Shown here: piece after piece, positions 1 through 48,364 of the stretch
How the letters are laid out: each line of letters begins with the position of its first letter
Numbering within the stretch: position 1 is the first letter of the stretch
Source of the DNA: Pseudomonadota bacterium
Lineage (GTDB): Bacteria > Myxococcota_A > UBA796 > GCA-2862545
Length of the DNA: 48,364 nucleotides
Direction of reading: 5' to 3'
NCBI GenBank assembly: GCA_005797785.1
Contig: SYKL01000097.1
Coordinates: 1 to 48,364, forward strand
Position numbers and translations under genes: made by a program
Notes under the pieces: model-generated
Databases searched by the model: none
Told to the model about the DNA's origin: nothing
The model's input: only the letters and a program-made list of their open reading frames with translations

Positions 1-573
1 GAAAATCGTTGCCGGAGTAGTCTGAGAGTGCTGGTCTTATCGAAAGGCGACCGGCGAGCGGTAGCGACGGAAGAACTCTTTGTCGGCGATCTCAAGGAGG
101 GTTCGTCCAACTGTTCCGTCGAGTACAGGAGATGTTCCGAGGAGTATGCGGCGGAGGTCGAGAGAACTCGTGTTGCCGAGAAATTGGAACGAGAGAGAAA
201 GGCTGAGGTAGCTAGAAAAGAAAGAGAGGCCGAAAAGGAGCGCGAGAAGTTGGAGAGAGACCGCAAAAGGGCCGAAGACGAAGCGGTTTGGGCCGAGGTG
301 GCGAGAAAGAGAGAATTGAATTGCAAGAGGATAACAGGGCGCACGAGGGGTTTTGACGAAGCGGTGGCGTCGGAGCTCAAGATGCACCCGAACAACGTCG
401 AGTTTGTTCGGGTGGAGTGGTCGGCAGGGTGTGTAGCCGTCCTGTATACATACAGTGGTGTTGTAAAATGCACTGTGACTCATGTTGCCGATTCTGGCAG
501 TGTAATTGCGCTTGATGAGGTAGAATCGTCGTCCGGTAACCTTATGGCACATAACGTCCGCAGTTGTAAGTGA
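1..573 (+). CDS. hypothetical protein with Lys/Glu/Arg-rich coiled-coil segment (possibly 5'-truncated by the window edge)
   Basis: Frame is open from base 1. The listed start at 28 is GTG. A charged helix (EKLERERKAEVARKEREAEKEREKLERDRKRAEDE) is followed by a Cys-containing C-terminal domain. No family recognised. Confidence 0.4.
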   Translation, partial: ENRCRSSLRVLVLSKGDRRAVATEELFVGDLKEGSSNCSVEYRRCSEEYAAEVERTRVAEKLERERKAEVARKEREAEKEREKLERDRKRAEDEAVWAEVARKRELNCKRITGRTRGFDEAVASELKMHPNNVEFVRVEWSAGCVAVLYTYSGVVKCTVTHVADSGSVIALDEVESSSGNLMAHNVRSCK

Positions 574-663
574 CGTCTCCCCCTGCACTGCCTGCGACGG
601 CCACCGCGAAACGTCCCATGCAGCAACTTGCCGATCAACGACGCAAATACGCCGGAGGAAACT

Positions 664-1464
664 ATGGTAGAAGGTATTCTTTCCATTGCTTGTCTGGGCA
701 CATTCTTCCTGGGAGGCCTCGGGCTCTTCGCGCTGATGTTGGGGGCGAGAAAGCACCCTTGGCGGATATTCGCTGGAACCGTTGCATACCTGGCCATTTG
801 TTTTGCCGGCCTCGCGGTGGCCTTTGTGGTTCTGGTTGGCAAGGGCCTGGTCGAGGGCCGCGAAGAGCTTGAGCGCAAGTTTGCCGAGGTAGAGGCGGGG
901 GTGGCGGCTGGGGGCCAGTTAGAGGTTGAGGGGCGCTTGCCGGAGCCATGGACCAGTCTGAACCTTCCTATGGAGGATGGAACGGTACTGTACGCCGACT
1001 CCCACAACCTCAACCTCTCCTACACAGGCCACTCTGCCGACGAAATGGGCGGAAAGTACCATTCCCTGCTGACGGCCGCCGGCTGGATCGAGGAGAACCG
1101 GGGCACCATCCACGGACGTGCGTTCACCGAATATTACCGAGACGAGCGGCTGCTTTATGTTGCGGTCGAGAGCGACCGGACGGGTGTGTTGGTCGCCAAC
1201 CTGAGCATGGGTAGAGGGAGCGGATCAACGCTGAATCGTGTGCAGGTGCTGGTGGACACGATCGAGTTTCAAGGCCGGGTGGATTGTAGCGATGGTTCAA
1301 ACCCGATACTTGGAGGGATTACTTATTTGGAGTTCGGTCAAAGCCAACTGCCGGTGACCTGTACGGTGACTTTGGGAGACGTCCGCTGGCCGTTCGTCGT
1401 GACGGAGCCGGGAGAGGTGGGCTGCGACGCGGTAGACGGCGCCGCGGTTTGCGAATGGTTGTAG
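664..1464 (+). CDS. membrane-anchored hypothetical protein (two predicted TM helices plus a soluble C-terminal domain)
   Basis: ATG 664 is preceded by GGAGG (654-658, 5-nt spacer) and is in frame with ORF 628-1464. Hydrophobic stretches: ILSIACLGTFFLGGLGLFALML and VAYLAICFAGLAVAFVVLV. Confidence 0.55.
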   Translation: MVEGILSIACLGTFFLGGLGLFALMLGARKHPWRIFAGTVAYLAICFAGLAVAFVVLVGKGLVEGREELERKFAEVEAGVAAGGQLEVEGRLPEPWTSLNLPMEDGTVLYADSHNLNLSYTGHSADEMGGKYHSLLTAAGWIEENRGTIHGRAFTEYYRDERLLYVAVESDRTGVLVANLSMGRGSGSTLNRVQVLVDTIEFQGRVDCSDGSNPILGGITYLEFGQSQLPVTCTVTLGDVRWPFVVTEPGEVGCDAVDGAAVCEWL

Positions 1465-1661
1465 GGGGGCACCATTGCGTGGGACAGAGGCCTACTAAGG
1501 CGCATCGATAGCAGGCCGTGACGCTCATCAACGGGGGCAGCCGGCGGGTGTATTTTCGGAGATCCACGAGTTCACTGTCCGAGGAACAGCTTCCGCGGCG
1601 TCTCCCTCAGACGAGGCGCGACGGTCACGTTTGCACCCATCCCGCAACACCGGAGGCTCCC

Positions 1662-3053
1662 ATGGAACACCCGCTGAGCGAACTCCCTCTCCTTCTCCGC
1701 GATTGTCGAACGTGGGTCGCGGCGTTGGACGGGCCCTCCGACCTCGTCGATCCCTCCTGGGAGCGGATGGAGCTGAGGGGCGGCCGCCCGGAAACGATCG
1801 ACCGGGCGCTGGACCGGGGGGTTCCGCTGCTGTTTGTGCCCCCGTGGCGCGACCCGACGCCAGCGGTCGGGGGCCACAGCGTGCGGCTGCAGCAGCGCCA
1901 ATTGCGCGTGGCGGAATGGGTGTTGGCCGAGGTTGTGCGTCGGCCCCGCCGGGCGATGACGTACCTGTTGCTGCCGAGCGAGATGTTGGCCTCCGAAGGT
2001 GAAACGCGGGTGACGGAGTGTCGGCAGGCGTTGTGGCAGTCGGGTTCGCTGAAATGGGCGGCGGATTTTTCGGCGCACGTGTTGGGGCTTGGGGCTCGCT
2101 TGAACCCGCCCGCGTTTACGCTGGTGGCGTTGGCGCCTTTGCAAGGTGTGGGTTCTCCGACCATTTTGATGAACGGAAGTAAGATCTTGAAGATCACCAG
2201 CATGCAGACCCCCGAGTGGTCGGAGCCCGCGAAACAAGCGGTCGTCGAGCTGTTGGAGGGGCGACAAACCCACAACCGTTACGGATACCACCACAGGTGG
2301 AAATCGGCCCAACAACCGTTGTCTTTCAACCGTTGGGAGCCGGACGCATTGGAGTTGGAGCGGACCCTGGGCCTCGACTCGCCGCGATGCCGTCTGGAGG
2401 AGGTTTTGGAGGGACCGTGTTGCCGAATCCCCCAGATGAAACTCACGGGGCCGACGGAGGTGGTGCGGATGTTGCGGTCGCGGGACCTGCCGAGGCTGGC
2501 CGAGCTCCATCGCGAGAGACTCCGCGCAACCGTGACGGTGTCCGCGGCATACACGGCTCGGCTACAGGCGAACGATGTGCTGGTGCCGATGGCGTCGCCG
2601 AGACCCTCCGAGGGGGTCCGCGCCTGGGCGGTGCCCTTTCATTTTGAAGGCACCCTCCCCGCCCCTGACGTGACCGTGCTTCGGTTGAAAGAGCCTACAA
2701 AGTACAACGTTGCGGCGTTGATGGCGTTTATCGGCACCGACTTTGTGCGCAGTTGGCTATTCGGGCGGGCGTTGGGCGGGCCGGACGAGTTGTCGTACGA
2801 GGCCCTAAAAGATCTGCCGATCCCGTCGTTCACCGATCCGCGTATGGTGGCGGTGATCTCGTTGGCACAGGCGGCCCGCCGTCTCGAGAAGCTGGCGCAG
2901 ATGTACGGTAAAGTGGCTCACGAAGCGTATTCCATCTCGGGGCGCCTCGAAAAAGCGGAGACGTTTGCCGCGGAGGCCCGGGTGGTGGAGCACGTGTTGG
3001 ATTCGGTGGACGATATGAATCTGCTGGGGGGACGGGCGGAACGCTGGGAGTAG
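1662..3053 (+). CDS. hypothetical protein resembling the post-catalytic part of an N6-adenine DNA methyltransferase fused to one HsdS/type IIG-like target-recognition domain; probably catalytically dead
   Basis: ATG 1662 has GGAGG at 1652-1656. LLFVPPW sits where the (N/D)PP(Y/F/W) motif IV would be. AMTYLLLPSEMLASEG...RQALWQSGSLKWAADF resembles the conserved block after motif IV. The C-terminal LKDLPIPSF...VISLAQAARRLEKLAQ resembles an S-subunit conserved region. No AdoMet-binding FxGxG motif is visible. Confidence 0.45.
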   Translation: MEHPLSELPLLLRDCRTWVAALDGPSDLVDPSWERMELRGGRPETIDRALDRGVPLLFVPPWRDPTPAVGGHSVRLQQRQLRVAEWVLAEVVRRPRRAMTYLLLPSEMLASEGETRVTECRQALWQSGSLKWAADFSAHVLGLGARLNPPAFTLVALAPLQGVGSPTILMNGSKILKITSMQTPEWSEPAKQAVVELLEGRQTHNRYGYHHRWKSAQQPLSFNRWEPDALELERTLGLDSPRCRLEEVLEGPCCRIPQMKLTGPTEVVRMLRSRDLPRLAELHRERLRATVTVSAAYTARLQANDVLVPMASPRPSEGVRAWAVPFHFEGTLPAPDVTVLRLKEPTKYNVAALMAFIGTDFVRSWLFGRALGGPDELSYEALKDLPIPSFTDPRMVAVISLAQAARRLEKLAQMYGKVAHEAYSISGRLEKAETFAAEARVVEHVLDSVDDMNLLGGRAERWE

Positions 3054-3070
3054 GGAGGGTTTTGCCTGGA

Positions 3071-3104
3071 GGGTGTGTGGGGCACCCTCCGGATGTCACA
3101 CCCC
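3071..3104 (+). promoter_or_regulatory. island motif copy A: TGTCACACCCC (3094-3104) within the inverted repeat GGGTGTG-N19-CACACCC
   Basis: Lies in the 81-nt gap between the 1662-3053 and 3135-3782 CDSs. GGGTGTG (3071-3077) is the exact complement of CACACCC (3097-3103). The motif starts 41 nt upstream of ATG 3135. Confidence 0.45.
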
Positions 3105-3134
3105 CTTCTGCATGCTGGGGTGGTAGGAGGCGGC

Positions 3135-3782
3135 ATGGGCCAGGAGAAGGAAACCTCGGGCGGTGCAGTAGGATGCTTGATCGTGCTGGTGCTGACGATG
3201 TGCCTTTTGGCGCCGTTGCTGGTGTTGTGCATCGTCGTGGTTTGGCTGGTCGCGGAGTCGTCCGTCCCCGATGTTCGCCTGTGCAGCCGATTGAGTTCGG
3301 GTGAGTATGTGCGTATTAAGCAGATTTTGGATTATCAACTCAGGCGACGTGGGATCTTTGGACGGGCGGTGGACCTCGAAGAGGTGCGGGAGTTGATCTA
3401 CGAGGAATGCGCCACCGAGGGCCTGCGCGAGGCGTTTGAGGGCCCCGCCCAACGGCAGCTGGCCTGGCAATCCGCGTACCGGTGGTTGTGGGGCAGCCGG
3501 GTTGCGGTGGGGACGTGCGTGTTGTTGGGTATTCTCGCAGTTTATTGGGTGAACGAGATCTATCCGTCGATTGCGGAAGTGTATTCGGGACAGGATGCGA
3601 GTACCTGGGTGATAACCCTGGCGGTCTCGGGTCTGTTGTGCTGGTTCGTTGGGTTGATCGGGTGGTTCGTGGGGGCTTTGGTGTATGTTGCCCTGGGCCT
3701 TCGGCAGGGAGTGCCGTTGGAACGGTGGGAGTTGTTGGTGCAGGCGGTGGAGGAGTTTGAGGGGTTGAACACGAAGGTATGA
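3135..3782 (+). CDS. integral membrane protein, about 4 TM helices, unknown function
   Basis: ATG 3135 has AGGAGG at 3125-3130. Hydrophobic segments: CLIVLVLTMCLLAPLLVLCIVVVWLV, VAVGTCVLLGILAVYWV, WVITLAVSGLLCWFVGLIGWFVGALVYVAL. The longer ORF from 3075 would read through the motif. Confidence 0.6.
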   Translation: MGQEKETSGGAVGCLIVLVLTMCLLAPLLVLCIVVVWLVAESSVPDVRLCSRLSSGEYVRIKQILDYQLRRRGIFGRAVDLEEVRELIYEECATEGLREAFEGPAQRQLAWQSAYRWLWGSRVAVGTCVLLGILAVYWVNEIYPSIAEVYSGQDASTWVITLAVSGLLCWFVGLIGWFVGALVYVALGLRQGVPLERWELLVQAVEEFEGLNTKV

Positions 3783-3867
3783 ACATTGCAGGCTTACGGA
3801 GGGCCCATTGGTCTGACACCCCCCTTGCGAAATGAATGGGACACATCCGTTACAATCGAGGAACGCC

Positions 3868-4026
3868 ATGACCCTAAGCGCTTTGCTGCCTCACGTAGCC
3901 GACCCCGATGGAAAAAGGCTCGCCTTTCTGGGCCTGGCCCATGCGATGTCTAAGGCGCGGCAGCCCTGGAGTTTTGGCGTTCCGCAGTACGGGGACCCAA
4001 GCGTTGGCTCCGTCGGTTGTGCATGA
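3868..4026 (+). CDS. small hypothetical protein (52 aa), or the N-terminal part of a frameshifted gene
   Basis: ATG 3868 has GAGGA at 3858-3862. The translation MTLSALLPHVADPDGKRLAFLGLAHAMSK looks protein-like. The stop TGA (4024-4026) overlaps the GTG 4019 start of the next ORF. Confidence 0.35.
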   Translation: MTLSALLPHVADPDGKRLAFLGLAHAMSKARQPWSFGVPQYGDPSVGSVGCA

Positions 4027-4498
4027 ATTTGTTGAGCTCTGCATTGCTGCGCTCGGTCATGTGGCCATCGCCGAGGCCGGGCCGGTTCGCGCCATCAAGT
4101 TTGATTCGCAGCAGAATAAGGAGGTATTTCGCTCTGAATTCACACAGCGGTACGACGACGCTGTCCGCGAGTTGCCGTCACTGGGCGGCATGAACCCATT
4201 CGACTTCTGGCGGATGCGTTGTAGGCCACGCGAAATCACCTGTGTTGACGACCAGGACAAGCATTCCGTGGTGTTTCTAGTGGATATCGACTCGGAATTG
4301 GCAAAGACGCTTTGGCAGGACCATGTTCGGGGGGAAAGCGCGTGGCCCCTGGTCGACCTGGCGCAGTTTCAGGAGGTCGGTCATGCGATGAAGTTACGTA
4401 TCATTGTCGGCAAAGCCAAGGCGCGAGACCGCTACGCAGCGAGGTTAGCAGACTTGCAGAGCGCGTTCGGTATTGTTGAGGATCGCGGGGAACGGTAG
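4019..4498 (+). CDS. hypothetical protein (159 aa from GTG 4019)
   Basis: The frame-2 ORF 3908-4498 has an implausible first 37 aa. The sequence from VHEFVELCIAALGHVAIAE onward looks protein-like. The 8-nt overlap with 3868-4026 suggests either coupling or a frameshift. Confidence 0.4.
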   Translation: MHEFVELCIAALGHVAIAEAGPVRAIKFDSQQNKEVFRSEFTQRYDDAVRELPSLGGMNPFDFWRMRCRPREITCVDDQDKHSVVFLVDIDSELAKTLWQDHVRGESAWPLVDLAQFQEVGHAMKLRIIVGKAKARDRYAARLADLQSAFGIVEDRGER

Positions 4499-4561
4499 GC
4501 GTGCTGTCCGCGAACTCGGGCGAGGTCAGTGCGCCTGATGCGGCGTCTGTTGAGGAGTGCC

Positions 4562-5596
4562 TTAGTAACGTCGATTGGGGCGCCCGGGGCCGCGCTGGAT
4601 GTCCTCGGCTCGGCCTAAGCTGGCCACCAGGTCTTGGTATTCCCTGTGGGTGTAGGCGCGCTTGTCTCGAAGGCTTCGAGCGATCCACTCCAGGAGCGAA
4701 CGAAACTCAGTAGTTCGTTCGTACATGTCGTTGAAATGCTCCCAATCCAGCGTCGGACGTTGACGCCCCGTGGCGATAACGGTTTTCTTTGCTCCCAGTT
4801 TGTCAAGCAACTTGTCGAATTGAGCTTCGGTGAGACCCTGTTCCTCGTCGAACTCCTCTGCGTGAGGCAGGGCGGCGGCGTCGATCCCGTACGCGACGAT
4901 GGTGACGTCATAGGAAGTGCCGAGTCTTCGTAGCTCTTCGACCAAGGTGGAATCATCCACCGATCCGGCGATCGCTAAAACCGAGTGGTGCGCCCATCGC
5001 GAGTTGCTGACGCACTGAAAGAAATGCTCTCTAAAATTGTTGAATGTGATTGCCACTTTGAGCTCGACACTCGTCAACCGGAAGGGCTGCTCTCCCAAGC
5101 TTCGCCTGACCTCCAAGAGATTGCTATCGAGGAAATAGAGTCCATCGTCGTCCACTTTCCCTACGTCCCACTCGACAAAGACGACATCGGGGAACTTCCA
5201 TTTGTTGACCCCCAGCTGATCGCGCCCTGCCCGGGTGTGATCAATGCGCATCGGGAGTTGGTTGTCCTTGAGCGCTTGTCGCATGTAGAAAGCGCGGAAC
5301 TTTTCTTCAGACTGGGAGCCGATGCCTTTGGGCGCGGAGGACGGGACGCCCTCTGGGATCGGCTCGGGCTCAGGTGCGACCCGGAGGTAGTATCCGTGAC
5401 GGCCGACGGCCTTTGCAATCACGGAGGAACTGTCGGCTGCCATCAGCGAGAAGTGCTGTTGAATACTGGAGTCGGCGTAATCGCTGCCGAGTTGTGGGCG
5501 CACGATCGCGAGGAGTTTGGTGCCGTTGATGGCTTTGCTTGGGTCCGTGGGGAGGACCTGCGGGAGCAAGTGTTTGAGGTGTTCGCGGAGGTTCAT
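4562..5596 (-). CDS. winged-helix (HARE-HTH-like) N-terminal domain + PD-(D/E)xK nuclease-like domain; third gene of the helicase operon
   Basis: ATG 5596-5594 overlaps the upstream stop (ATGA). The N-terminus LREHLKHLL...INGTKLLAIV...GRHGYYLRV is wHTH-like. Candidate catalytic residues are FPD137VVFVEWD and SVE178LK180, followed by FFQCVSNS. Confidence 0.6.
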   Translation of the reverse strand: MNLREHLKHLLPQVLPTDPSKAINGTKLLAIVRPQLGSDYADSSIQQHFSLMAADSSSVIAKAVGRHGYYLRVAPEPEPIPEGVPSSAPKGIGSQSEEKFRAFYMRQALKDNQLPMRIDHTRAGRDQLGVNKWKFPDVVFVEWDVGKVDDDGLYFLDSNLLEVRRSLGEQPFRLTSVELKVAITFNNFREHFFQCVSNSRWAHHSVLAIAGSVDDSTLVEELRRLGTSYDVTIVAYGIDAAALPHAEEFDEEQGLTEAQFDKLLDKLGAKKTVIATGRQRPTLDWEHFNDMYERTTEFRSLLEWIARSLRDKRAYTHREYQDLVASLGRAEDIQRGPGRPNRRY

Positions 5597-8500
5597 CGAC
5601 GCACCAGCCGCAGAGTGATGTGTTCTTCCTCGGTTACGAAGCTCCAATCCATCCACGTGGTGCCATGTGTTCGCCGTACGCCTTGAAGACCGTGGTCGAA
5701 CAATAGGTGCATGCTCGCGTACGTCCCGCCTGTCGCGAATGTGATGTCAAGCCGCCTAGCGTGTGGGAGTTGAGCCCACTTCCCATTCTGCTTTTTCGAC
5801 GTGTCAAGCATGGTCATCTTAATGTCCCAACTTGCACCTGCTTGCTGTTTCGTCCAGCTTAGAAGGGCCTCGGCTTCCTTTTTTGAAAGGTCGCTGGGGG
5901 GTGTGCGGTCGTTCAAAAGTTGTTGGGCGTCGGCCTGAGAATAGTGTTCCGCCCGTGGGAGATGACTGTTGATGTCCACGGCTGCTCCTGGCGCGGGACG
6001 GAATTGCTTCAGAACCTCCGCCAGGCGGAGGAATGACACGATGTTCGTAGCAAAAAAACGGTCCCGATAGGACAGACGCGTCACCGTTCCGAGTGCGTGA
6101 AGAGGGCCCAGGTGACGTTCAAGCACTTTGGAGAGCCTGATGTGCTCGGGCGTGGTTTTTCCCTGGGGCACACTGATCCACTTGGTCGTCTCCGTGGGCG
6201 GTGGGGCCCAGACCTCTTGAGCAACTTCTGCCGCTTGGGACCAGGAGTTGTCATAGGCCTCCCACATCAGCTCCGCATTTACTCCATCCGTACGAATGGT
6301 CGAGAAGGCGCCCGAGCGTTGCCATCCTGAGCCAAATGCCGGCTCGGTCCATGGCTGGTTCTCTGTGTTGACTGAACCAAGCGCGGTATAGCCGTCTACG
6401 GCTCGACGCACGACCCCCCATGGGTAGGATGGCAGTTGGCCAATGCGGATCTTCACCCCGTCTCTCGCCAACGTCGCAAGCTTGGACAGGAGAAGGGCTT
6501 CATCGGTGTCGGTATTCGGAAGGCGACCGAGCAGCAACCTACTTTCTCCTCTTTGCAACAATGCTCGAGAGTGCAGGGCTCGGAGTATGCCTTGGGGTTC
6601 GAAGCCATCCTCGGCCACACAACTGCCGAGAAGGACGATGTCTCCCGGGGCGCTCAGCCAGTCCAAGACGATAGGGCGGGGATTCCGAAGTTCCAGTCTG
6701 CCATCATTAAGGATACCCAAATTGGGCGCCCCAGCGATAAACGCATGAAGGTTCTTTTCTCGAAGGTGCTGTAGCAGTGCTTTTGGACGTAGCCGTTGGT
6801 GGATTTGTTGGGTTTCAAATAAGATGAGCGACCCGTGGTTGGGGCTTTGGAGGTATTCGATGGCGCGTTGCAGAAGCGGCCGCCATTCGTTGCGTAGTCC
6901 CAGCAGAACGCCGGAACATGTTCGATCAAGGATGACGCACTCTTTTGTCGTACCGTTTTCCGTATTGAGGGTGGACACCAAGGGTTGCAGGGTGCGGCTA
7001 TCGACTTGGAGGATCTCCGCTGCAGCCTGTTGCAGTACCACAGCAAAGGTGAGGGCCAGATCCTCCGCGGAGTCCGCTGGAAAAGCTGAATCCTGGGTGA
7101 GCGACAAGCGGAATGCGTCGGTGAGTACCGAGGTTCCCAGGGTCATGTGGCGCCAGAAGCGTGCCCCCATTTGGCAAGGGGTGCCTCGGATGAGGTGCCT
7201 ATGGTTCTGGAATGTGGGGGGGACCTCATCGCCCCAGTTTGGTTCGGCGACGGAGAATCCGCACACTTGGCAGATAGCAAAGCCATATCCCGCGCGCTGA
7301 TTCTTATCGACGAGTCCCTCAGATCGGATCAGGAGCGTCGCCTCCTGCGAAACGCCGACCGTCAAGTCGGGTGACACCTCATCCAGGTCGTCGAATGCAG
7401 CGCCGCTAAGCGTCATTCGCGCCGGGGGCATTCGTGCGGCGTCAGCCTTCTCTCGCACCCGCCTTGGGGACTCTCCAGAGACGACTCTGAAGCCCGTGGG
7501 CTGTAGAAAGTGACGAAGTGGCGTTGGTTGATCTGCAAGATCGATTTCGCCGCCATCCCGTTGAAGTTGCTGTGCCGTCGCCCGCGCCCGAACATAGAAT
7601 GCTTGTGCGTTCTCGGCGGGGTGATGGCACACGGAACATTGGTCGCGATCGGCGTCCGAGACGTCAATGTTCCCGCAACGGCGGCAGTGCAGATAGGTCT
7701 TTCGCGTTGCTAAACCGGGGTCGTTGGCCAACCAGTTCCGAATGAGCCCGCCGATGCGGTGGATGCGTTTCTTAGCGACCACCTCGGCGCCCGGGGTGTA
7801 TTCTGACAACGCGGCGTCGAGGGGGCGTTCCATTCGCAGTTCCTCATCGCCGGTGTCGAGTCGAATGATATCTACCGGAAACCCGAATCGCGGAAGGAAT
7901 CCCGTTCGGGCGAGGTATCGGATCAGAGCCTCCCTCATGATCCGATCCTGCTGAAGTTGTAAGGCATTGAGGTACGCTGTCCGTTGCCCCCCTTGGCCAA
8001 GCGCTTGTTCATTCGCGATTTGGCCCGCCAGACAATCCAGGTCGATGCGTGCGGTGTGTACCGATTCCCGAAGGCTGACCGCGGCACCCCGGAGGACGGC
8101 ATCGCCGGGATGGCTTGCAAGGACGGTTCCGTCCACGAGTTTGCGCAGTGCGGCAAGTAGATCAGGGCTCGGTGTGTCGCACCATTTTTCGAACACTTCC
8201 AGAAGAGATTCTCCAGGGTCCACGGGAGCACCCTGCTGAAGCTGCCCGGCCACAACGGGAGTGAGAAGAGAAGTGATGTCACCGAAGGCGTACATCGGGT
8301 TGCCCCTCGGAGCGCGCGTCACCACCTGTTCAAAAAAGCATGAGAGCAGCCATGCATGGACATGGCGACGCACCAACGGGGCCGCGTCGAGTCGCACTTC
8401 CGGCGGACGAATGGGACGTCGCAGAAATGCTCGCAAGTCCGAAAACACACGTTGGTCGTGAGGCTTTGCGGGCGCCAGGGTCAGCACGAGCGATGAGCCA

Positions 8501-11500
8501 TCGGCGCGCCGGCCGGCTCGACCGGCCCGCTGCCAGTAGTTGGAGGGAGCAGGCGGTACATTCGTCATCAGAACGAATGTGAGGCCACCCAAATCGACGC
8601 CCATTTCCATGGTTGTGGAGGAGGATATGAGATTGCGTTTGCCGTTGCGAAAGGCGTTTTCGTCCTGTTCTAAGGCGTCGACATCGATCTGAGCCGTATG
8701 TTCCACGGACCAGAGGCCAAGCGGTTCGTCGTCCGTGACCCGGCGTACGGCATGCCTCTTTCGCCAGTACTCGACCTCGGAGGTGGTGAGCGGCCTCAAC
8801 GGGGATTCATCGGTGAATTCGGTGGGGATGTTGCGCAGAGAGCGGGAGGCCAGGGCCCTGCTATCGGGGGAGATGAACGCCGGTGTTGCTGGCGCGGTAA
8901 ACTGTAGCGCCCAAGGGTACACTTGAATTCCGCCCTGCCCGCCGCGAACGCACTTTCTGTCGGGCAACCCAGGCCCATTTGCAACTTGGAGGAGGGCCCC
9001 CCAAACGGCCCTGAGCAGCGCAATGGCGTCCCCGTCGTGCATGTCTCCGACCCCGATGACCCGGCGTGCGAAGTTGACCACGGGGTTGCGTTCTAGGTTT
9101 GTGGGGACCAATGAGGGTTCTCCCCGCAGTTCGGGAGCGTCGCCTGGAGAGAAAATGAGTCTCTTCCCGTAGTAGTTGTGGCGTAGCAGCCCCTGCAACT
9201 CCTGGGCATTGATGGTTAGGCTTTGAACGGCCCCCTGGCGGCGCGCGTGGTCGAGAGTCGTGGCGAGTAGACAGTGCCATTCATCGCTGCTGAGGATCCC
9301 CTCGTATGCCGGCGGAACCGAAGGTAGGTTGGGGTAGACTACCTGGACAAGGCCCAGCGTTTCAAGCGTGATATTGCTTGGCGAGGGGAGCCGAGCGAAC
9401 TCCCGAAAAACCGAAACCCTGGCCAGTTCGACTCGTGTATTTTCGTCTGGCGCATTCGCAAAATCCGCTCTTTCTCGGAATTTGGGGTGGCTGTACATCT
9501 GCGCGACAAGGTCCTCGCCGCTAATCCCTGGGTTATCACGAATGATCTGCCACAGGAGCTGTCGATTCAGGCCGACGTCGTGGGTGTACTCGACCTCCGC
9601 CGCCAGGGATGCGGTTCCATGTCGGCTGTCCGAGAACGTAAGCACCCGGCGCCCATCTCCTGGCAATGGCTGTTGGGCAGCCGCGGGGTGAGCGCCGAGG
9701 AAGGGGTAGATCGCATCGATGACGGGTCCGACCACCGCATTGGGCCGAATGGTGAGCGGCTTTAGGTCCGCAGACTCCTCGCCGCAGTGCGTACACCGCG
9801 AAATGGAGTTTGGCTTATTTCCTCCACCGACGGGGATGACTTGCACGTGTCGGGCACCCCAACGCTCCGGCAACTGGGCTTGCCATTCCTGCTCAGCATG
9901 AGGCGCGGTGAGGGGGACCCACTTTTGGCGATACCCTGGAGCCTCGGTGTTCCGAAAGAGGGTACTCTCTCCGAACTCGCCGTCTGTCTTGGTCCAGCAA
10001 CGAAGGTATCCTTCGCCGCATTCGGAACAGGTCAATACTTCGAGGAGGTCTTCGTCGTCTTCCGCGGGAAGACGCGAACTGACCCTTCCCCAGGGCCACG
10101 CCTCGGTGCTTTCGCCGTTCGGGCGAGCGTCCACCCACATTCCCGCTGGAGTGCGCAGAATTGCGTGCATTCGCATGGCGAGAAAGGGGTGCTCCGACGC
10201 ATCCATGCGTGCCAAGCTGCAGAGCCGAAGAATCCGATCGGCGCAGATGCGTTCCTCTTCGCCGATTGATTGGGTGCCGAACAGCCATGCTGCAATTTCA
10301 TCCAAGGATTTGAGCCGGCCTTGGCGCTCCTCGTCGAACAACCAGCGGCGGAAATGCACCAATCGAGGGGTCGAACGGACAGCGTGAGCCAGTATCTTGG
10401 CGGGTTGACCTTCACTGGCCAACTGGACGCACTGTTCTGGCGAGAGGAGGCCGCACGCCTGGAGGATCGTCCGGAGTTCATCCGCCATCGGAGGGTCGAC
10501 CACCAAGCCTTGAGGCTCGCCGTCCGGCCCGAGATCCAGCGTTCGCAACGCTGCCGGAATCTCAAAGGCGGTGGGGTCCAGTGGGGGATTCGTTGCAGGG
10601 AGGGGCAGTTCGGGCAGGTAGGGCGTGCCGACGATCGCCGTGACCTGGTCGTCCGACTTGGCGAACATCGATCTGGCAAGCGTCTTTAGAGCGGGTCCAT
10701 TTTCGGCGCCTAAGGTAGCGGACGTCGCAAACCCTTGAACTCTTGACAGCGAAGTCTTGAAACGATCGGCGGTCCGGCGCAACAACATGTGAATTTCCGC
10801 TGCCTGAGAGCCCGCATACACATGCGCTTCGTCCAGGACCATCACCTTGAGGCGTGGAGTGTTTTTAAAGAAGAGATACTCGTCATTGAAAATGGTCCGA
10901 TCGATCGGACGGATCAGCATGTACTCCAACATGGAGAAGTTGGTGATCAGAATGTGCGGCGGTCCATTGGGGCGCCCCGCATCTTGACTGAGGCCACGCA
11001 GTGTCACTCGATCGATGATTTGGCTAGGTTCAGGCTGCCGGCCTTGTGCAATCAATGCACTTCTTGCGGCGGTGTAGTTTTCTTTTAATCGGCCGGTGTA
11101 GTAGGCGAAAGTGAGCCGCTGTTGCCCGCGGAGCAAACGAATGACGCGATCGACCTGGTTGTTTACCAGGGCGTTCAGGGGGTAGATGATGATGGCGCGG
11201 ATGCCAGGTTCGGCCAAATTGTCCAGACCGTTTTCTTCGTCCCAGAACAACCGGTCCAGAAGCGGAATGAGAAATGCCTCTGTTTTCCCAGAGCCGGTGC
11301 CGGCGGACAGGATCACGGTATTTCCAGTGGCAGCAGCGCTGACGGCGGCCACCTGGTGTTCGTACAGAGCGCGAGTGAACCCCGCTGCTTGCATCAGTGC
11401 CACCGTTTTGGGGTGCAACGGCCTGCTCTCGGACGAACGTAGTGGCTCTCCCACTGCCTCCAGGTTGGCCGCATCGCGAGCGGGTTTGTAGGGCCAAGCG

Positions 11501-11676
11501 CCTTGGACGATCGGTGGCGCAAACAGTCGTTCGGGGTCGTCGCCGCTGCTGGTCCAGTTTTGCAACAAACGGTCCGCCAGCAGTCCCGGCGGAATACGGA
11601 AGGCGTCGAGCAAATAAGACGCGTGTTTTTTGCGAAGTTCGGTGCATGCCGCTAAGGCGTCGAATTGGTAGTTCAT
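5593..11676 (-). CDS. very large DEAD/DEAH-box helicase with C-terminal DUF1998/MrfA-type Zn-binding domain (DruE-like, Druantia-type)
   Basis: Motif I AGTGSGKTEAF (11281-11310). Motif II DEAH (10822-10833). Motif III TSAT. Motif IV-like LTFSDSRHG. Motif V STTMEMGVDLG. Motif VI YWQRAGRAGRR. Zn motif CRRCGN..CSVCHH at about 7620-7690, then CQVCGF. Start placed at ATG 11676, which overlaps the upstream stop (ATGA). The 103-codon extension in the ORF track overlaps the upstream gene. Confidence 0.88.
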   Translation of the reverse strand: MNYQFDALAACTELRKKHASYLLDAFRIPPGLLADRLLQNWTSSGDDPERLFAPPIVQGAWPYKPARDAANLEAVGEPLRSSESRPLHPKTVALMQAAGFTRALYEHQVAAVSAAATGNTVILSAGTGSGKTEAFLIPLLDRLFWDEENGLDNLAEPGIRAIIIYPLNALVNNQVDRVIRLLRGQQRLTFAYYTGRLKENYTAARSALIAQGRQPEPSQIIDRVTLRGLSQDAGRPNGPPHILITNFSMLEYMLIRPIDRTIFNDEYLFFKNTPRLKVMVLDEAHVYAGSQAAEIHMLLRRTADRFKTSLSRVQGFATSATLGAENGPALKTLARSMFAKSDDQVTAIVGTPYLPELPLPATNPPLDPTAFEIPAALRTLDLGPDGEPQGLVVDPPMADELRTILQACGLLSPEQCVQLASEGQPAKILAHAVRSTPRLVHFRRWLFDEERQGRLKSLDEIAAWLFGTQSIGEEERICADRILRLCSLARMDASEHPFLAMRMHAILRTPAGMWVDARPNGESTEAWPWGRVSSRLPAEDDEDLLEVLTCSECGEGYLRCWTKTDGEFGESTLFRNTEAPGYRQKWVPLTAPHAEQEWQAQLPERWGARHVQVIPVGGGNKPNSISRCTHCGEESADLKPLTIRPNAVVGPVIDAIYPFLGAHPAAAQQPLPGDGRRVLTFSDSRHGTASLAAEVEYTHDVGLNRQLLWQIIRDNPGISGEDLVAQMYSHPKFRERADFANAPDENTRVELARVSVFREFARLPSPSNITLETLGLVQVVYPNLPSVPPAYEGILSSDEWHCLLATTLDHARRQGAVQSLTINAQELQGLLRHNYYGKRLIFSPGDAPELRGEPSLVPTNLERNPVVNFARRVIGVGDMHDGDAIALLRAVWGALLQVANGPGLPDRKCVRGGQGGIQVYPWALQFTAPATPAFISPDSRALASRSLRNIPTEFTDESPLRPLTTSEVEYWRKRHAVRRVTDDEPLGLWSVEHTAQIDVDALEQDENAFRNGKRNLISSSTTMEMGVDLGGLTFVLMTNVPPAPSNYWQRAGRAGRRADGSSLVLTLAPAKPHDQRVFSDLRAFLRRPIRPPEVRLDAAPLVRRHVHAWLLSCFFEQVVTRAPRGNPMYAFGDITSLLTPVVAGQLQQGAPVDPGESLLEVFEKWCDTPSPDLLAALRKLVDGTVLASHPGDAVLRGAAVSLRESVHTARIDLDCLAGQIANEQALGQGGQRTAYLNALQLQQDRIMREALIRYLARTGFLPRFGFPVDIIRLDTGDEELRMERPLDAALSEYTPGAEVVAKKRIHRIGGLIRNWLANDPGLATRKTYLHCRRCGNIDVSDADRDQCSVCHHPAENAQAFYVRARATAQQLQRDGGEIDLADQPTPLRHFLQPTGFRVVSGESPRRVREKADAARMPPARMTLSGAAFDDLDEVSPDLTVGVSQEATLLIRSEGLVDKNQRAGYGFAICQVCGFSVAEPNWGDEVPPTFQNHRHLIRGTPCQMGARFWRHMTLGTSVLTDAFRLSLTQDSAFPADSAEDLALTFAVVLQQAAAEILQVDSRTLQPLVSTLNTENGTTKECVILDRTCSGVLLGLRNEWRPLLQRAIEYLQSPNHGSLILFETQQIHQRLRPKALLQHLREKNLHAFIAGAPNLGILNDGRLELRNPRPIVLDWLSAPGDIVLLGSCVAEDGFEPQGILRALHSRALLQRGESRLLLGRLPNTDTDEALLLSKLATLARDGVKIRIGQLPSYPWGVVRRAVDGYTALGSVNTENQPWTEPAFGSGWQRSGAFSTIRTDGVNAELMWEAYDNSWSQAAEVAQEVWAPPPTETTKWISVPQGKTTPEHIRLSKVLERHLGPLHALGTVTRLSYRDRFFATNIVSFLRLAEVLKQFRPAPGAAVDINSHLPRAEHYSQADAQQLLNDRTPPSDLSKKEAEALLSWTKQQAGASWDIKMTMLDTSKKQNGKWAQLPHARRLDITFATGGTYASMHLLFDHGLQGVRRTHGTTWMDWSFVTEEEHITLRLVRR

Positions 11677-14600
11677 GCGCGATCCTGTACGGCGTGGCGG
11701 TTGATCCAAAAGGCGGAAAGTGTAGGAAATCGTTTCATCAGGTGGTTGATCTGTCGGTACTGTTGGGGAAGGAGCGTGAGAGCCCCTTTGCGCCAGTAGT
11801 GGAGCGTCTTCATGGCGCCTGCAACCTCCACCTCGATCCGAAACAGGTGTTGAGGTATGGGGGGGTCGTGACGCAAACCCAGCTCCTGGAAGGCAGCCTG
11901 TTGGTCCGCTTGGGTCGGCTGAACCGATCGCGGAGGGCCGGATTGCCATTCTGTGGTTTCCACCTCGGTCAATGCGCGGTACCATAGGCTTCGTCTGTTG
12001 CCTTGAAGTCCTACGACGTACAAAGCATCGATTTCAGTGCGGGGCAAATCAACCACGTGGTACTCAGGTGGCGGTTGTTCGTTGCGCATCTGCGCCATCA
12101 TGGATTGGAATCCACCCTTCTGGCGGATGAACAAGATCCGACTTCGCTGCTCGGCGGTTGCGATTTGCTCTAGTTCCCGGTACCTCAACCACCACCACCG
12201 AGGACCGTTTTTGTCTCGGTTCAGCCAGGCTAGGCGTTGCTCGTCTTCAACTGCGCCTTCCAAATGCAGACGAAATCTGAGCGCGTTCAGTGCGCCTGCG
12301 GTTTCGGCGCTGTCACGCATTCGCCGAAAGGGGTTTGCGTCTTTTGGCCAGACGTCGCCATCTTCCACCATCCGGTCGAGGAGTCCGCGGAACAAGTCGA
12401 TATCGTCCAAGATGTCGTCATGGGGTATTGGTGCATCACGGAGGGTGGGAACGGGTGTCAAACCCGTGAGCGGAACGTTCGGTCGCCGATTTTCGACAAG
12501 GCGCGCATAGTATGGCCCATTTTGAGGCAACCTGGCCTCGAACCACGCGTCGGCCAAGGGGCGGACATCGAGAAGTTGGGCGACCTCCCAAGGGCGCGAC
12601 ATGGAGATGACCTTCATTTGCACGATCCCGGGGGCGCCTCGTCGTCGAATTCGCAGTATGTCTCCGTCGAGCTCGTATTCTGGAGGAGTCCGTGTTTCAT
12701 CGATGAACGGACCCAGCGTCTGCGACGCGTTGGGCCATGAGATCTCGATGGACAATTCCAGTTCCCGCGAATTCGTCGCAAAGAGGTTTGAAAAGGGTAC
12801 AAAGATAGACCCGTTTCTTCGGATGGCGGCGCGGATCTCCCGTTCTCCACACTTTGCGCTGATCGCACTCGACGGCGGCCCGTACACGCGGATCCCGCCC
12901 GCGCCGCGTAGGAGTTTCATGTCCATTGGTGAGTCAGGGGTTGGGCCGGCCAGTTCGACTTCGTCTGAGTTGGTCTGAAGTCTTGCAATGGATGGACATG
13001 CAAACAAGCGCCATGTGCCAACTAAGTTTGGGTGGTGCTCGATCTCGACATCCACGGTTTGAAACCCAACCACATCGGTCGGCAGTTGGATTTCGTTATG
13101 TGCGGTCCTGTGCTCGTGGCGAAAGCGTACAGATCCTTGGCCGCTCGCCGTCAATGTGGTTCCACCGGCATGGGAGCGGTGCGAGAGAGCGACGAACTGC
13201 GGTGGCAATAGAACAAACCGCGCCGATCCGCGCTTTTGATCGCTCGTCAAGTCGATTCGGTATATCCCGGGGATAGAAGGTGGTTCGAGCACCAACCGAC
13301 CGCCTCGCAGGTGGGTCTGGGGGATGTCGATTTTGAAATCGCCGGGACACACGAGAGTGCCCCAGACCTGGTCTGCTCCGAAGACCGATATGAAGGGTAA
13401 CCGGTGGTAAACACGACAGCCTCCCAACGAGAGGCCTTGTATTCGATGAATGTGCTCATCCAACGCGATTCGGAGCTTCTGCTCTGGTGGGGCTAGGCAA
13501 AGACCGTCACCAATCTCCACCGACGCGCCCGGCATCGGCCCCATCCAAGCACCGAGCTTCCCCTGAAGGCGGGAAAAACCGGTGGGAGGTGCGATCTCAA
13601 CCCCCGGTTCGGCGACGAGAACGACGGTCCGATGGGGGGCAGGTGCCTTCACCACGGTGAGTGTTGTTGCGTCAAAGAGCGCAAACCCCGTTCCTGGGAA
13701 GGGGTGTTCGGTATCGATTTCTACCCGCTCCACGCCCGCTCGAGCGATCGCCACGAGCGTCGCTGGAGTTCGATCCACCGGTAGCAAGGCGGCCGAGTCC
13801 AGATCGCGCACCAAAACGTCATCCTTCAGGACGTAGATGGCGTGGTGGGTTCCGCCGTGTACCCCCACCTTCACCCGATCTGCGCCGGGTGGGAATAAGG
13901 AAGCGGGAAGTTGTTCTGGGGCGCGGAGGGCGAGGCACATTCTTGCGAAGTCCCAGCACCAAGGAAGGTCGAACCCAGTGGGTTCGCCGCTCACCTCGCG
14001 GCCCGGACGGCAAAGGATGGCGTCGATCAGCTTCCGTTGGAGTTCGGTATTTTCAATGTCGAACGCGTCGTGAAGACCACGCCTCCTGATTTCGTGCAGC
14101 GTCTCCTCAGCTGTCGCGCGCGCCGCGCCTTCTTGAAGAGCCCACCGGCGCGTCAATGCGATGTGCTGCAGGTGTTTCGCCACGGCTTGTCGAGTCTCGG
14201 CTTCGGACAGCGAGCGATAACGTCCCTCGGTTGGTAAGAGGTCGGCGATGTCGCGATATTCTGACCGCTCCAGGAACGACCAGCCTCCTAATTCTGTGGC
14301 CTTTTCAGCGAGTTCGACGACCAGTGAGTCCGTCGCCCCCGAGTGCAGAAACATGGTTTCCTGAAATAGCCGGCCCTGGCCACCTTGAAGTAACGAGATG
14401 TTCCACCACCATTTGATGTTTCGGTCGATGGCGTCGCGGACAGTGGTTTGTGCAAGGCTGGTACGGATATCAAAGCTTCCCGGCAAGCCGCAGTCTCGAC
14501 CGAGCCATCGGTGGATCTCGTCGTAGGTCCATGTTGAGTCGGCGCCGACCTCTTTGAAGGCGAGCACTCCGGCAAGGAAAAAGGCTGCCCCCCACGCGCC

Positions 14601-15002
14601 CTTGTCCTCGGTTCCGTTTGAAACTCCCCGTAGCACTTCGTGGCGAAGCAGGTTCTTCTGTTCCTCGTTGAGCGCTACACGGCCGAGCAGGTGGCCGCGC
14701 AAACACTGAGTGCGGACGTGCTGCAAGAGATCGAGGACGGAGTTTCCTGCAGGCGGGCTTTCGCTGGGGGTGGACGTTGCGACGCTGGAGCCCTCGTGAA
14801 GACTGAGCGTTGCGGCGCTCGAACTCGCACCGGACTCGTAGGGAGCGTGGTCAGGTTCAGGGGCGTTTTGGATGAGGTCGATGATGGCCTGCTCAAGGGT
14901 TCGCCGTCCGCGAATCTGATGGAGTTTTTCCAGGGTTGTTGCTGAAAGGAGCAAACTCAAAGGCGCTGATTCGCCTGCCAGCTTATGCCCGGGTTGTGTC
15001 AT
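11673..15002 (-). CDS. large protein of unknown function (1109 aa), in the DruH-like position upstream of the DruE-like helicase; possible N-terminal ribbon-helix-helix
   Basis: ATG 15002 with AGGAAC upstream. Long uninterrupted ORF with normal composition and no motif I recognise. The N-terminus LSLLLSATTLEKLHQIRGRRTLEQAIIDLIQ has an RHH-like pattern. Its stop overlaps the helicase start. Confidence 0.7.
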   Translation of the reverse strand: MTQPGHKLAGESAPLSLLLSATTLEKLHQIRGRRTLEQAIIDLIQNAPEPDHAPYESGASSSAATLSLHEGSSVATSTPSESPPAGNSVLDLLQHVRTQCLRGHLLGRVALNEEQKNLLRHEVLRGVSNGTEDKGAWGAAFFLAGVLAFKEVGADSTWTYDEIHRWLGRDCGLPGSFDIRTSLAQTTVRDAIDRNIKWWWNISLLQGGQGRLFQETMFLHSGATDSLVVELAEKATELGGWSFLERSEYRDIADLLPTEGRYRSLSEAETRQAVAKHLQHIALTRRWALQEGAARATAEETLHEIRRRGLHDAFDIENTELQRKLIDAILCRPGREVSGEPTGFDLPWCWDFARMCLALRAPEQLPASLFPPGADRVKVGVHGGTHHAIYVLKDDVLVRDLDSAALLPVDRTPATLVAIARAGVERVEIDTEHPFPGTGFALFDATTLTVVKAPAPHRTVVLVAEPGVEIAPPTGFSRLQGKLGAWMGPMPGASVEIGDGLCLAPPEQKLRIALDEHIHRIQGLSLGGCRVYHRLPFISVFGADQVWGTLVCPGDFKIDIPQTHLRGGRLVLEPPSIPGIYRIDLTSDQKRGSARFVLLPPQFVALSHRSHAGGTTLTASGQGSVRFRHEHRTAHNEIQLPTDVVGFQTVDVEIEHHPNLVGTWRLFACPSIARLQTNSDEVELAGPTPDSPMDMKLLRGAGGIRVYGPPSSAISAKCGEREIRAAIRRNGSIFVPFSNLFATNSRELELSIEISWPNASQTLGPFIDETRTPPEYELDGDILRIRRRGAPGIVQMKVISMSRPWEVAQLLDVRPLADAWFEARLPQNGPYYARLVENRRPNVPLTGLTPVPTLRDAPIPHDDILDDIDLFRGLLDRMVEDGDVWPKDANPFRRMRDSAETAGALNALRFRLHLEGAVEDEQRLAWLNRDKNGPRWWWLRYRELEQIATAEQRSRILFIRQKGGFQSMMAQMRNEQPPPEYHVVDLPRTEIDALYVVGLQGNRRSLWYRALTEVETTEWQSGPPRSVQPTQADQQAAFQELGLRHDPPIPQHLFRIEVEVAGAMKTLHYWRKGALTLLPQQYRQINHLMKRFPTLSAFWINRHAVQDRA

Positions 15003-15245
15003 GGCTGAGTTCCTAAACTATGCGGTTAGTACGGCGTTTAAGCTGGTTCGGCCGGGCAGGGCGATTCGTTGACACGATCCCATACCCAAACGGTGCGGCA
15101 CTCCCATCGATACGCCCAAGCGCCCCCGCCCCGGACAGTCCGGCTACATTTTCTTCGTCGGTGGGGCGCCGTTCACGAACACTGCCGCCGGGTGCCGAAG
15201 GCCTTGGGGCAACTGTCGGCCGCCTGAGGGTCAACGCTGTTACCA

Positions 15246-16019
15246 TCAGCACCCCAACCACACCCTCCAAAACTCCCCTCCATCCCTCCACCTTCGCATA
15301 GGGTCCACCTGCAGCGCCCCCACCATCGCCCGCTGCCAGGCGATCCGAAGGTCCGACACCCAATGTCTCGGATCGGTGAGTTCCCCCGCTTGCTTCCTCC
15401 GTACTTGGACAGGATCCTTCCCGTCGAACGGGCGCCTTCCGCACACCAGCTCGTACAGGAGAACTCCCACCGAAAACACATCCTCCCGCGGATCCACCGC
15501 TTCAAATGCCAACCGTTCGGGCGCTAAGTATCCCGGAGTGCCGCGGGTCAGCCGCGCCCGCCCGTCGGCTCCGATCGGCTTGGCCGAACTGAAATTCGCG
15601 AGCTTGGCGACCGTGCCTTGGAACACCAGCAGGCTCTGCGGGCGCAGGTTTCGGTGCACCCAACCCTGCTCGTGCAAGTACGCCACGCCCGCCAACAGGC
15701 CACCGGCAAGCGCTGCAATGTCGCGGCTGGGATCTCCCAGAACGTCCGCGAGACTACACATTTCTCCACCCTCCAGGATGAGCCCGCTGCGCCCTTCGAC
15801 ATCCACAACATCCGTCACCGCCTCGATGTGGGGATGGCGAAATTGCGCTTGAACTTTCCCTTCTTGAACGAGCGCGGCCCGAGCGGCTTTGGACGCCGAT
15901 GCGGCCAGTTTGAGTCGGTGCGCCGTACCCAACTGCACGTGGCGGCAAGGGACAACTGCCGCGTCCAAGTCACCCTCAACCGCATACCGATGATCATCGG
16001 TGTAGCAGTAAATTGGCAT
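15246..16019 (-). CDS. Hanks-type Ser/Thr protein kinase-like protein, predicted pseudokinase
   Basis: HRNLRPQSLL stands in for HRDLKPxN (Asn codon at 15648-15650). ANFSS stands in for DFG (15594-15596). GTPGYLAPE and DVFSVGVLLYELVCGRRPF are conserved. No Gly-rich loop. Start chosen at ATG 16019, because the longer ORF to 16166 would cover the divergent promoter. Confidence 0.7.
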   Translation of the reverse strand: MPIYCYTDDHRYAVEGDLDAAVVPCRHVQLGTAHRLKLAASASKAARAALVQEGKVQAQFRHPHIEAVTDVVDVEGRSGLILEGGEMCSLADVLGDPSRDIAALAGGLLAGVAYLHEQGWVHRNLRPQSLLVFQGTVAKLANFSSAKPIGADGRARLTRGTPGYLAPERLAFEAVDPREDVFSVGVLLYELVCGRRPFDGKDPVQVRRKQAGELTDPRHWVSDLRIAWQRAMVGALQVDPMRRWRDGGEFWRVWLGC

Positions 16020-16063
16020 GGCACCCCCTGCTTCCCTTGTGAGACGCGCGCTTCTCAGCCCGC

Positions 16064-16099
16064 CGGACAGTCGGTGTTCATTTCCGGAAGGACTGTCCG
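16064..16099. promoter_or_regulatory. 9-bp inverted repeat CGGACAGTC-N18-GACTGTCCG in the divergent intergenic region
   Basis: Lies between the pseudokinase start (16019, minus) and the start of the secreted protein (16152, plus). The inner part contains the palindrome TTCCGGAA (16082-16089). Confidence 0.3.
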
Positions 16100-16151
16100 C
16101 CCGCAGCCCCTGCTGGCGTCTCCTTACGGTACCCTCGATCTGGGAGTGATC

Positions 16152-16871
16152 ATGCAAACCATCCATCGTGTGGGAACAGGATCGAGCTCAGTCCGACGAG
16201 CGTTCCTTGGAATTGGCCTCATCGTGGCGATGGTCGCAGCCACCTTGGACAACGCACGGGCCGAACCCGCCCCGCCCGAGTGTGCGGACTTCGCTGCGGT
16301 GGAGCGCCCCGCGATGCTCGGCAAACTGAGCGACGCCGAGGTCCAATGCTTGGAATGGAGGTACGGTCATTTTGACCTCCCCACACACCGCGACAAAGCA
16401 TCCCGAATCTTGATGGCCAACGCCTACGGCAAGGGCGACATGCCCGAGTGGAAACGCCTCACGATGCGGCATATCGACGAAGTGGACGATTCGGATCCAA
16501 ACCTAAGTTTCAAACTGGCGCAGGTGTTTGCGAGGGAGGAGGAGCATGCTCCCACCGAGGTGATTCGTTGGTCCACGCTTTCGTTGCTGCACCGCGGCGC
16601 TTGGGATCCGGACGACTACACGTCGCGCGTGCCACAATTGCATGCGATGCGGGTGAAGAGTGCAAAGCAGATTTGGGAACAAGCAACGGCGGCGCACAAG
16701 AAAACTCCCACCCCAACGACCGAAGCGGCCGAACAGAGTTCCGCCGCCAGCGTGAGGGAGTTCAGCCGTGAGTGGGTATTGCATTGCAAACGAGCCCATA
16801 GTGATGCAAAGGAACCGCTGGCGATCTGCCGTTCGGCCGGAGGAGGCGCAGATTATTGCAATGGTGTATAG
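16152..16871 (+). CDS. secreted hypothetical protein (signal peptide, helical)
   Basis: ATG 16152 is in frame with ORF 15618-16871. The N-terminus RRAFLGIGLIVAMVAATLDNARA is signal-like. The upstream part of the ORF is antisense to the kinase gene. Confidence 0.55.
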   Translation: MQTIHRVGTGSSSVRRAFLGIGLIVAMVAATLDNARAEPAPPECADFAAVERPAMLGKLSDAEVQCLEWRYGHFDLPTHRDKASRILMANAYGKGDMPEWKRLTMRHIDEVDDSDPNLSFKLAQVFAREEEHAPTEVIRWSTLSLLHRGAWDPDDYTSRVPQLHAMRVKSAKQIWEQATAAHKKTPTPTTEAAEQSSAASVREFSREWVLHCKRAHSDAKEPLAICRSAGGGADYCNGV

Positions 16872-16903
16872 GGGATCGATACCTTGTTCGTAGGGAAGCG
16901 TCG

Positions 16904-17770
16904 ATGCTGAAGTTATTGCCGTGCGTTGACTCCGATGCCCACGCGGAGGCCCGCCGAAGCGAATTGCAGATCTCCCACCACCGCGCCGCAGCCCTCGGTC
17001 GGTCGGCAGTGGCGGCGGCAAACGATGGGTACTACCTGAACGCTTCCGGTCAAACGGTGGAGTTACACGAACTTTTGGAAGAGGCGCGCACCTCCGTGCG
17101 ATCCTTGGGACCAGAGGATCCGCTGCCCGGCTTCGTTCGGCCGCGGCATGCCCAGACGTCCGTTCAAGTCTGCAACGAAACCACCCTCGGTGCGTCGCGG
17201 CGGTGGGTGAACGAAGGGCGTCGACCGCTCGCTTTGAACTTCGCCAATGGGCAGGAACCGGGCGGTGGATTGTTCCACGGGGCGTTGGCGCAGGAGGAGG
17301 CGCTGTGCCGTTCCAGTGCGCTGTATCTGACGTTGGCCGAGGATCCGATGTACGAAGCGCACCAAGACCGGCCAGAGTCCAGCGATTGGGCGATCCTCTC
17401 CCCCCAGGTTCCGGTATTTCGCGACGATAAAGGAAACCCGCTCGATCCGCCTTGGCAGTTGTGTTTTCTCACCTGTGCTGCGCCCTTTGTGCCCAATGTG
17501 GGCCAGCCGACCTCGGGGGATCTCCTGCAGAAGCGCATTCACCGCGTGTTGGCGATCGCGCAAGCCTTTGGCTACGACGATCTCGTGTTGGGCGCTTGGG
17601 GATGTGGCGCATTTGAAAACGATCCGCACCGAACGGCGGCCGACTTTCGCCAAGCCTTGGAAACGGACTTTCGAGGTGCGTTCGCTAACATCGTATTCGC
17701 CATTGCCGATTGGTCGCCGGAGCGTAGGTTTCTGGCTCCGTTTCGCGACGTGTTTTCGCACCCACAATAG
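16904..17770 (+). CDS. TIGR02452-family macrodomain protein (microbial PARG-like, putative ADP-ribose hydrolase)
   Basis: LALNFANGQEPGGGLFHGALAQEEALCRSSALY and LVLGAWGCGAFENDP match the family signature as I remember it. Confidence 0.75.
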   Translation: MLKLLPCVDSDAHAEARRSELQISHHRAAALGRSAVAAANDGYYLNASGQTVELHELLEEARTSVRSLGPEDPLPGFVRPRHAQTSVQVCNETTLGASRRWVNEGRRPLALNFANGQEPGGGLFHGALAQEEALCRSSALYLTLAEDPMYEAHQDRPESSDWAILSPQVPVFRDDKGNPLDPPWQLCFLTCAAPFVPNVGQPTSGDLLQKRIHRVLAIAQAFGYDDLVLGAWGCGAFENDPHRTAADFRQALETDFRGAFANIVFAIADWSPERRFLAPFRDVFSHPQ

Positions 17771-17772
17771 GG

Positions 17773-18408
17773 TCAGTATTTGTCCTTCAGGTATTCCCCG
17801 AAGGACACTGCGAACGTCTCGGTGTCATCGGCGAGCGCCGTGAGGCAATAGTGATCGTACATGAAGTGCGCCATTTCATGTCCGAGCAGACCGATATCCA
17901 GATCGTAGACGTTGAAGTACATGATTCCAATGGTGTTGTGCGCGTTGGCTCCGGTCTCCAGGTCATACGCACCAAAAACGTCGTCTTTTTTCGAGATCTT
18001 CGACATCCATTTAGGCCATCGCTCCCTACGATTGATGCGCTGGAAGTCCGTCACATAGAAATGGACGATGCGAATTTGATCGCAGGCCTTCATGTCGAAT
18101 TCGTTGAGCCCGGTGAACAGAAAGAACTCTTCCTTCACCTTGGCGAGCTCCTCCTCCAACCGCGCGGTGTCGTATTTGGGTTCTCCAGACTCAAACCGGA
18201 TCTGGTAGATGTCTTGGTGGATCCGAAATCCCGTTTTTCCGGAATGGACGGTGGGCATTCCGCGCACGACGTCCTCAAAGGTGTCGCGGTCCCTGACGGG
18301 TGCCAGGCTCATCGCCTGCGCGACATTCCCGGCCGTCGTGCTCGCTTCACCCCCACGAGCGGGGGAGGGAAGCAGTACCAAAAGGGCGAACAAGGACGCA
18401 ATTCTCAT
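17773..18408 (-). CDS. secreted HExxH-motif protein (putative small Zn metallopeptidase)
   Basis: ATG 18408 has GGAGG 6 nt upstream. Signal peptide MRIASLFALLVLLPSPARG. LLGHEMAHFMYDH near the C-terminus. Confidence 0.55.
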   Translation of the reverse strand: MRIASLFALLVLLPSPARGGEASTTAGNVAQAMSLAPVRDRDTFEDVVRGMPTVHSGKTGFRIHQDIYQIRFESGEPKYDTARLEEELAKVKEEFFLFTGLNEFDMKACDQIRIVHFYVTDFQRINRRERWPKWMSKISKKDDVFGAYDLETGANAHNTIGIMYFNVYDLDIGLLGHEMAHFMYDHYCLTALADDTETFAVSFGEYLKDKY

Positions 18409-18521
18409 GGCGATCCTCCGGTGCGTCGGTTGGCTACAACAGAGACGCGGGTTGGCCACCGGGCCGGACAGACAGGAGGATCTTTTGCGGCCAAAGGGTG
18501 CGCCGCCCGATGGGGTTGCGA

Positions 18522-21500
18522 TTACGTAGACGTGGACGTTGCATATGCAGCGATTCGGCAAAACGTATTGACCAGCATCACCTGATCCACGGATCGGCAC
18601 AGCGTCTGCGCCAATGCGGGACTTCCGACCACCACCGCGAGCGATTGCGCGCGTGAGATGGCCACATTGACCCGGTGGCGATCGAGCACGAACTCGATCC
18701 CCCGCGGCGAGTTTTCGGCGTCGCTGGAACACATCGACACAATGACGATGGCTGCTTCCTGTCCTTGAAACTTGTCCACCGAGGCCACTTTCGCGTCGGG
18801 CCCGAGGGCCTCCCGTAAGCGCCTTACCTGGGCATTGTAGGGGGTGACGAACAGCAGGTCGTTCCAGGTGATCTCCCCGATGTTCGCCCCATTTTTGTCG
18901 GTCTTGGTGCGGCCGAGAAGTTCCTCTGCCACGGCGCGAACCTGGCGTGCCTCCTCCGGACTCGATTGCGTATTGCCTTCGTGCACAACGGGAATGAACA
19001 CTACCCCACTTTCGATCTGGACTAAGGAGGCGCCTTTAGGCGGTACCCGCACGACCCGATTCCGGGTGTCGGGATGAGATTGCAGCCTTCCGTCGTAGAA
19101 CGCGCTGGAAATGAACTCGCAGATCTCCGGGTGAAGTCGCCAAGTCGTCCCGAGAAATACGCCGCGATCTGGCGGAACGGTGACGTGGTCCTGCAGCAGA
19201 TAGTCAAGTGCGGACAGCCCGCTTTCGCCGGGATGGGTGCCCTGGGTGGGCTGGCCGAGCTGCGCCTGATCGCCCACCAGAAGCAGGTTTTTGGCGCATC
19301 GGGCCATGGCGATCAAATTGGCCACCGACACCTGGCCGGCCTCGTCGACCACCAACGTATCGAACTGGTCGACCACATCGTCTCGGCAAAAGAACCACGC
19401 CACGCCGCCAAACAGCTTGTAGGAACTGAGTGAATTTGCGCTTTTGTTGGGGTCTTGGACGCGGATCCCGTGGCACTGCGCCATCAACGGGTCGTTAGGA
19501 TCGCCGCCCACTTTGATGCCCGACAGGGAGCCACCCGCCTGCGCCACGCATTCCCTCATCAAGTTGAGCACCGCTTTGTGGCTGTTTGCGGCGATGCCAA
19601 CGCGTTTTCCCTGTCGGACCAGGGCCAGGATCACCTTGGCGCTTGCATAGGTCTTTCCGCAACCTGGGGGGCCTTGAATGGACAAGCAACCTCCGTCCAT
19701 CGCTGAGGCGAGCCGGATCGCCGCGTCGAGGGGCTCCTCGCCCTCTTGAACGAGATTTGCGCTCGAAAATCCAGGGATCGTGGGGGGCCTGCGGCGCAAG
19801 AAATCGTCGATCGCCGGAGGGAGAAAACGTTGGGTGTGCCACACCTGAGCCACGTCCATGATGGCTTTGGTGAGCGTCGCGGTGGGGACGAGCGAAAATG
19901 GAAGGAGGGAGAGGCGCCCGGGGAGATCGCCTCCCGCTTTTTCCAAAGCTTCGATACTGATCTTCAGGCAAATTCGCCCTTCATCCAATTGCAGGTACAA
20001 GACCTCGACACCCACGTTGACGTCGTGCGAAAGGACGCATCGATCCCCCACCGCCAACTTCGTTTCCTGCTCCGGGTCGAAGGTGTACCAAAACCCCTTC
20101 GATCGCTTGACCGCGACCACCGGCTCCCGGGTGTCACGTCGTAGGCCGGCAAGGCAGGCCGCCTCGTCATAGAGCTCGCCTTCGGACATCAGTTGGTACG
20201 CAAAGTACGCCCACCAAAAGGGTTTTTCTTCGCGGCGATGAAATAGCGTGAGGTGGGCCAGCAATTCCTGAAGGCGCCAAACATCGGCGTCTGGGCCACT
20301 GAGTGCGCCGTCGGGGATTGCCGCCAACATCTTCGCCGACAGCGCTTCCGATTCCGAACGCGGCGGGTTCGCGGGGACATCGGGACGTGAGGTAGGAACC
20401 ACCCAGGCAATGTGATTGGCTTGCTGCTGATCGCGAAGCCATTGGCACAATTCGAGGGTGGAACGGCAGTCTTCCTCGTTGTAGGCGCGGATGTCTCGAA
20501 GAAGAGGCGAGCGCTGCCAGTCGTTCGGCTCGCCGCTGTCGATCCACTTTTGGTAGGTGACGATCGAGTCGGCCGCCGCTTTGACGTTTCCGGCGCGTTT
20601 TCGCCCATAGAGCGGCTCGAGACTCTTGATCGAGTAGGAAGGAGTGCCCACCAGGACGCCGCCCCGCACGACCTTGTACAGATCGACGAACACATCGTTG
20701 CGAAGGAGGGTATCCAGTTCGTCTTCGCGGGTGCCGTACTGACCCATGAGGCGCTTTAGGGCGGTGACTTCGTAGGGTGCGTAGTGGTAGATGTGCAGCG
20801 TGGGATCGCGTTGCCAGCGCTCAAACACCCAATCAATGAAGCCTTCGAACGCTTGTTTCTCGGTGGATGCATCGTGTGCCCACCAATCGATAAAGGTTGG
20901 CGTTGTGTGATCAACGTAAACCGCACCAAAGAGGTATTCGAGGCCGCCAACGGCGAGCGGAAAGCCCTCCATGTCGAAATAGACATCCGATTCGGACGCC
21001 GGCGGGAGTTGTCCCAGGCCCCGACGGGGAAACTCCGCAGGAGGCGCAATGACACGGTATTCCGGCACATCGAGGGGGCGCGATGCGTGCTGAAGCTGGG
21101 CTTGCGTGTGGAGGCGGTTCCAAACTCCGTTCGATATCCCCTTGGGAGCACCCGAATCGGAGGTGGCCAGTTCGGTGAGGGTGCGGATCCCAGCGGCCTC
21201 GATCCGGCGGATTTGAGTGCGCGTGATGTTGGCGACCTGGTACAGATGGTCGGTTCGCTCGAAGAAGGCTTCCGCTTCGGAGGTCCATCGCCGCCACTGC
21301 CCGCTGGGTTCAGGCTCCGGACGTCGGGAGGGATCGAAGTTGGCCATCTCGTCCAGAAACGCCTGTTTCACGGTCAGGTAGTAGAAATAAACGTCATTGG
21401 TAGGGTAGGATTTGCGTTCGCCGGTGCCGAGAACCACGTGAATGTGCTCTGGGAGTCGGCCTTGCACCTCCTCCAACATTTCTGCATAGGCGCAGAGTTG

Positions 21501-22004
21501 AAGGAGGAAGTAGGGTTTGGTACTTCGGGCGAGTTTGGTGTCGCAGATTTCATAGTGGAAATCGCCGAGGGCGGAATCACCTTCGGTTCGCTCTAAAAAG
21601 TCGGCGAAGCCCGCAAAAGGCTTGCGAACGAGGCGCCCCTGGTAGACCACCTGACGCCCCTCGCGCATCGCGGCCAGGGTGATCGCCGCTGGGTCGCGGG
21701 TGGCGTCCACCGTGAAGACGTCCTTTCGATCGGCGATGAGCCGCTCAACCCAAGCCTTTTCGTGGGCGATACCCTGGCGCTGCACCAAATCATCGGACTC
21801 GGAGTCTTCGTCGGGGTGCAGCTGACCTGGGAATTCGAGGTGGTAGCGGTCCATCCAGCTGGCGAACCGGGATTCCGTGAAGGTAATCAGGTCGGACGGG
21901 GAAAAAACGAGCTGGCCGTTTTCTTTTTTCACGTAGCCATCCGAAGTGCGAGGTGGGGCACCAGTGAGCCGTACCAGATCCGTGTGACATCGGGTCGTGC
22001 TCAC
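18522..22004 (-). CDS. RecB-family (TM0106-like) PD-(D/E)xK nuclease + RNase H-like region + SF1 (AAA_11/AAA_12, DNA2/Upf1-like) helicase fusion
   Basis: N-terminal YEICDTKLA...QLCAYAEML (DxK, QxxxY). Walker A IQGPPGCGKTY. Walker B LVVDEAGQ. VDKFQGQEAAIVIVS. NVAISRAQSL. The listed start is GTG 22004. The true start may lie downstream (for example GTG near 21941), because a motif-like inverted repeat occupies 21981-22009. Confidence 0.85.
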   Translation of the reverse strand: MSTTRCHTDLVRLTGAPPRTSDGYVKKENGQLVFSPSDLITFTESRFASWMDRYHLEFPGQLHPDEDSESDDLVQRQGIAHEKAWVERLIADRKDVFTVDATRDPAAITLAAMREGRQVVYQGRLVRKPFAGFADFLERTEGDSALGDFHYEICDTKLARSTKPYFLLQLCAYAEMLEEVQGRLPEHIHVVLGTGERKSYPTNDVYFYYLTVKQAFLDEMANFDPSRRPEPEPSGQWRRWTSEAEAFFERTDHLYQVANITRTQIRRIEAAGIRTLTELATSDSGAPKGISNGVWNRLHTQAQLQHASRPLDVPEYRVIAPPAEFPRRGLGQLPPASESDVYFDMEGFPLAVGGLEYLFGAVYVDHTTPTFIDWWAHDASTEKQAFEGFIDWVFERWQRDPTLHIYHYAPYEVTALKRLMGQYGTREDELDTLLRNDVFVDLYKVVRGGVLVGTPSYSIKSLEPLYGRKRAGNVKAAADSIVTYQKWIDSGEPNDWQRSPLLRDIRAYNEEDCRSTLELCQWLRDQQQANHIAWVVPTSRPDVPANPPRSESEALSAKMLAAIPDGALSGPDADVWRLQELLAHLTLFHRREEKPFWWAYFAYQLMSEGELYDEAACLAGLRRDTREPVVAVKRSKGFWYTFDPEQETKLAVGDRCVLSHDVNVGVEVLYLQLDEGRICLKISIEALEKAGGDLPGRLSLLPFSLVPTATLTKAIMDVAQVWHTQRFLPPAIDDFLRRRPPTIPGFSSANLVQEGEEPLDAAIRLASAMDGGCLSIQGPPGCGKTYASAKVILALVRQGKRVGIAANSHKAVLNLMRECVAQAGGSLSGIKVGGDPNDPLMAQCHGIRVQDPNKSANSLSSYKLFGGVAWFFCRDDVVDQFDTLVVDEAGQVSVANLIAMARCAKNLLLVGDQAQLGQPTQGTHPGESGLSALDYLLQDHVTVPPDRGVFLGTTWRLHPEICEFISSAFYDGRLQSHPDTRNRVVRVPPKGASLVQIESGVVFIPVVHEGNTQSSPEEARQVRAVAEELLGRTKTDKNGANIGEITWNDLLFVTPYNAQVRRLREALGPDAKVASVDKFQGQEAAIVIVSMCSSDAENSPRGIEFVLDRHRVNVAISRAQSLAVVVGSPALAQTLCRSVDQVMLVNTFCRIAAYATSTST

Positions 22005-22009
22005 ACACC
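21981..22009. promoter_or_regulatory. inverted repeat GTGTGA-N13-TCACAC containing a degenerate island motif (ATGTCACACG on the minus strand)
   Basis: Sits at the extreme 5' end of the nuclease-helicase ORF, and resembles copy A in architecture (GTGTG...GATGTCACAC). Confidence 0.3.
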
Positions 22010-22058
22010 TCGACGCGTGAACAGGGGACGTGCGGACAGTGCGGGTGCAGAGGATGCG

Positions 22059-22964
22059 TCAGGTGACCAGCGCGTCCCAGAAGTCCACCTCGTGCACGAT
22101 GAGCAGCTTGGAGCCGTCGTGTCGCCGCAGGTGCATCGCTTTTTCGATCTTGCGTCCGTAGCAGGCGAAGGCCCAGCAGGCGTTGCCCTCCGCCCCCAGC
22201 ACAAGGTATCCGAGGTCCCGTGTGATCCGGTTCACCGGAAGACCGCCATGTTCCGCGACGATTTGGGAAAGCTCCCCGCGTCCAGACTTCTCGGAACGCC
22301 CCGTGAAGCACACTTTCTTGCCCTTTAGGTTGATCACCGGATCGACCGCGCAGATTCCCCTCACGGTGAGGAGCGAAAGATCAATGGACTCTATCGAGAG
22401 AACTCGGTGCTCATCCGTGGGTACCAAATCGGCCAGGAAGATCTTGACCAGCTCGCGGGCATCATCGGTGATCGCGCGATCCTTGCGAACGTGCGTGAGG
22501 ACCGCGCTGATTTCATCGTAAGGCCAGGTGGTCCGCAAATGATCGCGCTCGTCGAGCCAGTCCGCGAGTGCGGCCAGTTCGTCGTCATTGACGTGGCCGT
22601 CGGCGAGAATCCCGGCGACCATACCGTGTAGGCGCTGAATGTCGGCGGTGATGGCATCGAAGAAGACGTTTGGGGTCGTCCATTTTTCCAGCGCCCAGAG
22701 GAGGTCTGCGAGCTCCTCGGCGTCAACCGCGCCATCGGCGATCACGCGCTCCACTTGATCGGCGATGTCGACAAACGGGGCTCGGTTTCGCAGATTTCCG
22801 AGGGCCTCAACCCATACGCCGAGCGACCGAACCTCGCCCGGGGACACCCTGCCATCGGCGGCTATGCCGCGAAGGACGCCTTCGAGCTCGTGGACACTCC
22901 TGTCCATTTGCTGCTTTCGGGTGTACCGGAGGTAGTGTTCCTCGGGTCTTGGTTCAGCGTTCAT
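22059..22964 (-). CDS. TerB-like repeat protein with C-terminal BRCT domain
   Basis: Three ADG-x-V/I...E...L modules (IAADGRVSPGEVRSL, IADGAVDAEELADLL, LADGHVNDDELAALADWL) resemble TerB-type helical repeats. The C-terminal KKVCFTGRSEKSGRGELSQIVAEHGGLPVNRITRDLGYLVLG is BRCT-like. ATG 22964 has GGAG upstream. Confidence 0.7.
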   Translation of the reverse strand: MNAEPRPEEHYLRYTRKQQMDRSVHELEGVLRGIAADGRVSPGEVRSLGVWVEALGNLRNRAPFVDIADQVERVIADGAVDAEELADLLWALEKWTTPNVFFDAITADIQRLHGMVAGILADGHVNDDELAALADWLDERDHLRTTWPYDEISAVLTHVRKDRAITDDARELVKIFLADLVPTDEHRVLSIESIDLSLLTVRGICAVDPVINLKGKKVCFTGRSEKSGRGELSQIVAEHGGLPVNRITRDLGYLVLGAEGNACWAFACYGRKIEKAMHLRRHDGSKLLIVHEVDFWDALVT

Positions 22965-23042
22965 TGGGGCTCCGCAGAGGAAAATTTACTTTGATGGAGC
23001 ATAAGCTCATGAGGATTTTGGCGCATGATTCAACATGTTCGA

Positions 23043-23053
23043 GGGGTGTGACA
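23043..23053 (-). promoter_or_regulatory. island motif copy D (TGTCACACCCC on the minus strand) within AGGGG-N9-CCCCT symmetry
   Basis: Plus strand reads aGGGGTGTGACAttcccct (23042-23060). Lies 89 nt upstream of ATG 22964 in an intergenic region. Confidence 0.45.
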
Positions 23054-23126
23054 TTCCCCTTCAGGGCGACCTTTCCGGTCATTCCGCGCCCGACGTTGCG
23101 GTCGTTACGTCGAATTTCGGATCGAG

Positions 23127-23486
23127 CTAGCGCTCGATCAAGTCAATCAGCGCCGCAACATCCGTCACGTAGCCGGCCAACTCCGCCTCAGACGGTGCAA
23201 ACTCCAAACCGCGATGATGAATGGCTCGGCTCAGGGCGGACCAGATCCAGCCGATTCGGGTTGCCAACGGCGGGTCGGAAAGGAAATAGGGGAGACATAT
23301 CAACTGCGAACGCCAGGAGGAGTTCGCCAGGCCGGTTTGGCCCTTGCGCCGCCAGTAGTTGGTTATGGCGCCTTCCAGCGCCTGTCGGAGCAACAACGTT
23401 GCGGCGCGGGCCCAAGGCAACCCACGGACACCACCGTTTCCGTTGATTAGGCGCTGGGCTTGCTCCAGCAGCATACGCGGCGTCAC
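23127..23486 (-). CDS. small alpha-helical protein (119 aa), possibly HEPN/DUF4145-like; coupled to the ABC ATPase gene
   Basis: GTG 23486 overlaps the upstream stop (GTGA) and has AAGGAG 8 nt upstream. LLRQALEGAITNYW...LSRAIHHRG...VTDVAALIDLIE parallels the C-terminal domain of the ATPase. Confidence 0.55.
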   Translation of the reverse strand: MTPRMLLEQAQRLINGNGGVRGLPWARAATLLLRQALEGAITNYWRRKGQTGLANSSWRSQLICLPYFLSDPPLATRIGWIWSALSRAIHHRGLEFAPSEAELAGYVTDVAALIDLIER

Positions 23487-25936
23487 GTTCGGAACTCCTT
23501 CCGGAAGAGTATCAGCAGCTTGTGCGTCTGTTCGATCACGTGATGTGGATTGACTTGGATTTCTTCGTGGGATCCGCGGTTGACCAACTTGAAGGTATCG
23601 GCGGCTTCCGATCCCAGTCGCTTGTTCAAGGTGGGGTACACGTCCCCGCCTTTTCGGGCGTCTCCGCTGAACACCAAAGCGGCCAGTTCTACGAGCGACT
23701 TTGCACCGCGGAGTGCCTCCTCCACGTCTTCGTGCCTGCTCCCTTCGCTTAGACGACTTGAGCGATACGCCATCGTCAATTGGGCCTCCAGGGCGGAACG
23801 ACAGAGCCCAGGTACCACACGCGAGACGACAGGTTTGCCTACCTCTTCGCTTGCATTGGCCAGCGCACGGGCGTCCTCAATGTAGCCGGTGACCGGCTCA
23901 AATTGCGGCCGAACGTCTACCAGCGATTTTCCTTTGCGATTGGCTTCTAAGATGGTGGCGGGGATTTTTAGGCCACGAACCGCCTCGATCAACCGGGTGT
24001 CGTGGGTGAACACGATCACTTGGTGCGTTTTTGCGGTGGCCTGTAGAACTTGAGCCAGGCCGTCGACTTTGTAGGGATCCATGGCCTGCACAGGGTCGTC
24101 GATCACCATAAATCGGAAGGGGCTATCGGTGTGCGTCATCCGAGGAATAAAGAGACTTAACGCCAATGCGTTGATTTCTCCCTGGCTCATCACCGCCAAC
24201 GCTCCGCCGCCTTCTGTGCCGTCGACGTTCACCGCTAAATCCACCCTGCGACGGTTGCCGGAGCCTTCCAGGGTCACGCTTGCCAGGTTGACATTACTTT
24301 CTCGGCGCAGCATCGCCCAGATGGATTGAGACCGTGCGGCGATCGGTTGAAATCGCTCGTGTCGAATGCCCTCCTCGGCCCCCTTCAGCCACGTTTCCGC
24401 TTCCCTAAGTCGTTTCAAACACTCGGAACGTTGGCGAGCTTCCTTCGCTTTTGCACACCACGGGGCCAACAATTCTGCCACTGGGCGCCATCGATTCTCG
24501 CTCTCATCGATCATTCCTTCAAGGTTTGTTTTGAAGGTCGCGAACGCCGCTAGCAGCTCCCCTGACCGCTCAGAATACTGGAGGATGGTTGTGGGTTCTT
24601 TGGCCTCACATCCCGCGGCGAGCTCAGACCAAAGCCGGTGGAGTTCAGCTGCTCCGGGTACCACGGATGTCCGCAGCAGTTCTGAGGGCCGCCCCAGGGT
24701 ATTTCGGACGTCTCGTATCGCAGTTTGAAGAGCCTGCTCTGCCTGCTTTGCGACAGCGGTCGCCGTGTGAAGATCGGCGACCCTTTGTCCAGCGGTGGCG
24801 GCCCAGGCCTGGTCCAACTGGCCGGTCGCACAAACAGGGCAGCTCGAGTCTCCATGTTCTTTGTGCCATCCCAGTGCTTTTTCCAGGAGTTCGGCTGTGG
24901 ATTTCTGGAGCGTTTCTTGCCGACCTACTTGATCGATCGTTGTCTGGAGTGCGGAACGCAGCGCGGCTGTCCGATTTTCGAACTCTTTTTCGGCGGGCAA
25001 TTGGAGTTGTTGTAGGCGTCCGAGGTTGATGTTGTCGTTGTTTCGAATGTCGCCGTGGAGGACCGTGAGCACCTCGTCGAGATCCCACTTTTTTTGAAGT
25101 GCCGCGAAACACCGAACGGCTCGGGGATCTTCCATGGGCGCCAATTTGGCGAGGATGGGCTCGAGGGATGTCTTTGCGTCCTTGAGTAGCTTTTCGCGTG
25201 ACAAACGCGCCTTAGCCAAGGCATCCAACGCTCCTGACACCTCCTCCAAGCCGAGGACCGACCGTAGGGAGTCGTAGAATTTTGTTGGTCCTCCCAGTAT
25301 AAGTTGTCCGAGATCGGAGTATGCTAACATCGGTCGGTACGCGGCCAGGGCGTCCTTCCAGCCGAGCTGCTCGAGTCCGCCCAGGCTTCGCCCGCCACGG
25401 GACACCTGCGTTGTACCTCCGGCGACGTCCACATCGCCGGTTGGCCACTTACGGACGATTTGGACGGTATCGCTTCCCTCCACGGCAAATGCAGCCTTGA
25501 TCACACAGGAGCTCGAATCATGGATGTTGCGCCAACTCTGCCGCCAATCGACCGTGCGCCCGCTCAAACGACCTGCGTCGCCTGTCAGAACCACTTCCAG
25601 GGCGTCCGCCAAACTTGATTTTCCCGACCCATTGCGACCCGTAATGATGGTTAGTCCCGGTCCAGGGGGCAGGCTGATGGATACTTCCTTTCCGATGCCC
25701 CGAAACCCAGAAACAGAGAGTCCTGTGAGCCAAGTTCGAACGGGATGTGGCCGTTGCTGTGCGGGGGTCGTTGTTGGGCTGTGACCCGATGACGTGCTGT
25801 CCAGCGTGAGAGCGAGCTGGTTTTCTCCCTCAAACGCCGCTTCGACAAGCTCTGCTACGGGGCCGTCGACGCTTTGTGAGACCATCAATTCATAGATCGC
25901 CCAGAATAAGGCGGATTTTTCGGTATCGGTGGTCAT
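23483..25936 (-). CDS. Rad50/SMC-like ABC ATPase with coiled-coil insert, CxxC zinc-hook-like motif and an extra C-terminal helical domain
   Basis: Walker A GRNGSGKSS. Coiled-coil region with CPVC (24830-24841). Signature-like MSQGE. Walker B/D-loop FMVIDDPVQAMD. FTHD His-switch. GGGAG lies 5 nt upstream of ATG 25936. Confidence 0.85.
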   Translation of the reverse strand: MTTDTEKSALFWAIYELMVSQSVDGPVAELVEAAFEGENQLALTLDSTSSGHSPTTTPAQQRPHPVRTWLTGLSVSGFRGIGKEVSISLPPGPGLTIITGRNGSGKSSLADALEVVLTGDAGRLSGRTVDWRQSWRNIHDSSSCVIKAAFAVEGSDTVQIVRKWPTGDVDVAGGTTQVSRGGRSLGGLEQLGWKDALAAYRPMLAYSDLGQLILGGPTKFYDSLRSVLGLEEVSGALDALAKARLSREKLLKDAKTSLEPILAKLAPMEDPRAVRCFAALQKKWDLDEVLTVLHGDIRNNDNINLGRLQQLQLPAEKEFENRTAALRSALQTTIDQVGRQETLQKSTAELLEKALGWHKEHGDSSCPVCATGQLDQAWAATAGQRVADLHTATAVAKQAEQALQTAIRDVRNTLGRPSELLRTSVVPGAAELHRLWSELAAGCEAKEPTTILQYSERSGELLAAFATFKTNLEGMIDESENRWRPVAELLAPWCAKAKEARQRSECLKRLREAETWLKGAEEGIRHERFQPIAARSQSIWAMLRRESNVNLASVTLEGSGNRRRVDLAVNVDGTEGGGALAVMSQGEINALALSLFIPRMTHTDSPFRFMVIDDPVQAMDPYKVDGLAQVLQATAKTHQVIVFTHDTRLIEAVRGLKIPATILEANRKGKSLVDVRPQFEPVTGYIEDARALANASEEVGKPVVSRVVPGLCRSALEAQLTMAYRSSRLSEGSRHEDVEEALRGAKSLVELAALVFSGDARKGGDVYPTLNKRLGSEAADTFKLVNRGSHEEIQVNPHHVIEQTHKLLILFRKEFRT

Positions 25937-25973
25937 GGGGGCTCCCAGGGCCTTGGCGAGTGCCGTCGGTGAT

Positions 25974-28337
25974 TTAGTTGGGGGAGAGCGAGGTTTCCAA
26001 TCGCTCGACGGGACCTTTCAGCGCATCGTGCAACCGCAAGATCGCGTCCACCGTTGGAGGGATCGCTTTCGACCAAGTGCCCCGGTCGCTCCAACCGCCA
26101 TACTCGAAGGAAACGGCAATTCGGGCGGTGTTTTTCTCGTTGAGGCGATGCCACTCCATAGGGCCGCCAAATACCGCTTCGATCGCAAGCCGTTCATGAA
26201 AAAGCTGGTCGAAAAAGGACTTGTTTCGGTCGCGGCTTCCGGTATTGATGTACAGTTCTGCGCGCGTCGAGTCCTGCAGCACGACGAGGTTGAAGGAGAC
26301 GCCGGTTCGACCGCCGCCAAACCCGATCCAGGTGTCCTTGCCTGGGCTCACTCGGGCGAGGAGCGAGGTGCGTGTTGCCGCATGCGTCAGCAGGTCCGTC
26401 CAAAAGGCGAAACACTCGACGTGTCGTGGGCCGTCGGGTTCGCGATCCGCGTCATCGTCGAGATCGGGTGCTGCGAAATTCAGCGGTTCGTGTTCCGGCG
26501 GTGCCATTTCGCCGAGCGAGAGGCGAGCGGGGTTCCACACCCATTCGGCCAGGCGAACGTACAAAACCTGCCGTTCCCGTTGCTCTTCTGTGCCGAAGTG
26601 CGCGTAGGGTTTGAACGACAGACCGCTGCGTTCGCGGAGGCGTGCAAACGACGGGTCGTTTACATAGGCAATCGGGTGCAAGCTTCTGGCGAGAAGGTTC
26701 TCGCCTTTTGCTAAGTAAGCCGGCAGTTTTTCTTCGTAGGGGGCGTCTCCCAGACTCTGATTGACCCCGCGCTGGAGGAGCAGCAAGCCACCGATTCGAT
26801 TCCGTTCTTCATCGAACTCGGAAGGATGGTGAAATAGGTTTGCATATCTGTCGTAGTGATTGGGCCAGATGTGCTCGATCTCAAACGGCCTTGATTGCCC
26901 CTCGCTCACCAAATCCTCAAAATGAGAGGGGATGCCGCATTCCGTGTCGACCCAATGGGTGAGGCGCGCGAGAATGTGGCGAACTTGTCGGTAGTTCTGG
27001 TTGTGCAACCGAAGGAGGGGACTCCGTGCAAAACGTTCCGGCTGGGCGTCGAGTTGTGAACGAAGGAAGCTGGAAAGGTCCTCGACGGACTTCCCTCGAA
27101 GGTCGCGGGCAAGGTTGAACAGCGTGTAGCGAATGGAGGAGTATGCAATCGTTCGGAAAGTCCACACACGGCGGGCGATCCAGATGTCGATAAAATCAGC
27201 AACTAATTTGATTTTACGGCGTATCGTCTCGGGTTTGTCGCTCGTGGCCAAAGGTGCGAGCAGTAGCTGGGTTTGTAGCGTAAAACCTCGCTCTTCGTTG
27301 TAGCGAATCGATTCCAGACCCGGGGTGAGGGTCGTGGCTGCCCGTCGAATCAATAGGGTCTGGCGGACAAAGAAGTCGAGGTCACGTGTGACGAATCGTA
27401 CGTAGTCGTCGGAAGTATTGAGCGAGAGGCGTTCCTTCTGGTCGCGAACCCAGCGGTGGAACTCGGTGCCGATTCGCTCATAGTCCTTATTTTCGGCGCC
27501 TTTTTTGCCTGGTCGGATCGACTCTGCGTACTGACCACGGAACCAATTCTTGAAGAAGTCGACGTCTTCCTCGACGCCCAGGGCCTTTAGGTCCTGGATG
27601 TGTTGCTTCCAGATGTCATTTACCCGACGCTGATCGTCTTCGTGCCGGATGTTGGCGAGAATGTAGCCTTTCAGCATCTCGGGCAAAGAGAGCGACAATC
27701 CGCGGTCGTTCATGGTTTCGAAGATCGTGTAGGCGTCCTCGTCGCTGTATGCCTCGATTTCGACAAAATGGACATTTTCGAGGAGCCAATCTACAAAATA
27801 CGGGAGCGCCCGGGTGTGGAGGTCTTCGGGAAAGTGATCCGCGATATTGTCGTATCGGAGCGTGATGTTCTGAACGGAGGAGGGGTGCCCCTCGGTGTCG
27901 AACCGCTCGCCCAGGAACAGTGCATCCATGACCGGAGTGCGCTCTGGAACGTCCAAATTGAAACTGCGGCGGCCGAATTTCTCGCTGAAAATGAGGTTCT
28001 TTACGGGAACATGATCGCTACGTTCGTTTTGGAGATGGTGAAGGTAGATCAGGAGGAGCGTCAGCGTGGTTAGGCGCTGTTGGCCGTCGACGACGAATCG
28101 TTGGCTTCGTTTGTGGCTCACCACCACGGAACCCAGAAAGTAGTGACCGTAGTTTTCGACGTCGGGGCGAGAGTGCCCTTCGTCGTAGAAGTCGAGAAAC
28201 TTGCCGGTGAGGTCGTCGATCAATTCGCGCACTTGCCGTTCCTGCCAGGCATATTCGCGTTGATAGAAATCGATGGTGTATTTGGCCCCGTCCAACAGCT
28301 CGCGGACGGTTCGGGCACGACCTTCGATGCTTTTCAT
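25974..28337 (-). CDS. GmrSD-family type IV restriction-like protein (DUF262 ParB-like NTPase + DUF1524 His-Me finger nuclease) with a C-terminal DUF4268-like domain
   Basis: YTIDFYQREYAWQ and VVDGQQRLTTL (DUF262). FEIEHIWPNHY...RIGGLLLLQRGVNQSLG (DUF1524). C-terminal TRAELYINTG...MEWHRLNEKNTARIAV. GGAG lies 6 nt upstream of ATG 28337. Confidence 0.88.
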   Translation of the reverse strand: MKSIEGRARTVRELLDGAKYTIDFYQREYAWQERQVRELIDDLTGKFLDFYDEGHSRPDVENYGHYFLGSVVVSHKRSQRFVVDGQQRLTTLTLLLIYLHHLQNERSDHVPVKNLIFSEKFGRRSFNLDVPERTPVMDALFLGERFDTEGHPSSVQNITLRYDNIADHFPEDLHTRALPYFVDWLLENVHFVEIEAYSDEDAYTIFETMNDRGLSLSLPEMLKGYILANIRHEDDQRRVNDIWKQHIQDLKALGVEEDVDFFKNWFRGQYAESIRPGKKGAENKDYERIGTEFHRWVRDQKERLSLNTSDDYVRFVTRDLDFFVRQTLLIRRAATTLTPGLESIRYNEERGFTLQTQLLLAPLATSDKPETIRRKIKLVADFIDIWIARRVWTFRTIAYSSIRYTLFNLARDLRGKSVEDLSSFLRSQLDAQPERFARSPLLRLHNQNYRQVRHILARLTHWVDTECGIPSHFEDLVSEGQSRPFEIEHIWPNHYDRYANLFHHPSEFDEERNRIGGLLLLQRGVNQSLGDAPYEEKLPAYLAKGENLLARSLHPIAYVNDPSFARLRERSGLSFKPYAHFGTEEQRERQVLYVRLAEWVWNPARLSLGEMAPPEHEPLNFAAPDLDDDADREPDGPRHVECFAFWTDLLTHAATRTSLLARVSPGKDTWIGFGGGRTGVSFNLVVLQDSTRAELYINTGSRDRNKSFFDQLFHERLAIEAVFGGPMEWHRLNEKNTARIAVSFEYGGWSDRGTWSKAIPPTVDAILRLHDALKGPVERLETSLSPN

Positions 28338-28366
28338 AGAATTCTCCGACAGAACGATGGCACCAT
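28334..28366 (-). other. candidate 10-codon upstream ORF (MVPSFCRRIL) whose stop overlaps the GmrSD start (ATGA)
   Basis: ATG 28366 is preceded by AAGGAGG, but with only a 2-nt spacer. It is in frame with GTG 28393 inside the motif, which would give a 19-aa version. Confidence 0.2.
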
Positions 28367-28381
28367 TTCCTCCTTACATGC

Positions 28382-28392
28382 GGGGTGTGACA
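28382..28392 (-). promoter_or_regulatory. island motif copy B (TGTCACACCCC on the minus strand)
   Basis: Lies 55 nt upstream of the GmrSD ATG. It sits between a TTGCCA hexamer and the AAGGAGG element, an operator-like position. Confidence 0.45.
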
Positions 28393-28506
28393 CTATGGCA
28401 AGGCGGCACGGCGGGGGGCTGAGTTTCGAGGTTGGGAGGAGGTTCCTATCGACGATGACATGAAGCAGCGTGGTGCATCGAGCGGCCGCGTGCTTGACCC
28501 TCGCGG

Positions 28507-29412
28507 CTACTTCAACATCCTGCTGCACCACTCCGCCACCATCGCCCGAAAGTCCGCAGGCCCGCGTACCTCCCAATCCCCCTCCAACGCCATCAACCGC
28601 CGCAACAGCACCGGCCAAGTCACCTCCCGCAGCCGGTATTCTTTTGGGTGCTCAGTGGGCTCGGACCAAATCGGCGTTGGAAGCGGTCCGTCGACCCACA
28701 CAACGGCTTCGACCAACTGCATCGGCGCGTCAAACAGCACGTCCCTCCGGTATCCTTGGCTGGCAGCCGGCTCGAACGTCTGATCAGTCACCGTGGCGCT
28801 GGCGATCCGGTCGACCCGGAAATGACGGTGTTCGCCGTTGGGAAGAAACGCCCCCAGGTACCAACGGCCTTGATGCGAAACCACGGCGTTGGGATGGACT
28901 TCTCGCTTGGAGCGCTTGTCTTGGCTGGCGCTGTAATAGTCAAGTAACGTTACTTTACAATCCTGAACGGCCAAGGTGATCGCATCGAGGATTTCGGCGT
29001 TCACCGGGCGATCGTGTGCCCAAGCCAGGGTGCCTGTTCGTGCAGGGAGATCCGGCGACTGGCCTTGAAGAATGCACTTTTCGGCCGTATCGCATGCATC
29101 GGCCAAAGCTCCCTTCGATCCTTGGCGCAACGAGCGGAGGGCGCCGATGGCGACGGCGGCTTCTGTTGGCGAGAATGCCGTACGATCGGGAATGGCAGGA
29201 TGTACATCAAAAATGAGCCAGTCGCCGTCGAGGTCGACCTCCAACAGGTCTTCGGGCAGGAACGGCGGCGCGCCGGATACTACGAGTTCGGCGACCAAAG
29301 CGCCCAATTGGTCCTTGGGGATCCCCAAGATGTCGACGGCCTCATCCACCTTAAGTTCGCCCTGGTTTTTACGGGCCTGTGCCAACAATGCGAGCGTTCG
29401 ACCGAGGTTCAC
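28507..29412 (-). CDS. PafC-like WYL-domain transcriptional regulator
   Basis: GTG 29412 overlaps the upstream stop (GTGA), with GGAG 7 nt upstream. LVAELVVSGAPPFLPEDLLEVDLDGD is typical of the PafC N-terminal region. WYL core is HQGRWYLGAF. Confidence 0.75.
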   Translation of the reverse strand: MNLGRTLALLAQARKNQGELKVDEAVDILGIPKDQLGALVAELVVSGAPPFLPEDLLEVDLDGDWLIFDVHPAIPDRTAFSPTEAAVAIGALRSLRQGSKGALADACDTAEKCILQGQSPDLPARTGTLAWAHDRPVNAEILDAITLAVQDCKVTLLDYYSASQDKRSKREVHPNAVVSHQGRWYLGAFLPNGEHRHFRVDRIASATVTDQTFEPAASQGYRRDVLFDAPMQLVEAVVWVDGPLPTPIWSEPTEHPKEYRLREVTWPVLLRRLMALEGDWEVRGPADFRAMVAEWCSRMLK

Positions 29413-30374
29413 GTTCCCACTCCATGGCGGGCGGCGATCCGTTCGAACTTGCCCTTCCAAACGTTCGCCAAGGATTCCGGCCCGACGACCCGAACGCGCG
29501 GCATCCATTCGAGAATCAGCTGATCCACGCCGTGGGCGTGGGTTACCATCCTTCGGACGCGCGTTCCCTCGATGGTGGTGGCTCCACCGAGGTGTCGGGC
29601 CACCAATTCGACCCATTCGGGTTCACATTCGAGAATCAACTCTTCGGGAGGATGAAGCTTCCAATCCCACGGAAGGACAAAGCCAGAATGTCGGATATCG
29701 AAGCCTTCTGGGCGCTCAAAGTGGTTCATCCCGTCCGGCAGGCCGATAACTTTGAGCCCGTGGATCAGACCGATTTTGAAGGTGCGACGTTCGTTCTTTT
29801 CGTTGCATCGGCCGACGACGTACCAATGACCGCGGCGGGAAAACAAACCCCAGGGTTCTAGCGTGCGAGAACGCGCATCTCCGCCTTTGACCGGCCGATA
29901 CGAGAACGACACCCGCAACCTGCGCCAGATCGCCAAGGTCAGCTTTTCGACCAGTTCGACGACGGTTGGCGGATCACGCGTGATGTGATGAGTGACGATC
30001 GGACTCCGCTCTGAGCGGAGATCCATGAGAATTCGCTTGGCTTCCGGCGCCAACGCAAACCGGTCATCAACCGAGGCCAAACCGAGGGCTTCGCGGAGTA
30101 CGATCGCTGAAGCGGTATCGAGTTGGAGCGGCCGTGCACGGAGCGCCGACGCGTCCAAAGAGTAACCTTTCCCATCGTAATGGAGGATGACGCCGGCTTC
30201 GCGGAGGATCCGTTTGTCGCGTTCGAACGTGCGCCGCGCGGACTCTTCTGCGCCTAAGTAGGCCTCGATGGGGGCGAGTTCTGTGCGAATCGCGGAGAAT
30301 GGCACCGGTGCTCGGCGGGAGCGGAGCAGGGCGAGGAGCGCGATGTGGCGTTGGAGCGGGTACGACTTGGCCAT
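29409..30374 (-). CDS. PafB-like HTH + WYL-domain transcriptional regulator
   Basis: N-terminal wHTH LQRHIALLALLRSRRAPVPFSAIRTEL...FERDKRILREAGV. WYL core is RRGHWYVVGR. Start is ATG 30374 (no SD, possibly leaderless) or GTG 30410. Confidence 0.75.
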   Translation of the reverse strand: MAKSYPLQRHIALLALLRSRRAPVPFSAIRTELAPIEAYLGAEESARRTFERDKRILREAGVILHYDGKGYSLDASALRARPLQLDTASAIVLREALGLASVDDRFALAPEAKRILMDLRSERSPIVTHHITRDPPTVVELVEKLTLAIWRRLRVSFSYRPVKGGDARSRTLEPWGLFSRRGHWYVVGRCNEKNERRTFKIGLIHGLKVIGLPDGMNHFERPEGFDIRHSGFVLPWDWKLHPPEELILECEPEWVELVARHLGGATTIEGTRVRRMVTHAHGVDQLILEWMPRVRVVGPESLANVWKGKFERIAARHGVGT

Positions 30375-30822
30375 GAGGGCCGATGGTAGCAGAGGTTGGG
30401 GTAATGTCACACCCCTTGGTTGAACAAGCGAACTTCGCGCTCAGTCTTACCGATTCCAGAGGTTCATCATCTCCAATCCGCGTCGTAGGTCCGCCAACGC
30501 CTCGCAATTGCTCGGCGAGGAGGAGTCGAGCCCGAAGTTGGTCGGGAGTCAGCACTGCGTAGGAGGCCTCGACACCGGACATTCGTTGGGAGAACTCCTC
30601 CCTTACGGCACGAGCCCAGTCGAGCTCAAAGGCCGCGATGGCGGATTCGGTCACGCGCAGGGCAAGTTCCTGTTCATCGAACTCCTCAGGAGTTACCTTC
30701 AGACGCGGGGGATCGGACTGCCACAGGTGTATGAACGCTTCGAGTTCGGTGACGTGCCCGCGTCCCTTAAACCACGTCCAAAGCGTATTCCAAGATTCCG
30801 TCGGGGTAGGTTCGGTCGCCAT
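30067..30822 (-). CDS. hypothetical protein; only about the first 110-130 aa look genuine, and the rest overlaps the WYL gene out of frame
   Basis: ATG 30822 has GGAGG 6 nt upstream. EEFDEQELALRVTESAIAAFELDWARAVREEF is helical and protein-like. After about aa 125 the sequence becomes Pro/Arg-rich while overlapping 29409-30374. Confidence 0.35.
   Translation of the reverse strand: MATEPTPTESWNTLWTWFKGRGHVTELEAFIHLWQSDPPRLKVTPEEFDEQELALRVTESAIAAFELDWARAVREEFSQRMSGVEASYAVLTPDQLRARLLLAEQLRGVGGPTTRIGDDEPLESVRLSAKFACSTKGCDITPTSATIGPHGQVVPAPTPHRAPRPAPLPPSTGAILRDSHRTRPHRGLLRRRRVRAAHVRTRQTDPPRSRRHPPLRWERLLFGRVGAPCTAAPTRYRFSDRTPRSPRFGLG
30372..30415 (-). promoter_or_regulatory. candidate sigma70-type promoter of the WYL operon; its -35 is formed by the inverted island motif copy E (plus-strand TGTCACACCCC 30405-30415)
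   Basis: The minus strand reads GTGACA (30410-30405), a 16-nt spacer, then TACCAT (30388-30383), with 8 nt to ATG 30374. This is compatible with a leaderless transcript. GGGG...CCCC symmetry surrounds the motif. Confidence 0.35.
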
Positions 30823-30849
30823 CGGATGCCTCCGCAGCTTCGTTACCCG

Positions 30850-30860
30850 GGGGTGTGACA
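30850..30860 (-). promoter_or_regulatory. island motif copy C (TGTCACACCCC on the minus strand)
   Basis: Lies 38 nt upstream of ATG 30822. The preceding A makes ATG-TCA-CAC-CCC, which is the ORF-track start at 30861. Confidence 0.45.
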
Positions 30861-31073
30861 TGAACGCCTACGTCTCCACCCGCGCCAGCCGTTCTCGGAC
30901 TTCCACCAGATCTTCCTCGACGTCTTGAACCCGTTCGGCGGTTCGGTGTTCTGCCCGCCATCCGGGGGCTGACGCGGATCTAACGCGAATCCACACCCTG
31001 CTGCCGATCGCAAAAACCAACCTGCATACCGTTGAATCGCTACGCTCGGTAGGACGTCAACGCCCAAAAGGGC

Positions 31074-31298
31074 TCAACCTCGCCGCTTGTTCTGCCACCA
31101 CTCAACCTTCGCTTCCCAGCCAAAACCCAACAGCTCCTCGTACAGCTCCTGAATATCCGCTTGGCCCGCATGAAGTTCGCAGTATTTCGCGCCGTCCAAA
31201 GCGACCTTCCGACACCGACGCGGCGGCCCCATTCGTCCTCTGCCGCCGGCCTCGTTCCGCTCCAGAAACACAATGGCTGCGCATTGCTGAAACTTCAT
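31074..31298 (-). CDS. small hypothetical protein (74 aa) next to the integrase
   Basis: ORF with Cys/His residues (C..RRCRK...YCELH) and a weak SD. Three overlapping ORFs of similar size compete here. Confidence 0.25.
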   Translation of the reverse strand: MKFQQCAAIVFLERNEAGGRGRMGPPRRCRKVALDGAKYCELHAGQADIQELYEELLGFGWEAKVEWWQNKRRG

Positions 31299-31476
31299 TC
31301 TTGGTACCTATCGCCGTAAAACTTGCCTGTTGTGCGCAAGTTCGTTGCCACCGCACGGTCAACATTACCGACTAACTGAACGCGCGCCTACTGACTCACA
31401 GTCTGCGCGCCGGTGGACCGAGCGTTTAGTAACAATAAAGAATCCACCTCCCGCACGAAATAAAGAACCCACTCGT

Positions 31477-32709
31477 TCAGGTGGACCCGGATCCGGCCTT
31501 CGTCATCGCCACCACGACTCCACCATCCGCCCGCCCAATGCCCTGTCCCGCCATCACCGTCTTCAAATGCCCACTTGTCACATGCGCGTACACCCGATCC
31601 AACATCTCCCCATCGGTCCAACCCCCCATCTCCTGCAGCGCCTTCCGGTCCACCCCGGCCATCGCCAGCCGGCTCGCCCACGCATGCCGAAGCAGGTGAG
31701 GGTGCACATGCGGCAGGCCGGCCCTCTTGGCCGCTTGGGTCACCCCCTTGGAGATCCAGCGCCGTGGCCCTTCACCGTCGTTGGCGCGCCCAGCTGGGAA
31801 CACCCACCCGCCCTTCGGTTGGCCTAGCTCCATCCAAAGGTCCCTTAGCGCCTCTTTTACCACCGGAGTCATCGGAATCGAACGTTCCGCGCCCTTACGT
31901 CGCCGCCCGCCCTTCACGAACCAGCTGATCGCCGGCTTATGCGTGACCCGGACCATTCCCTCCTCAAAATCGACGTCGCTCCATTCTCGAGTGAGGGCTT
32001 CGCCACATCGAAGGCCAAGATTCGCCATCAACAAAATGGCTAAGAAGGTGTACCGGTCCCGAGAACGATTGCCGTCTTCTGGCCGGGAAGCGGCGATCAA
32101 AGCCTCCACTTCTTCGGGCGGCAAGTACCGTACGTGTTTTGGGGCCGCCGCAACACGTTTGATCACCGGCAACGGACCTGCGAAGAAGTCATATTCAACG
32201 GCCCATTTCAGTGCCGAACGCAACACTCGCAGCTCAATGTTCACCGTCGTTGGCGACGCAGGCCGTCCTGTTCGCTCCGCAGCCGTCGTCAATCGATGGT
32301 GCCGATAACGGTCGACGACTTTTGAATTGATCGCATCGAGCCGGTGATGTCCGATCAGCTCCGCCAGCCATGAGGCCGCCAACTCTTCCTGCGCAATCGT
32401 CTTCGGTGCGTGGTCGATTTTGAACATCGGCAGATAGTGAGCCTCCAACAGCTCGCGCAACGGCAAAGCCTCTGTCGGAGGCGATCCTTCTGCCTTACCG
32501 GCGCCGCGGAAGTGCGACGCGTCCGGGTACTGCAAGAGAACTTGTGCTTCCTTCTTCTGTTTCGCTTTCTGGGCCTCCTTCTCCGGCACGAATCCCAGCG
32601 CCGCTGACTTCCGCTTTTGCGTTACCGGATCGACCCACCGCAGCGACAGGTAATCCTCCTGGCGACCCGTTTTGGGGTTTAACCGTCGAATTCGTTGGAT
32701 GTCCGCCAC
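31477..32709 (-). CDS. int: tyrosine site-specific recombinase (phage-type integrase)
   Basis: C-terminal catalytic region HLLRHAWASRLAMAGVDRKALQEMGGWTDGEMLDRVYAHV (H-x-x-R ... Y). LRCGEALTREWSDVDF box I. N-terminal arm-binding-like LSLRWVDPVTQKRKSAALG. GTG 32709 has GGGAGG 6 nt upstream. Confidence 0.9.
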   Translation of the reverse strand: MADIQRIRRLNPKTGRQEDYLSLRWVDPVTQKRKSAALGFVPEKEAQKAKQKKEAQVLLQYPDASHFRGAGKAEGSPPTEALPLRELLEAHYLPMFKIDHAPKTIAQEELAASWLAELIGHHRLDAINSKVVDRYRHHRLTTAAERTGRPASPTTVNIELRVLRSALKWAVEYDFFAGPLPVIKRVAAAPKHVRYLPPEEVEALIAASRPEDGNRSRDRYTFLAILLMANLGLRCGEALTREWSDVDFEEGMVRVTHKPAISWFVKGGRRRKGAERSIPMTPVVKEALRDLWMELGQPKGGWVFPAGRANDGEGPRRWISKGVTQAAKRAGLPHVHPHLLRHAWASRLAMAGVDRKALQEMGGWTDGEMLDRVYAHVTSGHLKTVMAGQGIGRADGGVVVAMTKAGSGST

Positions 32710-33130
32710 CGGTCCCTCCCGATTTTACGTATTTCACGGCTTCAGGCCATAGAAGTCGCATGGCGCCGCGTGTACGGACGCACACCGATGCCGGGAACAT
32801 TCCCCGGTTGATGTAGTTGCGAACCGTGCGATCCGAGAATTTCAATGCAACGGCGAACTCCGCGACCGAAATCCACCCTGGCGTTGGCGTCCCCGCTTGA
32901 ACAGGCGGGGTGGCCGCTGGCGCTGGCAGGACCGTGGGCGGCGTGCCCGAGTTGATCAGCTGAAGCAGATTGGGCCACGAGCGGGCCGAAAGGCGATGCT
33001 CCGCGGTGTAGTTCCCCGATGGCATTGGATGCGGCCCCGCCCACTCCTCGTGCAGCAGGAGGGTGGTGCCGAGCACCGCCCAACCCTCGCCGAACGCGAT
33101 CACCGGCCCCAATTCAGCGAGACGGAGCAT
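32495..33130 (-). CDS. HTH (excisionase/MerR-like) DNA-binding protein; the 3' tail overlaps the integrase gene
   Basis: WISVAEFAVALKFSDRTVRNYINRGMFP is a typical excisionase-family HTH. ATG 33130 has GAGG 6 nt upstream. The last ~70 codons (Gly/Pro-rich) overlap int by 215 nt. Confidence 0.45.
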   Translation of the reverse strand: MLRLAELGPVIAFGEGWAVLGTTLLLHEEWAGPHPMPSGNYTAEHRLSARSWPNLLQLINSGTPPTVLPAPAATPPVQAGTPTPGWISVAEFAVALKFSDRTVRNYINRGMFPASVCVRTRGAMRLLWPEAVKYVKSGGTGGGHPTNSTVKPQNGSPGGLPVAAVGRSGNAKAEVSGAGIRAGEGGPESETEEGSTSSLAVPGRVALPRRR

Positions 33131-33231
33131 GATGCGCCTCAGCCGAGTTGGTAGCAAATGGTAACAGCGTGGTAACAATCGCTCGATTCATGGGGTCATC
33201 ATACCACCATAAACCGCGCTGTAAAGTAAAA

Positions 33232-33304
33232 TACCCCCGACGCGAATCGAACGCGTGACCTACTGATTAGGAATCAGTTGCTCTATCCACTGAGCTACGG
33301 GGGC
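33232..33304 (-). tRNA. tRNA-Arg (anticodon CCT)
   Basis: The reverse complement GCCCCCGTAGCTCAGTGGATAGAGCAACTGATTCCTAATCAGTAGGTCACGCGTTCGATTCGCGTCGGGGGTA folds as a cloverleaf: a 7-bp acceptor stem, anticodon stem ACTGA/TCAGT with loop TTCCTAA, and T-arm ACGCG-TTCGATT-CGCGT. No CCA is encoded. Confidence 0.92.
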
Positions 33305-33643
33305 GTGCCCTCGAACTATGGCGAAACGCCGACCCCGTCAAGAGCAACCCTCCCATCCTCCGCATCGAAACGCAAGCCTCGACCGAGTCAACCCCGCGAT
33401 ACACCCCCGACGCATGGACGTCCGATTACACACGATGACCCGGCGCTCGCTGCCCGCTGAAGTTCGCTACTCTATGAAAGAGGTCACTACCGACCTCGCA
33501 CAACCTCGGCACCAAGGGGTTTTTCTCCCCCCAACGCGACCCCAAGGTGCTCCAACTTCCGCGAGGTGATCCATGGATCCTGCCCACCTTTTCCCCCGGC
33601 GGAGGTGAACCAAGAAGCAAACCCCACATTGCCAAGGCTCTGT

Positions 33644-33675
33644 AGCGCGGGAATCGCCCGCGCTTTTCCTTTTTT
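33644..33675 (+). terminator. Rho-independent terminator (plus strand)
   Basis: AGCGCGGG-AATCG-CCCGCGCT (8-bp GC-rich stem) followed by TTTCCTTTTTT. No convincing CDS lies upstream on this strand. Confidence 0.55.
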
Positions 33676-33782
33676 GCCGTACGACAAGGACTGAACCTGC
33701 TTTTCACAAATCGGAAACGGGGTTGAATGCCGGGGGCTTTCGTTCGTCGAAGCGGCCGGCGTATACTGGGCATGAGGTGCGG

Positions 33783-34502
33783 ATGCGGTTCGCGGTTGGG
33801 TTGGTTCCACTCCTGGTGGGATGTGTAAACTTCGAAGACCCCTTTGACGTGACACTGTCCGCCGACGGAGTGACGTTGGTCGACGCGGAAATCGAACGCG
33901 GTGACTTTGTGTACCAGGGCATCGAAACGGACGAATTTTCCGTCGAGGGGATCTCCCGCGGCGGTGGCTCCAGCGCCAACGGGGCGAAGAAGCGCGAGGC
34001 CGGAAACGCCTACAGCGCCGAAGTCGACGGCGATACCCTCCAAATTCGAGCTCGCTCCGAATACAACAATGCGAGCGTGGACTTCGATGTTCTGGGCCCT
34101 GAGGTCATGGACGTCGTGGTGGAAGCGTCCGCTGGAACGGTCTTGTTGGAGACGGTCGACGGATACCACGTGGTGGGTGCCGACTCGTTCGTGGGCGAAG
34201 GCTTAATCGGAAGCCTGGATTTGCTTGCGGCGACTTCCGCTGACGTGGAAATCTACCCCTATGTCGACGGCGTCATCGAAATCGAAGTGACCAGTGGGCC
34301 TGCAACCCTGGCTTTGCCGGTAGGGGGAGGGTACGACATCGAGGTGTGGGGCAATCCCGAGTACCCGATCAGCATTGCAGAACTCGGGTTCTATGACACC
34401 TATTTCGGTGAAGGGTATTTCAGCGGGCAGTCCGGCGACGGAGGTGTTCGCGTTGTGGTGCGCGTCGAAAACGGTGAGTTTACCTTGCTAGAAGCGTTTT
34501 AA
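33783..34502 (+). CDS. lipoprotein, possibly a DUF4097-like beta-rich adhesin fold
   Basis: ATG 33783 has GAGGTG upstream. Lipobox MRFAVGLVPLLVGC. Repetitive beta-strand-like sequence follows. Confidence 0.6.
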   Translation: MRFAVGLVPLLVGCVNFEDPFDVTLSADGVTLVDAEIERGDFVYQGIETDEFSVEGISRGGGSSANGAKKREAGNAYSAEVDGDTLQIRARSEYNNASVDFDVLGPEVMDVVVEASAGTVLLETVDGYHVVGADSFVGEGLIGSLDLLAATSADVEIYPYVDGVIEIEVTSGPATLALPVGGGYDIEVWGNPEYPISIAELGFYDTYFGEGYFSGQSGDGGVRVVVRVENGEFTLLEAF

Positions 34503-34882
34503 TGACCAGTACCGCGAGATACCGTTTCGAGTTTCGAATGCTGGAGTGGTGCGAACGAACGTCTCGGTCGTTGTGCGGCGAACGACGAGCCATGTTCGTG
34601 GGCGTTCGGCCGGACGGCGCAGTACGCCGGATCTATTTCGCCCCCGCCGAACAGTCGTGTGAGGGCACGCGAAAAACGGCGTTAACCGATACCAATGAGC
34701 ACTGGCTGCTCTACAATCCCTACGGCGAACCCGGCTCCGGATATGTCGAGTGGTTTGCGCTGGACCGAAAAGTGGCGGAACGCTGGCTCGAACACGTGCT
34801 TCAAGTCGAAGATTTCATCGATGTGCGCTCGCCTACCGCCCGCAACGAATGGCCCGCGTCGTGGCGGGTGATTGTTGGTTGA
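34502..34882 (+). CDS. hypothetical protein (126 aa)
   Basis: The ATG overlaps the upstream stop (TAATG). No family recognised. Confidence 0.5.
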   Translation: MTSTARYRFEFRMLEWCERTSRSLCGERRAMFVGVRPDGAVRRIYFAPAEQSCEGTRKTALTDTNEHWLLYNPYGEPGSGYVEWFALDRKVAERWLEHVLQVEDFIDVRSPTARNEWPASWRVIVG

Positions 34883-34961
34883 ACGCCGATAGTCTAGATT
34901 TGCGACGGTAGATCGACGCCCCCGGCGAAGACGGTTATAGCCTCCACGTTCTGGAGGGGAA

Positions 34962-35804
34962 GTGGCGGATCTGCGCGAATTACAATCGATCCTCGGGCAA
35001 CCATCGGACCAACGGTTGGCGGCTTTGGCGGCTTTTGCTCCGAAAGTGAGCGATCCGGCCACGCGGGAAGCCACGGTGGCTGCGTTGTTGGGGTTGATTG
35101 CGGAAGGCGTTGGAGCCCCGCGGGACCGGTTGGCTGCCGGGGAGGCGTTGGCGCTTCTGGGCGATCCTCGGCTTCGTACCCCCGATCAGGCGGACTACTG
35201 GGTCAAGGTCGAGACGGACGATGGGGCCGTTCATTTCGGTCGGTTTCCGGTGACGAATGCGGAATATCGCCGTTGGGTGGACGCCGGTGGTTATGAGACG
35301 GGGCCGTGGACGGCGGAAGGGCGCGCGTGGTTGTCCAAGTGTTCCGATCCGTGGCCGGTTCGTTCCAAAGCGGCGGATGCCGCTCCCTACATCATCGATA
35401 ATCAGCCCGTGGTCGGCGTGACATGGTTTGAAGCCGATACCTACGCCCGAGCACATGGCGCGCGATTGCCCAGGTTTGACGAGCGTGTTTGTGCGGTTCG
35501 AGGCAAGGAAAAGCGACCCTACCCGTGGGGTTCCCCGTTCGGCGAAGGCCACGCAAATACGCAGGAGGAGGTCCTTCAAAAGCCGTGCGCCGTCGGATTG
35601 TACCGTTCGGATGTGACTCCCGAGGGATTGTTTGACCTCGCTGGCAATGTGGCAGAGTGGGCTGGCGATGGCGCGGGCGACCAATATTGGTATGCGCCCG
35701 GCGCTTTCGATGAGCCGTCCATGGCGGCTTGGGCCAAAGCGCGTGAAATCGCGCGTCCGGATGCGCGTTGGCGTTCTTCCGGTTTCCGGCTGGCCAAAGA
35801 CTGA
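34962..35804 (+). CDS. formylglycine-generating enzyme (SUMF1/FGE) family protein with an N-terminal HEAT-like region
   Basis: VVGVTWFEADTYARAHGARLP, YPWG, GNVAEWAGD and a C-terminal SSGFRLAKD are typical of the FGE-sulfatase fold. GTG 34962 has GGAGGGG upstream. Confidence 0.75.
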   Translation: MADLRELQSILGQPSDQRLAALAAFAPKVSDPATREATVAALLGLIAEGVGAPRDRLAAGEALALLGDPRLRTPDQADYWVKVETDDGAVHFGRFPVTNAEYRRWVDAGGYETGPWTAEGRAWLSKCSDPWPVRSKAADAAPYIIDNQPVVGVTWFEADTYARAHGARLPRFDERVCAVRGKEKRPYPWGSPFGEGHANTQEEVLQKPCAVGLYRSDVTPEGLFDLAGNVAEWAGDGAGDQYWYAPGAFDEPSMAAWAKAREIARPDARWRSSGFRLAKD

Positions 35805-35810
35805 TCGCCG

Positions 35811-36404
35811 ATGAAGCGTCGCCCGGAACATGCGGCTCCCGAGCGAGCGACCGAAGCGGGCGGAAAAGACGTTTCTCCCGAGTTGTCTGCGGACAGCAAC
35901 GCGGCCGCACAGCTGCAGGTGGGGCAGCCCGATTGGGCGGCGGTGCGGGAGGTGGCGGCGCCGATGGTGCAGCGCACGCTGTTGGCGTTAGAGCTCCAGC
36001 CTCGCGAGACGCAGCTGGACCGTTTTGTCGCGATTCTTGAGCGTTCCAAGTTGCCGGAGGATCGCAAGGAATGGCTGATCGATCGGCTACGTACCGATGA
36101 GTCCACCGCACATCAGGTCCGCGACTCCGTAGAGCGATGGTTTCATCAGGACAATGAAGCGACGCGGCAACAGGTAGGGGATGTTCTGGCGGCGGTGTCG
36201 GGGGCGTTGTTTGATCCGGACACGGTGGTGTCGGCTTCGCCCGGGACGGCGCAGGCGCGGGCGGAGGCCGCCATCGCGGAGTTATCGGCCGCACAAGGTG
36301 CGTCTGGCGAAGCCATTCTGGGCCTGTGCCGCGATCTGCATCTGGCGCTGTGGTGGGAAGAGGAAGAAGAGGAAGAAATGAGCTTTGAGCCTACGGAGGG
36401 CTAG
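35811..36404 (+). CDS. hypothetical protein with an acidic C-terminal tail
   Basis: ATG 35811. Ends with WWEEEEEEEMSFEPTEG. The 3' end overlaps the convergent GNAT gene by 14 nt. Confidence 0.5.
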   Translation: MKRRPEHAAPERATEAGGKDVSPELSADSNAAAQLQVGQPDWAAVREVAAPMVQRTLLALELQPRETQLDRFVAILERSKLPEDRKEWLIDRLRTDESTAHQVRDSVERWFHQDNEATRQQVGDVLAAVSGALFDPDTVVSASPGTAQARAEAAIAELSAAQGASGEAILGLCRDLHLALWWEEEEEEEMSFEPTEG

Positions 36405-36969
36405 GGAGGTATTGAGGGTCGATCACCTCCAAAACCTTCTTTCGAGGCCGCGGCTCGGCGTCGGTCGTCTGAATGTGCCGCTGCCAGTAGCCCACCCCGT
36501 GCCAGGCGCCAAACTTCCATCCCACCCGGTCGTACTGAGCGCGTTGTTCAAAGCCCATTTTGGCGTGAAAGCGTTCGCTGGCCGCGTTTCCGCTGGTGAT
36601 CCCGGCGATCATTGTCACATATCCTTGCTTTTCAAGCTGAAGGAACAACGCACCATACAGCGCTGCAGCCAGCCCTAAGCCATGAAACTCCGGTTCCACG
36701 TACACCGAAACTCCACAGGTCCAATCGTAGGCTTCCCTCGATCCGTGCAAGTACGACTTGGTGAATCCCAGCGCGCGCCCTTCGGGGGAATACGCGATAA
36801 ACCAAGGGTAAAATGCGCTTCCTTGCTCCCAGTTCCGCTCCCAGACGTCCAGCGCCTCCGGCCTCAACGCCAAGTTCGCCGTCGAACGTTCGGCTGCTGC
36901 ATTGGAAATCGCCAGAGCCTGCGCGATATCGTGTTTTTCGGCGAGACGGATGCGATAGTTGGACGGCAT
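36391..36969 (-). CDS. GNAT-family N-acetyltransferase (phosphinothricin acetyltransferase-like)
   Basis: IRLAEKHDIAQALAISN..., VSVYVEPEFHGLGLAAALYGALF (acetyl-CoA-binding-like) and GWKFGAWHGVGYWQ are typical of PAT-type GNATs. Start is ATG 36969. Confidence 0.75.
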   Translation of the reverse strand: MPSNYRIRLAEKHDIAQALAISNAAAERSTANLALRPEALDVWERNWEQGSAFYPWFIAYSPEGRALGFTKSYLHGSREAYDWTCGVSVYVEPEFHGLGLAAALYGALFLQLEKQGYVTMIAGITSGNAASERFHAKMGFEQRAQYDRVGWKFGAWHGVGYWQRHIQTTDAEPRPRKKVLEVIDPQYLPSPP

Positions 36970-37180
36970 GGCAACCTCACACCGGAGATCTAACCCTCCC
37001 TTTTGCCACGCGACCGGGGTTACAACACGCTGCAACACCGACCATTGGTAAAGCGGTTTACCAATCGGGCTTGGGGGCTCCGGCCTTCGGCCGGCGGCCT
37101 CCTACGGGGTCGGGCATTCGCCCTCCGTTTTCGGCTGCGCCTCAAACCTGCTGCGCAGCCCTTCGTCCGCCTAGCCCGCT

Positions 37181-37409
37181 CTAGCAGGTTGCTGCAAAAC
37201 AGGCCGAACGCAGGCGCGGCTCGCCGCGACGACGCCGAGGCCGGTCGCCCGTCGGCGAGGAGTGCAGGCCGCGTAGCGAGCGACGTTCGGCGACCAAGGC
37301 CGAGGAAAAGCGTACCGAGCGTACGCTGACGCAGGCCGACCGAGCCGTACGTCGCGCAGTAGCGGACCGCGCTCCACAGCCCCGGGCGAGTTTTGCAGCA
37401 GCCTGCTAG
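37181..37409. repeat. 20-bp long-range inverted repeat (19/20) bracketing a 189-bp GC-rich, hairpin-rich segment
   Basis: CTAGCAGGTTGCTGCAAAAC (37181-37200) versus GTTTTGCAGCAGCCTGCTAG (37390-37409). There is an internal hairpin AGCGTAC-CGAGC-GTACGCT near 37309-37327. It lies in the 436-nt gap between the GNAT and DUF1292 genes. Confidence 0.6.
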
Positions 37410-37723
37410 GTCTCCGTGGTCTCATCCGCTTCCGCAAACGCCTGCTCCGCGGCTGCCTGCACCTTTGCAAACAACTCCGGATCTTCGATGGAAGAGAAAT
37501 TCACCATTCCATCCGCGTCTTCCGTGTAGTGCAGCAAGTACACGTCGGCGGTTTCACTATCGTCGGCTTCCTGCTCTGCGGGGATCAGCATCGCAAACTG
37601 CTGATCGTCGACATCGAGGAGGGCAATCAACCGAAACGGATGATCTTCCCCGTCTTCTCCGGTGAGCACCACCAGATCGTCGTCTTCTTCCAAGTTCAGA
37701 TCGTCCAAATCCGGGTCGCTCAT
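37406..37723 (-). CDS. DUF1292-like small acidic protein
   Basis: The pattern VVLTGEDGEDHPFRLIALLDVDDQQFAMLIP...VYLLHY...FSSIEDPELFAKV matches DUF1292 as I recall it. Confidence 0.6.
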   Translation of the reverse strand: MSDPDLDDLNLEEDDDLVVLTGEDGEDHPFRLIALLDVDDQQFAMLIPAEQEADDSETADVYLLHYTEDADGMVNFSSIEDPELFAKVQAAAEQAFAEADETTET

Positions 37724-37741
37724 CGGGCCTCCAGAACGCCC

Positions 37742-39811
37742 CTATACCGCGGTGCTCGACCGAAGCCCAACATCGGTTTTGTCCACCAACGACAACACGT
37801 CCATCGGGCACACTTCCACGCAGATCCCGCATTGAATACACGCTGAATTCGCATTGTCGAAATACAGCTCCTGCTCGGCGAAGCTCTGAACGTCGATCCC
37901 CATTTGGCAATGGCGGGTGCATTCACCGCAGGAAATGCACCGGTCGGTGGAGGCGATCGCCAACCGCCCAAACCGGCTGGCCAGGAACTCCATCCACGCC
38001 CGCAATGGACAGAAAAACCTGCACCAAATCCGGTTTCCAAGGTAGGGGTACAACGCGACCCCCACCACGGACGCGAGGAAAAAGTCGACCATCAACCCGT
38101 ACCAGTGTTTTCCAAACTCGGAGGCGTTGGAAAGTACAGAGGAATCGACCATTTTCCAAGCATCGTTCAAAATCAGCAGCGTCACCGGAATCGCGCACAG
38201 CAGCACGATCTTGCCCATGCCCTCCGCTTTTTTGGCGGTTTCCCCGCGAGGTGTTCGCCAACGCCACAGATCGCCCACCGTTTCCGCGAGGCCGCCGCAG
38301 CCACACAGGGTGCTGCAAAAACTCTCGTTCTTTCGCCAGACATACAGAGGGATCAACACAAATGCGCTGATCAACCCCAGCAACAACCATCCCCATTCGC
38401 CGGGCCCGTGACCGAGCGACCACACCGACAGCGGCCACGGCACCGACAGGGAGTAGAATTTCCAAGGGGTTTTGCTGAACATCGGTGCGATCAATTCCGG
38501 GATCCCAAACAGGAACACCGCCTGAAACCCGATCAGGCTGGCGTACCGCTTGCGCTGAGCCGGCGAAGGATGCCGAACCCAGGCCACGGCACCAAATCCG
38601 ACAATGAGGAGGGAATAAAACAGCGTTCCCCAAAAACTCCCATCCAACACCCGTAACGAACCATCCGCGGTCGGATACCAGGGGAGGGGAAGTTGGATCG
38701 CCTTGTGGACCCAACCCCATTCTCCAGCACCGAATGGGAAAAAATCGCGCTTCTGTTTGATGCAGTAGAAACACCAGGTCAGAACGGCGAACCCGATCAA
38801 CCAAGGGACGCGCGCCAATTCCGCGGTCCGGTCGGAGTTCCAACGGATCCCCAGGCGTTGCAGCAACCCTTTGGGCAGTTCGCTGCCAATGAACACGAAC
38901 ACCTGATCTGCGGCAATAGCGCTCGTTCCGTTGGAATCGGCGATCGCCACCTGTGAACCGATCGCCATCATTCTGGCGCCGGTTCGCACCGAGAGTTCTC
39001 CCAGGCGCGCCCGGTGACGCGCTTTGATCCGGTTGAACTCCGAACCTCGGTGCACCAGGGTCACCTGGGCGCCCGCGTCCGCCAACGCCAACGCCGCTTC
39101 CACCGCGGAGTTTCCGCCGCCCACCACCACGACGGTTCGATTGGCGTATTCCCTTGGGTCTTCCAGATGATACGCGGCGCGTTCTTCCCCAGGAACGCCC
39201 AATTTCCGCGGGCTGCCGCGCCGGCCGACCGCCAGGATCACTTTCTTGCAGCGGTACGCTTTTTCCGAAAGGGGAAATTTATTTCCCATGGCTGTGGCAC
39301 CGGCGACAACCTTCGTTTTCACGACGAAGTGGCCGTCCGTTCCCTCGAGATCGATCATTTCCTCGCCCGCGTGAACGGGAAATTTCGCCTCTGCTACCAC
39401 TCGTTTCCAGTGTTTGACCAGGTCTTCTTTTGCCGAATCTGCGAAATCCAGCGTTGGAAGCTTCATGGATCGCGGTTCGGAGAAGATTTGCTTGCCGCGT
39501 GGGAAACGCGCTACCGTTTGAAACAGTTCGGCCCGTTCGAGCACCACCACCGAGAATCCACGTTCGGAGAGCGCTAACGCGGACGCGACCCCCGACGGCC
39601 CGCCCCCCACGATCGCCACATCCAGCTCACCGCTAGGTTTCCCCAGGGTTTCCGCGACGTGCGCCCCCGTTTCCCATCCTTGCAGGATCGCTGCTTTTAG
39701 GATCGGCGCGTCTCCAAGGTCGCCGACCACATACACGCCTGGAACTTCACTTTGACGCAGGCGATCGAGGATCGGCAGCTCCCGCAGGCCGGTCCAAATC
39801 GAAAAGCTCAT
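37742..39811 (-). CDS. FAD/NAD(P)-dependent oxidoreductase domain + polytopic membrane region + C-terminal 2x[4Fe-4S] ferredoxin domain
   Basis: DVAIVGGGPSGVASAL and VVVVGGGNSAVEAALALA dinucleotide motifs. Several hydrophobic helices. CISCGECTRHCQ and CIQCGICVEVCP clusters. Confidence 0.8.
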   Translation of the reverse strand: MSFSIWTGLRELPILDRLRQSEVPGVYVVGDLGDAPILKAAILQGWETGAHVAETLGKPSGELDVAIVGGGPSGVASALALSERGFSVVVLERAELFQTVARFPRGKQIFSEPRSMKLPTLDFADSAKEDLVKHWKRVVAEAKFPVHAGEEMIDLEGTDGHFVVKTKVVAGATAMGNKFPLSEKAYRCKKVILAVGRRGSPRKLGVPGEERAAYHLEDPREYANRTVVVVGGGNSAVEAALALADAGAQVTLVHRGSEFNRIKARHRARLGELSVRTGARMMAIGSQVAIADSNGTSAIAADQVFVFIGSELPKGLLQRLGIRWNSDRTAELARVPWLIGFAVLTWCFYCIKQKRDFFPFGAGEWGWVHKAIQLPLPWYPTADGSLRVLDGSFWGTLFYSLLIVGFGAVAWVRHPSPAQRKRYASLIGFQAVFLFGIPELIAPMFSKTPWKFYSLSVPWPLSVWSLGHGPGEWGWLLLGLISAFVLIPLYVWRKNESFCSTLCGCGGLAETVGDLWRWRTPRGETAKKAEGMGKIVLLCAIPVTLLILNDAWKMVDSSVLSNASEFGKHWYGLMVDFFLASVVGVALYPYLGNRIWCRFFCPLRAWMEFLASRFGRLAIASTDRCISCGECTRHCQMGIDVQSFAEQELYFDNANSACIQCGICVEVCPMDVLSLVDKTDVGLRSSTAV

Positions 39812-40773
39812 CGGTCGCTGTGGGGTTCCGCGTCGGTGAGCCAGCCGGAGATCGGCCGATAGATCCGCTCCGGAGCGATGTCGGCGATGAACAGATCCGC
39901 GTGGGCGACCTGCTCATGCCGGCTGCCGATCAACATCGAACTGGTGGGGCCGCCCGCGAGTTTCGCTGCGATCAATGCCGAACCCGATGGACAGATCCGG
40001 TCACCATTGCCCGCCACCACCAACAACGGTCGGGTGAAGCTCTTGAGGGACTCGGTCACATTGAGATCGCCCAATTGCAGGTCCTTGTTCTTGATCCACT
40101 GCCCCAATTGGCGGCTGATTCCCGGCTGGGGATCCTCGACCGTTCGAACCAACTGCGAGACGGGCGTAGTAAACGTTAACGAAGGATTGAGGTAGATCAT
40201 CAGCGCTTCCGGCGCCAACCGGGTGGCGATCGGCAGCGCCAATTTCGCGGCCCGCCGCGAGCCCTTCATCGGCGCTCGAATTGCGGGAGAAATTGCCGCG
40301 AACGCGGAGATCAGCGGGGAGGTCTCCACCCAACGGAGCGGGGTGCCCATGGTCACCAACCGATCGATGCGATGGTCTGAAAACATGCCTGCATAGGCGT
40401 AAAGTAGAGCCCCGCCGAGGGAACAACCGATCGCGTGAACGCGTTCGTGGCCGGTTTCCCCGGAGATAAAGTCGAAGATCGCCGGAAGGTCAGCGTTCGC
40501 ATGTTCTTCCAGGGTGACGTCCGCGTGTTTGCGTGTATCGGAACGCGAGGAGGTCTGTCCGCGAAGATCCACGGACCAAGGGTCCAATCCCGCGTCCAAC
40601 AACCATTCCATAAAGGAACCGCCGCGTGGGTGGTACCGGAAAATGAAGGAGTTCATCCCAAATCCGGGCACAAACAACACCGGTCTCCCGATCGGTCGAC
40701 CGGGTCTTAGCCCGCGTTGAAGCTCCAACGACCAGCCGTCGCCGGTCGTTACGGTATGCCGCTGAACAAACAT
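39808..40773 (-). CDS. alpha/beta-fold hydrolase
   Basis: Nucleophile elbow HAIGCSLGG. VLFVPGFGMN oxyanion region. Start ATG 40773 was chosen because upstream ORF residues are Arg/Pro-rich. The stop overlaps the downstream start (ATGA). Confidence 0.7.
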   Translation of the reverse strand: MFVQRHTVTTGDGWSLELQRGLRPGRPIGRPVLFVPGFGMNSFIFRYHPRGGSFMEWLLDAGLDPWSVDLRGQTSSRSDTRKHADVTLEEHANADLPAIFDFISGETGHERVHAIGCSLGGALLYAYAGMFSDHRIDRLVTMGTPLRWVETSPLISAFAAISPAIRAPMKGSRRAAKLALPIATRLAPEALMIYLNPSLTFTTPVSQLVRTVEDPQPGISRQLGQWIKNKDLQLGDLNVTESLKSFTRPLLVVAGNGDRICPSGSALIAAKLAGGPTSSMLIGSRHEQVAHADLFIADIAPERIYRPISGWLTDAEPHSDR

Positions 40774-40863
40774 CGGGGGAGAAATGGTCGACCTCCCAAG
40801 GAATGAGGGATCATTGTACTTCACTGCGGGCCCGATCGGGAAGCTCCGGTTAAAGGGGCCGCA

Positions 40864-41901
40864 ATGCGCGACATCGAGTCCGGTGAAACAAGCCACGGTG
40901 GCCCGTCCAATGCTACTTATTCCGAAATGGATGCGGCGGCGTTTGAGGGGGCGCGTGCGCCGTTGGGGGAGCTCCCCCTCGAAGTGAATGCGGCGCTGAG
41001 CGCCTTGGCCGCGGATCCCGCGCGGGCTTCGGTCGCCCGATCGATGGTGCGGGCGTTGGCGTTGGCGCAGCAGGCTGGGGCGAAAGCGGTCGGCGTGCTC
41101 GGCGAGGGCATCCTCCACATGCGGGATACCTCCGGCAACGCTTTTGTGTTGGCGGCGCCCGGCTTCGGCGCGCCAGCGGGTGCGGGCGCGGTCGAAGATC
41201 TGGAGCGCCTGCGATCAGCGATCGAGATTGCCCTCGGAGAATGGAAGTTTGCGGTCCATCTTCGCAAGGCGATCCCCGCGGGCTTCGATCCGGATCCGGT
41301 CGCGCGCGCGGTTCACTTGTGGCGGATGGCGATCGACCGTGGCGAATGGCAAGGAAAACATGCCATTTACGAGGATGAATGGGTCGCTGTCGACCTGTCG
41401 GTGATCTCGCGCGAGGACGGCAAGGCCGGCCGGTGGATGGTCGCCGTTCCTCCGTTGCAAGCGTCCGATCGGCTGACCGAGGTGTACCAACACCTGCTCG
41501 GGATGATCCATCGGATCGAGGAAGCGCGGTTCTTTGGTCCGGTGGTGTTTGCGCCCTCAGCGGAGCCTCGATGGGGACTTTCGCGTGGCGCGATCCTCGA
41601 TGTGCTGTACGGCGTTCCCGATGCGATTTCGACGGAGGGTGGCGATTCTCCCGCCTACTCAGCGTTGTTTCGCCCAAGCGGTCTGTCGCTGTTTTCGGAC
41701 CCCGCCTGCCGATGCATTCATTCGATCTGGTGGATTCAGGGCGATGAACACCTGAGTTCGTGGGATGGTGTCGCTCACGAAAATCCGTGGGCGCAAGGCG
41801 TCCTGCAATGCGCCTTTCCAGGAAAGCGTTTTGCTCCGCTCGATGGCGCGGTACCCGAAAAAGGGGCGACGCGGCTCCATTGGCGCGCGAGCGGGAGTTA
41901 G
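40864..41901 (+). CDS. hypothetical protein
   Basis: ATG 40864 has AAAGGGG upstream. No recognisable motif. The start is uncertain. Confidence 0.5.
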   Translation: MRDIESGETSHGGPSNATYSEMDAAAFEGARAPLGELPLEVNAALSALAADPARASVARSMVRALALAQQAGAKAVGVLGEGILHMRDTSGNAFVLAAPGFGAPAGAGAVEDLERLRSAIEIALGEWKFAVHLRKAIPAGFDPDPVARAVHLWRMAIDRGEWQGKHAIYEDEWVAVDLSVISREDGKAGRWMVAVPPLQASDRLTEVYQHLLGMIHRIEEARFFGPVVFAPSAEPRWGLSRGAILDVLYGVPDAISTEGGDSPAYSALFRPSGLSLFSDPACRCIHSIWWIQGDEHLSSWDGVAHENPWAQGVLQCAFPGKRFAPLDGAVPEKGATRLHWRASGS

Positions 41902-41902
41902 G

Positions 41903-42505
41903 ATGTTCATGCACCCCCATGGTGGAGCTTCCACCGGCCACATTGAGGTGGTCACCGGCTGTATGTTCTCCGGGAAGACCGAGGAGCTGATTCGGCGCTT
42001 GGTTCGCGCACGGATCGCCAAACAGCGGGTGAGGGTGTTCAAGCCGGCGGTGGATACCCGTTACGCGGTCGTAGAAATTGTGACCCACAATGGCGAAAAA
42101 TTACCGTGTTATCCGGTCGAAAAAGCGTCCGATATTCTTGCCCAGGTCGGCGACGCCCAGGTGGTCGGTATCGACGAAGCGCAGTTCTTCTCGATGGACC
42201 TCGTCGAAGTTTGCAATCGATTGGCGGATGAGGGGCGAAGGGTGGTTGTGGCGGGCCTGGACCAAGATTTCCAGGGCGTCGCCTTTGAGCCGATCCCGCA
42301 ATTGTTGGCGGTGGCCGAGTATATTACCAAGAACCTTGCGGTGTGTATGGTGTGCGGGGGGCCGGCGGATCGGTCCCAGCGCCTGATCGCCCGCGACAGC
42401 CGGGTGATGCTCGGCGCACATGGGGCGTATGAAGCCCGTTGTCGCGCACATTGGCGGCCGGATCCGCAGGAATCGCGCCAGGAAGAACTGCCGCTCGGAA
42501 CCTGA
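41903..42505 (+). CDS. tdk: thymidine kinase
   Basis: P-loop GCMFSGKTEEL. VVGIDEAQFF. Zn-ribbon CMVCGGPA...ARCRAHW. ATG 41903 has GGGAG upstream. Confidence 0.9.
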   Translation: MFMHPHGGASTGHIEVVTGCMFSGKTEELIRRLVRARIAKQRVRVFKPAVDTRYAVVEIVTHNGEKLPCYPVEKASDILAQVGDAQVVGIDEAQFFSMDLVEVCNRLADEGRRVVVAGLDQDFQGVAFEPIPQLLAVAEYITKNLAVCMVCGGPADRSQRLIARDSRVMLGAHGAYEARCRAHWRPDPQESRQEELPLGT

Positions 42506-42598
42506 AAGTGGACGTTGTTTGACCCGGCTCAGGTCGGGTCGCGTGTTCCCCGCCCCACTTTCGTCGGCAACGGTTATGCTCCCCAGGTTGGAGGGGCG

Positions 42599-42976
42599 AT
42601 GCGTCGCTGGTGGGCCTTTGGGCTGCTCGGACTTATGGGTTGCAGTCTGTCACAAGAGAAGTTCATCGCGAAGTATGCCGAGGCCGAATGCGCCCTCGCC
42701 TTCGAGTGCTATGACGCGCAGCTGTTGGAATATTACGGTTGGCAAGCCGAAGAAGAGTGCGTCACTGAGCGCGGCGGCGAATTGACGGGATATGCCGTCG
42801 AGTGCCCGACGTACGATCCCGCCATCGCTAAAGCGTGTTTGGCCGCGATGAAAGACGTCGGGTGCCCCGCCGCGGGCTCGGACATCGATATCCCCGCCGG
42901 GTGTGAGGATGTATTCACGGGGTGCAACGCCGAGGATACGGACGTTCAGGACACCAGCACCGATACCGACCTGTAA
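42599..42976 (+). CDS. Cys-rich lipoprotein
   Basis: ATG 42599 has GGAGGGG upstream. Lipobox LLGLMGC. Multiple paired Cys residues. Confidence 0.6.
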   Translation: MRRWWAFGLLGLMGCSLSQEKFIAKYAEAECALAFECYDAQLLEYYGWQAEEECVTERGGELTGYAVECPTYDPAIAKACLAAMKDVGCPAAGSDIDIPAGCEDVFTGCNAEDTDVQDTSTDTDL

Positions 42977-42988
42977 GCGGGAGCTCGA

Positions 42989-44821
42989 ATGACGCGCTGG
43001 ATGTGTGGAGTAGTGGCGTTGGTCGGGATGTTTCCGATGGCCGCTTCGGCGGCTTCCGTGAAGGCCTCCAGCGAATTCAAGGATGCGGCGGGCCAGAAAC
43101 ACACCGCCGACAAGGCATTTGATGGCCAGCTTTCGACGGGCTGGGCGGAGTCGCAGCTCGACGCCGGCGAGGGCTCCTGGCTGGAAGTGAAGCTCGATCG
43201 CGCCATGCCGATCACTTCCGTGTCGTTTTGGCCGGGGCACTTGGAAGATGGTTCGCGCACGCTGAAGGAAAGTGGGCGTCCAAAGCTGGTGACCATTACG
43301 CTGACCACGGCGACGGGTCCGGTCAGTGCGCAGGTTCGCGTGGTCGAAGGCGAGGAACCCCTGCCACAGCGGGTGGATGTCCCCATTGTCGGCGATGCTA
43401 CGGTCGTCCGCGTGACCATAGACGAGGCGTTTGAGGGTCCGGTGTTCAACAACACCTGGATCGCGGAAGTGGCTCTGAATTTTACCGGCGGCGAAGTTCC
43501 CGATGCGGTGGAAAAGGCTGTCAAATGGCAGGGCACCGCTGCCGCGGAAGCCGCCGCCGAAAAGAACAAAAAGCAGATTGTGACTTGGTTTGAGGCAATT
43601 GGAGCCTCAGAGTTCGGCGACAGCGACCTCCTGAAAAAGATCATGTGGCAAGCCGCGGAGGGAGCTCCGTTTATGCGGGATCGCTCGCGATCGGTGCCGT
43701 ACGGTTTTCGGGTTCATGCGGTTCCGCCGGACGATGTGGCCGTCGATGCCTTGCTGAAGCTGAAAGATCCCAATGCGATACCGGCTTTGGAGATGGCGTC
43801 CCTGCGCACCACGGGCAAAGAATCCAAGGAGCTCGCGGATCGCGTCGAGTATTTCTACGCCTACCAAGAGCTGATCGGCGGCGGCAACCGAAATGTCCCC
43901 AATTGGGCGGAACCCGGCTGGTGGCCGGGGGCACTGCGTGGGTTTGGGGAGCCGCTCGCGATCTCCATCGATCCATTCGGTGATCTCTATGTGGCGGATG
44001 TGGCGAATCACCGCGTGCAACGCTTTGATCCGAAAGGAAAGATGACCAAGGCCTGGGGCGGCGAGCTCGGGATCACCAACGTCTGGTTCGACGATGGGCG
44101 GAAATACTACGTTTCTGGCGCACTTCCGGGCAAAAAGAAAGGCCTGTTTACGCATCCGCTCGATGTGGCGGTGATCCCCGGAAAGACCGCTTCCGGCTTC
44201 GTTGCGGTGGATTCCCTCGGTCGCGTGCAAGTCGTCGGCGAAGACGGCGCCGTGGCCACCCAGTGGGAGATCGAGCTCGATGGCGAGCTTCAGGCGGGCG
44301 TGGGCGGCGAAGGCTACATCGAGGTGATCGCGGGCAAGGTGCTCGTTGTCCTCGGAAATGAAGCTTATGTCTACTCCTTGAAGGGCGAGGAGAAAGCGCA
44401 TTGGCGTGTGGAGGACGGCTCACCCAAAGGGTCTGTTCCGTTGCCTGGCGGAAAGGTAGGCTTCCTCTTTGGCGATCAGCTGGTGATGTACAGCCTGGAC
44501 GGCTTTCGGCATGGTTCGCTGCTGAGCGAGGACGCGCGGGGAGACGGCTTCGAAAGCTGGGATATGTCCGCCGACGAAAAGGGCAAGCTGTGGGCGATCA
44601 CCGACACCGGCATGGCGGTGAAGTACAAAAAGCCCGGCAAGGTCGACTATTCGGTGAAGTTCAGCGATAAACCGTTGTTTGTCCCGCGGTTCGCCGTGTT
44701 CGATGACGTGCTGTTCATCTCCGAGGGCGACCACCTGCGTCGGGTGGACGCGCTGGAACTCAAGCGGAAAGCGGATTTGGCCGCCGGGGTCAGCGAAAAG
44801 AAGACCAAGGGTCGCAAATGA
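42989..44821 (+). CDS. secreted protein with an N-terminal discoidin/F5-8C-like domain and NHL-repeat beta-propeller
   Basis: Signal peptide MCGVVALVGMFPMAASAASV. ADKAFDGQLSTGWAES is discoidin-like. GDLYVADVANHRVQRFDPKGK is an NHL repeat. Confidence 0.7.
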   Translation: MTRWMCGVVALVGMFPMAASAASVKASSEFKDAAGQKHTADKAFDGQLSTGWAESQLDAGEGSWLEVKLDRAMPITSVSFWPGHLEDGSRTLKESGRPKLVTITLTTATGPVSAQVRVVEGEEPLPQRVDVPIVGDATVVRVTIDEAFEGPVFNNTWIAEVALNFTGGEVPDAVEKAVKWQGTAAAEAAAEKNKKQIVTWFEAIGASEFGDSDLLKKIMWQAAEGAPFMRDRSRSVPYGFRVHAVPPDDVAVDALLKLKDPNAIPALEMASLRTTGKESKELADRVEYFYAYQELIGGGNRNVPNWAEPGWWPGALRGFGEPLAISIDPFGDLYVADVANHRVQRFDPKGKMTKAWGGELGITNVWFDDGRKYYVSGALPGKKKGLFTHPLDVAVIPGKTASGFVAVDSLGRVQVVGEDGAVATQWEIELDGELQAGVGGEGYIEVIAGKVLVVLGNEAYVYSLKGEEKAHWRVEDGSPKGSVPLPGGKVGFLFGDQLVMYSLDGFRHGSLLSEDARGDGFESWDMSADEKGKLWAITDTGMAVKYKKPGKVDYSVKFSDKPLFVPRFAVFDDVLFISEGDHLRRVDALELKRKADLAAGVSEKKTKGRK

Positions 44822-46071
44822 TGCTGTGGTGGTTGTGGGCGTGCACCGGGTCAGATCCGGTGGTGGATTCGGGAAAACCTGCGGACACGGCGGTGGTGGA
44901 TGCGCCCCCTGCTGCGGAACCCAAGGTGCTCGAATCGGTGAAATGGAACCTTCCCACTCACGAACTCAAGAGTCCCGCCGCTATCGCCGAAGGTGGCACG
45001 GTCAAGGACGGGCGCGAAACCCTGGAAAAAGTCGTTCGGACCTACGGTCTGGACGCAGGGAATCCCTGGGCGGTCAAGCATGCGTTGATCGCGTTGGGGC
45101 CGGACGCCAAGCTGCCCGACGGACGATCGGCGGTGGATGCCCTGTTTCAGGACTATGCGGAAGAGGTGGAGCTTCAAGGGCAGACGCTCATCGCCTTTCC
45201 GAAATTGAAGGAAGTTCCAGGTTCGGAGAGCATTCGCATCGAGCCGCACACCGACCTGTTGCTGAAGGGTCTCGCGGAAGCTGGAGTGAAGCCGGATCAT
45301 GCGGTGAGCGTCCAGGGCCACCCGCATGTGGTGGGGGATTTGTATCGCGAAAGCCTGTTTCACGTCTGGGTTTCGAAGGATCAGGTCTGGACTACCTCCT
45401 GGAACGACGTTCCATGGACCCTGTACGGATTGGCGGCTTGGGCCCCCGACGATCTGGCGTGGGTAGCCGAGGGCGGGCACCCGATGACCATGGATGCGCT
45501 GACTTCGGCGACCGTCGCCCAATTGCACTCGGAAACCCAGTTTTTGCGCGACGCGATGGCAAAGGGCGAAAAGGTCGAAAAGCAGAAGCAAGGGATTTTC
45601 GCGTATACCTGCGGAGGAGCGCACCTTTTGCAGGGGGCTGCGTTTGCGGTGGCGCGCGGTTTTGGTACTCCTGAGGATCGGGCGTCGATTGAAGCGGAGG
45701 TTCCAAGTCTTTTCTATCGGTTCGATCTCGAACTTGCGCAGGTCGATGAGGCCCTGACCAAACACCCCGAATATCGGGTCGTTTTGCTGGTTCAACGCAT
45801 GAAGTTCCTTGGTCACTTTCTGGAAACCGGCCACGAATTGGCGGCGTTGGGTTTCTATACTGCCACGCCAGAACAGGCGGAGATCCTAGAACGAGCTGCT
45901 GGCGAGCTGCTGATCAGCGTGGTCCTGTTGCGCGAGTTGGGGGCGTTCGAAGAGCTGCCGCAACTGAAAAACACCGAAAAACACCAGCAATACTTGGATC
46001 TCGTCGGGGATGCCGCTCATGCGTTGCATGGGTTGAACTTGGCGTTTGGGCGGGATTCGGTTCGGTATTGA
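44818..46071 (+). CDS. putative lipoprotein, unknown function
   Basis: The ATG overlaps the upstream stop (ATGA). The N-terminus MMLWWLWAC is lipobox-like. Confidence 0.6.
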   Translation: MMLWWLWACTGSDPVVDSGKPADTAVVDAPPAAEPKVLESVKWNLPTHELKSPAAIAEGGTVKDGRETLEKVVRTYGLDAGNPWAVKHALIALGPDAKLPDGRSAVDALFQDYAEEVELQGQTLIAFPKLKEVPGSESIRIEPHTDLLLKGLAEAGVKPDHAVSVQGHPHVVGDLYRESLFHVWVSKDQVWTTSWNDVPWTLYGLAAWAPDDLAWVAEGGHPMTMDALTSATVAQLHSETQFLRDAMAKGEKVEKQKQGIFAYTCGGAHLLQGAAFAVARGFGTPEDRASIEAEVPSLFYRFDLELAQVDEALTKHPEYRVVLLVQRMKFLGHFLETGHELAALGFYTATPEQAEILERAAGELLISVVLLRELGAFEELPQLKNTEKHQQYLDLVGDAAHALHGLNLAFGRDSVRY

Positions 46072-46125
46072 TCGTCAAGGGGGTTGACGAGTTGCGGTGG
46101 GAGTGCGGCAAGCGCAACCGTTTCG

Positions 46126-46187
46126 GGGGACCTGATCATCAGGAGTACTGGGCCTCGGCGCTCAGAAAAGGGGACCTGATCATCAGG
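46126..46187. repeat. two identical 18-nt repeats GGGGACCTGATCATCAGG, each containing the 13-bp palindrome CCTGATCATCAGG, 44 bp apart
   Basis: Copies at 46126-46143 and 46170-46187, in the gap between convergent genes. Confidence 0.7.
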
Positions 46188-46218
46188 CGCCCGGGGACCG
46201 GGTCCTCCGAACGCCCCC

Positions 46219-46698
46219 CTAAAAATAATACCGAAAACCCGCCGAAACCCTGGGCTCTACGGTATCCCATACCGTCACCGGGTAGATCCCTATCCCGTGC
46301 TGAACGAAAACTTCTCCATTGAAGCTGGAAAACTGCAGCGCTGCGCCAAAACCCGCCTCGGGTCCAACTTGCCAGTCCGGGCTCCGGTCGTCCATTTCAA
46401 AGCCGAGATCCAGACCGACATGCCAAATGAAGGGAAGGTCCGCCCAATCAAACCATTGGCCCCGGTAGGCGACCCCTTCAAACCGAACCGCGGTTTCAAA
46501 ATAGTCGAAGAAGTTTGCGCCGGCCCGCATCGAAAGGCCATATTGGTCGTTAAACCAGACTTTCATGGAGAGGTTGGCGATCATCGGATAGCCGGTCTCG
46601 GCGCCGATACCGAATTTGCTGCTGGATCCGATGTCCGTCGCATAGGCGGTGTTTGCCGCGCCAAGGAAAAGAGTCGAAAGAAGTAGGAACCGGCGCAT
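46219..46698 (-). CDS. small outer-membrane beta-barrel protein
   Basis: ATG 46698 has GGAGG upstream. Signal peptide MRRFLLLSTLFLGAANTAYA. Alternating beta-strand pattern with a C-terminal aromatic FRYYF. The longer ORF to 47250 is a shadow of the neighbouring gene. Confidence 0.7.
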   Translation of the reverse strand: MRRFLLLSTLFLGAANTAYATDIGSSSKFGIGAETGYPMIANLSMKVWFNDQYGLSMRAGANFFDYFETAVRFEGVAYRGQWFDWADLPFIWHVGLDLGFEMDDRSPDWQVGPEAGFGAALQFSSFNGEVFVQHGIGIYPVTVWDTVEPRVSAGFRYYF

Positions 46699-46756
46699 TA
46701 AACCTCCGCGGATAGTAAACGAATTTACTATCCGGCCACCTAACCGGCGACGAGCC

Positions 46757-48028
46757 TCAACGCCGCCGGCGCCGCCCGACCAGCGCTGCAAGCAGGCCGA
46801 TCGCCATTCCGCCGCCGGGCCCACCCGTCGTGCAGCCGCAAGATCCACCAGAACCGCCGCCCGCGGTGTCGTCCGAACCTTCAGAGTCGACGGGTTCGTC
46901 CGTATCCGGTGGGTTTTCGCTGTCCACCACCGCGTCCGTGTCGGCGGGAACATCCGTGTCCGCTGGGATGTCTGTGTCGACGGGAACATCCGTCTCGGGC
47001 GCATCCGTGTCGACCGGCAGATCGGTATCCGCCGAAACGTCGGTATCCTCGGGGACATCTGTGTCGACCGGAACGTCGGTATCGACCGGAACATCCGTGT
47101 CCTCGACCTCGACCTCGCAGTCCGCGGAACAGCCGTCGCCATCGTCGTTGTCGCCGTCGTCGCAGTCCTCGAAGCCCGCAAAGACGTAGCCGTCACCGCA
47201 GTAAGCGACCTGGCACTCGATGCAGCCGTCCGAGTCGTCGACGTCCGCATCGTCGCACCCTTCCACGCCGGTTTCCACGAAAGCGTCGCCGCAGCTGGCG
47301 TCCACGCAGGTGTTCAAGCAGCTGTCGTTGTTGCTGGAGTTGCCGTCGTCGCAGTCTTCGCCGGCATCGGTCGCGCCGTTGCCGCAGTAGGCCTCGCCAA
47401 TCGTCACCTGGTCAATTCCGATATAATCGCCGTTACTGCCCAACGATCCTGCGCTGGTGACGTAGTACCGAAACGCGATACGGCCTTGGGTTGGACCCGG
47501 CAGACCGGCGACGGTGAAGGTCTCCAACGTCCACGATGCAGGATACCCATTGGTCGTGAGGTTTGGGTTAATGGTGCCGAGCACCGAGGTGAAGTCGCCG
47601 ACCGCTGCGGCGCCGGATCCCGCGTTCACGCTCGCACCGTTCGTGCTCATTCTCACCTCGAGCCGATCGGGATACGCGGGGGACGAGACGGTACGCGTGT
47701 AAAAGCTGATTTGCAGCCCGTTTCCTAGGGTGATCTCCGGCGTAATCAGCCAGTTGCTGATCGTTCCCGAAGAGCCCGTGGAATTGTAGTTGACGCCGAT
47801 GTAGGCGTCGGCGGCGCCGTTATAGGCGTCGAATGGCCCAGATGCTGCGATGGTGGTGCCTTGAAACCACGAGAGGGAGCCGACGGGCGAACTCTGGTTG
47901 CTGGTCACCCAGCCATCGTTCGCCAGTGTGTCAATGTCGTCGAAGGTTTCGGTGACCTGCTGGGCGTGTGCGCTGAGCGGAAACAGCGCTGCAACGAGGC
48001 CTGCGACGATCGGAAGCCGAGGGAACAT
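46757..48028 (-). CDS. secreted protein with Cys-rich (myxococcal-type) repeats, a D-T-D-V-P-V tandem repeat linker and a MYXO-CTERM-like sorting tail
   Basis: Signal peptide MFPRLPIVAGLVAALFPLSAHA. DCDDGNSSNNDSCLNTC / CDDGDNDDGDGCSADC repeats. Tail GGSCGCTTGG...IGLLAALVGRRRRR. Confidence 0.8.
   Translation of the reverse strand: MFPRLPIVAGLVAALFPLSAHAQQVTETFDDIDTLANDGWVTSNQSSPVGSLSWFQGTTIAASGPFDAYNGAADAYIGVNYNSTGSSGTISNWLITPEITLGNGLQISFYTRTVSSPAYPDRLEVRMSTNGASVNAGSGAAAVGDFTSVLGTINPNLTTNGYPASWTLETFTVAGLPGPTQGRIAFRYYVTSAGSLGSNGDYIGIDQVTIGEAYCGNGATDAGEDCDDGNSSNNDSCLNTCVDASCGDAFVETGVEGCDDADVDDSDGCIECQVAYCGDGYVFAGFEDCDDGDNDDGDGCSADCEVEVEDTDVPVDTDVPVDTDVPEDTDVSADTDLPVDTDAPETDVPVDTDIPADTDVPADTDAVVDSENPPDTDEPVDSEGSDDTAGGGSGGSCGCTTGGPGGGMAIGLLAALVGRRRRR
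46871..47101 (-). repeat. in-frame 18-nt tandem repeat encoding about 12 DTDVPV-like units
   Basis: DTDVPV DTDVPV DTDVPE DTDVSA DTDLPV DTDAPE (D)TDVPV DTDIPA DTDVPA DTDAVV ... all within the 46757-48028 CDS. Confidence 0.8.
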
Positions 48029-48080
48029 GAAAACTCCACATTTGCTCTAGGTTACTTGACGCTCACACTAAAACTCAAGA

Positions 48081-48107
48081 GGGCGGCGCCAAAGGGAAGC
48101 GCCGCCC
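48081..48107 (-). terminator. GC-rich hairpin downstream of rnpB (probable terminator)
   Basis: GGGCGGCGC-N9-GCGCCGCCC. On the minus strand it is followed by TCTTGAGTTTTAG. Confidence 0.5.
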
Positions 48108-48111
48108 TTTC

Positions 48112-48364
48112 AGGCGGCGGTGCGAGTGGCCGATAAGCCGAGTTCTGTTCCCATCGAAAATCGCTTTTCGGTGGGTGGAGACCATTCCTCTACGACCACC
48201 GTTACCGATGGCCTCTAGCAACCAACCCGGGAGCTCGGCGAGCCGCCTGCGAACGCCCCCTGTTTGGTCTTGCTCCGGATGGGGTTTACCTGGCCGCCCC
48301 CGTTACCGGGGACGCCGGTGCGCTCTTCCCGCACCCTTTCGCCCTTACCGAGGCCGAAACCCCC
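48112..48364 (-). ncRNA. rnpB: RNase P RNA (bacterial type A), 3' ~250 nt; the 5' part lies beyond the window
   Basis: The reverse complement contains ACAGAACTCGGCTTATCGGCC (P4 3' strand/3' end), GGTAAGGGCGAAAGGGTGCGGGAAGAGCGCACC, GCAAGACCAAACAGGGGGCG and CCCGGGTTGGTTGCTAGAGGCC. All match conserved rnpB blocks. The exact 3' end is approximate. Confidence 0.85.

Follow-up and report, generated by a model that had tools for sequence, protein, structure and literature searches.

An 11-bp motif of an anti-phage island most probably forms the upstream half of a promoter read by the island's PafBC-like WYL regulator pair

Introduction

To our knowledge, sigma adaptation of the PafBC type has been demonstrated only in mycobacteria. 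The WYL regulators BrxR and CapW, known from BREX and CBASS, are single-gene homodimers and repressors that act on inverted repeats. Mycobacterial PafBC promoters have the consensus tGTCgg(N10)tA(N3)T and lack a -35 hexamer, the GTC being read by PafB residues R46 and R50 (PMC8635444). The WYL activators include DriD of Caulobacter, which is activated by single-stranded DNA (ssDNA), and DdaA of the Moraxellaceae, which is substituted at one ssDNA-contacting arginine and controls restriction-modification and CRISPR-Cas promoters, so that defence is coupled to damage sensing (PMC12392091). SiwR of M. smegmatis, also a WYL activator, requires a -26 region and controls adjacent genes (PMC10693628).

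Here we analyse a 48,364-nt stretch of DNA (the window) that contains an island carrying Druantia III, GmrSD, a Lamassu-like ATPase, a helicase, PARG and a kinase. An original prediction had singled out an 11-mer, TGTCACACCCC, as the mark of a candidate island-wide regulon.

Results

The island encodes two adjacent WYL regulators close to its right edge:

29409–30374, minus strand: WYL1, PafB-like regulator of 321 aa, recognition helix ARRTFERDK
28507–29412, minus strand: WYL2, PafC-like regulator of 301 aa, Pfam HTH_PafC and WYL domains
31477–33304, minus strand: right island edge, tyrosine integrase (31477–32709) and tRNA-Arg(CCT) (33232–33304)

The WYL1 and WYL2 genes overlap by 4 nt. Among solved structures, WYL1 is matched best by PafB of M. 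smegmatis (7p5x_AY, E 1.4e-16), and WYL2 matches PafC (7p5x_AX, E 5e-12) as well as the C-terminal (PafC) half of the PafBC fusion protein from Arthrobacter (6sj9, E 5e-19). No other WYL regulator was found among the PDB matches of the two proteins at E values up to 0.01. In the alignment to 7p5x_AY, PafB FSRMFERDK lies against WYL1 ARRTFERDK with both GTC-reading arginines kept, and a 14-sequence subfamily alignment shows no variation at R47 and R52, the equivalents of R46 and R50, or at D53. Of the ssDNA-binding residues of PafB, WYL1 keeps R181, Y196 and R208, has lysine in place of R204 and R211 and has leucine in place of R214; the equivalents of PafC R201 and R204 are conserved in WYL2. 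For a chromosomal gene, the names of the homologues suggest Myxococcota/Deltaproteobacteria as the host lineage.

When the window was searched again for TGTCACACCCC, all five exact copies were recovered at their original coordinates, against 0.01 expected from shuffles (0 of 100 shuffles reached five). The window holds no copy with one mismatch, and the 11 copies with two mismatches (15 expected) are at chance level overall. Two degenerate copies had also been proposed. The one at 21981–21990 holds a genuine exact 8-mer, TGTCACAC, and provides a sixth site; the one at 3812–3824 finds no support, as it has no GTC triplet and its score falls inside the shuffle range. The sites are as follows:

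3094–3104, plus strand: copy 1, exact 11-mer; candidate -10 CATGCT (3111–3116) at a spacing of N11, not N10; 41 nt 5' of the ATG at 3135 (gene 3135–3782, 215-aa membrane-like protein)
21982–21989, minus strand: sixth copy, 8-mer only, TGTCACACGGA; N10 hexamer TACGGC (21968–21973), a poor -10; 57 nt 5' of the GTG called at 21932 (gene 18522–21932, RNase-H-like plus SF1 helicase)
23043–23053, minus strand: copy 2, exact 11-mer; CATGTT (23032–23037) at exactly N10, the best -10 in the window; 89 nt 5' of the ATG at 22964 (gene 22059–22964, 301 aa)
28382–28392, minus strand: copy 3, exact 11-mer; TAAGGA (28371–28376) at N10; 115 nt 3' of the WYL2 stop codon and 55 nt 5' of the GmrSD ATG (28337)
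30405–30415, plus strand: copy 4, exact 11-mer, inverted relative to WYL1; hexamer in its own direction TGAACA, no usable -10
30850–30860, minus strand: copy 5, exact 11-mer; TAACGA/AACGAA (30839–30845) at N9/N10; 38 nt 5' of a Shine-Dalgarno (SD)-supported ATG at 30822, which opens an uncalled ORF running towards WYL1

The placement originally described was borne out by public gene calls. All six copies are intergenic, the 8-mer copy lying within the 127 bp that separate the 301-aa gene from the called helicase start. Five of the six face the downstream gene with its start codon 38–89 nt further on, and the genes downstream of motif copies are of defence type. No copy lies to the right of the tRNA, either in the window or in 6.4 kb more of the contig. 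The approximately 21 kb of chromosomal flank scanned, where a dispersed genome-wide repeat of high density (a REP element or uptake sequence) might show, has none. The idea of an island-wide regulon stands in so far as several transcription units are marked, but the Druantia, kinase and PARG genes have no convincing site in front of them.

All six window copies contain the GTC hexamer, but the -10 hexamers of the window are weak. NANNNT is found at N10 only at copy 2, copy 1 fits at N11, and the N10 hexamers of copies 3 and 5 and of the 21982 copy lack a T at position 6. Copy 3 probably drives GmrSD (25974–28337), an LmuB/SMC-like ATPase (23483–25936) and a 119-aa gene (23127–23486); the equivalent position, directly after WYL2, is occupied by a site in three loci encoding relatives of the WYL pair (L005, L008 and L085). 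The complement of copy 4, GTGACA (30405–30410), forms the -35 of a sigma-70-like promoter, GTGACA-N16-TACCAT, the -10 of which (30383–30388) ends 8 nt before the WYL1 ATG (30374). This is the only sigma-70-like promoter hit between 21.8 and 31.5 kb, in agreement with the earlier proposal that the inverted copy supplies the -35 of the WYL operon. Copy 4 is likely an autoregulatory operator or the relic of a divergent promoter. In relatives L007, L008 and L083 the equivalent inverted site is predicted from the sequence to drive a divergent MoxR-like gene.

For comparison, 16 independent loci (223 kb) that encode relatives of the WYL pair (25–46% identity) were collected from Deltaproteobacteria, Gemmatimonadota and unclassified metagenome contigs. 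These loci contain 22 copies of the 8-mer (3.9 expected) and 16 copies of the exact 11-mer (0.15 expected), which usually adjoin the WYL pair. The combination of motif and regulator thus recurs in distant non-actinobacterial bacteria. This co-travel of the motif with homologues of the pair across phyla strongly supports the earlier suggestion that the adjacent WYL proteins serve it. In contrast, 28 control loci (475 kb, mostly actinobacterial PafB loci) gave five copies of the 8-mer, none of which had the CCC extension plus a -10. Exact copies are absent from two loci of the subfamily, L079, where just 157 nt precede WYL1, and L080. Every motif-bearing locus encodes a tandem WYL pair while the neighbouring cargo varies, and the pair is therefore the sole shared component.

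The relatives also carry a hexamer at exactly TGTCAC-N10, with A at position 2 in 21 of the 22 sites and T at position 6 in 19. NANNNT is present at N10 in 19 of 22 sites versus 2.4% of background. Positions -6 to -1 before the motif show no conservation in the relatives, and hence no -35 is conserved. For the same reason the local dyads noted at several window copies, although present in the sequence, look incidental.

Discussion

We consider it probable that TGTCACACCCC serves as a "-26 element" for activator binding within a bipartite promoter of the form TGTCACACCCC-N5-(t)ANNNT, which lacks a -35 and is read by the heterodimer-type WYL1/WYL2 pair of the island. The cis-regulatory motif originally seen in the 5' regions would then be the upstream half of a promoter having the PafBC spacing. 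By analogy with PafBC, the PafB-like winged helix-turn-helix (wHTH) would read the GTC-containing hexamer, predicted to lie at about -28 to -23, its partner subunit would bridge to sigma region 4, and the housekeeping holoenzyme would then use the -10. The trigger would probably be the binding of single-stranded nucleic acid by the WYL domains, as might happen upon DNA damage or phage attack. Through the forward copies the pair would induce four or five of the island's transcription units, namely those of the membrane protein at 3135, of the 301-aa gene, of the GmrSD/LmuB-like ATPase/119-aa operon and of the ORF that runs into the regulator genes, and possibly that of the helicase at 21932. 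The inverted copy, lying over the -35 of the regulators' own sigma-70-type and nearly leaderless promoter, would most likely mediate autorepression.

The likeness to mycobacterial PafBC lies in the adjacent PafB-like and PafC-like wHTH-WYL genes, in the conserved GTC-reading arginines of WYL1, and in promoters composed of a GTC-containing hexamer, exactly 10 nt and then a -10, with no -35. The differences are several. The hosts are not Actinobacteria, homologue names pointing instead to Myxococcota/"Deltaproteobacteria" and Gemmatimonadota; Pfam detects no WCX domain in WYL1; and the window has neither pafA nor a Pup-proteasome context, which is a difference of context rather than of mechanism. 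Rather than a dispersed DNA-repair regulon, the predicted targets are anti-phage genes beside the regulator on a tRNA-integrated island. Mycobacterial pafBC is reported as not damage-induced (PMC7617703), whereas motif copies lie at the island regulator's own genes. Two features of the motif count against the PafBC reading: the near-invariant 11-mer is far less variable than the loosely conserved tGTCgg of the mycobacterial -26 element, and the PafBC structure offers nothing that corresponds to its CACCCC part. The poor -10 hexamers of the window, the changes at R211 and R214 in WYL1 and the two subfamily loci without an exact copy speak against it as well. If the reading is correct, the long invariant element predicts protein-DNA contacts beyond the GTC read-out of that structure.

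More tentatively, sigma adaptation may be old and widespread. In that case a distinct non-actinobacterial PafBC lineage, together with a near-invariant 11-bp -26 element, might move with mobile islands as a stand-alone "sensor plus promoter" cassette that turns on the defence cargo behind the motif in response to ssDNA from phage or DNA damage. Such cargo would include GmrSD, the Lamassu-like ATPase and the helicase here and MoxR-like systems and AAA ATPases elsewhere. Already on the main reading, PafBC-type sigma adaptation would extend to Myxococcota/Deltaproteobacteria-like and Gemmatimonadota lineages and would acquire a new job, the co-induction of several unrelated anti-phage systems by one island sensor. 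The 11-mer plus -10 rule would be a simple searchable signature by which any genome could be screened for regulon members of this WYL lineage and for new defence cargo downstream of it.

The island resembles BREX and CBASS loci in having a WYL factor beside defence genes with proposed control through a site in the 5' region, and the motif could instead be the operator of a BrxR/CapW-type repressor, with the pair blocking constitutive defence promoters until a signal arrives. We regard this as unlikely. In its favour, the defence-island WYL regulators described so far, BrxR and CapW, form a separate defence-regulator clade (PMC12392091), copy 4 overlaps a sigma-70-like -35 in a repressor-type geometry, and the weak -10s of the window speak against strong activated promoters. 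However, a BrxR/CapW-type arrangement of a single WYL gene and a palindromic operator was rejected given the tandem PafB/PafC-type pair in every motif-bearing locus, the asymmetric motif with no conserved inverted-repeat partner and the unconserved flanks. Moreover, the forward sites lack a conserved upstream -35, which leaves no autonomous promoter to repress. The fixed N10 to the -10 is that of the activator PafBC, and PafB and PafC are the best solved-structure matches. Homodimers that bind palindromes are also found among the activators: DdaA and DriD, which the island pair would resemble as WYL activators, bind CGWCA-N5-TGWCG and CGAC-N7-GTCG, and SiwR, an actinobacterial protein with DinB-like gene targets, binds a 19-bp imperfect palindrome. 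The island pair differs from all three in this respect.

Since binding of the motif by the WYL pair is a prediction made from sequence, the element could belong to another factor, such as an alternative sigma or another DNA-binding protein of the island, with only an indirect link to the WYL genes. The invariant ACACCCC extension, which the mycobacterial PafB-DNA contacts do not explain, would fit such a factor. We think this improbable, as no sigma factor or other regulator is common to the loci, the motif is present in hosts of different phyla, and the hexamers stand 10 nt apart, too close together for a -35/-10 pair of any sigma-70-family member.

It is very improbable that the copies mark the termini of mobile elements (MITE or IS inverted repeats) or serve as sites of recombination (integrase or cassette sites). 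Inverted pairs do exist (30405/30860, flanking 456 bp, or 3094/23053), copies 2 and 4 are identical at 17 of 18 nt, and an integrase is nearby. However, similarity around the copies stops at 11–18 nt and no flanking target-site duplications were found, which disposes of MITE or IS termini. Orientation and distance instead track gene starts, the relatives keep the -10 at a fixed spacing, and many of their loci have one copy or direct copies only. The least probable reading, that the copies are leaderless start codons (ATG/GTG-TCA-CAC-CCC) encoding a shared M-S-H-P N-terminus, is suggested by the purine before every window copy and by two copies that share the reading frame of the coding sequence that follows (3093 with 3135; 30861 with 30822), but it fails because the preceding base varies in the relatives (A9, T5, G5, C3), the remaining copies of the window either lie in another frame or run into stops, the -10 falls downstream of the motif and the SD-supported start codons lie 38–89 nt further on.

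In the relatives, a site directly before WYL1 recurs (L007, L008, L083, L011, L014 and L018), and in L014 the GTG start at +28 is itself the predicted transcription start.

Motif copies in the window

All five exact copies of the 11-mer TGTCACACCCC listed in the original prediction were confirmed, against 0.01 expected from dinucleotide-preserving shuffles. No copy with one mismatch is present within the window, and copies with two mismatches occur at chance level. A search of the window with the shorter core TGTCACAC gave one extra exact copy, which had been described as degenerate. This copy is also intergenic, as the public annotation of this contig starts the helicase at 21932.

Motif copies in the window, the gene downstream of each forward copy and the candidate -10 hexamer with its spacing
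3094 (+), site 1: 41 nt before a 215-aa membrane-like gene; CATGCT after N11
21982-21989 (-), 8-mer copy: 57 nt before the helicase; TACGGC after N10
23043 (-), site 2: 89 nt before a 301-aa gene; CATGTT after N10
28382 (-), site 3: 55 nt before the GmrSD / LmuB-like ATPase / 119-aa operon; TAAGGA after N10
30405 (+), site 4: inverted relative to the regulator gene WYL1
30850 (-), site 5: 38 nt before an SD-supported ORF leading into the WYL genes; TAACGA after N9 or AACGAA after N10

A position weight matrix (PWM) built on the sites of relatives was scanned over the window and compared with shuffles. Three sites (2, 3 and 5) scored above the average maximum of the shuffles (13.0), and site 2 alone came close to the highest shuffle score (24.4). 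The copy proposed at 3812 scored 7.7, inside the shuffle range, and is treated as unproven. The window forms part of ENA contig ERZ27257035:k141_822226. The identical island is present in several MAG contigs, and these copies are no independent evidence.

WYL1 and WYL2 resemble PafB and PafC

When WYL1 and WYL2 were searched against all PDB sequences, the best match of WYL1 (29409-30374) was Mycobacterium smegmatis PafB (7p5x_AY, E 1.4e-16), and WYL2 (28507-29412) matched PafC (7p5x_AX, E 5e-12). WYL2 also matches the PafC half of the Arthrobacter PafBC fusion (E 5e-19) and contains the Pfam HTH_PafC domain. In vivo, PafBC recognizes the consensus tGTCgg(N10)tA(N3)T, the 5' part of which forms a "-26 element" at -23 to -28 in place of a -35; PafB R46 and R50 contact the two G-C pairs of GTC, and PafC uses its HTH to contact sigma region 4 (PMC8635444). 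In the HMMER alignment PafB FSRMFERDK corresponds to WYL1 ARRTFERDK, so both arginines are retained, and their equivalents are invariant across the subfamily. Single-stranded DNA binding requires PafB R181, Y196, R204, R208, R211 and R214 and the PafC pair R201/R204 (PMC11804915). WYL1 retains R181, Y196 and R208 and has K, K and L at positions 204, 211 and 214, respectively, and WYL2 retains both PafC residues.

The motif accompanies the WYL pair in relatives

An exhaustive HMMER search delineated a small subfamily, represented by about 12 clusters (E < 1e-30, 35-46% identity), that stands clearly apart from the actinobacterial PafBs. A scan of metagenome contigs gave only distant relatives (at most 31% identity), and two of these loci contained the motif. 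The loci in which an exact 8-mer adjoins the WYL pair are:

L005, L009, L046, L049, L082, L083, L085
L007, a Deltaproteobacteria MAG
L008, three copies
L011, L014, L018, L041 (Gemmatimonadota)

In 16 independent loci (223 kb) we found 22 copies of TGTCACAC, with 3.9 expected, and 16 copies of TGTCACACCCC, with 0.15 expected. The 28 control loci (475 kb, mostly actinobacterial PafB loci) contained five 8-mers, none of which had the CCC extension plus a -10. Tandem WYL pairs are present in every motif-bearing locus and the other genes vary (AAA ATPases, a MoxR-like operon, a KAP NTPase, an Ig-domain protein and a TY-Chap3 chaperone-like protein). The loci therefore have only the pair in common. 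As neutral DNA would be saturated at 25-46% protein identity, selection must be maintaining an exact 11-mer outside coding sequence. We consider it very likely that the motif functions in cis and is linked to the WYL pair.

The sites recur at matching positions. They lie directly after WYL2 and before variable cargo at window site 3 and in L005, L008 and L085; forward sites directly precede WYL1 in the Gemmatimonadota loci and L082; and inverted sites directly precede WYL1, ahead of a divergent MoxR-like operon, in L007, L008 and L083/84. This conserved operon encodes a MoxR-like AAA ATPase (Pfam AAA_3/bpMoxR) and, after it, proteins of 347 and 446 aa (L007 8496-9938, L008 8331-9848, L083 1563-3005), and the same divergent pairing is found on the JGI contig of P0386. 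The inverted copy is predicted to drive the MoxR-like operon. In L049 (5399-5503) two divergent copies about 90 bp apart, TGTCACACCCC-N5-GATCTT and TGTCGCACCCC-N5-CACCTT, suggest a bidirectional regulated promoter region. In L080/L081, a subfamily member at 35% identity, TGTCCCTCCCC at 6971-6981, 60 nt upstream of WYL1 and lacking a -10, replaces the canonical 11-mer and may reflect diverged specificity.

The sites have a putative bipartite promoter architecture

We first aligned 16 relatives' sites picked by the 8-mer alone, counting the first T of the motif as position 0. C was found at positions 8, 9 and 10 in 15, 12 and 12 of the 16 sites, A at position 17 in 15 and T at position 21 in 13, and positions -6 to -1 showed no conservation. 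The hexamer exactly ten bases after TGTCAC has A at its second position in 21/22 relatives' sites and T at its sixth in 19/22, whereas the background frequency of NANNNT is 2.4%. Three typical sites are:

L014: TGTCACACCCC-GGCTC-TAGCTT
L041: TGTCACACCCC-GGAGC-TATCGT
L007: TGTCACACCCC-CGGGG-CATGTT

In sequence, the relatives' sites match the architecture of PafBC promoters: the spacing is the same and a -35 is absent. The start codons are 28-89 nt away from the first T. In L014 a GTG at +28 coincides with the predicted transcription start, and the WYL mRNA would be leaderless. These data support the regulon originally proposed and refine the motif to a PafBC-type -26 promoter element. That the WYL pair activates transcription by reading this element is, in our estimate, probable.

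The serious rival, which we disfavor, is that the motif is a repressor operator of the BrxR/CapW style; however, the site is asymmetric, a -35 is missing and the spacing is that of PafBC. A genome-wide repeat has a small residual probability; about 21 kb of chromosomal flank contains no copy. Recognition by another factor, such as an alternative sigma, is unlikely given that only the WYL pair is common to the loci and that a 10-nt gap does not fit a -35/-10 pair of the sigma-70 family. The suggestion that the motif marks M-S-H-P start codons is excluded: in relatives the base before the motif is variable (A9, T5, G5, C3), and the -10 follows the motif. Mobile-element ends are excluded, as the copies share no extended similarity and have a -10 partner.

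Comparison with known WYL activators

To our knowledge, neither the motif element nor a PafBC-type pair governing a defense island has been described before. Mycobacterial PafBC, which acts by sigma adaptation, is the closest system in function and family. In contrast to that system, the upstream element here differs in sequence and near-invariance, the hosts are non-actinobacterial, pafA is absent, the pair is carried on a tRNA-integrated island, the targets are anti-phage genes adjoining the regulator, and motif copies lie at the regulator's own genes. Mycobacterial pafBC itself is reported not to be damage-induced (PMC7617703). DdaA, a WYL activator linking damage sensing to defense, uses a palindromic site at about -50, an arrangement explicitly contrasted with that of PafBC (PMC12392091). 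SiwR, another mycobacterial WYL activator, shows -26 dependence (PMC10693628).

Candidate promoters of the window

The -10 hexamers are poorer in the window than in relatives, which is the main internal weakness of the activator model; the window promoters could be weak, be strictly dependent on the activator, or have partly decayed. Just downstream of site 3 lies a 10-codon ORF, MVPSFCRRIL (28337-28366, -), with a strong AAGGAGG SD and a TGA stop overlapping the GmrSD ATG (ATGA), which could serve in translational coupling or as a leader peptide. The SD-supported ORF from 30822 (30067-30861, -) is protein-like for about 125 codons and has no stop before entering WYL1 by about 300 nt in a different frame; it has no family match. 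Public gene calls leave 700 bp empty between a 74-aa gene and WYL1.

In its own direction, site 4 lacks a -10. On the complementary strand it supplies the -35 of GTGACA-N16-TACCAT, the sole sigma-70-like promoter found in 21.8-31.5 kb, in agreement with the GTGACA -35 earlier assigned to the WYL operon; 8 nt separate the end of the -10 of this promoter from the WYL1 ATG. The pair would thus be made from an ordinary, nearly leaderless sigma-70-like promoter and, upon binding site 4, would repress it. Such autorepression is the most economical reading; alternatively, site 4 might be what remains of the divergent promoter that relatives have. Site 4 driving a divergent gene as in L007 and L008 was rejected: the window has no MoxR-like gene and the -10 is bad.

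Extent of the regulon and borders of the island

Besides an MkoA-like RNase-H/SF1 helicase, an LmuB-like SMC ATPase and GmrSD, the defense island contains two overlapping WYL genes between GmrSD and a tyrosine integrase, which also borders the island, and the following features:

5593-15002 (-): Druantia type III-like pair; a 2130-aa ORF matching DruE (E 1.8e-201) follows a 1109-aa ORF that matches no family and is presumably a DruH-like partner
15246-17770 (opposite strands): PD-T4-6-like Ser/Thr kinase and microbial PARG, between the Druantia genes and the helicase
33232-33304: tRNA-Arg(CCT), with the motif-bearing island to its left

In the window scan, the Druantia, kinase and PARG genes had no convincing site ahead of them. 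The regulon therefore takes in only part of the island, and the "island-wide" extent originally proposed was not upheld. The longest ORFs of the Druantia pair overlap by about 300 nt, so the true DruE start is probably further downstream. A candidate on the ATG of the 1109-aa ORF (14980-15001, TGACACAACCC-N5-TAAGCT) scored 13.5 with the PWM, inside the shuffle range, and no start codon occurs within 100 codons downstream; it is treated as unproven.

For the left border, a search for att-type direct repeats of the 3' end of the tRNA gave none of 12 nt or more. The island was present in all sibling contigs searched for an island-free site. Homologs of a chromosomal gene right of the tRNA carry the names Deltaproteobacteria, Myxococcota, Myxococcales and Oligoflexia, and the host is therefore probably no actinobacterium. 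Degenerate 18-nt-period and related direct repeats within a coding region (46867-47102 and 47130-47393) indicate a repetitive acidic or Asp/Thr-rich protein segment. The only Rfam matches were the tRNA and RNase P, the latter a bacterial class A RNA at 48118-48364 (-), 160 bits, cut off at the window end.

What the first reader, a model, noticed from the sequence alone, without database searches (positions are those of the whole stretch)
4562..15002. Druantia type III-like operon extended by a third, nuclease-like gene; all three genes are translationally coupled
Seen in the sequence: three minus-strand ORFs of 1109, 2027 and 344 aa are joined by two ATGA stop/start overlaps (11673-11676 and 5593-5596), so they form one coupled unit. 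The middle protein has every SF2 DEAD/DEAH motif plus a Cys4 DUF1998/MrfA-type module.

Established knowledge: a roughly 2000-aa helicase with DUF1998 is the hallmark DruE protein of Druantia. Type III Druantia pairs it with one large uncharacterised upstream protein, DruH.

Inference: the 1109-aa protein is a DruH analogue. The extra wHTH + PD-(D/E)xK gene is, as far as I know, not part of the described druHE pair. It could be the missing effector or sensor of a new Druantia subtype.
Basis: partly seen in the sequence, partly recalled or inferred. Interest (0 to 1): 0.75.

Follow-up and report, generated by a model that had tools for sequence, protein, structure and literature searches.

The report
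Druantia III pair plus HrgA-like nuclease
The locus is a real but divergent two-gene Druantia type III anti-phage system (DruH + DruE) with an HrgA-family nuclease-like gene attached to its end; that attachment is seen in no other genome examined, so it is a local add-on and not a new Druantia subtype.

Summary
Three minus-strand genes of 1109, 2027 and 344 aa are joined by ATGA overlaps at 11673-11676 and 5593-5596.

- **Gene 2** is a DruE3-class helicase (PADLOC 1.4e-201). It has all SF2 motifs, conserved Cys clusters and the C-terminal PLD-like motifs.
- **Gene 1** matches no DruH HMM in PADLOC and not NCBIfam NF038336. Its 13-member family nevertheless aligns to canonical DruH by profile-profile comparison (98.7%, E 2e-16, 838 columns). 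It has the DruH fold layout (alpha, Ig-like repeats, alpha). In six unrelated contigs a helicase gene directly follows it: full-length DruE-class in five, cut by the contig end in the sixth.
- **Gene 3** is a wHTH + PD-(D/E)xK protein with D137, E178 and K180 invariant. It is a distant member of the HrgA/COG2958 superfamily.

Gene 3's relatives stand alone in variable regions, or sit at the end of type I R-M operons. None of 55 genome loci, nor five further contigs, has DruE or DruH nearby. None of the five closest DruH-DruE loci has a third gene.

Best reading: a canonical DruHE system in a tRNA-Arg defence island, with a co-transcribed, lineage-specific HrgA-like nuclease that is probably autonomous or auxiliary.

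The parts
11673..15002 (-). druH-like gene (1109 aa): a divergent DruH. Predicted layout: disordered N-terminus (1-86), alpha-helical domain (85-330), all-beta Ig-like repeat region (348-851), C-terminal alpha-helical domain (860-1109).
   Evidence: No hit in the PADLOC DruH models, NCBIfam NF038336 or PDB sequences. Exhaustive phmmer finds only 13 relatives of about 1100 aa. hhalign of that family against the canonical DruH family gives 98.7%, E 2.1e-16, 838 columns. AF2 layout. Foldseek hits to six-Ig chains such as contactin and titin. Relatives lie directly upstream of the helicase gene in L065, L066, L085, L086, L089 and L090.
5593..11676 (-). druE gene (2027 aa): SF2/YprA-type helicase with Zn-binding Cys clusters and two C-terminal PLD-like domains, i.e. 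a type III-A-like architecture.
   Evidence: PADLOC DruE3 PDLC00037, E 1.4e-201. PDB 9tu7 (E. coli DruE), E 2.3e-82. Motif positions. It is 39-42% identical to the DruE of the five related loci and 26% to E. coli DruE. The 'Y.DR(Y/F)' (SYRDRFF) and 'H.R.L' (PHARRL) PLD-pocket motifs are conserved.
4562..5596 (-). HrgA/COG2958-superfamily gene (344 aa): N-terminal winged helix (1-72), linker, PD-(D/E)xK-type core (96-235; E97/E98/K99, P136-D137, E178-x-K180, Q194), C-terminal helical domain.
   Evidence: At least 155 homologues. Invariant residues. AF2 pLDDT 86.7 with an alpha-beta-beta-beta-alpha-beta order. Weak Foldseek hits are enriched in restriction-endonuclease folds. BLASTP to the Vibrio 'HrgA protein' gives E 2e-19, and hhalign to Helicobacter HrgA gives 98.7%.
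11673..11676 (-). ATGA stop/start overlap between druH and druE.
   Evidence: Sequence read. Tight druH/druE junctions are also seen in relatives: L085, L090 and E. coli L084.
5593..5596 (-). ATGA stop/start overlap between druE and the HrgA-like gene; seen only in this lineage.
   Evidence: Sequence read. The same junction is present in five assemblies of this sequence and absent from all related loci.

Best explanation
The unit is a genuine but sequence-divergent type III Druantia pair, druH-druE, inside a tRNA-Arg/integrase defence island. A third gene of the HrgA/COG2958 superfamily has become attached to its 3' end in this lineage.

Mechanism of the pair (inferred by homology to the P. 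aeruginosa and E. coli systems): DruH, built from an N-terminal helical domain, Ig-like repeats and a C-terminal helical domain, engages and trims 3' ends at forked or single-stranded phage DNA. It then recruits the DruE helicase. DruE unwinds 3'-to-5' and degrades DNA through its C-terminal PLD-like pocket.

The third protein has a winged-helix DNA-binding head and an intact PD-(D/E)xK catalytic signature. It is most likely a DNA endonuclease that is expressed from the same transcript (ATGA coupling) but works on its own or as a dispensable auxiliary. Its relatives elsewhere are stand-alone genes, or tail genes of type I R-M operons.

Shown here: gene structure, DruE identity, DruH remote homology and fold layout, HrgA-superfamily homology, and lack of conserved linkage.

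Inferred only: all biochemical activities, co-transcription and anti-phage function.
For: - DruE3 match, E 1.4e-201.
- E. coli DruE structure match, E 2.3e-82.
- Helicase motifs, Zn clusters and PLD-pocket motifs conserved.
- Gene-1 family against canonical DruH: hhalign 98.7%, E 2e-16.
- AF2 layout alpha / all-beta 348-851 / alpha, and Foldseek hits to six-Ig chains. [quoted passage not shown]
- A helicase gene directly follows gene-1 relatives in six unrelated contigs: full-length (2104-2141 aa) in five, cut by the contig end in L085.
- Gene-3 family: invariant PD...ExK signature, confident model, homology to annotated HrgA proteins.
- None of the 55 genome loci of gene-3 relatives has DruE or DruH nearby. 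Five further contigs carrying four of the closest relatives also lack them, and several sit next to transposases.
- In the close subfamily, upstream gaps are mostly 100 nt or more, which suggests monocistronic genes.
- Distant relatives sit at the end of type I R-M operons.
- Island context.
Against: - The ATGA overlap and the absence of any intergenic space argue that gene 3 is expressed with druE. That is what one would expect of a functional partner.
- All copies of the three-gene arrangement are identical in sequence, so conservation of the junction cannot be assessed within the lineage.
- Only five complete loci of the closest DruHE clade were available, and broad Druantia III diversity was not surveyed for HrgA-like neighbours.
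- Foldseek support for the PD-(D/E)xK fold is weak: best PDB E 0.03, best viral E 4e-4 to an uncharacterised protein.
- The residues reported as essential in PaDruH (R22, K28, E64) could not be mapped. In the hhalign alignment, the invariant E75 of the E. coli-type family faces a non-acidic residue in gene 1.
- No experiment supports any activity.
Confidence: 0.7

Rival explanations
1. One reading: a new three-component Druantia subtype, in which the wHTH + PD-(D/E)xK protein is an obligate sensor or effector working with DruH and DruE.
For: Translational coupling by ATGA, same strand and no intergenic space. Intact catalytic signature. Gene 1 lacks an obvious counterpart of the conserved N-terminal acidic residue of canonical DruH, so an extra nuclease could compensate. 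The gene-2 C-terminus is 15-45 aa shorter than in its closest relatives.
Against: No co-occurrence in 55 genome loci of gene-3 relatives or in five further contigs. The five closest complete DruH-DruE loci are two-gene units followed by convergent or unrelated genes, yet they carry the same divergent DruH type, so that type does not need gene 3. DruE keeps its PLD-pocket motifs. The two-gene systems are sufficient for defence in E. coli, P. aeruginosa and M. smegmatis (10.64898/2026.05.12.722862; 10.64898/2026.05.13.724313; PMC13316683).
Confidence: 0.12
2. HrgA-like proteins are general plug-in tail nucleases for defence systems based on a DNA translocase. They serve HsdR in type I R-M and DruE here, acting on DNA that the motor has engaged. 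The linkage in this window would then be functional although evolutionarily young.
For: Distant relatives lie directly after hsdR or within hsd operons in several Bacteroidota genomes (L041, L042, L046, L028). A Vibrio plasmid has hsdR-sprT-hrgA. L061 has a relative 150 nt after a giant SF1 helicase gene pair. A Helicobacter plasmid has hrgA 16 nt after two large ORFs.
Against: In gene 3's own subfamily (41-57% identity) almost all members are isolated genes with no conserved neighbour. The R-M association concerns a different subfamily with a HARE-HTH head. There are no interaction data. Co-location in defence islands is expected by chance.
Confidence: 0.15
3. Gene 3 is a transcriptional regulator or an inactive nuclease-fold DNA binder that controls the island or operon, not an enzyme.
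For: It has an N-terminal winged helix. Defence islands often carry wHTH regulators, and this island has two WYL proteins.
Against: The full PD...ExK signature, the helix-1 acidic pair and Q194 are invariant across the 28 aligned sequences of gene 3's own subfamily, and the PD, ELK and FFQ..SNS motifs recur in the distant HrgA clade. Inactive derivatives usually do not keep these. Its position at the 3' end of the operon is atypical for a regulator.
Confidence: 0.08
4. The large helicase is a housekeeping MrfA/Lhr-type repair helicase and the locus is not a defence system.
For: It shares the YprA/MrfA helicase core (PDB 6znp, E 6e-13).
Against: DruE3 models score 671 bits against 49.5 bits for YprA. 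The protein is 2027 aa with DruE-specific domains. It is paired with a DruH homologue. It lies in an integrase/tRNA defence island with GmrSD, a LmuB-like ATPase and a PD-T4-6-like kinase.
Confidence: 0.02

Closest known systems
Druantia type III (DruH-DruE), III-A architecture (E. coli ATCC 8739/EDL933, P. aeruginosa, M. smegmatis systems)
   Same: A helicase of about 2000 aa of the YprA/MrfA type, with Zn clusters and two C-terminal PLD-like domains. A partner of about 1100 aa directly upstream, with a tight or overlapping junction. The partner has the alpha / Ig-like repeats / alpha layout. The locus sits in a defence island on an integrated element.
   Different: DruE is only 26% identical to E. 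coli DruE. DruH is undetectable with the PADLOC and NCBIfam (NF038336) models and is linked only by profile-profile comparison. It carries an extra disordered N-terminal 86 aa. A third gene is translationally coupled downstream.
HrgA / COG2958 family (name taken from annotated records). From my own knowledge, not checked here: hrgA was described as the gene that replaces hpyIIIR next to the hpyIIIM methyltransferase in Helicobacter pylori.
   Same: A homologous core of about 200 aa with the motifs W.(F/H/Y)PD, S(F/V)E(L/V)K and FFQ(C/A)(V/I)SNS.WA. An N-terminal winged-helix-type head. Size of 300-345 aa. Occurrence in R-M or defence contexts.
   Different: Only 24-30% identity. The head of gene 3 is not recognised as HARE-HTH by Pfam. 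Its subfamily is mostly stand-alone, not inside R-M operons. The biochemical function of HrgA itself is unknown.
Type IV (modification-dependent) restriction endonucleases built as a winged helix plus nuclease (Mrr, DpnI-like PD-(D/E)XK-wH enzymes; PMC11037411)
   Same: A single polypeptide combining a wH reader and a PD-(D/E)xK cleavage domain. A solitary gene in defence islands. E. coli mrr also lies next to hsdR.
   Different: No sequence similarity to EcoKMrr. The domain order differs from DpnI-type enzymes. Modification dependence is untested.
Druantia types I, II and IV, and ARMADA/DISARM (multi-gene systems built on a YprA-type helicase)
   Same: A DruE-like helicase combined with additional accessory genes in one operon.
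   Different: Their accessory genes (DruA-D, DruM/F/G, Arm and Drm proteins) are conserved partners and are unrelated to gene 3. The gene-2 helicase scores best with the type III models.

Membership tests
Druantia type III | DruE: a large YprA/MrfA-type SF2 helicase of the DruE3 class | tested here: met
   PADLOC PDLC00037 DruE3|DruE, E 1.4e-201, 671 bits. PDB 9tu7, E 2.3e-82. Motifs and Zn clusters conserved.
Druantia type III | DruH recognised by the family models (PADLOC DruH, NCBIfam NF038336 STY4851/ECs_5259) | tested here: not met
   No hit, even at E 10 for gene 1 and at E 1 for its 12 relatives. E. coli DruH scores 979 bits on NF038336 in the same run.
Druantia type III | DruH homology by more sensitive means, plus the DruH fold layout | tested here: met
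   hhalign A3 against A4: 98.7%, E 2.1e-16, 838 columns. AF2 layout alpha 85-330, beta 348-851, alpha 860-1109. Foldseek hits to six-Ig chains. This matches the cryo-EM description read. The solved DruH (9TUD) did not come up in the sequence or fold searches; whether it is in those libraries was not checked, so no direct structural superposition was made.
Druantia type III | druH immediately upstream of druE, conserved as a pair | tested here: met
   ATGA overlap in the window. The same order is seen in L065, L066, L085, L086-88, L089 and L090.
Druantia type III | Two-gene composition | tested here: not met
   A third coupled gene is present in the window. The closest relatives are two-gene units.
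Druantia type III | C-terminal PLD-like nuclease pocket in DruE (type III-A) | tested here: inconclusive
   The Y.DR(Y/F) and H.R.L motifs and two conserved His residues (H1637, H1972) align with E. coli DruE. P. aeruginosa residue numbers could not be mapped directly, and there is no structure model of gene 2.
Druantia type III | Protection against phage | not testable with these tools
   Needs cloning and phage challenge.
HrgA / COG2958 superfamily | Sequence homology to proteins annotated as HrgA or COG2958 | tested here: met
   tblastn against plasmids hits 'HrgA protein' and 'COG2958 family protein' genes. BLASTP E 2e-19. hhalign 98.7%.
HrgA / COG2958 superfamily | N-terminal HARE-HTH domain (PF05066) | tested here: inconclusive
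   Pfam finds HARE-HTH in three distant relatives (E 3e-15 to 8e-10) but not in gene 3 or its close relatives. AF2 predicts a winged helix at residues 1-72.
PD-(D/E)xK nuclease superfamily | Catalytic signature (acidic residue in helix 1, PD, (D/E)xK) on an alpha-beta-beta-beta-alpha-beta core | tested here: met
   E97/E98, P136-D137 and E178-L-K180 are invariant. Predicted order: H96-110, E114-117, E138-143, E172-180, H188-198, E204-209.
PD-(D/E)xK nuclease superfamily | Significant structural match to a solved member | tested here: inconclusive
   Best PDB matches are MspJI, HindIII, BspD6I, EcoT38I, MUS81 and XPF at E 0.03-0.8, with none at or below 0.001. Viral matches include RecE, VRR-NUC and REase models at E above 0.1.
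Mrr-type type IV restriction enzymes | Homology to the Mrr catalytic domain or Mrr_N | tested here: not met
   hhalign A1 against EcoKMrr gives probability 0.1. There is no Pfam Mrr_cat or Mrr_N hit.
Mrr-type type IV restriction enzymes | Cleavage dependent on DNA modification | not testable with these tools
   Needs expression in methylation-proficient and methylation-deficient hosts, and in vitro cleavage assays.

The most novel reading that the evidence does not exclude
HrgA-like wHTH + PD-(D/E)xK proteins may be modular tail-end nucleases that plug into defence machines built on a DNA translocase. They would serve type I R-M HsdR in some lineages and, in this lineage, Druantia III DruE. 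The window would then hold a functional three-component Druantia variant, in which the HrgA-like protein adds a DNA-reading or second cleavage step.
Probability: 0.15. Interest if true: 0.6.

Novelty: new member of a known kind. Interest (0 to 1): 0.33.

Why it matters
There are three practical points.

1. A DruH subfamily of 13 cluster representatives (in a library of 1.84 billion proteins) is invisible to the PADLOC and NCBIfam models, although it is homologous to DruH and paired with DruE3. These annotation models therefore do not recognise the DruH half of the pair, and tools that require a DruH hit would be expected to miss or mislabel such systems. The profile built here links them.

2. 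The third gene gives a context to the poorly understood HrgA/COG2958 superfamily. It has a strictly conserved PD...ExK signature and a winged-helix head. It rides alone in variable regions or at the end of R-M operons, and here at the end of a Druantia operon. That makes it a cheap candidate for testing as a stand-alone or accessory restriction-type nuclease.

3. The case is a caution. Translational coupling inside a defence island is not by itself evidence that a gene belongs to the neighbouring system. Comparative linkage refuted the 'new subtype' reading.

Tried and rejected
- **Direct family assignment of gene 1.** PADLOC (also at E 10), Pfam, NCBIfam, PDB phmmer, PDB hmmsearch with the family profile, and hhalign of the profile against the single E. 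coli DruH sequence all gave nothing. Only profile against profile worked.
- **Pfam as a test for DruH.** This is uninformative. Canonical DruH proteins carry precomputed PF27205/PF27201, but E. coli DruH gets no hit in the local Pfam copy.
- **Word-indexed homologue search for gene 1.** It found only the query itself. The exhaustive search was needed.
- **Conserved neighbours of gene-3 relatives.** The two small 'conserved' clusters were antisense ORFs inside the gene itself.
- **'DruE lacks a nuclease (III-B-like), so gene 3 supplies it.'** Rejected, because the C-terminal PLD-like motifs are present.
- **Mrr membership.** Rejected.
- **Promoter, terminator and hairpin scans.** Scans around the druE/gene-3 junction, upstream of gene 1 and after gene 3 were uninformative.
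- **Composition.** GC and GC3 gave no sign of recent acquisition.
- **Second att copy of the tRNA-Arg.** Not found in the window.
- **Phage genomes.** No gene-3 homologue.
- **Literature on hrgA.** Searches on hrgA timed out five times, as did one on HARE-HTH with other terms, and Aravind & Iyer 2012 is not held. Statements about H. pylori hrgA therefore rest on my own knowledge.

Full report
**1. Observation**

The three minus-strand ORFs exist as described. They are 11673-15002 (1109 aa), 5593-11676 (2027 aa from the ATG at 11676) and 4562-5596 (344 aa from the ATG at 5596). Both junctions read ATGA. Gene callers on five public assemblies of the same sequence give the same three products. 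The N-termini of 27 homologues align to the ATG at 5596 and not to the upstream GTG.

In gene 2, I located Walker A (GTGSGKT, K131), DEAH 282-285, SAT and motif VI (QRAGRAGR). I also located three Cys/His clusters that are conserved in seven DruE sequences, including E. coli. Pfam reports only DEAD and Helicase_C.

**2. The helicase is DruE**

PADLOC gives DruE3 at E 1.4e-201, well ahead of DruE1, DruE2, DruE4, BrxH, Dpd and Drm models. The best solved relative is the E. coli DruE cryo-EM chain 9tu7 (E 2.3e-82). B. subtilis YprA/MrfA scores only 49.5 bits. This rejects the repair-helicase alternative.

I aligned gene 2 with E. coli DruE (taken from a Zorya II-Druantia III-ARMADA II plasmid) and with five closer relatives. 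The C-terminal region is present, with the conserved motifs Y.DR(Y/F) and H.R.L. These correspond to the D1917-R1918-Y1919 and H1999-x-R2001 pocket residues reported for P. aeruginosa DruE (10.64898/2026.05.13.724313). Gene 2 therefore has the III-A-type architecture and is not a nuclease-less III-B-type DruE as described by Bell et al. (10.1101/2025.09.15.676423).

**3. The 1109-aa protein is a divergent DruH**

No family model recognises it:
- PADLOC, including at E 10.
- NCBIfam, whose NF038336 'STY4851/ECs_5259 family' scores 979 bits on E. coli DruH in the same run.
- PDB sequences.

The word-indexed search of 5.8 billion clusters found only the protein itself. An exhaustive phmmer run over 1.84 billion representatives found 13 relatives. 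Most are about 1100 aa, and identity is 26-36%.

In every contig I could read, such a relative lies directly upstream of a helicase gene. In L065, L066, L086-88, L089 and L090 that helicase is full-length (2104-2141 aa), and tblastn or alignment shows it to be 38-42% identical to gene 2. L066's helicase was also scored by PADLOC as DruE3 (E 3.7e-212). In L085 the helicase gene is cut by the contig end.

A profile of this family against a profile of canonical DruH proteins (built) gives hhalign probability 98.7%, E 2.1e-16, over 838 columns. The two families share an R.F..T(L/M)..(C/H)(E/S)GG motif.

The AF2 model (pLDDT 69) has a disordered N-terminus, a helical domain at 85-330, an all-beta region at 348-851 and a helical domain at 860-1109. 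Foldseek returns chains of six tandem Ig domains, including contactin, titin and NCAM. This is the layout, and these are the fold-search hits, published for the DruH cryo-EM structure.

One caveat applies. The invariant N-terminal acidic residue of the E. coli-type family (E75) aligns to a non-acidic position in gene 1. I could not map the P. aeruginosa catalytic residues.

**4. The third gene**

It has at least 155 homologues of 330-345 aa, all annotated as hypothetical. They occur in Myxococcota, Bradyrhizobium, Zoogloea, Acidobacteriota, Verrucomicrobiota and others. Across 28 aligned sequences the following are invariant: E97, E98, K99, H120, P136, D137, E178, K180 and Q194, plus the block FFQCVSNS.WAH.

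The AF2 model is confident (pLDDT 86.7). It shows a winged helix at 1-72 and a core with the order helix, strand, strand (starting at PD), strand (ExK), helix, strand. That is the PD-(D/E)xK arrangement. Foldseek finds no strong match, but the weak hits are mostly restriction-endonuclease folds such as MspJI, HindIII, BspD6I, EcoT38I, MUS81 and XPF, together with wHTH regulators. The viral library behaves similarly.

tblastn against annotated plasmids shows that the family is a distant branch of proteins annotated 'HrgA protein' or 'COG2958 family protein'. BLASTP to a Vibrio HrgA gives E 2e-19, and hhalign to a Helicobacter HrgA gives 98.7%. Distant relatives in Bacteroidota and Planctomycetota carry a Pfam HARE-HTH head. 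There is no similarity to EcoKMrr.

**5. Is the three-gene linkage conserved? No**

From the side of gene 3:
- I fetched 55 genome loci with up to 10 kb of flank. None contains a relative of gene 1 or gene 2.
- Among the 25 close relatives (34-54% identity), 17 have at least 3 kb of upstream sequence.
- There is no conserved neighbour at all.
- Upstream gaps are mostly 100 nt or more.
- Four of the closest relatives from metagenomes or genomes, on five contigs, are also isolated. They lie next to transposases, a TIR protein, an Eco29kI R-M system or a giant SF1 helicase.
- The distant HARE-HTH branch sits in type I R-M operons, directly after hsdR in L041 and L042, and as hsdR-sprT-hrgA on a Vibrio plasmid.

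From the side of DruE:
- The five closest complete DruH-DruE loci end after druE. The next genes are convergent or unrelated.
- None of 19 metagenomic DruE-like loci has a gene-3 homologue.

**6. Context**

The unit lies in a defence island next to tRNA-Arg (33232-33304) and a tyrosine integrase. The island also carries:
- two WYL proteins;
- a GmrSD + DUF4268 protein;
- a LmuB-like SMC ATPase;
- an RNase_H_2 + SF1 helicase;
- a microbial PARG;
- a PD-T4-6-like Ser/Thr kinase.

In such islands, independent systems are packed tightly.

**7. Mechanism**

By homology, DruH processes 3' ends at forked or single-stranded phage DNA and recruits DruE. DruE then unwinds 3'-to-5' and degrades DNA (10.64898/2026.05.13.724313; 10.64898/2026.05.13.724758; 10.64898/2026.05.12.722862).

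The HrgA-like protein is most likely a DNA endonuclease guided by its winged helix. wH/HARE-HTH-nuclease fusions are known, or proposed, as modification-reading type IV enzymes (PMC11037411). It is co-translated with DruE here, but nothing indicates that Druantia needs it. I put about 0.7 on this composite reading, 0.12 on an obligate three-component system and 0.15 on a more general 'plug-in tail nuclease' role.

**8. Novelty and score**

The DruHE pair is a new, divergent member of a known kind. The DruH subfamily that escapes current HMMs is a useful annotation point. The third gene belongs to a named but uncharacterised superfamily, and its coupling is a single-lineage event. Interest is modest (0.33). 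The most novel surviving reading is the plug-in nuclease idea.

Noticed in passing
window 15246-33304: An integrated defence island next to tRNA-Arg(CCT) (33232-33304, -) and a tyrosine integrase (31477-32709, -). It carries two WYL proteins (28507-30410), GmrSD_N/C + DUF4268 (25974-28337), an SMC_N/LmuB-like ATPase (23483-25936) with a 301-aa partner (22059-22964), an RNase_H_2 + AAA_11/12 helicase with a MkoA-like C-terminus (18522-22004), a microbial PARG (16856-17770, +) and a PD-T4-6/mad6-like Ser/Thr kinase (15246-16166). No second copy of the tRNA 3' end was found in the window.
   Followed up: partly
window 28-4498 (+ strand): A block of about six co-directional genes (products about 196, 215, 463, 266, 270 and 227 aa in the public gene calls) converges on the HrgA-like gene. 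Of these, the 196-, 215/235-, 463/511- and 266/278-aa products were scanned against Pfam and the first three also against PADLOC, with no hit; the precomputed Pfam table also lists none for any of the six. It could be more island cargo of unknown function.
   Followed up: no
L085 1605-5341; L090 2560-6162: In two unrelated contigs, the divergent DruH-DruE pair lies next to dynamin-like/MMR_HSR1 GTPase genes. In L090 there is also a Cas_APE2256 protein. This may be a recurrent neighbour of the DruHE clade.
   Followed up: no
L086 3448-4359 (also L087, L088): In one relative, a 303-aa gene with no Pfam hit ends 13 nt before the druH-like gene on the same strand. This is a different candidate extra gene, sitting at the 5' end of the pair.
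   Followed up: no
L041, L042, L046, L028; L096 5919-7633: HARE-HTH-headed relatives of the third gene sit at the end of type I R-M operons. They lie directly after hsdR in Chryseobacterium and Kaistella, and as hsdR-SprT-like protease-HrgA on a conjugative Vibrio alginolyticus plasmid.
   Followed up: partly
window 5593-5680 (C-terminus of gene 2): The DruE C-terminus is 15-45 residues shorter than in its four closest relatives, although E. coli DruE is also short. The druE/HrgA-like junction may be a secondary recombination joint that replaced the original 3' end.
   Followed up: partly
window 14745-15002 (gene 1 residues 1-86): The first 86 residues of the DruH-like protein are predicted disordered (pLDDT below 50) and are Ser/Pro/Ala-rich. 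They fall outside every phmmer match to a relative (those start at query residues 90-143) and outside the hhalign match to canonical DruH.
   Followed up: no
L094 8566-10675 (Corallococcus interemptor CP102579.1): One of the closest relatives of the third gene is truncated to 224 aa, directly downstream of a DDE transposase gene. This fits the idea that the family lives in mobile, decaying regions.
   Followed up: no

Follow-up and report, generated by a model that had tools for sequence, protein, structure and literature searches.

An RloC-like zinc-hook ATPase and a small paralogue of its C-terminal domain with a predicted HEPN fold, encoded next to a GmrSD-type enzyme

Gene organisation of the locus

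We analysed a stretch of 48,364 nucleotides (the window), which contains three adjoining open reading frames that a first-pass annotation had read as a three-gene module. The ORFs were found to exist at the limits given there, all on the minus strand, and encode proteins of 787, 817 and 119 aa. These genes, their notable domains and the flanking features are as follows, with the basis of each assignment in brackets.

25974..28337, minus strand: GmrSD-family type IV restriction enzyme, 787 aa (Pfam, PADLOC, motifs)
26016-26408, minus strand: DUF4268 at the C-terminus of the GmrSD protein, aa 644-774 (Pfam)
23483..25936, minus strand: RloC-like Rad50/SMC-type ABC ATPase, 817 aa (Pfam, motifs, homologue conservation)
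23486..23899, minus strand: putative HEPN-like C-terminal domain of the ATPase, about aa 680-817 (triad, AF2, Foldseek)
23127..23486, minus strand: 119-aa protein, predicted HEPN-fold paralogue of the ATPase C-terminal domain (hhalign, AF2, Foldseek, triad, synteny)
30410..29409 and 29616..28507, minus strand: two WYL-domain regulators (Pfam WYL, 1.2e-18 and 5.9e-16)
32709..31477, minus strand: tyrosine integrase (Pfam)
33232-33304, minus strand: tRNA-Arg(CCT), adjoining the integrase

The stop codon of the GmrSD gene is separated from the ATG of the ATPase gene by 37 nt. The Shine-Dalgarno sequence reported for this gap was located as GGGAG, 5 nt 5' of the ATG, and no terminator-like site was detected in the gap on the minus strand. 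The stop codon of the ATPase gene and the GTG start codon of the 119-aa ORF overlap as GTGA, and the coupling proposed for these two genes could be seen directly in the sequence. The operon-like order described earlier was upheld, and the three co-oriented genes are probably co-transcribed.

The position of the integrase beside tRNA-Arg(CCT) marks the region as an integrated island. When its far end was sought through repeats of the tRNA-Arg region, the rest of the window contained no exact match to that region of at least 14 nt. Rfam gave no RNA element in the region. The two WYL regulators, the gene at 29616..28507 bearing a PafC-type HTH (HTH_PafC, 1.2e-9), lie directly upstream on the same strand and may regulate the downstream genes. 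A WYL-WCX gene was also seen directly upstream of the ATPase and 119-aa genes in one other locus (L062).

Domain composition of the three proteins

Pfam searches with the 787-aa protein returned GmrSD_N (1.7e-31), GmrSD_C (1.9e-7) and DUF4268 (4.7e-25). The DUF262 motif DGQQR at aa 84 and the DUF1524 His-Me finger motif EIEH at aa 486 are intact within this one polypeptide, confirming the earlier description of a complete DUF262, DUF1524 and DUF4268 protein. In PADLOC the protein matched HEC-06 (3.9e-41), a representative of which has been shown to provide defence as a single gene (bioRxiv 10.1101/2024.01.29.577857), and its DUF4268 part matched PDC-S11. Fusion to DUF4268 is an already-known GmrSD architecture. 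This protein is most likely a stand-alone, modification-dependent type IV enzyme of the GmrSD/HEC-06 type, and action as a single gene is further supported by ten close relatives that lack the ATPase pair (see below); set beside GmrSD, BrxU, SspE and HEC-06 it is ordinary, and only its neighbour is unusual.

The 817-aa protein matched SMC_N over aa 70-653, with the two halves of the head parted by an insert of about 400 aa, and also matched AAA_23 and AAA_21 (Pfam). We located Walker A (GRNGSGKS, aa 100, positions 25613-25639), a zinc hook (CPVC, aa 366-369, 24830-24841), the signature motif (SQGE, aa 584, 24176-24187) and Walker B (VIDDP, aa 611, 24092-24112), followed by D620 and the H-loop (switch) histidine H645. 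The ABC motifs are kept in 42/42 sequences and in 78-79 of 79 homologues in a larger set, and an N-terminal extension of about 65 aa is conserved as well. Profile searches of the PDB returned Rad50/SMC heads and matched the SMC1A arm. Assignment of the protein to the Rad50/SMC-like zinc-hook ABC ATPases was supported by the split SMC_N match, the invariant motifs and the hook. Both CPVC cysteines are invariant in all 79 homologues, which bears out the claimed hook, while the claimed coiled coil is a prediction for the insert that draws on the split head and the SMC1A arm matches.

Against Pfam AAA_13, the PrrC/RloC family, the ATPase scored 29.2 bits, below the 36-bit cut-off, with the match confined to the stretch around signature and Walker B. 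Among relatives, 37 of 42 reached E<1e-3 for this family (best 9.2e-10). The mad3, PDC-S06, AriA, GajA and PtuA models of PADLOC also matched through shared ABC motifs. An exact-sequence look-up of the window ATPase gave no record.

Beyond the head, the ATPase carries a C-terminal domain that the first-pass annotation had overlooked and that is predicted to be the ATPase's own effector. It contains a triad of R713 (23798-23800), E717 (23786-23788) and H790 (23567-23569), invariant in 42/42 ATPase sequences and, among the 79 homologues, retained in 78, 77 and 77, respectively. AF2 modelled the domain with a pLDDT of 91.5, and in Foldseek searches HEPN proteins were the best-ranked and commonest recognisable matches, weakly so (E 0.35, probability 0.94). 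No Pfam (AAA_13 included), NCBIfam or PADLOC model covers the domain when it is searched alone, and the canonical HEPN motif Rx4-6H is absent from it (the sequence reads NRGSH). We describe the domain as HEPN-like with an R-x3-E…H triad of the RloC/PrrC type, the fold assignment being a weak one drawn from the model.

The 119-aa protein bears a triad with the spacing R34-x3-E38-x51-H90, in which R34 and E38 are present in 50/50 family members and H90 in 49/50. Comparison of the family profile with the ATPase C-terminus using hhalign gave an E-value of 3.3e-5 over 114 columns with the triad motifs aligned, against 0.06-0.5 for four controls, and the family HMM matched the C-terminal domain of at least ten ATPases. 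At the level of sequence profiles, the small protein and the C-terminal domain of the ATPase are paralogues that share one triad. Its AF2 model (pLDDT 92.9) retrieved mostly HEPN structures among the top Foldseek matches in the PDB, at TM 0.65-0.72 (7bxo, 6m6w, 2q00, 1ufb, 1wol, 1o3u, 4nqf), supporting a four-helix up-and-down HEPN fold. The same HEPN set was matched more weakly by the ATPase C-terminus, and the evidence for HEPN is clearer for the small protein. The canonical Rx4-6H motif is partly kept in the family (R87 in 48-67%, H92 in 60-95%); it is missing from the window's protein, which reads SRAIHHR at this point and has R34, E38 and H90 as its invariant residues instead. Sequence and profile searches of Pfam, NCBIfam, PADLOC and the PDB with the 119-aa protein gave nothing meaningful, and a single-sequence homology search found only the protein itself. 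Homologues were gathered with a profile built from those at the ATPase loci. Neither this protein nor the ATPase C-terminus could be linked to PrrC/RloC or to any HEPN family through Pfam, PADLOC or PDB profiles.

The pairing of two related domains raises the question of whether both are catalytic. In an arrangement like that of toxin-antitoxin pairs, the ATPase HEPN domain would be the sole nuclease and the small paralogue a non-catalytic inhibitor or decoy, capping it until activation. Translational coupling through a 4-nt overlap, seen in most loci, would give the stoichiometric co-expression found in such pairs. A bound partner usually restrains HEPN toxins, and HepT-MntA is among the top Foldseek matches. 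However, the small-protein triad (R34, E38, H90) equals that of the ATPase in its invariance, which is not expected of a purely structural inhibitor, and we consider this arrangement unlikely.

Conservation of the pair and of its neighbourhood

The synteny of the three genes was assessed in 80 genomes with an ATPase homologue, 75 of which had loci evaluable for the 119-aa gene. Counts were taken from tblastn and jackhmmer on raw DNA rather than from gene calls, since the ORF caller was crude and missed some genes of the window. The 119-aa gene lies directly downstream of the ATPase gene in 72 of the 75 loci, and RefSeq independently annotates the pair on the Streptomyces plasmid pM92. A DUF262 gene, by comparison, adjoins the pair in only 4 of the 80 loci; one further locus has such a gene at a distance of 4.5 kb. 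Of the neighbourhood conservation that was to be checked, the link between the ATPase and the 119-aa protein therefore held and that to DUF262/DUF1524 genes did not. Synteny of all three genes elsewhere, set beforehand as the point on which the three-gene proposal would stand or fall, was largely absent.

The pair is accessory in character, as suggested by its patchy spread (no fewer than 562 hits in 185,579 species genomes), by copies on plasmids and integrase islands and by its frequent neighbours, which include Mrr, GmrSD, PLD-helicase, WYL and Fic genes. It was found across Actinomycetota, Chloroflexota, Dormibacterota, Myxococcota and Acidobacteriota, and the 119-aa family comprises 1,327 clusters at 50% identity. 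A homology search of a phage collection gave no homologue. In most loci the pair has neither an effector gene next to it nor a conserved third gene; the 301-aa protein encoded downstream in the window had no homologues in the 80 ATPase loci. The 791-aa protein encoded upstream of the closest ATPase homologue (L081) proved unrelated to GmrSD despite its similar length.

The first-pass annotation had proposed that the module may couple SMC-type DNA sensing to a GmrSD nuclease. In a true three-component system of this kind, the ATPase and the small protein would detect DNA and then license or recruit GmrSD as the effector. Apart from the shared strand and the short gap with its Shine-Dalgarno-like sequence and no terminator, this is favoured by a DUF262/DUF1524 gene that abuts the pair upstream in L058 and downstream in L044, L050 and L063, by Mrr directly upstream in L028 and L036, and by the reported enrichment of SMC_N near GmrSD genes (PMC4619093). 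The few DUF262 neighbours, however, flip between the two sides of the pair, their additional C-terminal domains vary (DUF4268, DUF7662, DUF5655), and the closest relatives of each GmrSD-linked ATPase are without GmrSD; the adjacency arose independently among the four loci. Ten close relatives of the window GmrSD (61-66% identity) had the pair nearby in no case, and in many loci the genes flanking the pair lie on the other strand or have housekeeping functions. Moreover, the pair has conserved putative nuclease residues of its own, and a module with its own predicted effector does not need GmrSD. The three genes do not correspond to any named system, as had been noted, and the claim that they form one system largely failed; we rate such a system as decidedly unlikely. 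GmrSD is most likely a neighbour of the pair and not an obligate subunit. Some functional coupling between them is possible in light of the 37-nt gap, the lack of a terminator and the recurrence of type IV enzymes (GmrSD, Mrr), which lie beside the pair in 7 of 81 loci; a looser, restriction-linked relationship, analogous to that of PrrC and RloC, is likewise possible.

The pair could also be a factor for DNA repair or maintenance, of the Rad50/SbcC/RecN kind with a helical adaptor, in which the conserved R, E and H residues would serve binding and not catalysis. Its strongest sequence similarity is indeed to Rad50/SMC heads, RefSeq tags a Streptomyces homologue 'double-strand break repair', and a NurA-like/Mre11-like/Rad50-like operon directly follows the pair in L005 and L048. 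We nevertheless find this role improbable: the spread is patchy, plasmids and integrase islands carry copies, often with restriction enzymes as neighbours, there is no conserved nuclease partner of the Mre11/SbcD type, and HEPN is the best-ranked recognisable match for both small domains.

Relation to known systems and proposed function

In RloC, a zinc-hook ABC ATPase resembling Rad50 and a HEPN anticodon nuclease form one polypeptide (Davidov & Kaufmann 2008, Klaiman 2012); the enzyme excises the tRNA wobble nucleotide and is activated by DNA ends and ATP (PMC3458546). The triad of RloC and PrrC has been defined experimentally as Arg-X3-Glu…His, with a Glu-to-His distance of 36-52 in RloC, and in GkaRloC the order of residues is K44, C291 and D572, then R692/E696/H737 (PMC2610378, PMC3458546). 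The likeness of the window ATPase to RloC rests on this published triad and domain order: a protein of about 800 aa with Walker A, a predicted coiled coil with a CxxC hook, signature and Walker B, and a helical C-terminal domain that bears an R-x3-E…H pattern. The patchy spread and the variable flanks, often with restriction enzymes or integrases, are also shared. The window ATPase departs from RloC in its Glu-to-His distance of 72 residues, which is outside the reported range, in its AAA_13 score, in its N-terminal extension and in a C-terminal domain that matches no model. Furthermore, RloC is described as a single gene, whereas here an obligate, translationally coupled small HEPN paralogue is present.

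A second precedent is PrrC-EcoprrI, in which a type Ic restriction-modification system harbours an anticodon nuclease and keeps it silent, the nuclease serving as a 'second line' RNase (PMC3710099). PrrC, too, combines an ABC ATPase with a nuclease domain of the R-x3-E…H type at its C-terminus, and its gene adjoins that of a restriction enzyme. It differs from the window ATPase in lacking both coiled coil and zinc hook and in its constant linkage to restriction-modification, whereas the pair is only occasionally linked to GmrSD or Mrr, and the linked enzyme is of type IV. The 119-aa protein has its best structural matches in the HEPN-MNT toxin-antitoxin module HepT-MntA (TM 0.70-0.72), yet the pair is without an MNT nucleotidyltransferase, Rx4-6H is not conserved, and the partner is an ATPase-fused HEPN paralogue.

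Coiled-coil zinc-hook ABC ATPases paired with a small protein are also known from DndD-DndE and PbeABCD, where a CxC ABC-ATPase with an apical zinc hook is invariably accompanied by a small partner (PMC10853773). Those systems have a CxC hook in place of CPVC (CxxC), and the partner is DndE, a double ribbon-helix-helix DNA-binding protein and not an all-helical HEPN-like one. The DndD model matched only the C-terminal fragment of the ATPase (E 0.012), and DndFGH, SspFGH and PbeABCD were rejected on these grounds.

Lamassu (LmuA/LmuB/LmuC; DdmABC) likewise combines an SMC-like ABC ATPase and a small subunit with variable effectors, and it is described as sensing DNA ends (PMC12663957). In PADLOC the window ATPase matched a generic LmuB model best (4.8e-24; aa 222-652 aligned to 175-591 of the 611 model positions). 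On a Lamassu reading, the small protein would be LmuC and GmrSD a new LmuA effector. The order of genes in three-gene Lamassu systems is LmuA, LmuC, LmuB, which differs from the order seen here, and neither a zinc hook nor a C-terminal HEPN-like domain is a known feature of LmuB. We rejected this as the least probable of the readings, the LmuB match reflecting generic ABC/coiled-coil similarity: no LmuA or LmuC match was obtained with GmrSD (among 25 of 37 matches listed) or with the small protein, PDB profile searches returned no Lamassu chains, most pair loci lack an adjoining effector gene, and the pair has its predicted effector in cis, on the ATPase polypeptide, and a paralogue of that effector in trans.

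The explanation that we favour, and hold to be probable though well short of certain, is that the integrase-borne island carries two separable defence units, a stand-alone GmrSD enzyme and an RloC-like ATPase–HEPN protein with a trans-acting HEPN partner. By analogy with RloC, the ATPase dimer would be silenced by its zinc-hook and head conformation. Binding of DNA ends made during infection, or of damaged DNA, together with ATP turnover would shift this conformation, and the HEPN RNase would then be released or assembled. The RNase would most likely be a heterodimer in which the C-terminal domain of the ATPase pairs with the small protein, because both partners keep catalytic-type residues. 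Its cleavage of tRNA or other RNA would stop translation and abort the infection. The domain composition, the paralogy, the synteny of the pair and the lack of synteny for all three genes come from the data themselves; triggering by DNA ends, the heterodimer and the cutting of RNA are inferred. GmrSD could at most supply DNA ends, or be guarded as EcoprrI is by PrrC.

More speculatively, the pair may be a new, widespread defence system with a Rad50-like zinc-hook sensor and a heterodimeric HEPN RNase (domain in cis, paralogue in trans) that in a minority of genomes has become wired in cis to type IV or other nucleases such as GmrSD, Mrr or a PLD-helicase. DNA ends made by the restriction enzyme, or a phage anti-restriction protein that inhibits this enzyme, would then trigger the RNase, giving two layers of defence as in PrrC-EcoprrI, here around an enzyme that depends on modification. 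We regard this wider scheme as unlikely in its entirety.

The link to GmrSD carries less weight, as it looks like a defence-island neighbourhood, possibly with occasional functional synergy. The ATPase/119-aa module itself is widespread and unnamed, and pipelines for finding defence systems would call the ATPase an orphan 'LmuB-like' protein or 'AAA family ATPase' and overlook the small gene. If our interpretation is correct, the principle of RloC, in which a Rad50-type DNA-end sensor unleashes a translation-killing RNase, would extend to a large two-gene family in which, beyond what is described for RloC, a HEPN paralogue is encoded by a gene of its own. Such a naturally split, two-HEPN active site would offer a tractable system for studying the control of a HEPN nuclease by an SMC-like motor.

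A conserved ATPase/small-protein pair within three adjacent genes

Three genes lie next to one another on the minus strand, all at exactly the limits assigned to them by the first-pass annotation:

28337..25974, minus strand: GmrSD-family protein, 787 aa
25936..23483, minus strand: ABC ATPase, 817 aa
23486..23127, minus strand: small protein, 119 aa

The first had been read as a complete protein of DUF262 (DGQQR), DUF1524 (EIEH) and DUF4268-like parts, and this was borne out by Pfam matches to GmrSD_N (1.7e-31), GmrSD_C (1.9e-7) and DUF4268 (4.7e-25) together with DGQQR at aa 84 and EIEH at aa 486. The described 37-nt gap to the ATPase gene was also found; GGGAG, a Shine-Dalgarno-like sequence, sits 5 bases ahead of the ATG, and the same strand shows no terminator-like hairpin. 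As had been noted, the stop codon of the ATPase gene shares the sequence GTGA with the GTG that opens the 119-aa ORF, and the N-termini of homologues align with this GTG start.

To collect relatives of the ATPase we scanned one genome per species, which yielded at least 562 loci, and the best 80 were kept. These 80 loci (L-numbers below) span Actinomycetota, Chloroflexota, Dormibacterota, Myxococcota and Acidobacteriota. In a tblastn search with the window proteins, 72 of the 75 loci with sufficient downstream DNA had a gene for a 119-aa-protein homologue immediately behind the ATPase gene, and in most loci the two genes overlap by 4 nt. RefSeq independently annotates the pair on the Streptomyces plasmid pM92, as 'AAA family ATPase' and 'hypothetical protein'. 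The ATPase and small-protein genes are a conserved, translationally coupled unit. In L014 (Nigerium massiliense), possibly a variant or fusion, the ATPase ORF is longer (1129 aa) and the small partner was not detected.

The ATPase and its small paralogue

Pfam SMC_N matched aa 70-653 of the ATPase, with the ABC head split in two by an insert of ∼400 aa; AAA_23 and AAA_21 matched as well, and a profile of 42 homologues retrieved Rad50 and SMC heads from the PDB. The CPVC hook reported earlier (aa 366-369) is confirmed by its two cysteines, kept in 42/42 aligned and 79/79 genomic homologues. Within the last 160 aa, R713, E717 and H790 are invariant in the alignment of 42 ATPases; among the 79 genomic homologues, an independent set, 78, 77 and 77 proteins retain them, respectively. 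Ahead of the Walker A lobe lies a conserved N-terminal extension of ∼65 aa (aa 1-68), in which A33 and L45 are invariant and L10, R17, L30 and A34 are at least 90% conserved; it had no family match.

The small-protein family is large (1,327 clusters at 50% identity, nearly all of 100-165 aa), and its near-invariant residues are R34, E38 and H90, along with W25, R27, W82 and P98. An R-x3-E…H pattern is therefore common to the small protein and the C-terminal domain of the ATPase. Profile-profile comparison of the two gave an E-value of 3.3e-5 over 114 columns, with R-x3-E and the His aligned, while four controls, in which the small family was compared with the N-terminal extension, with each arm of the coiled coil and with the C-terminal alignment reversed, gave 0.06-0.5. 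In addition, the small-protein HMM matched the C-terminal domain at the same position in at least 10 ATPases (best E 6.9e-6). These matches show that the small protein is a paralogue of the C-terminal domain of the ATPase. In one representative, P0387 (485 aa), which may be a fusion or a variant, the small-protein domain occupies residues 358-470.

AlphaFold models were confident for both the small protein (pLDDT 92.9) and the C-terminal domain (91.5). Most of the best PDB matches of the small-protein model were HEPN proteins, led by the HepT toxins 7bxo and 6m6w (TM 0.70-0.72) and followed by 2q00, 1ufb, 1wol, 1o3u, 4nqf and sacsin; the same set came out on top, weakly, for the C-terminal domain (best E 0.35, probability 0.94).

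HEPN RNases in general act as dimers with a composite active site. Since the triad is present in both paralogues, a heterodimeric site, composed of the HEPN-like domain of the ATPase in cis and the small protein in trans, would be the favoured arrangement. The ABC motifs are intact and the CxxC is invariant in the ATPase, and three polar residues are common to both HEPN-like domains. A variant of the RloC-like model developed below, in which the small protein acts as a toxin-antitoxin-like inhibitor, is unlikely.

Comparison with RloC and a proposed mechanism

In RloC, a coiled-coil/CXXC zinc hook interrupts the ABC head and is followed by a C-terminal anticodon nuclease with the triad Arg-X3-Glu-X36-52-His, the key residues of the G. 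kaustophilus protein being K44, C291, D572 and R692/E696/H737; the hook silences the nuclease and the DNA-dependent ATPase activates it, linear DNA being best (PMC2610378, PMC3458546). The nuclease domain was later placed in the HEPN superfamily (PMC3710099). The window ATPase has matching elements in matching order (K106, C366-C369, D613 and R713/E717/H790), and like RloC orthologues, often found beside restriction enzymes or integrases, the pair has variable flanks.

There are also differences. The pair includes an obligate small HEPN paralogue, whereas RloC is regarded as a one-gene system; the spacing from Glu to His is 72 in the ATPase and 51 in the small protein, against 36-52 in RloC; the Walker A Lys lies ∼60 residues nearer the N-terminus in the G. 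kaustophilus protein (K44 vs K106); and the canonical HEPN motif, Rx4-6H, is not conserved. Pfam AAA_13, the PrrC/RloC family, scored 29.2 bits against the window ATPase, short of its 36-bit cut-off and in a match confined to the signature/Walker B region, and weakly matched 37 of the 42 relatives (best E 9.2e-10). We liken the ATPase to RloC, as described in the literature, in its probable working, and do not file it in the RloC family. Pairs of a CxC ABC-ATPase with DndE likewise join a zinc-hook ABC ATPase to a small partner, but differ in the hook and in the fold of the partner (PMC10853773).

By analogy with RloC, ATPase dimers would sense DNA ends or damage, and ATP turnover with rearrangement of the zinc hook would free the nuclease. 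The freed nuclease might then cut RNA, probably tRNA, and so abort translation and infection.

The first-pass annotation had instead proposed that all three genes form one system. Besides the tight spacing of the GmrSD and ATPase genes, the recurrence of type IV enzymes beside the pair in 7/81 loci (GmrSD in the window, L058 and a Pseudonocardia clade; Mrr in L028 and L036) speaks for this. Synteny, named beforehand as the check that could refute it, weakens it: an iterative search of all six-frame ORFs found a DUF262 gene in only 5 of the 80 ATPase loci:

L058: directly upstream of the pair
L044, L050 and L063 (three Pseudonocardia loci): directly downstream of the small gene
L066: 4.5 kb off

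The extra C-terminal domain of the pair-linked GmrSD varies (DUF4268 in the window, DUF7662 in L058, DUF5655 in L044). The nearest relatives of the window ATPase (L001-L004, L081) are without GmrSD, and those of the L058 ATPase (L041, L045) have an RNase_T/TerB gene in its slot. As GmrSD is missing beside the closest ATPases of each GmrSD-linked ATPase, the juxtaposition arose at least three times and was not inherited beyond the genus. Other immediate upstream neighbours include Mrr (L028, L036), a PLD-ResIII-DUF3427 helicase-nuclease, SF1 helicases, WYL and Fic, as well as housekeeping genes (peptidase S9, MFS transporter, NuoL-like subunit, amidohydrolase, histidine kinase), and the neighbour is frequently on the opposite strand. 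In Geodermatophilaceae and Pseudonocardia (L041, L045, L070, L048:3985-7236), the slot immediately ahead of the pair, held by GmrSD in L058, is taken by a DEDDh RNase_T exonuclease that is fused either to TerB (428-589 aa) or to a DEAD helicase (1083 aa).

In the reverse direction, no ATPase or small-protein homologue was found near 10 full-length close GmrSD-DUF4268 relatives (61-66% identity) on metagenome contigs, 8 of them with 1.6-6 kb of downstream DNA. The trio is thus largely non-syntenic and no conserved system, and its joint function is quite unlikely; the ATPase/small-protein pair, by contrast, is strongly syntenic (72/75). The top PADLOC models for the GmrSD protein were HEC-06 (3.9e-41), then Orf5 and SspE, and its DUF4268 tail matched PDC-S11. 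HEC-06-type GmrSD proteins are single-gene defences, inactive when DGQQR or His-Me residues are mutated (bioRxiv 10.1101/2024.01.29.577857), and by this analogy the 787-aa protein probably requires no partner. Its gene is an ordinary one. In two close GmrSD relatives a second, stand-alone DUF4268-like ORF directly follows the gene (L085:8332-8808, L087:8389-8790), so DUF4268 may also work as a separate subunit.

A role of the pair in DNA repair is very unlikely given its patchy, plasmid- and island-borne distribution, even with a RefSeq GO tag on a homologue and a NurA/Mre11/Rad50-like operon adjoining the pair in L005 and L048. The four genes directly downstream there (e.g. L048:10017-17189) encode a NurA-like protein (weak match), a 630-aa unknown, a Metallophos (Mre11-like) protein and a 996-aa Rad50/SbcC-like ATPase, so that in two genomes the Rad50-like HEPN module sits beside a bona fide end-processing operon. 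A Lamassu-type system, suggested by a generic LmuB match alone (PADLOC), is highly improbable.

The chromosomal island and the wider family

The region is an integrated defence-type island:

33232-33304: tRNA-Arg(CCT), upstream of the three genes
32709..31477, minus strand: tyrosine integrase, upstream of the three genes
28507-30410, minus strand: two neighbouring WYL-domain proteins, immediately ahead of GmrSD
22059-22964, minus strand: 301-aa protein, flanked by the small HEPN gene and the helicase gene
18522-22004, minus strand: 1160-aa TM0106 RecB-like nuclease with RNase_H-like domain and SF1 helicase
16856-17770, plus strand: microbial-type PARG
16166..15246, minus strand: Ser/Thr kinase
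15002..11673, minus strand: 1109-aa ORF, no family
11985..5593, minus strand: DEAD/Helicase_C giant, 2130 aa

At the edge of the window (48118-48364, minus strand) lies the 3' part of a class A bacterial RNase P RNA, truncated there (Rfam, 160 bits), which shows that the window is chromosomal. The second WYL protein has a PafC-type HTH (1.2e-9), and in this the two resemble a PafB/PafC-like pair. Because their longest ORFs share ∼200 nt, translation of the second probably begins at a start codon further downstream. In L062, too, a WYL-WCX gene immediately precedes the ATPase pair. The 301-aa protein gave weak matches only (BRCT-like C-terminus, DUF533/TerB-like), and no homologue of it was found in the 80 related loci. 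The 1160-aa protein matched TIGR03491 (2.1e-70) and PADLOC MkoA (2.6e-46); L007 has a full-length homologue (38% identity) 2.6 kb beyond the pair on the downstream side, and L071 has a partial one. The cargo at 5593-17770 may serve further defence or NAD/ADP-ribose-related functions.

No model for the small protein or the ATPase C-terminal domain was present in the family libraries searched (Pfam, NCBIfam, PADLOC), and we found no published description of the pair. It is best described as an RloC-type variant, in which a Rad50-like zinc-hook ATPase-HEPN protein is joined by a HEPN paralogue in trans. Although its architecture recognisably extends a system known since 2008, the split two-HEPN arrangement, together with the size of the family, makes the pair a worthwhile experimental target.
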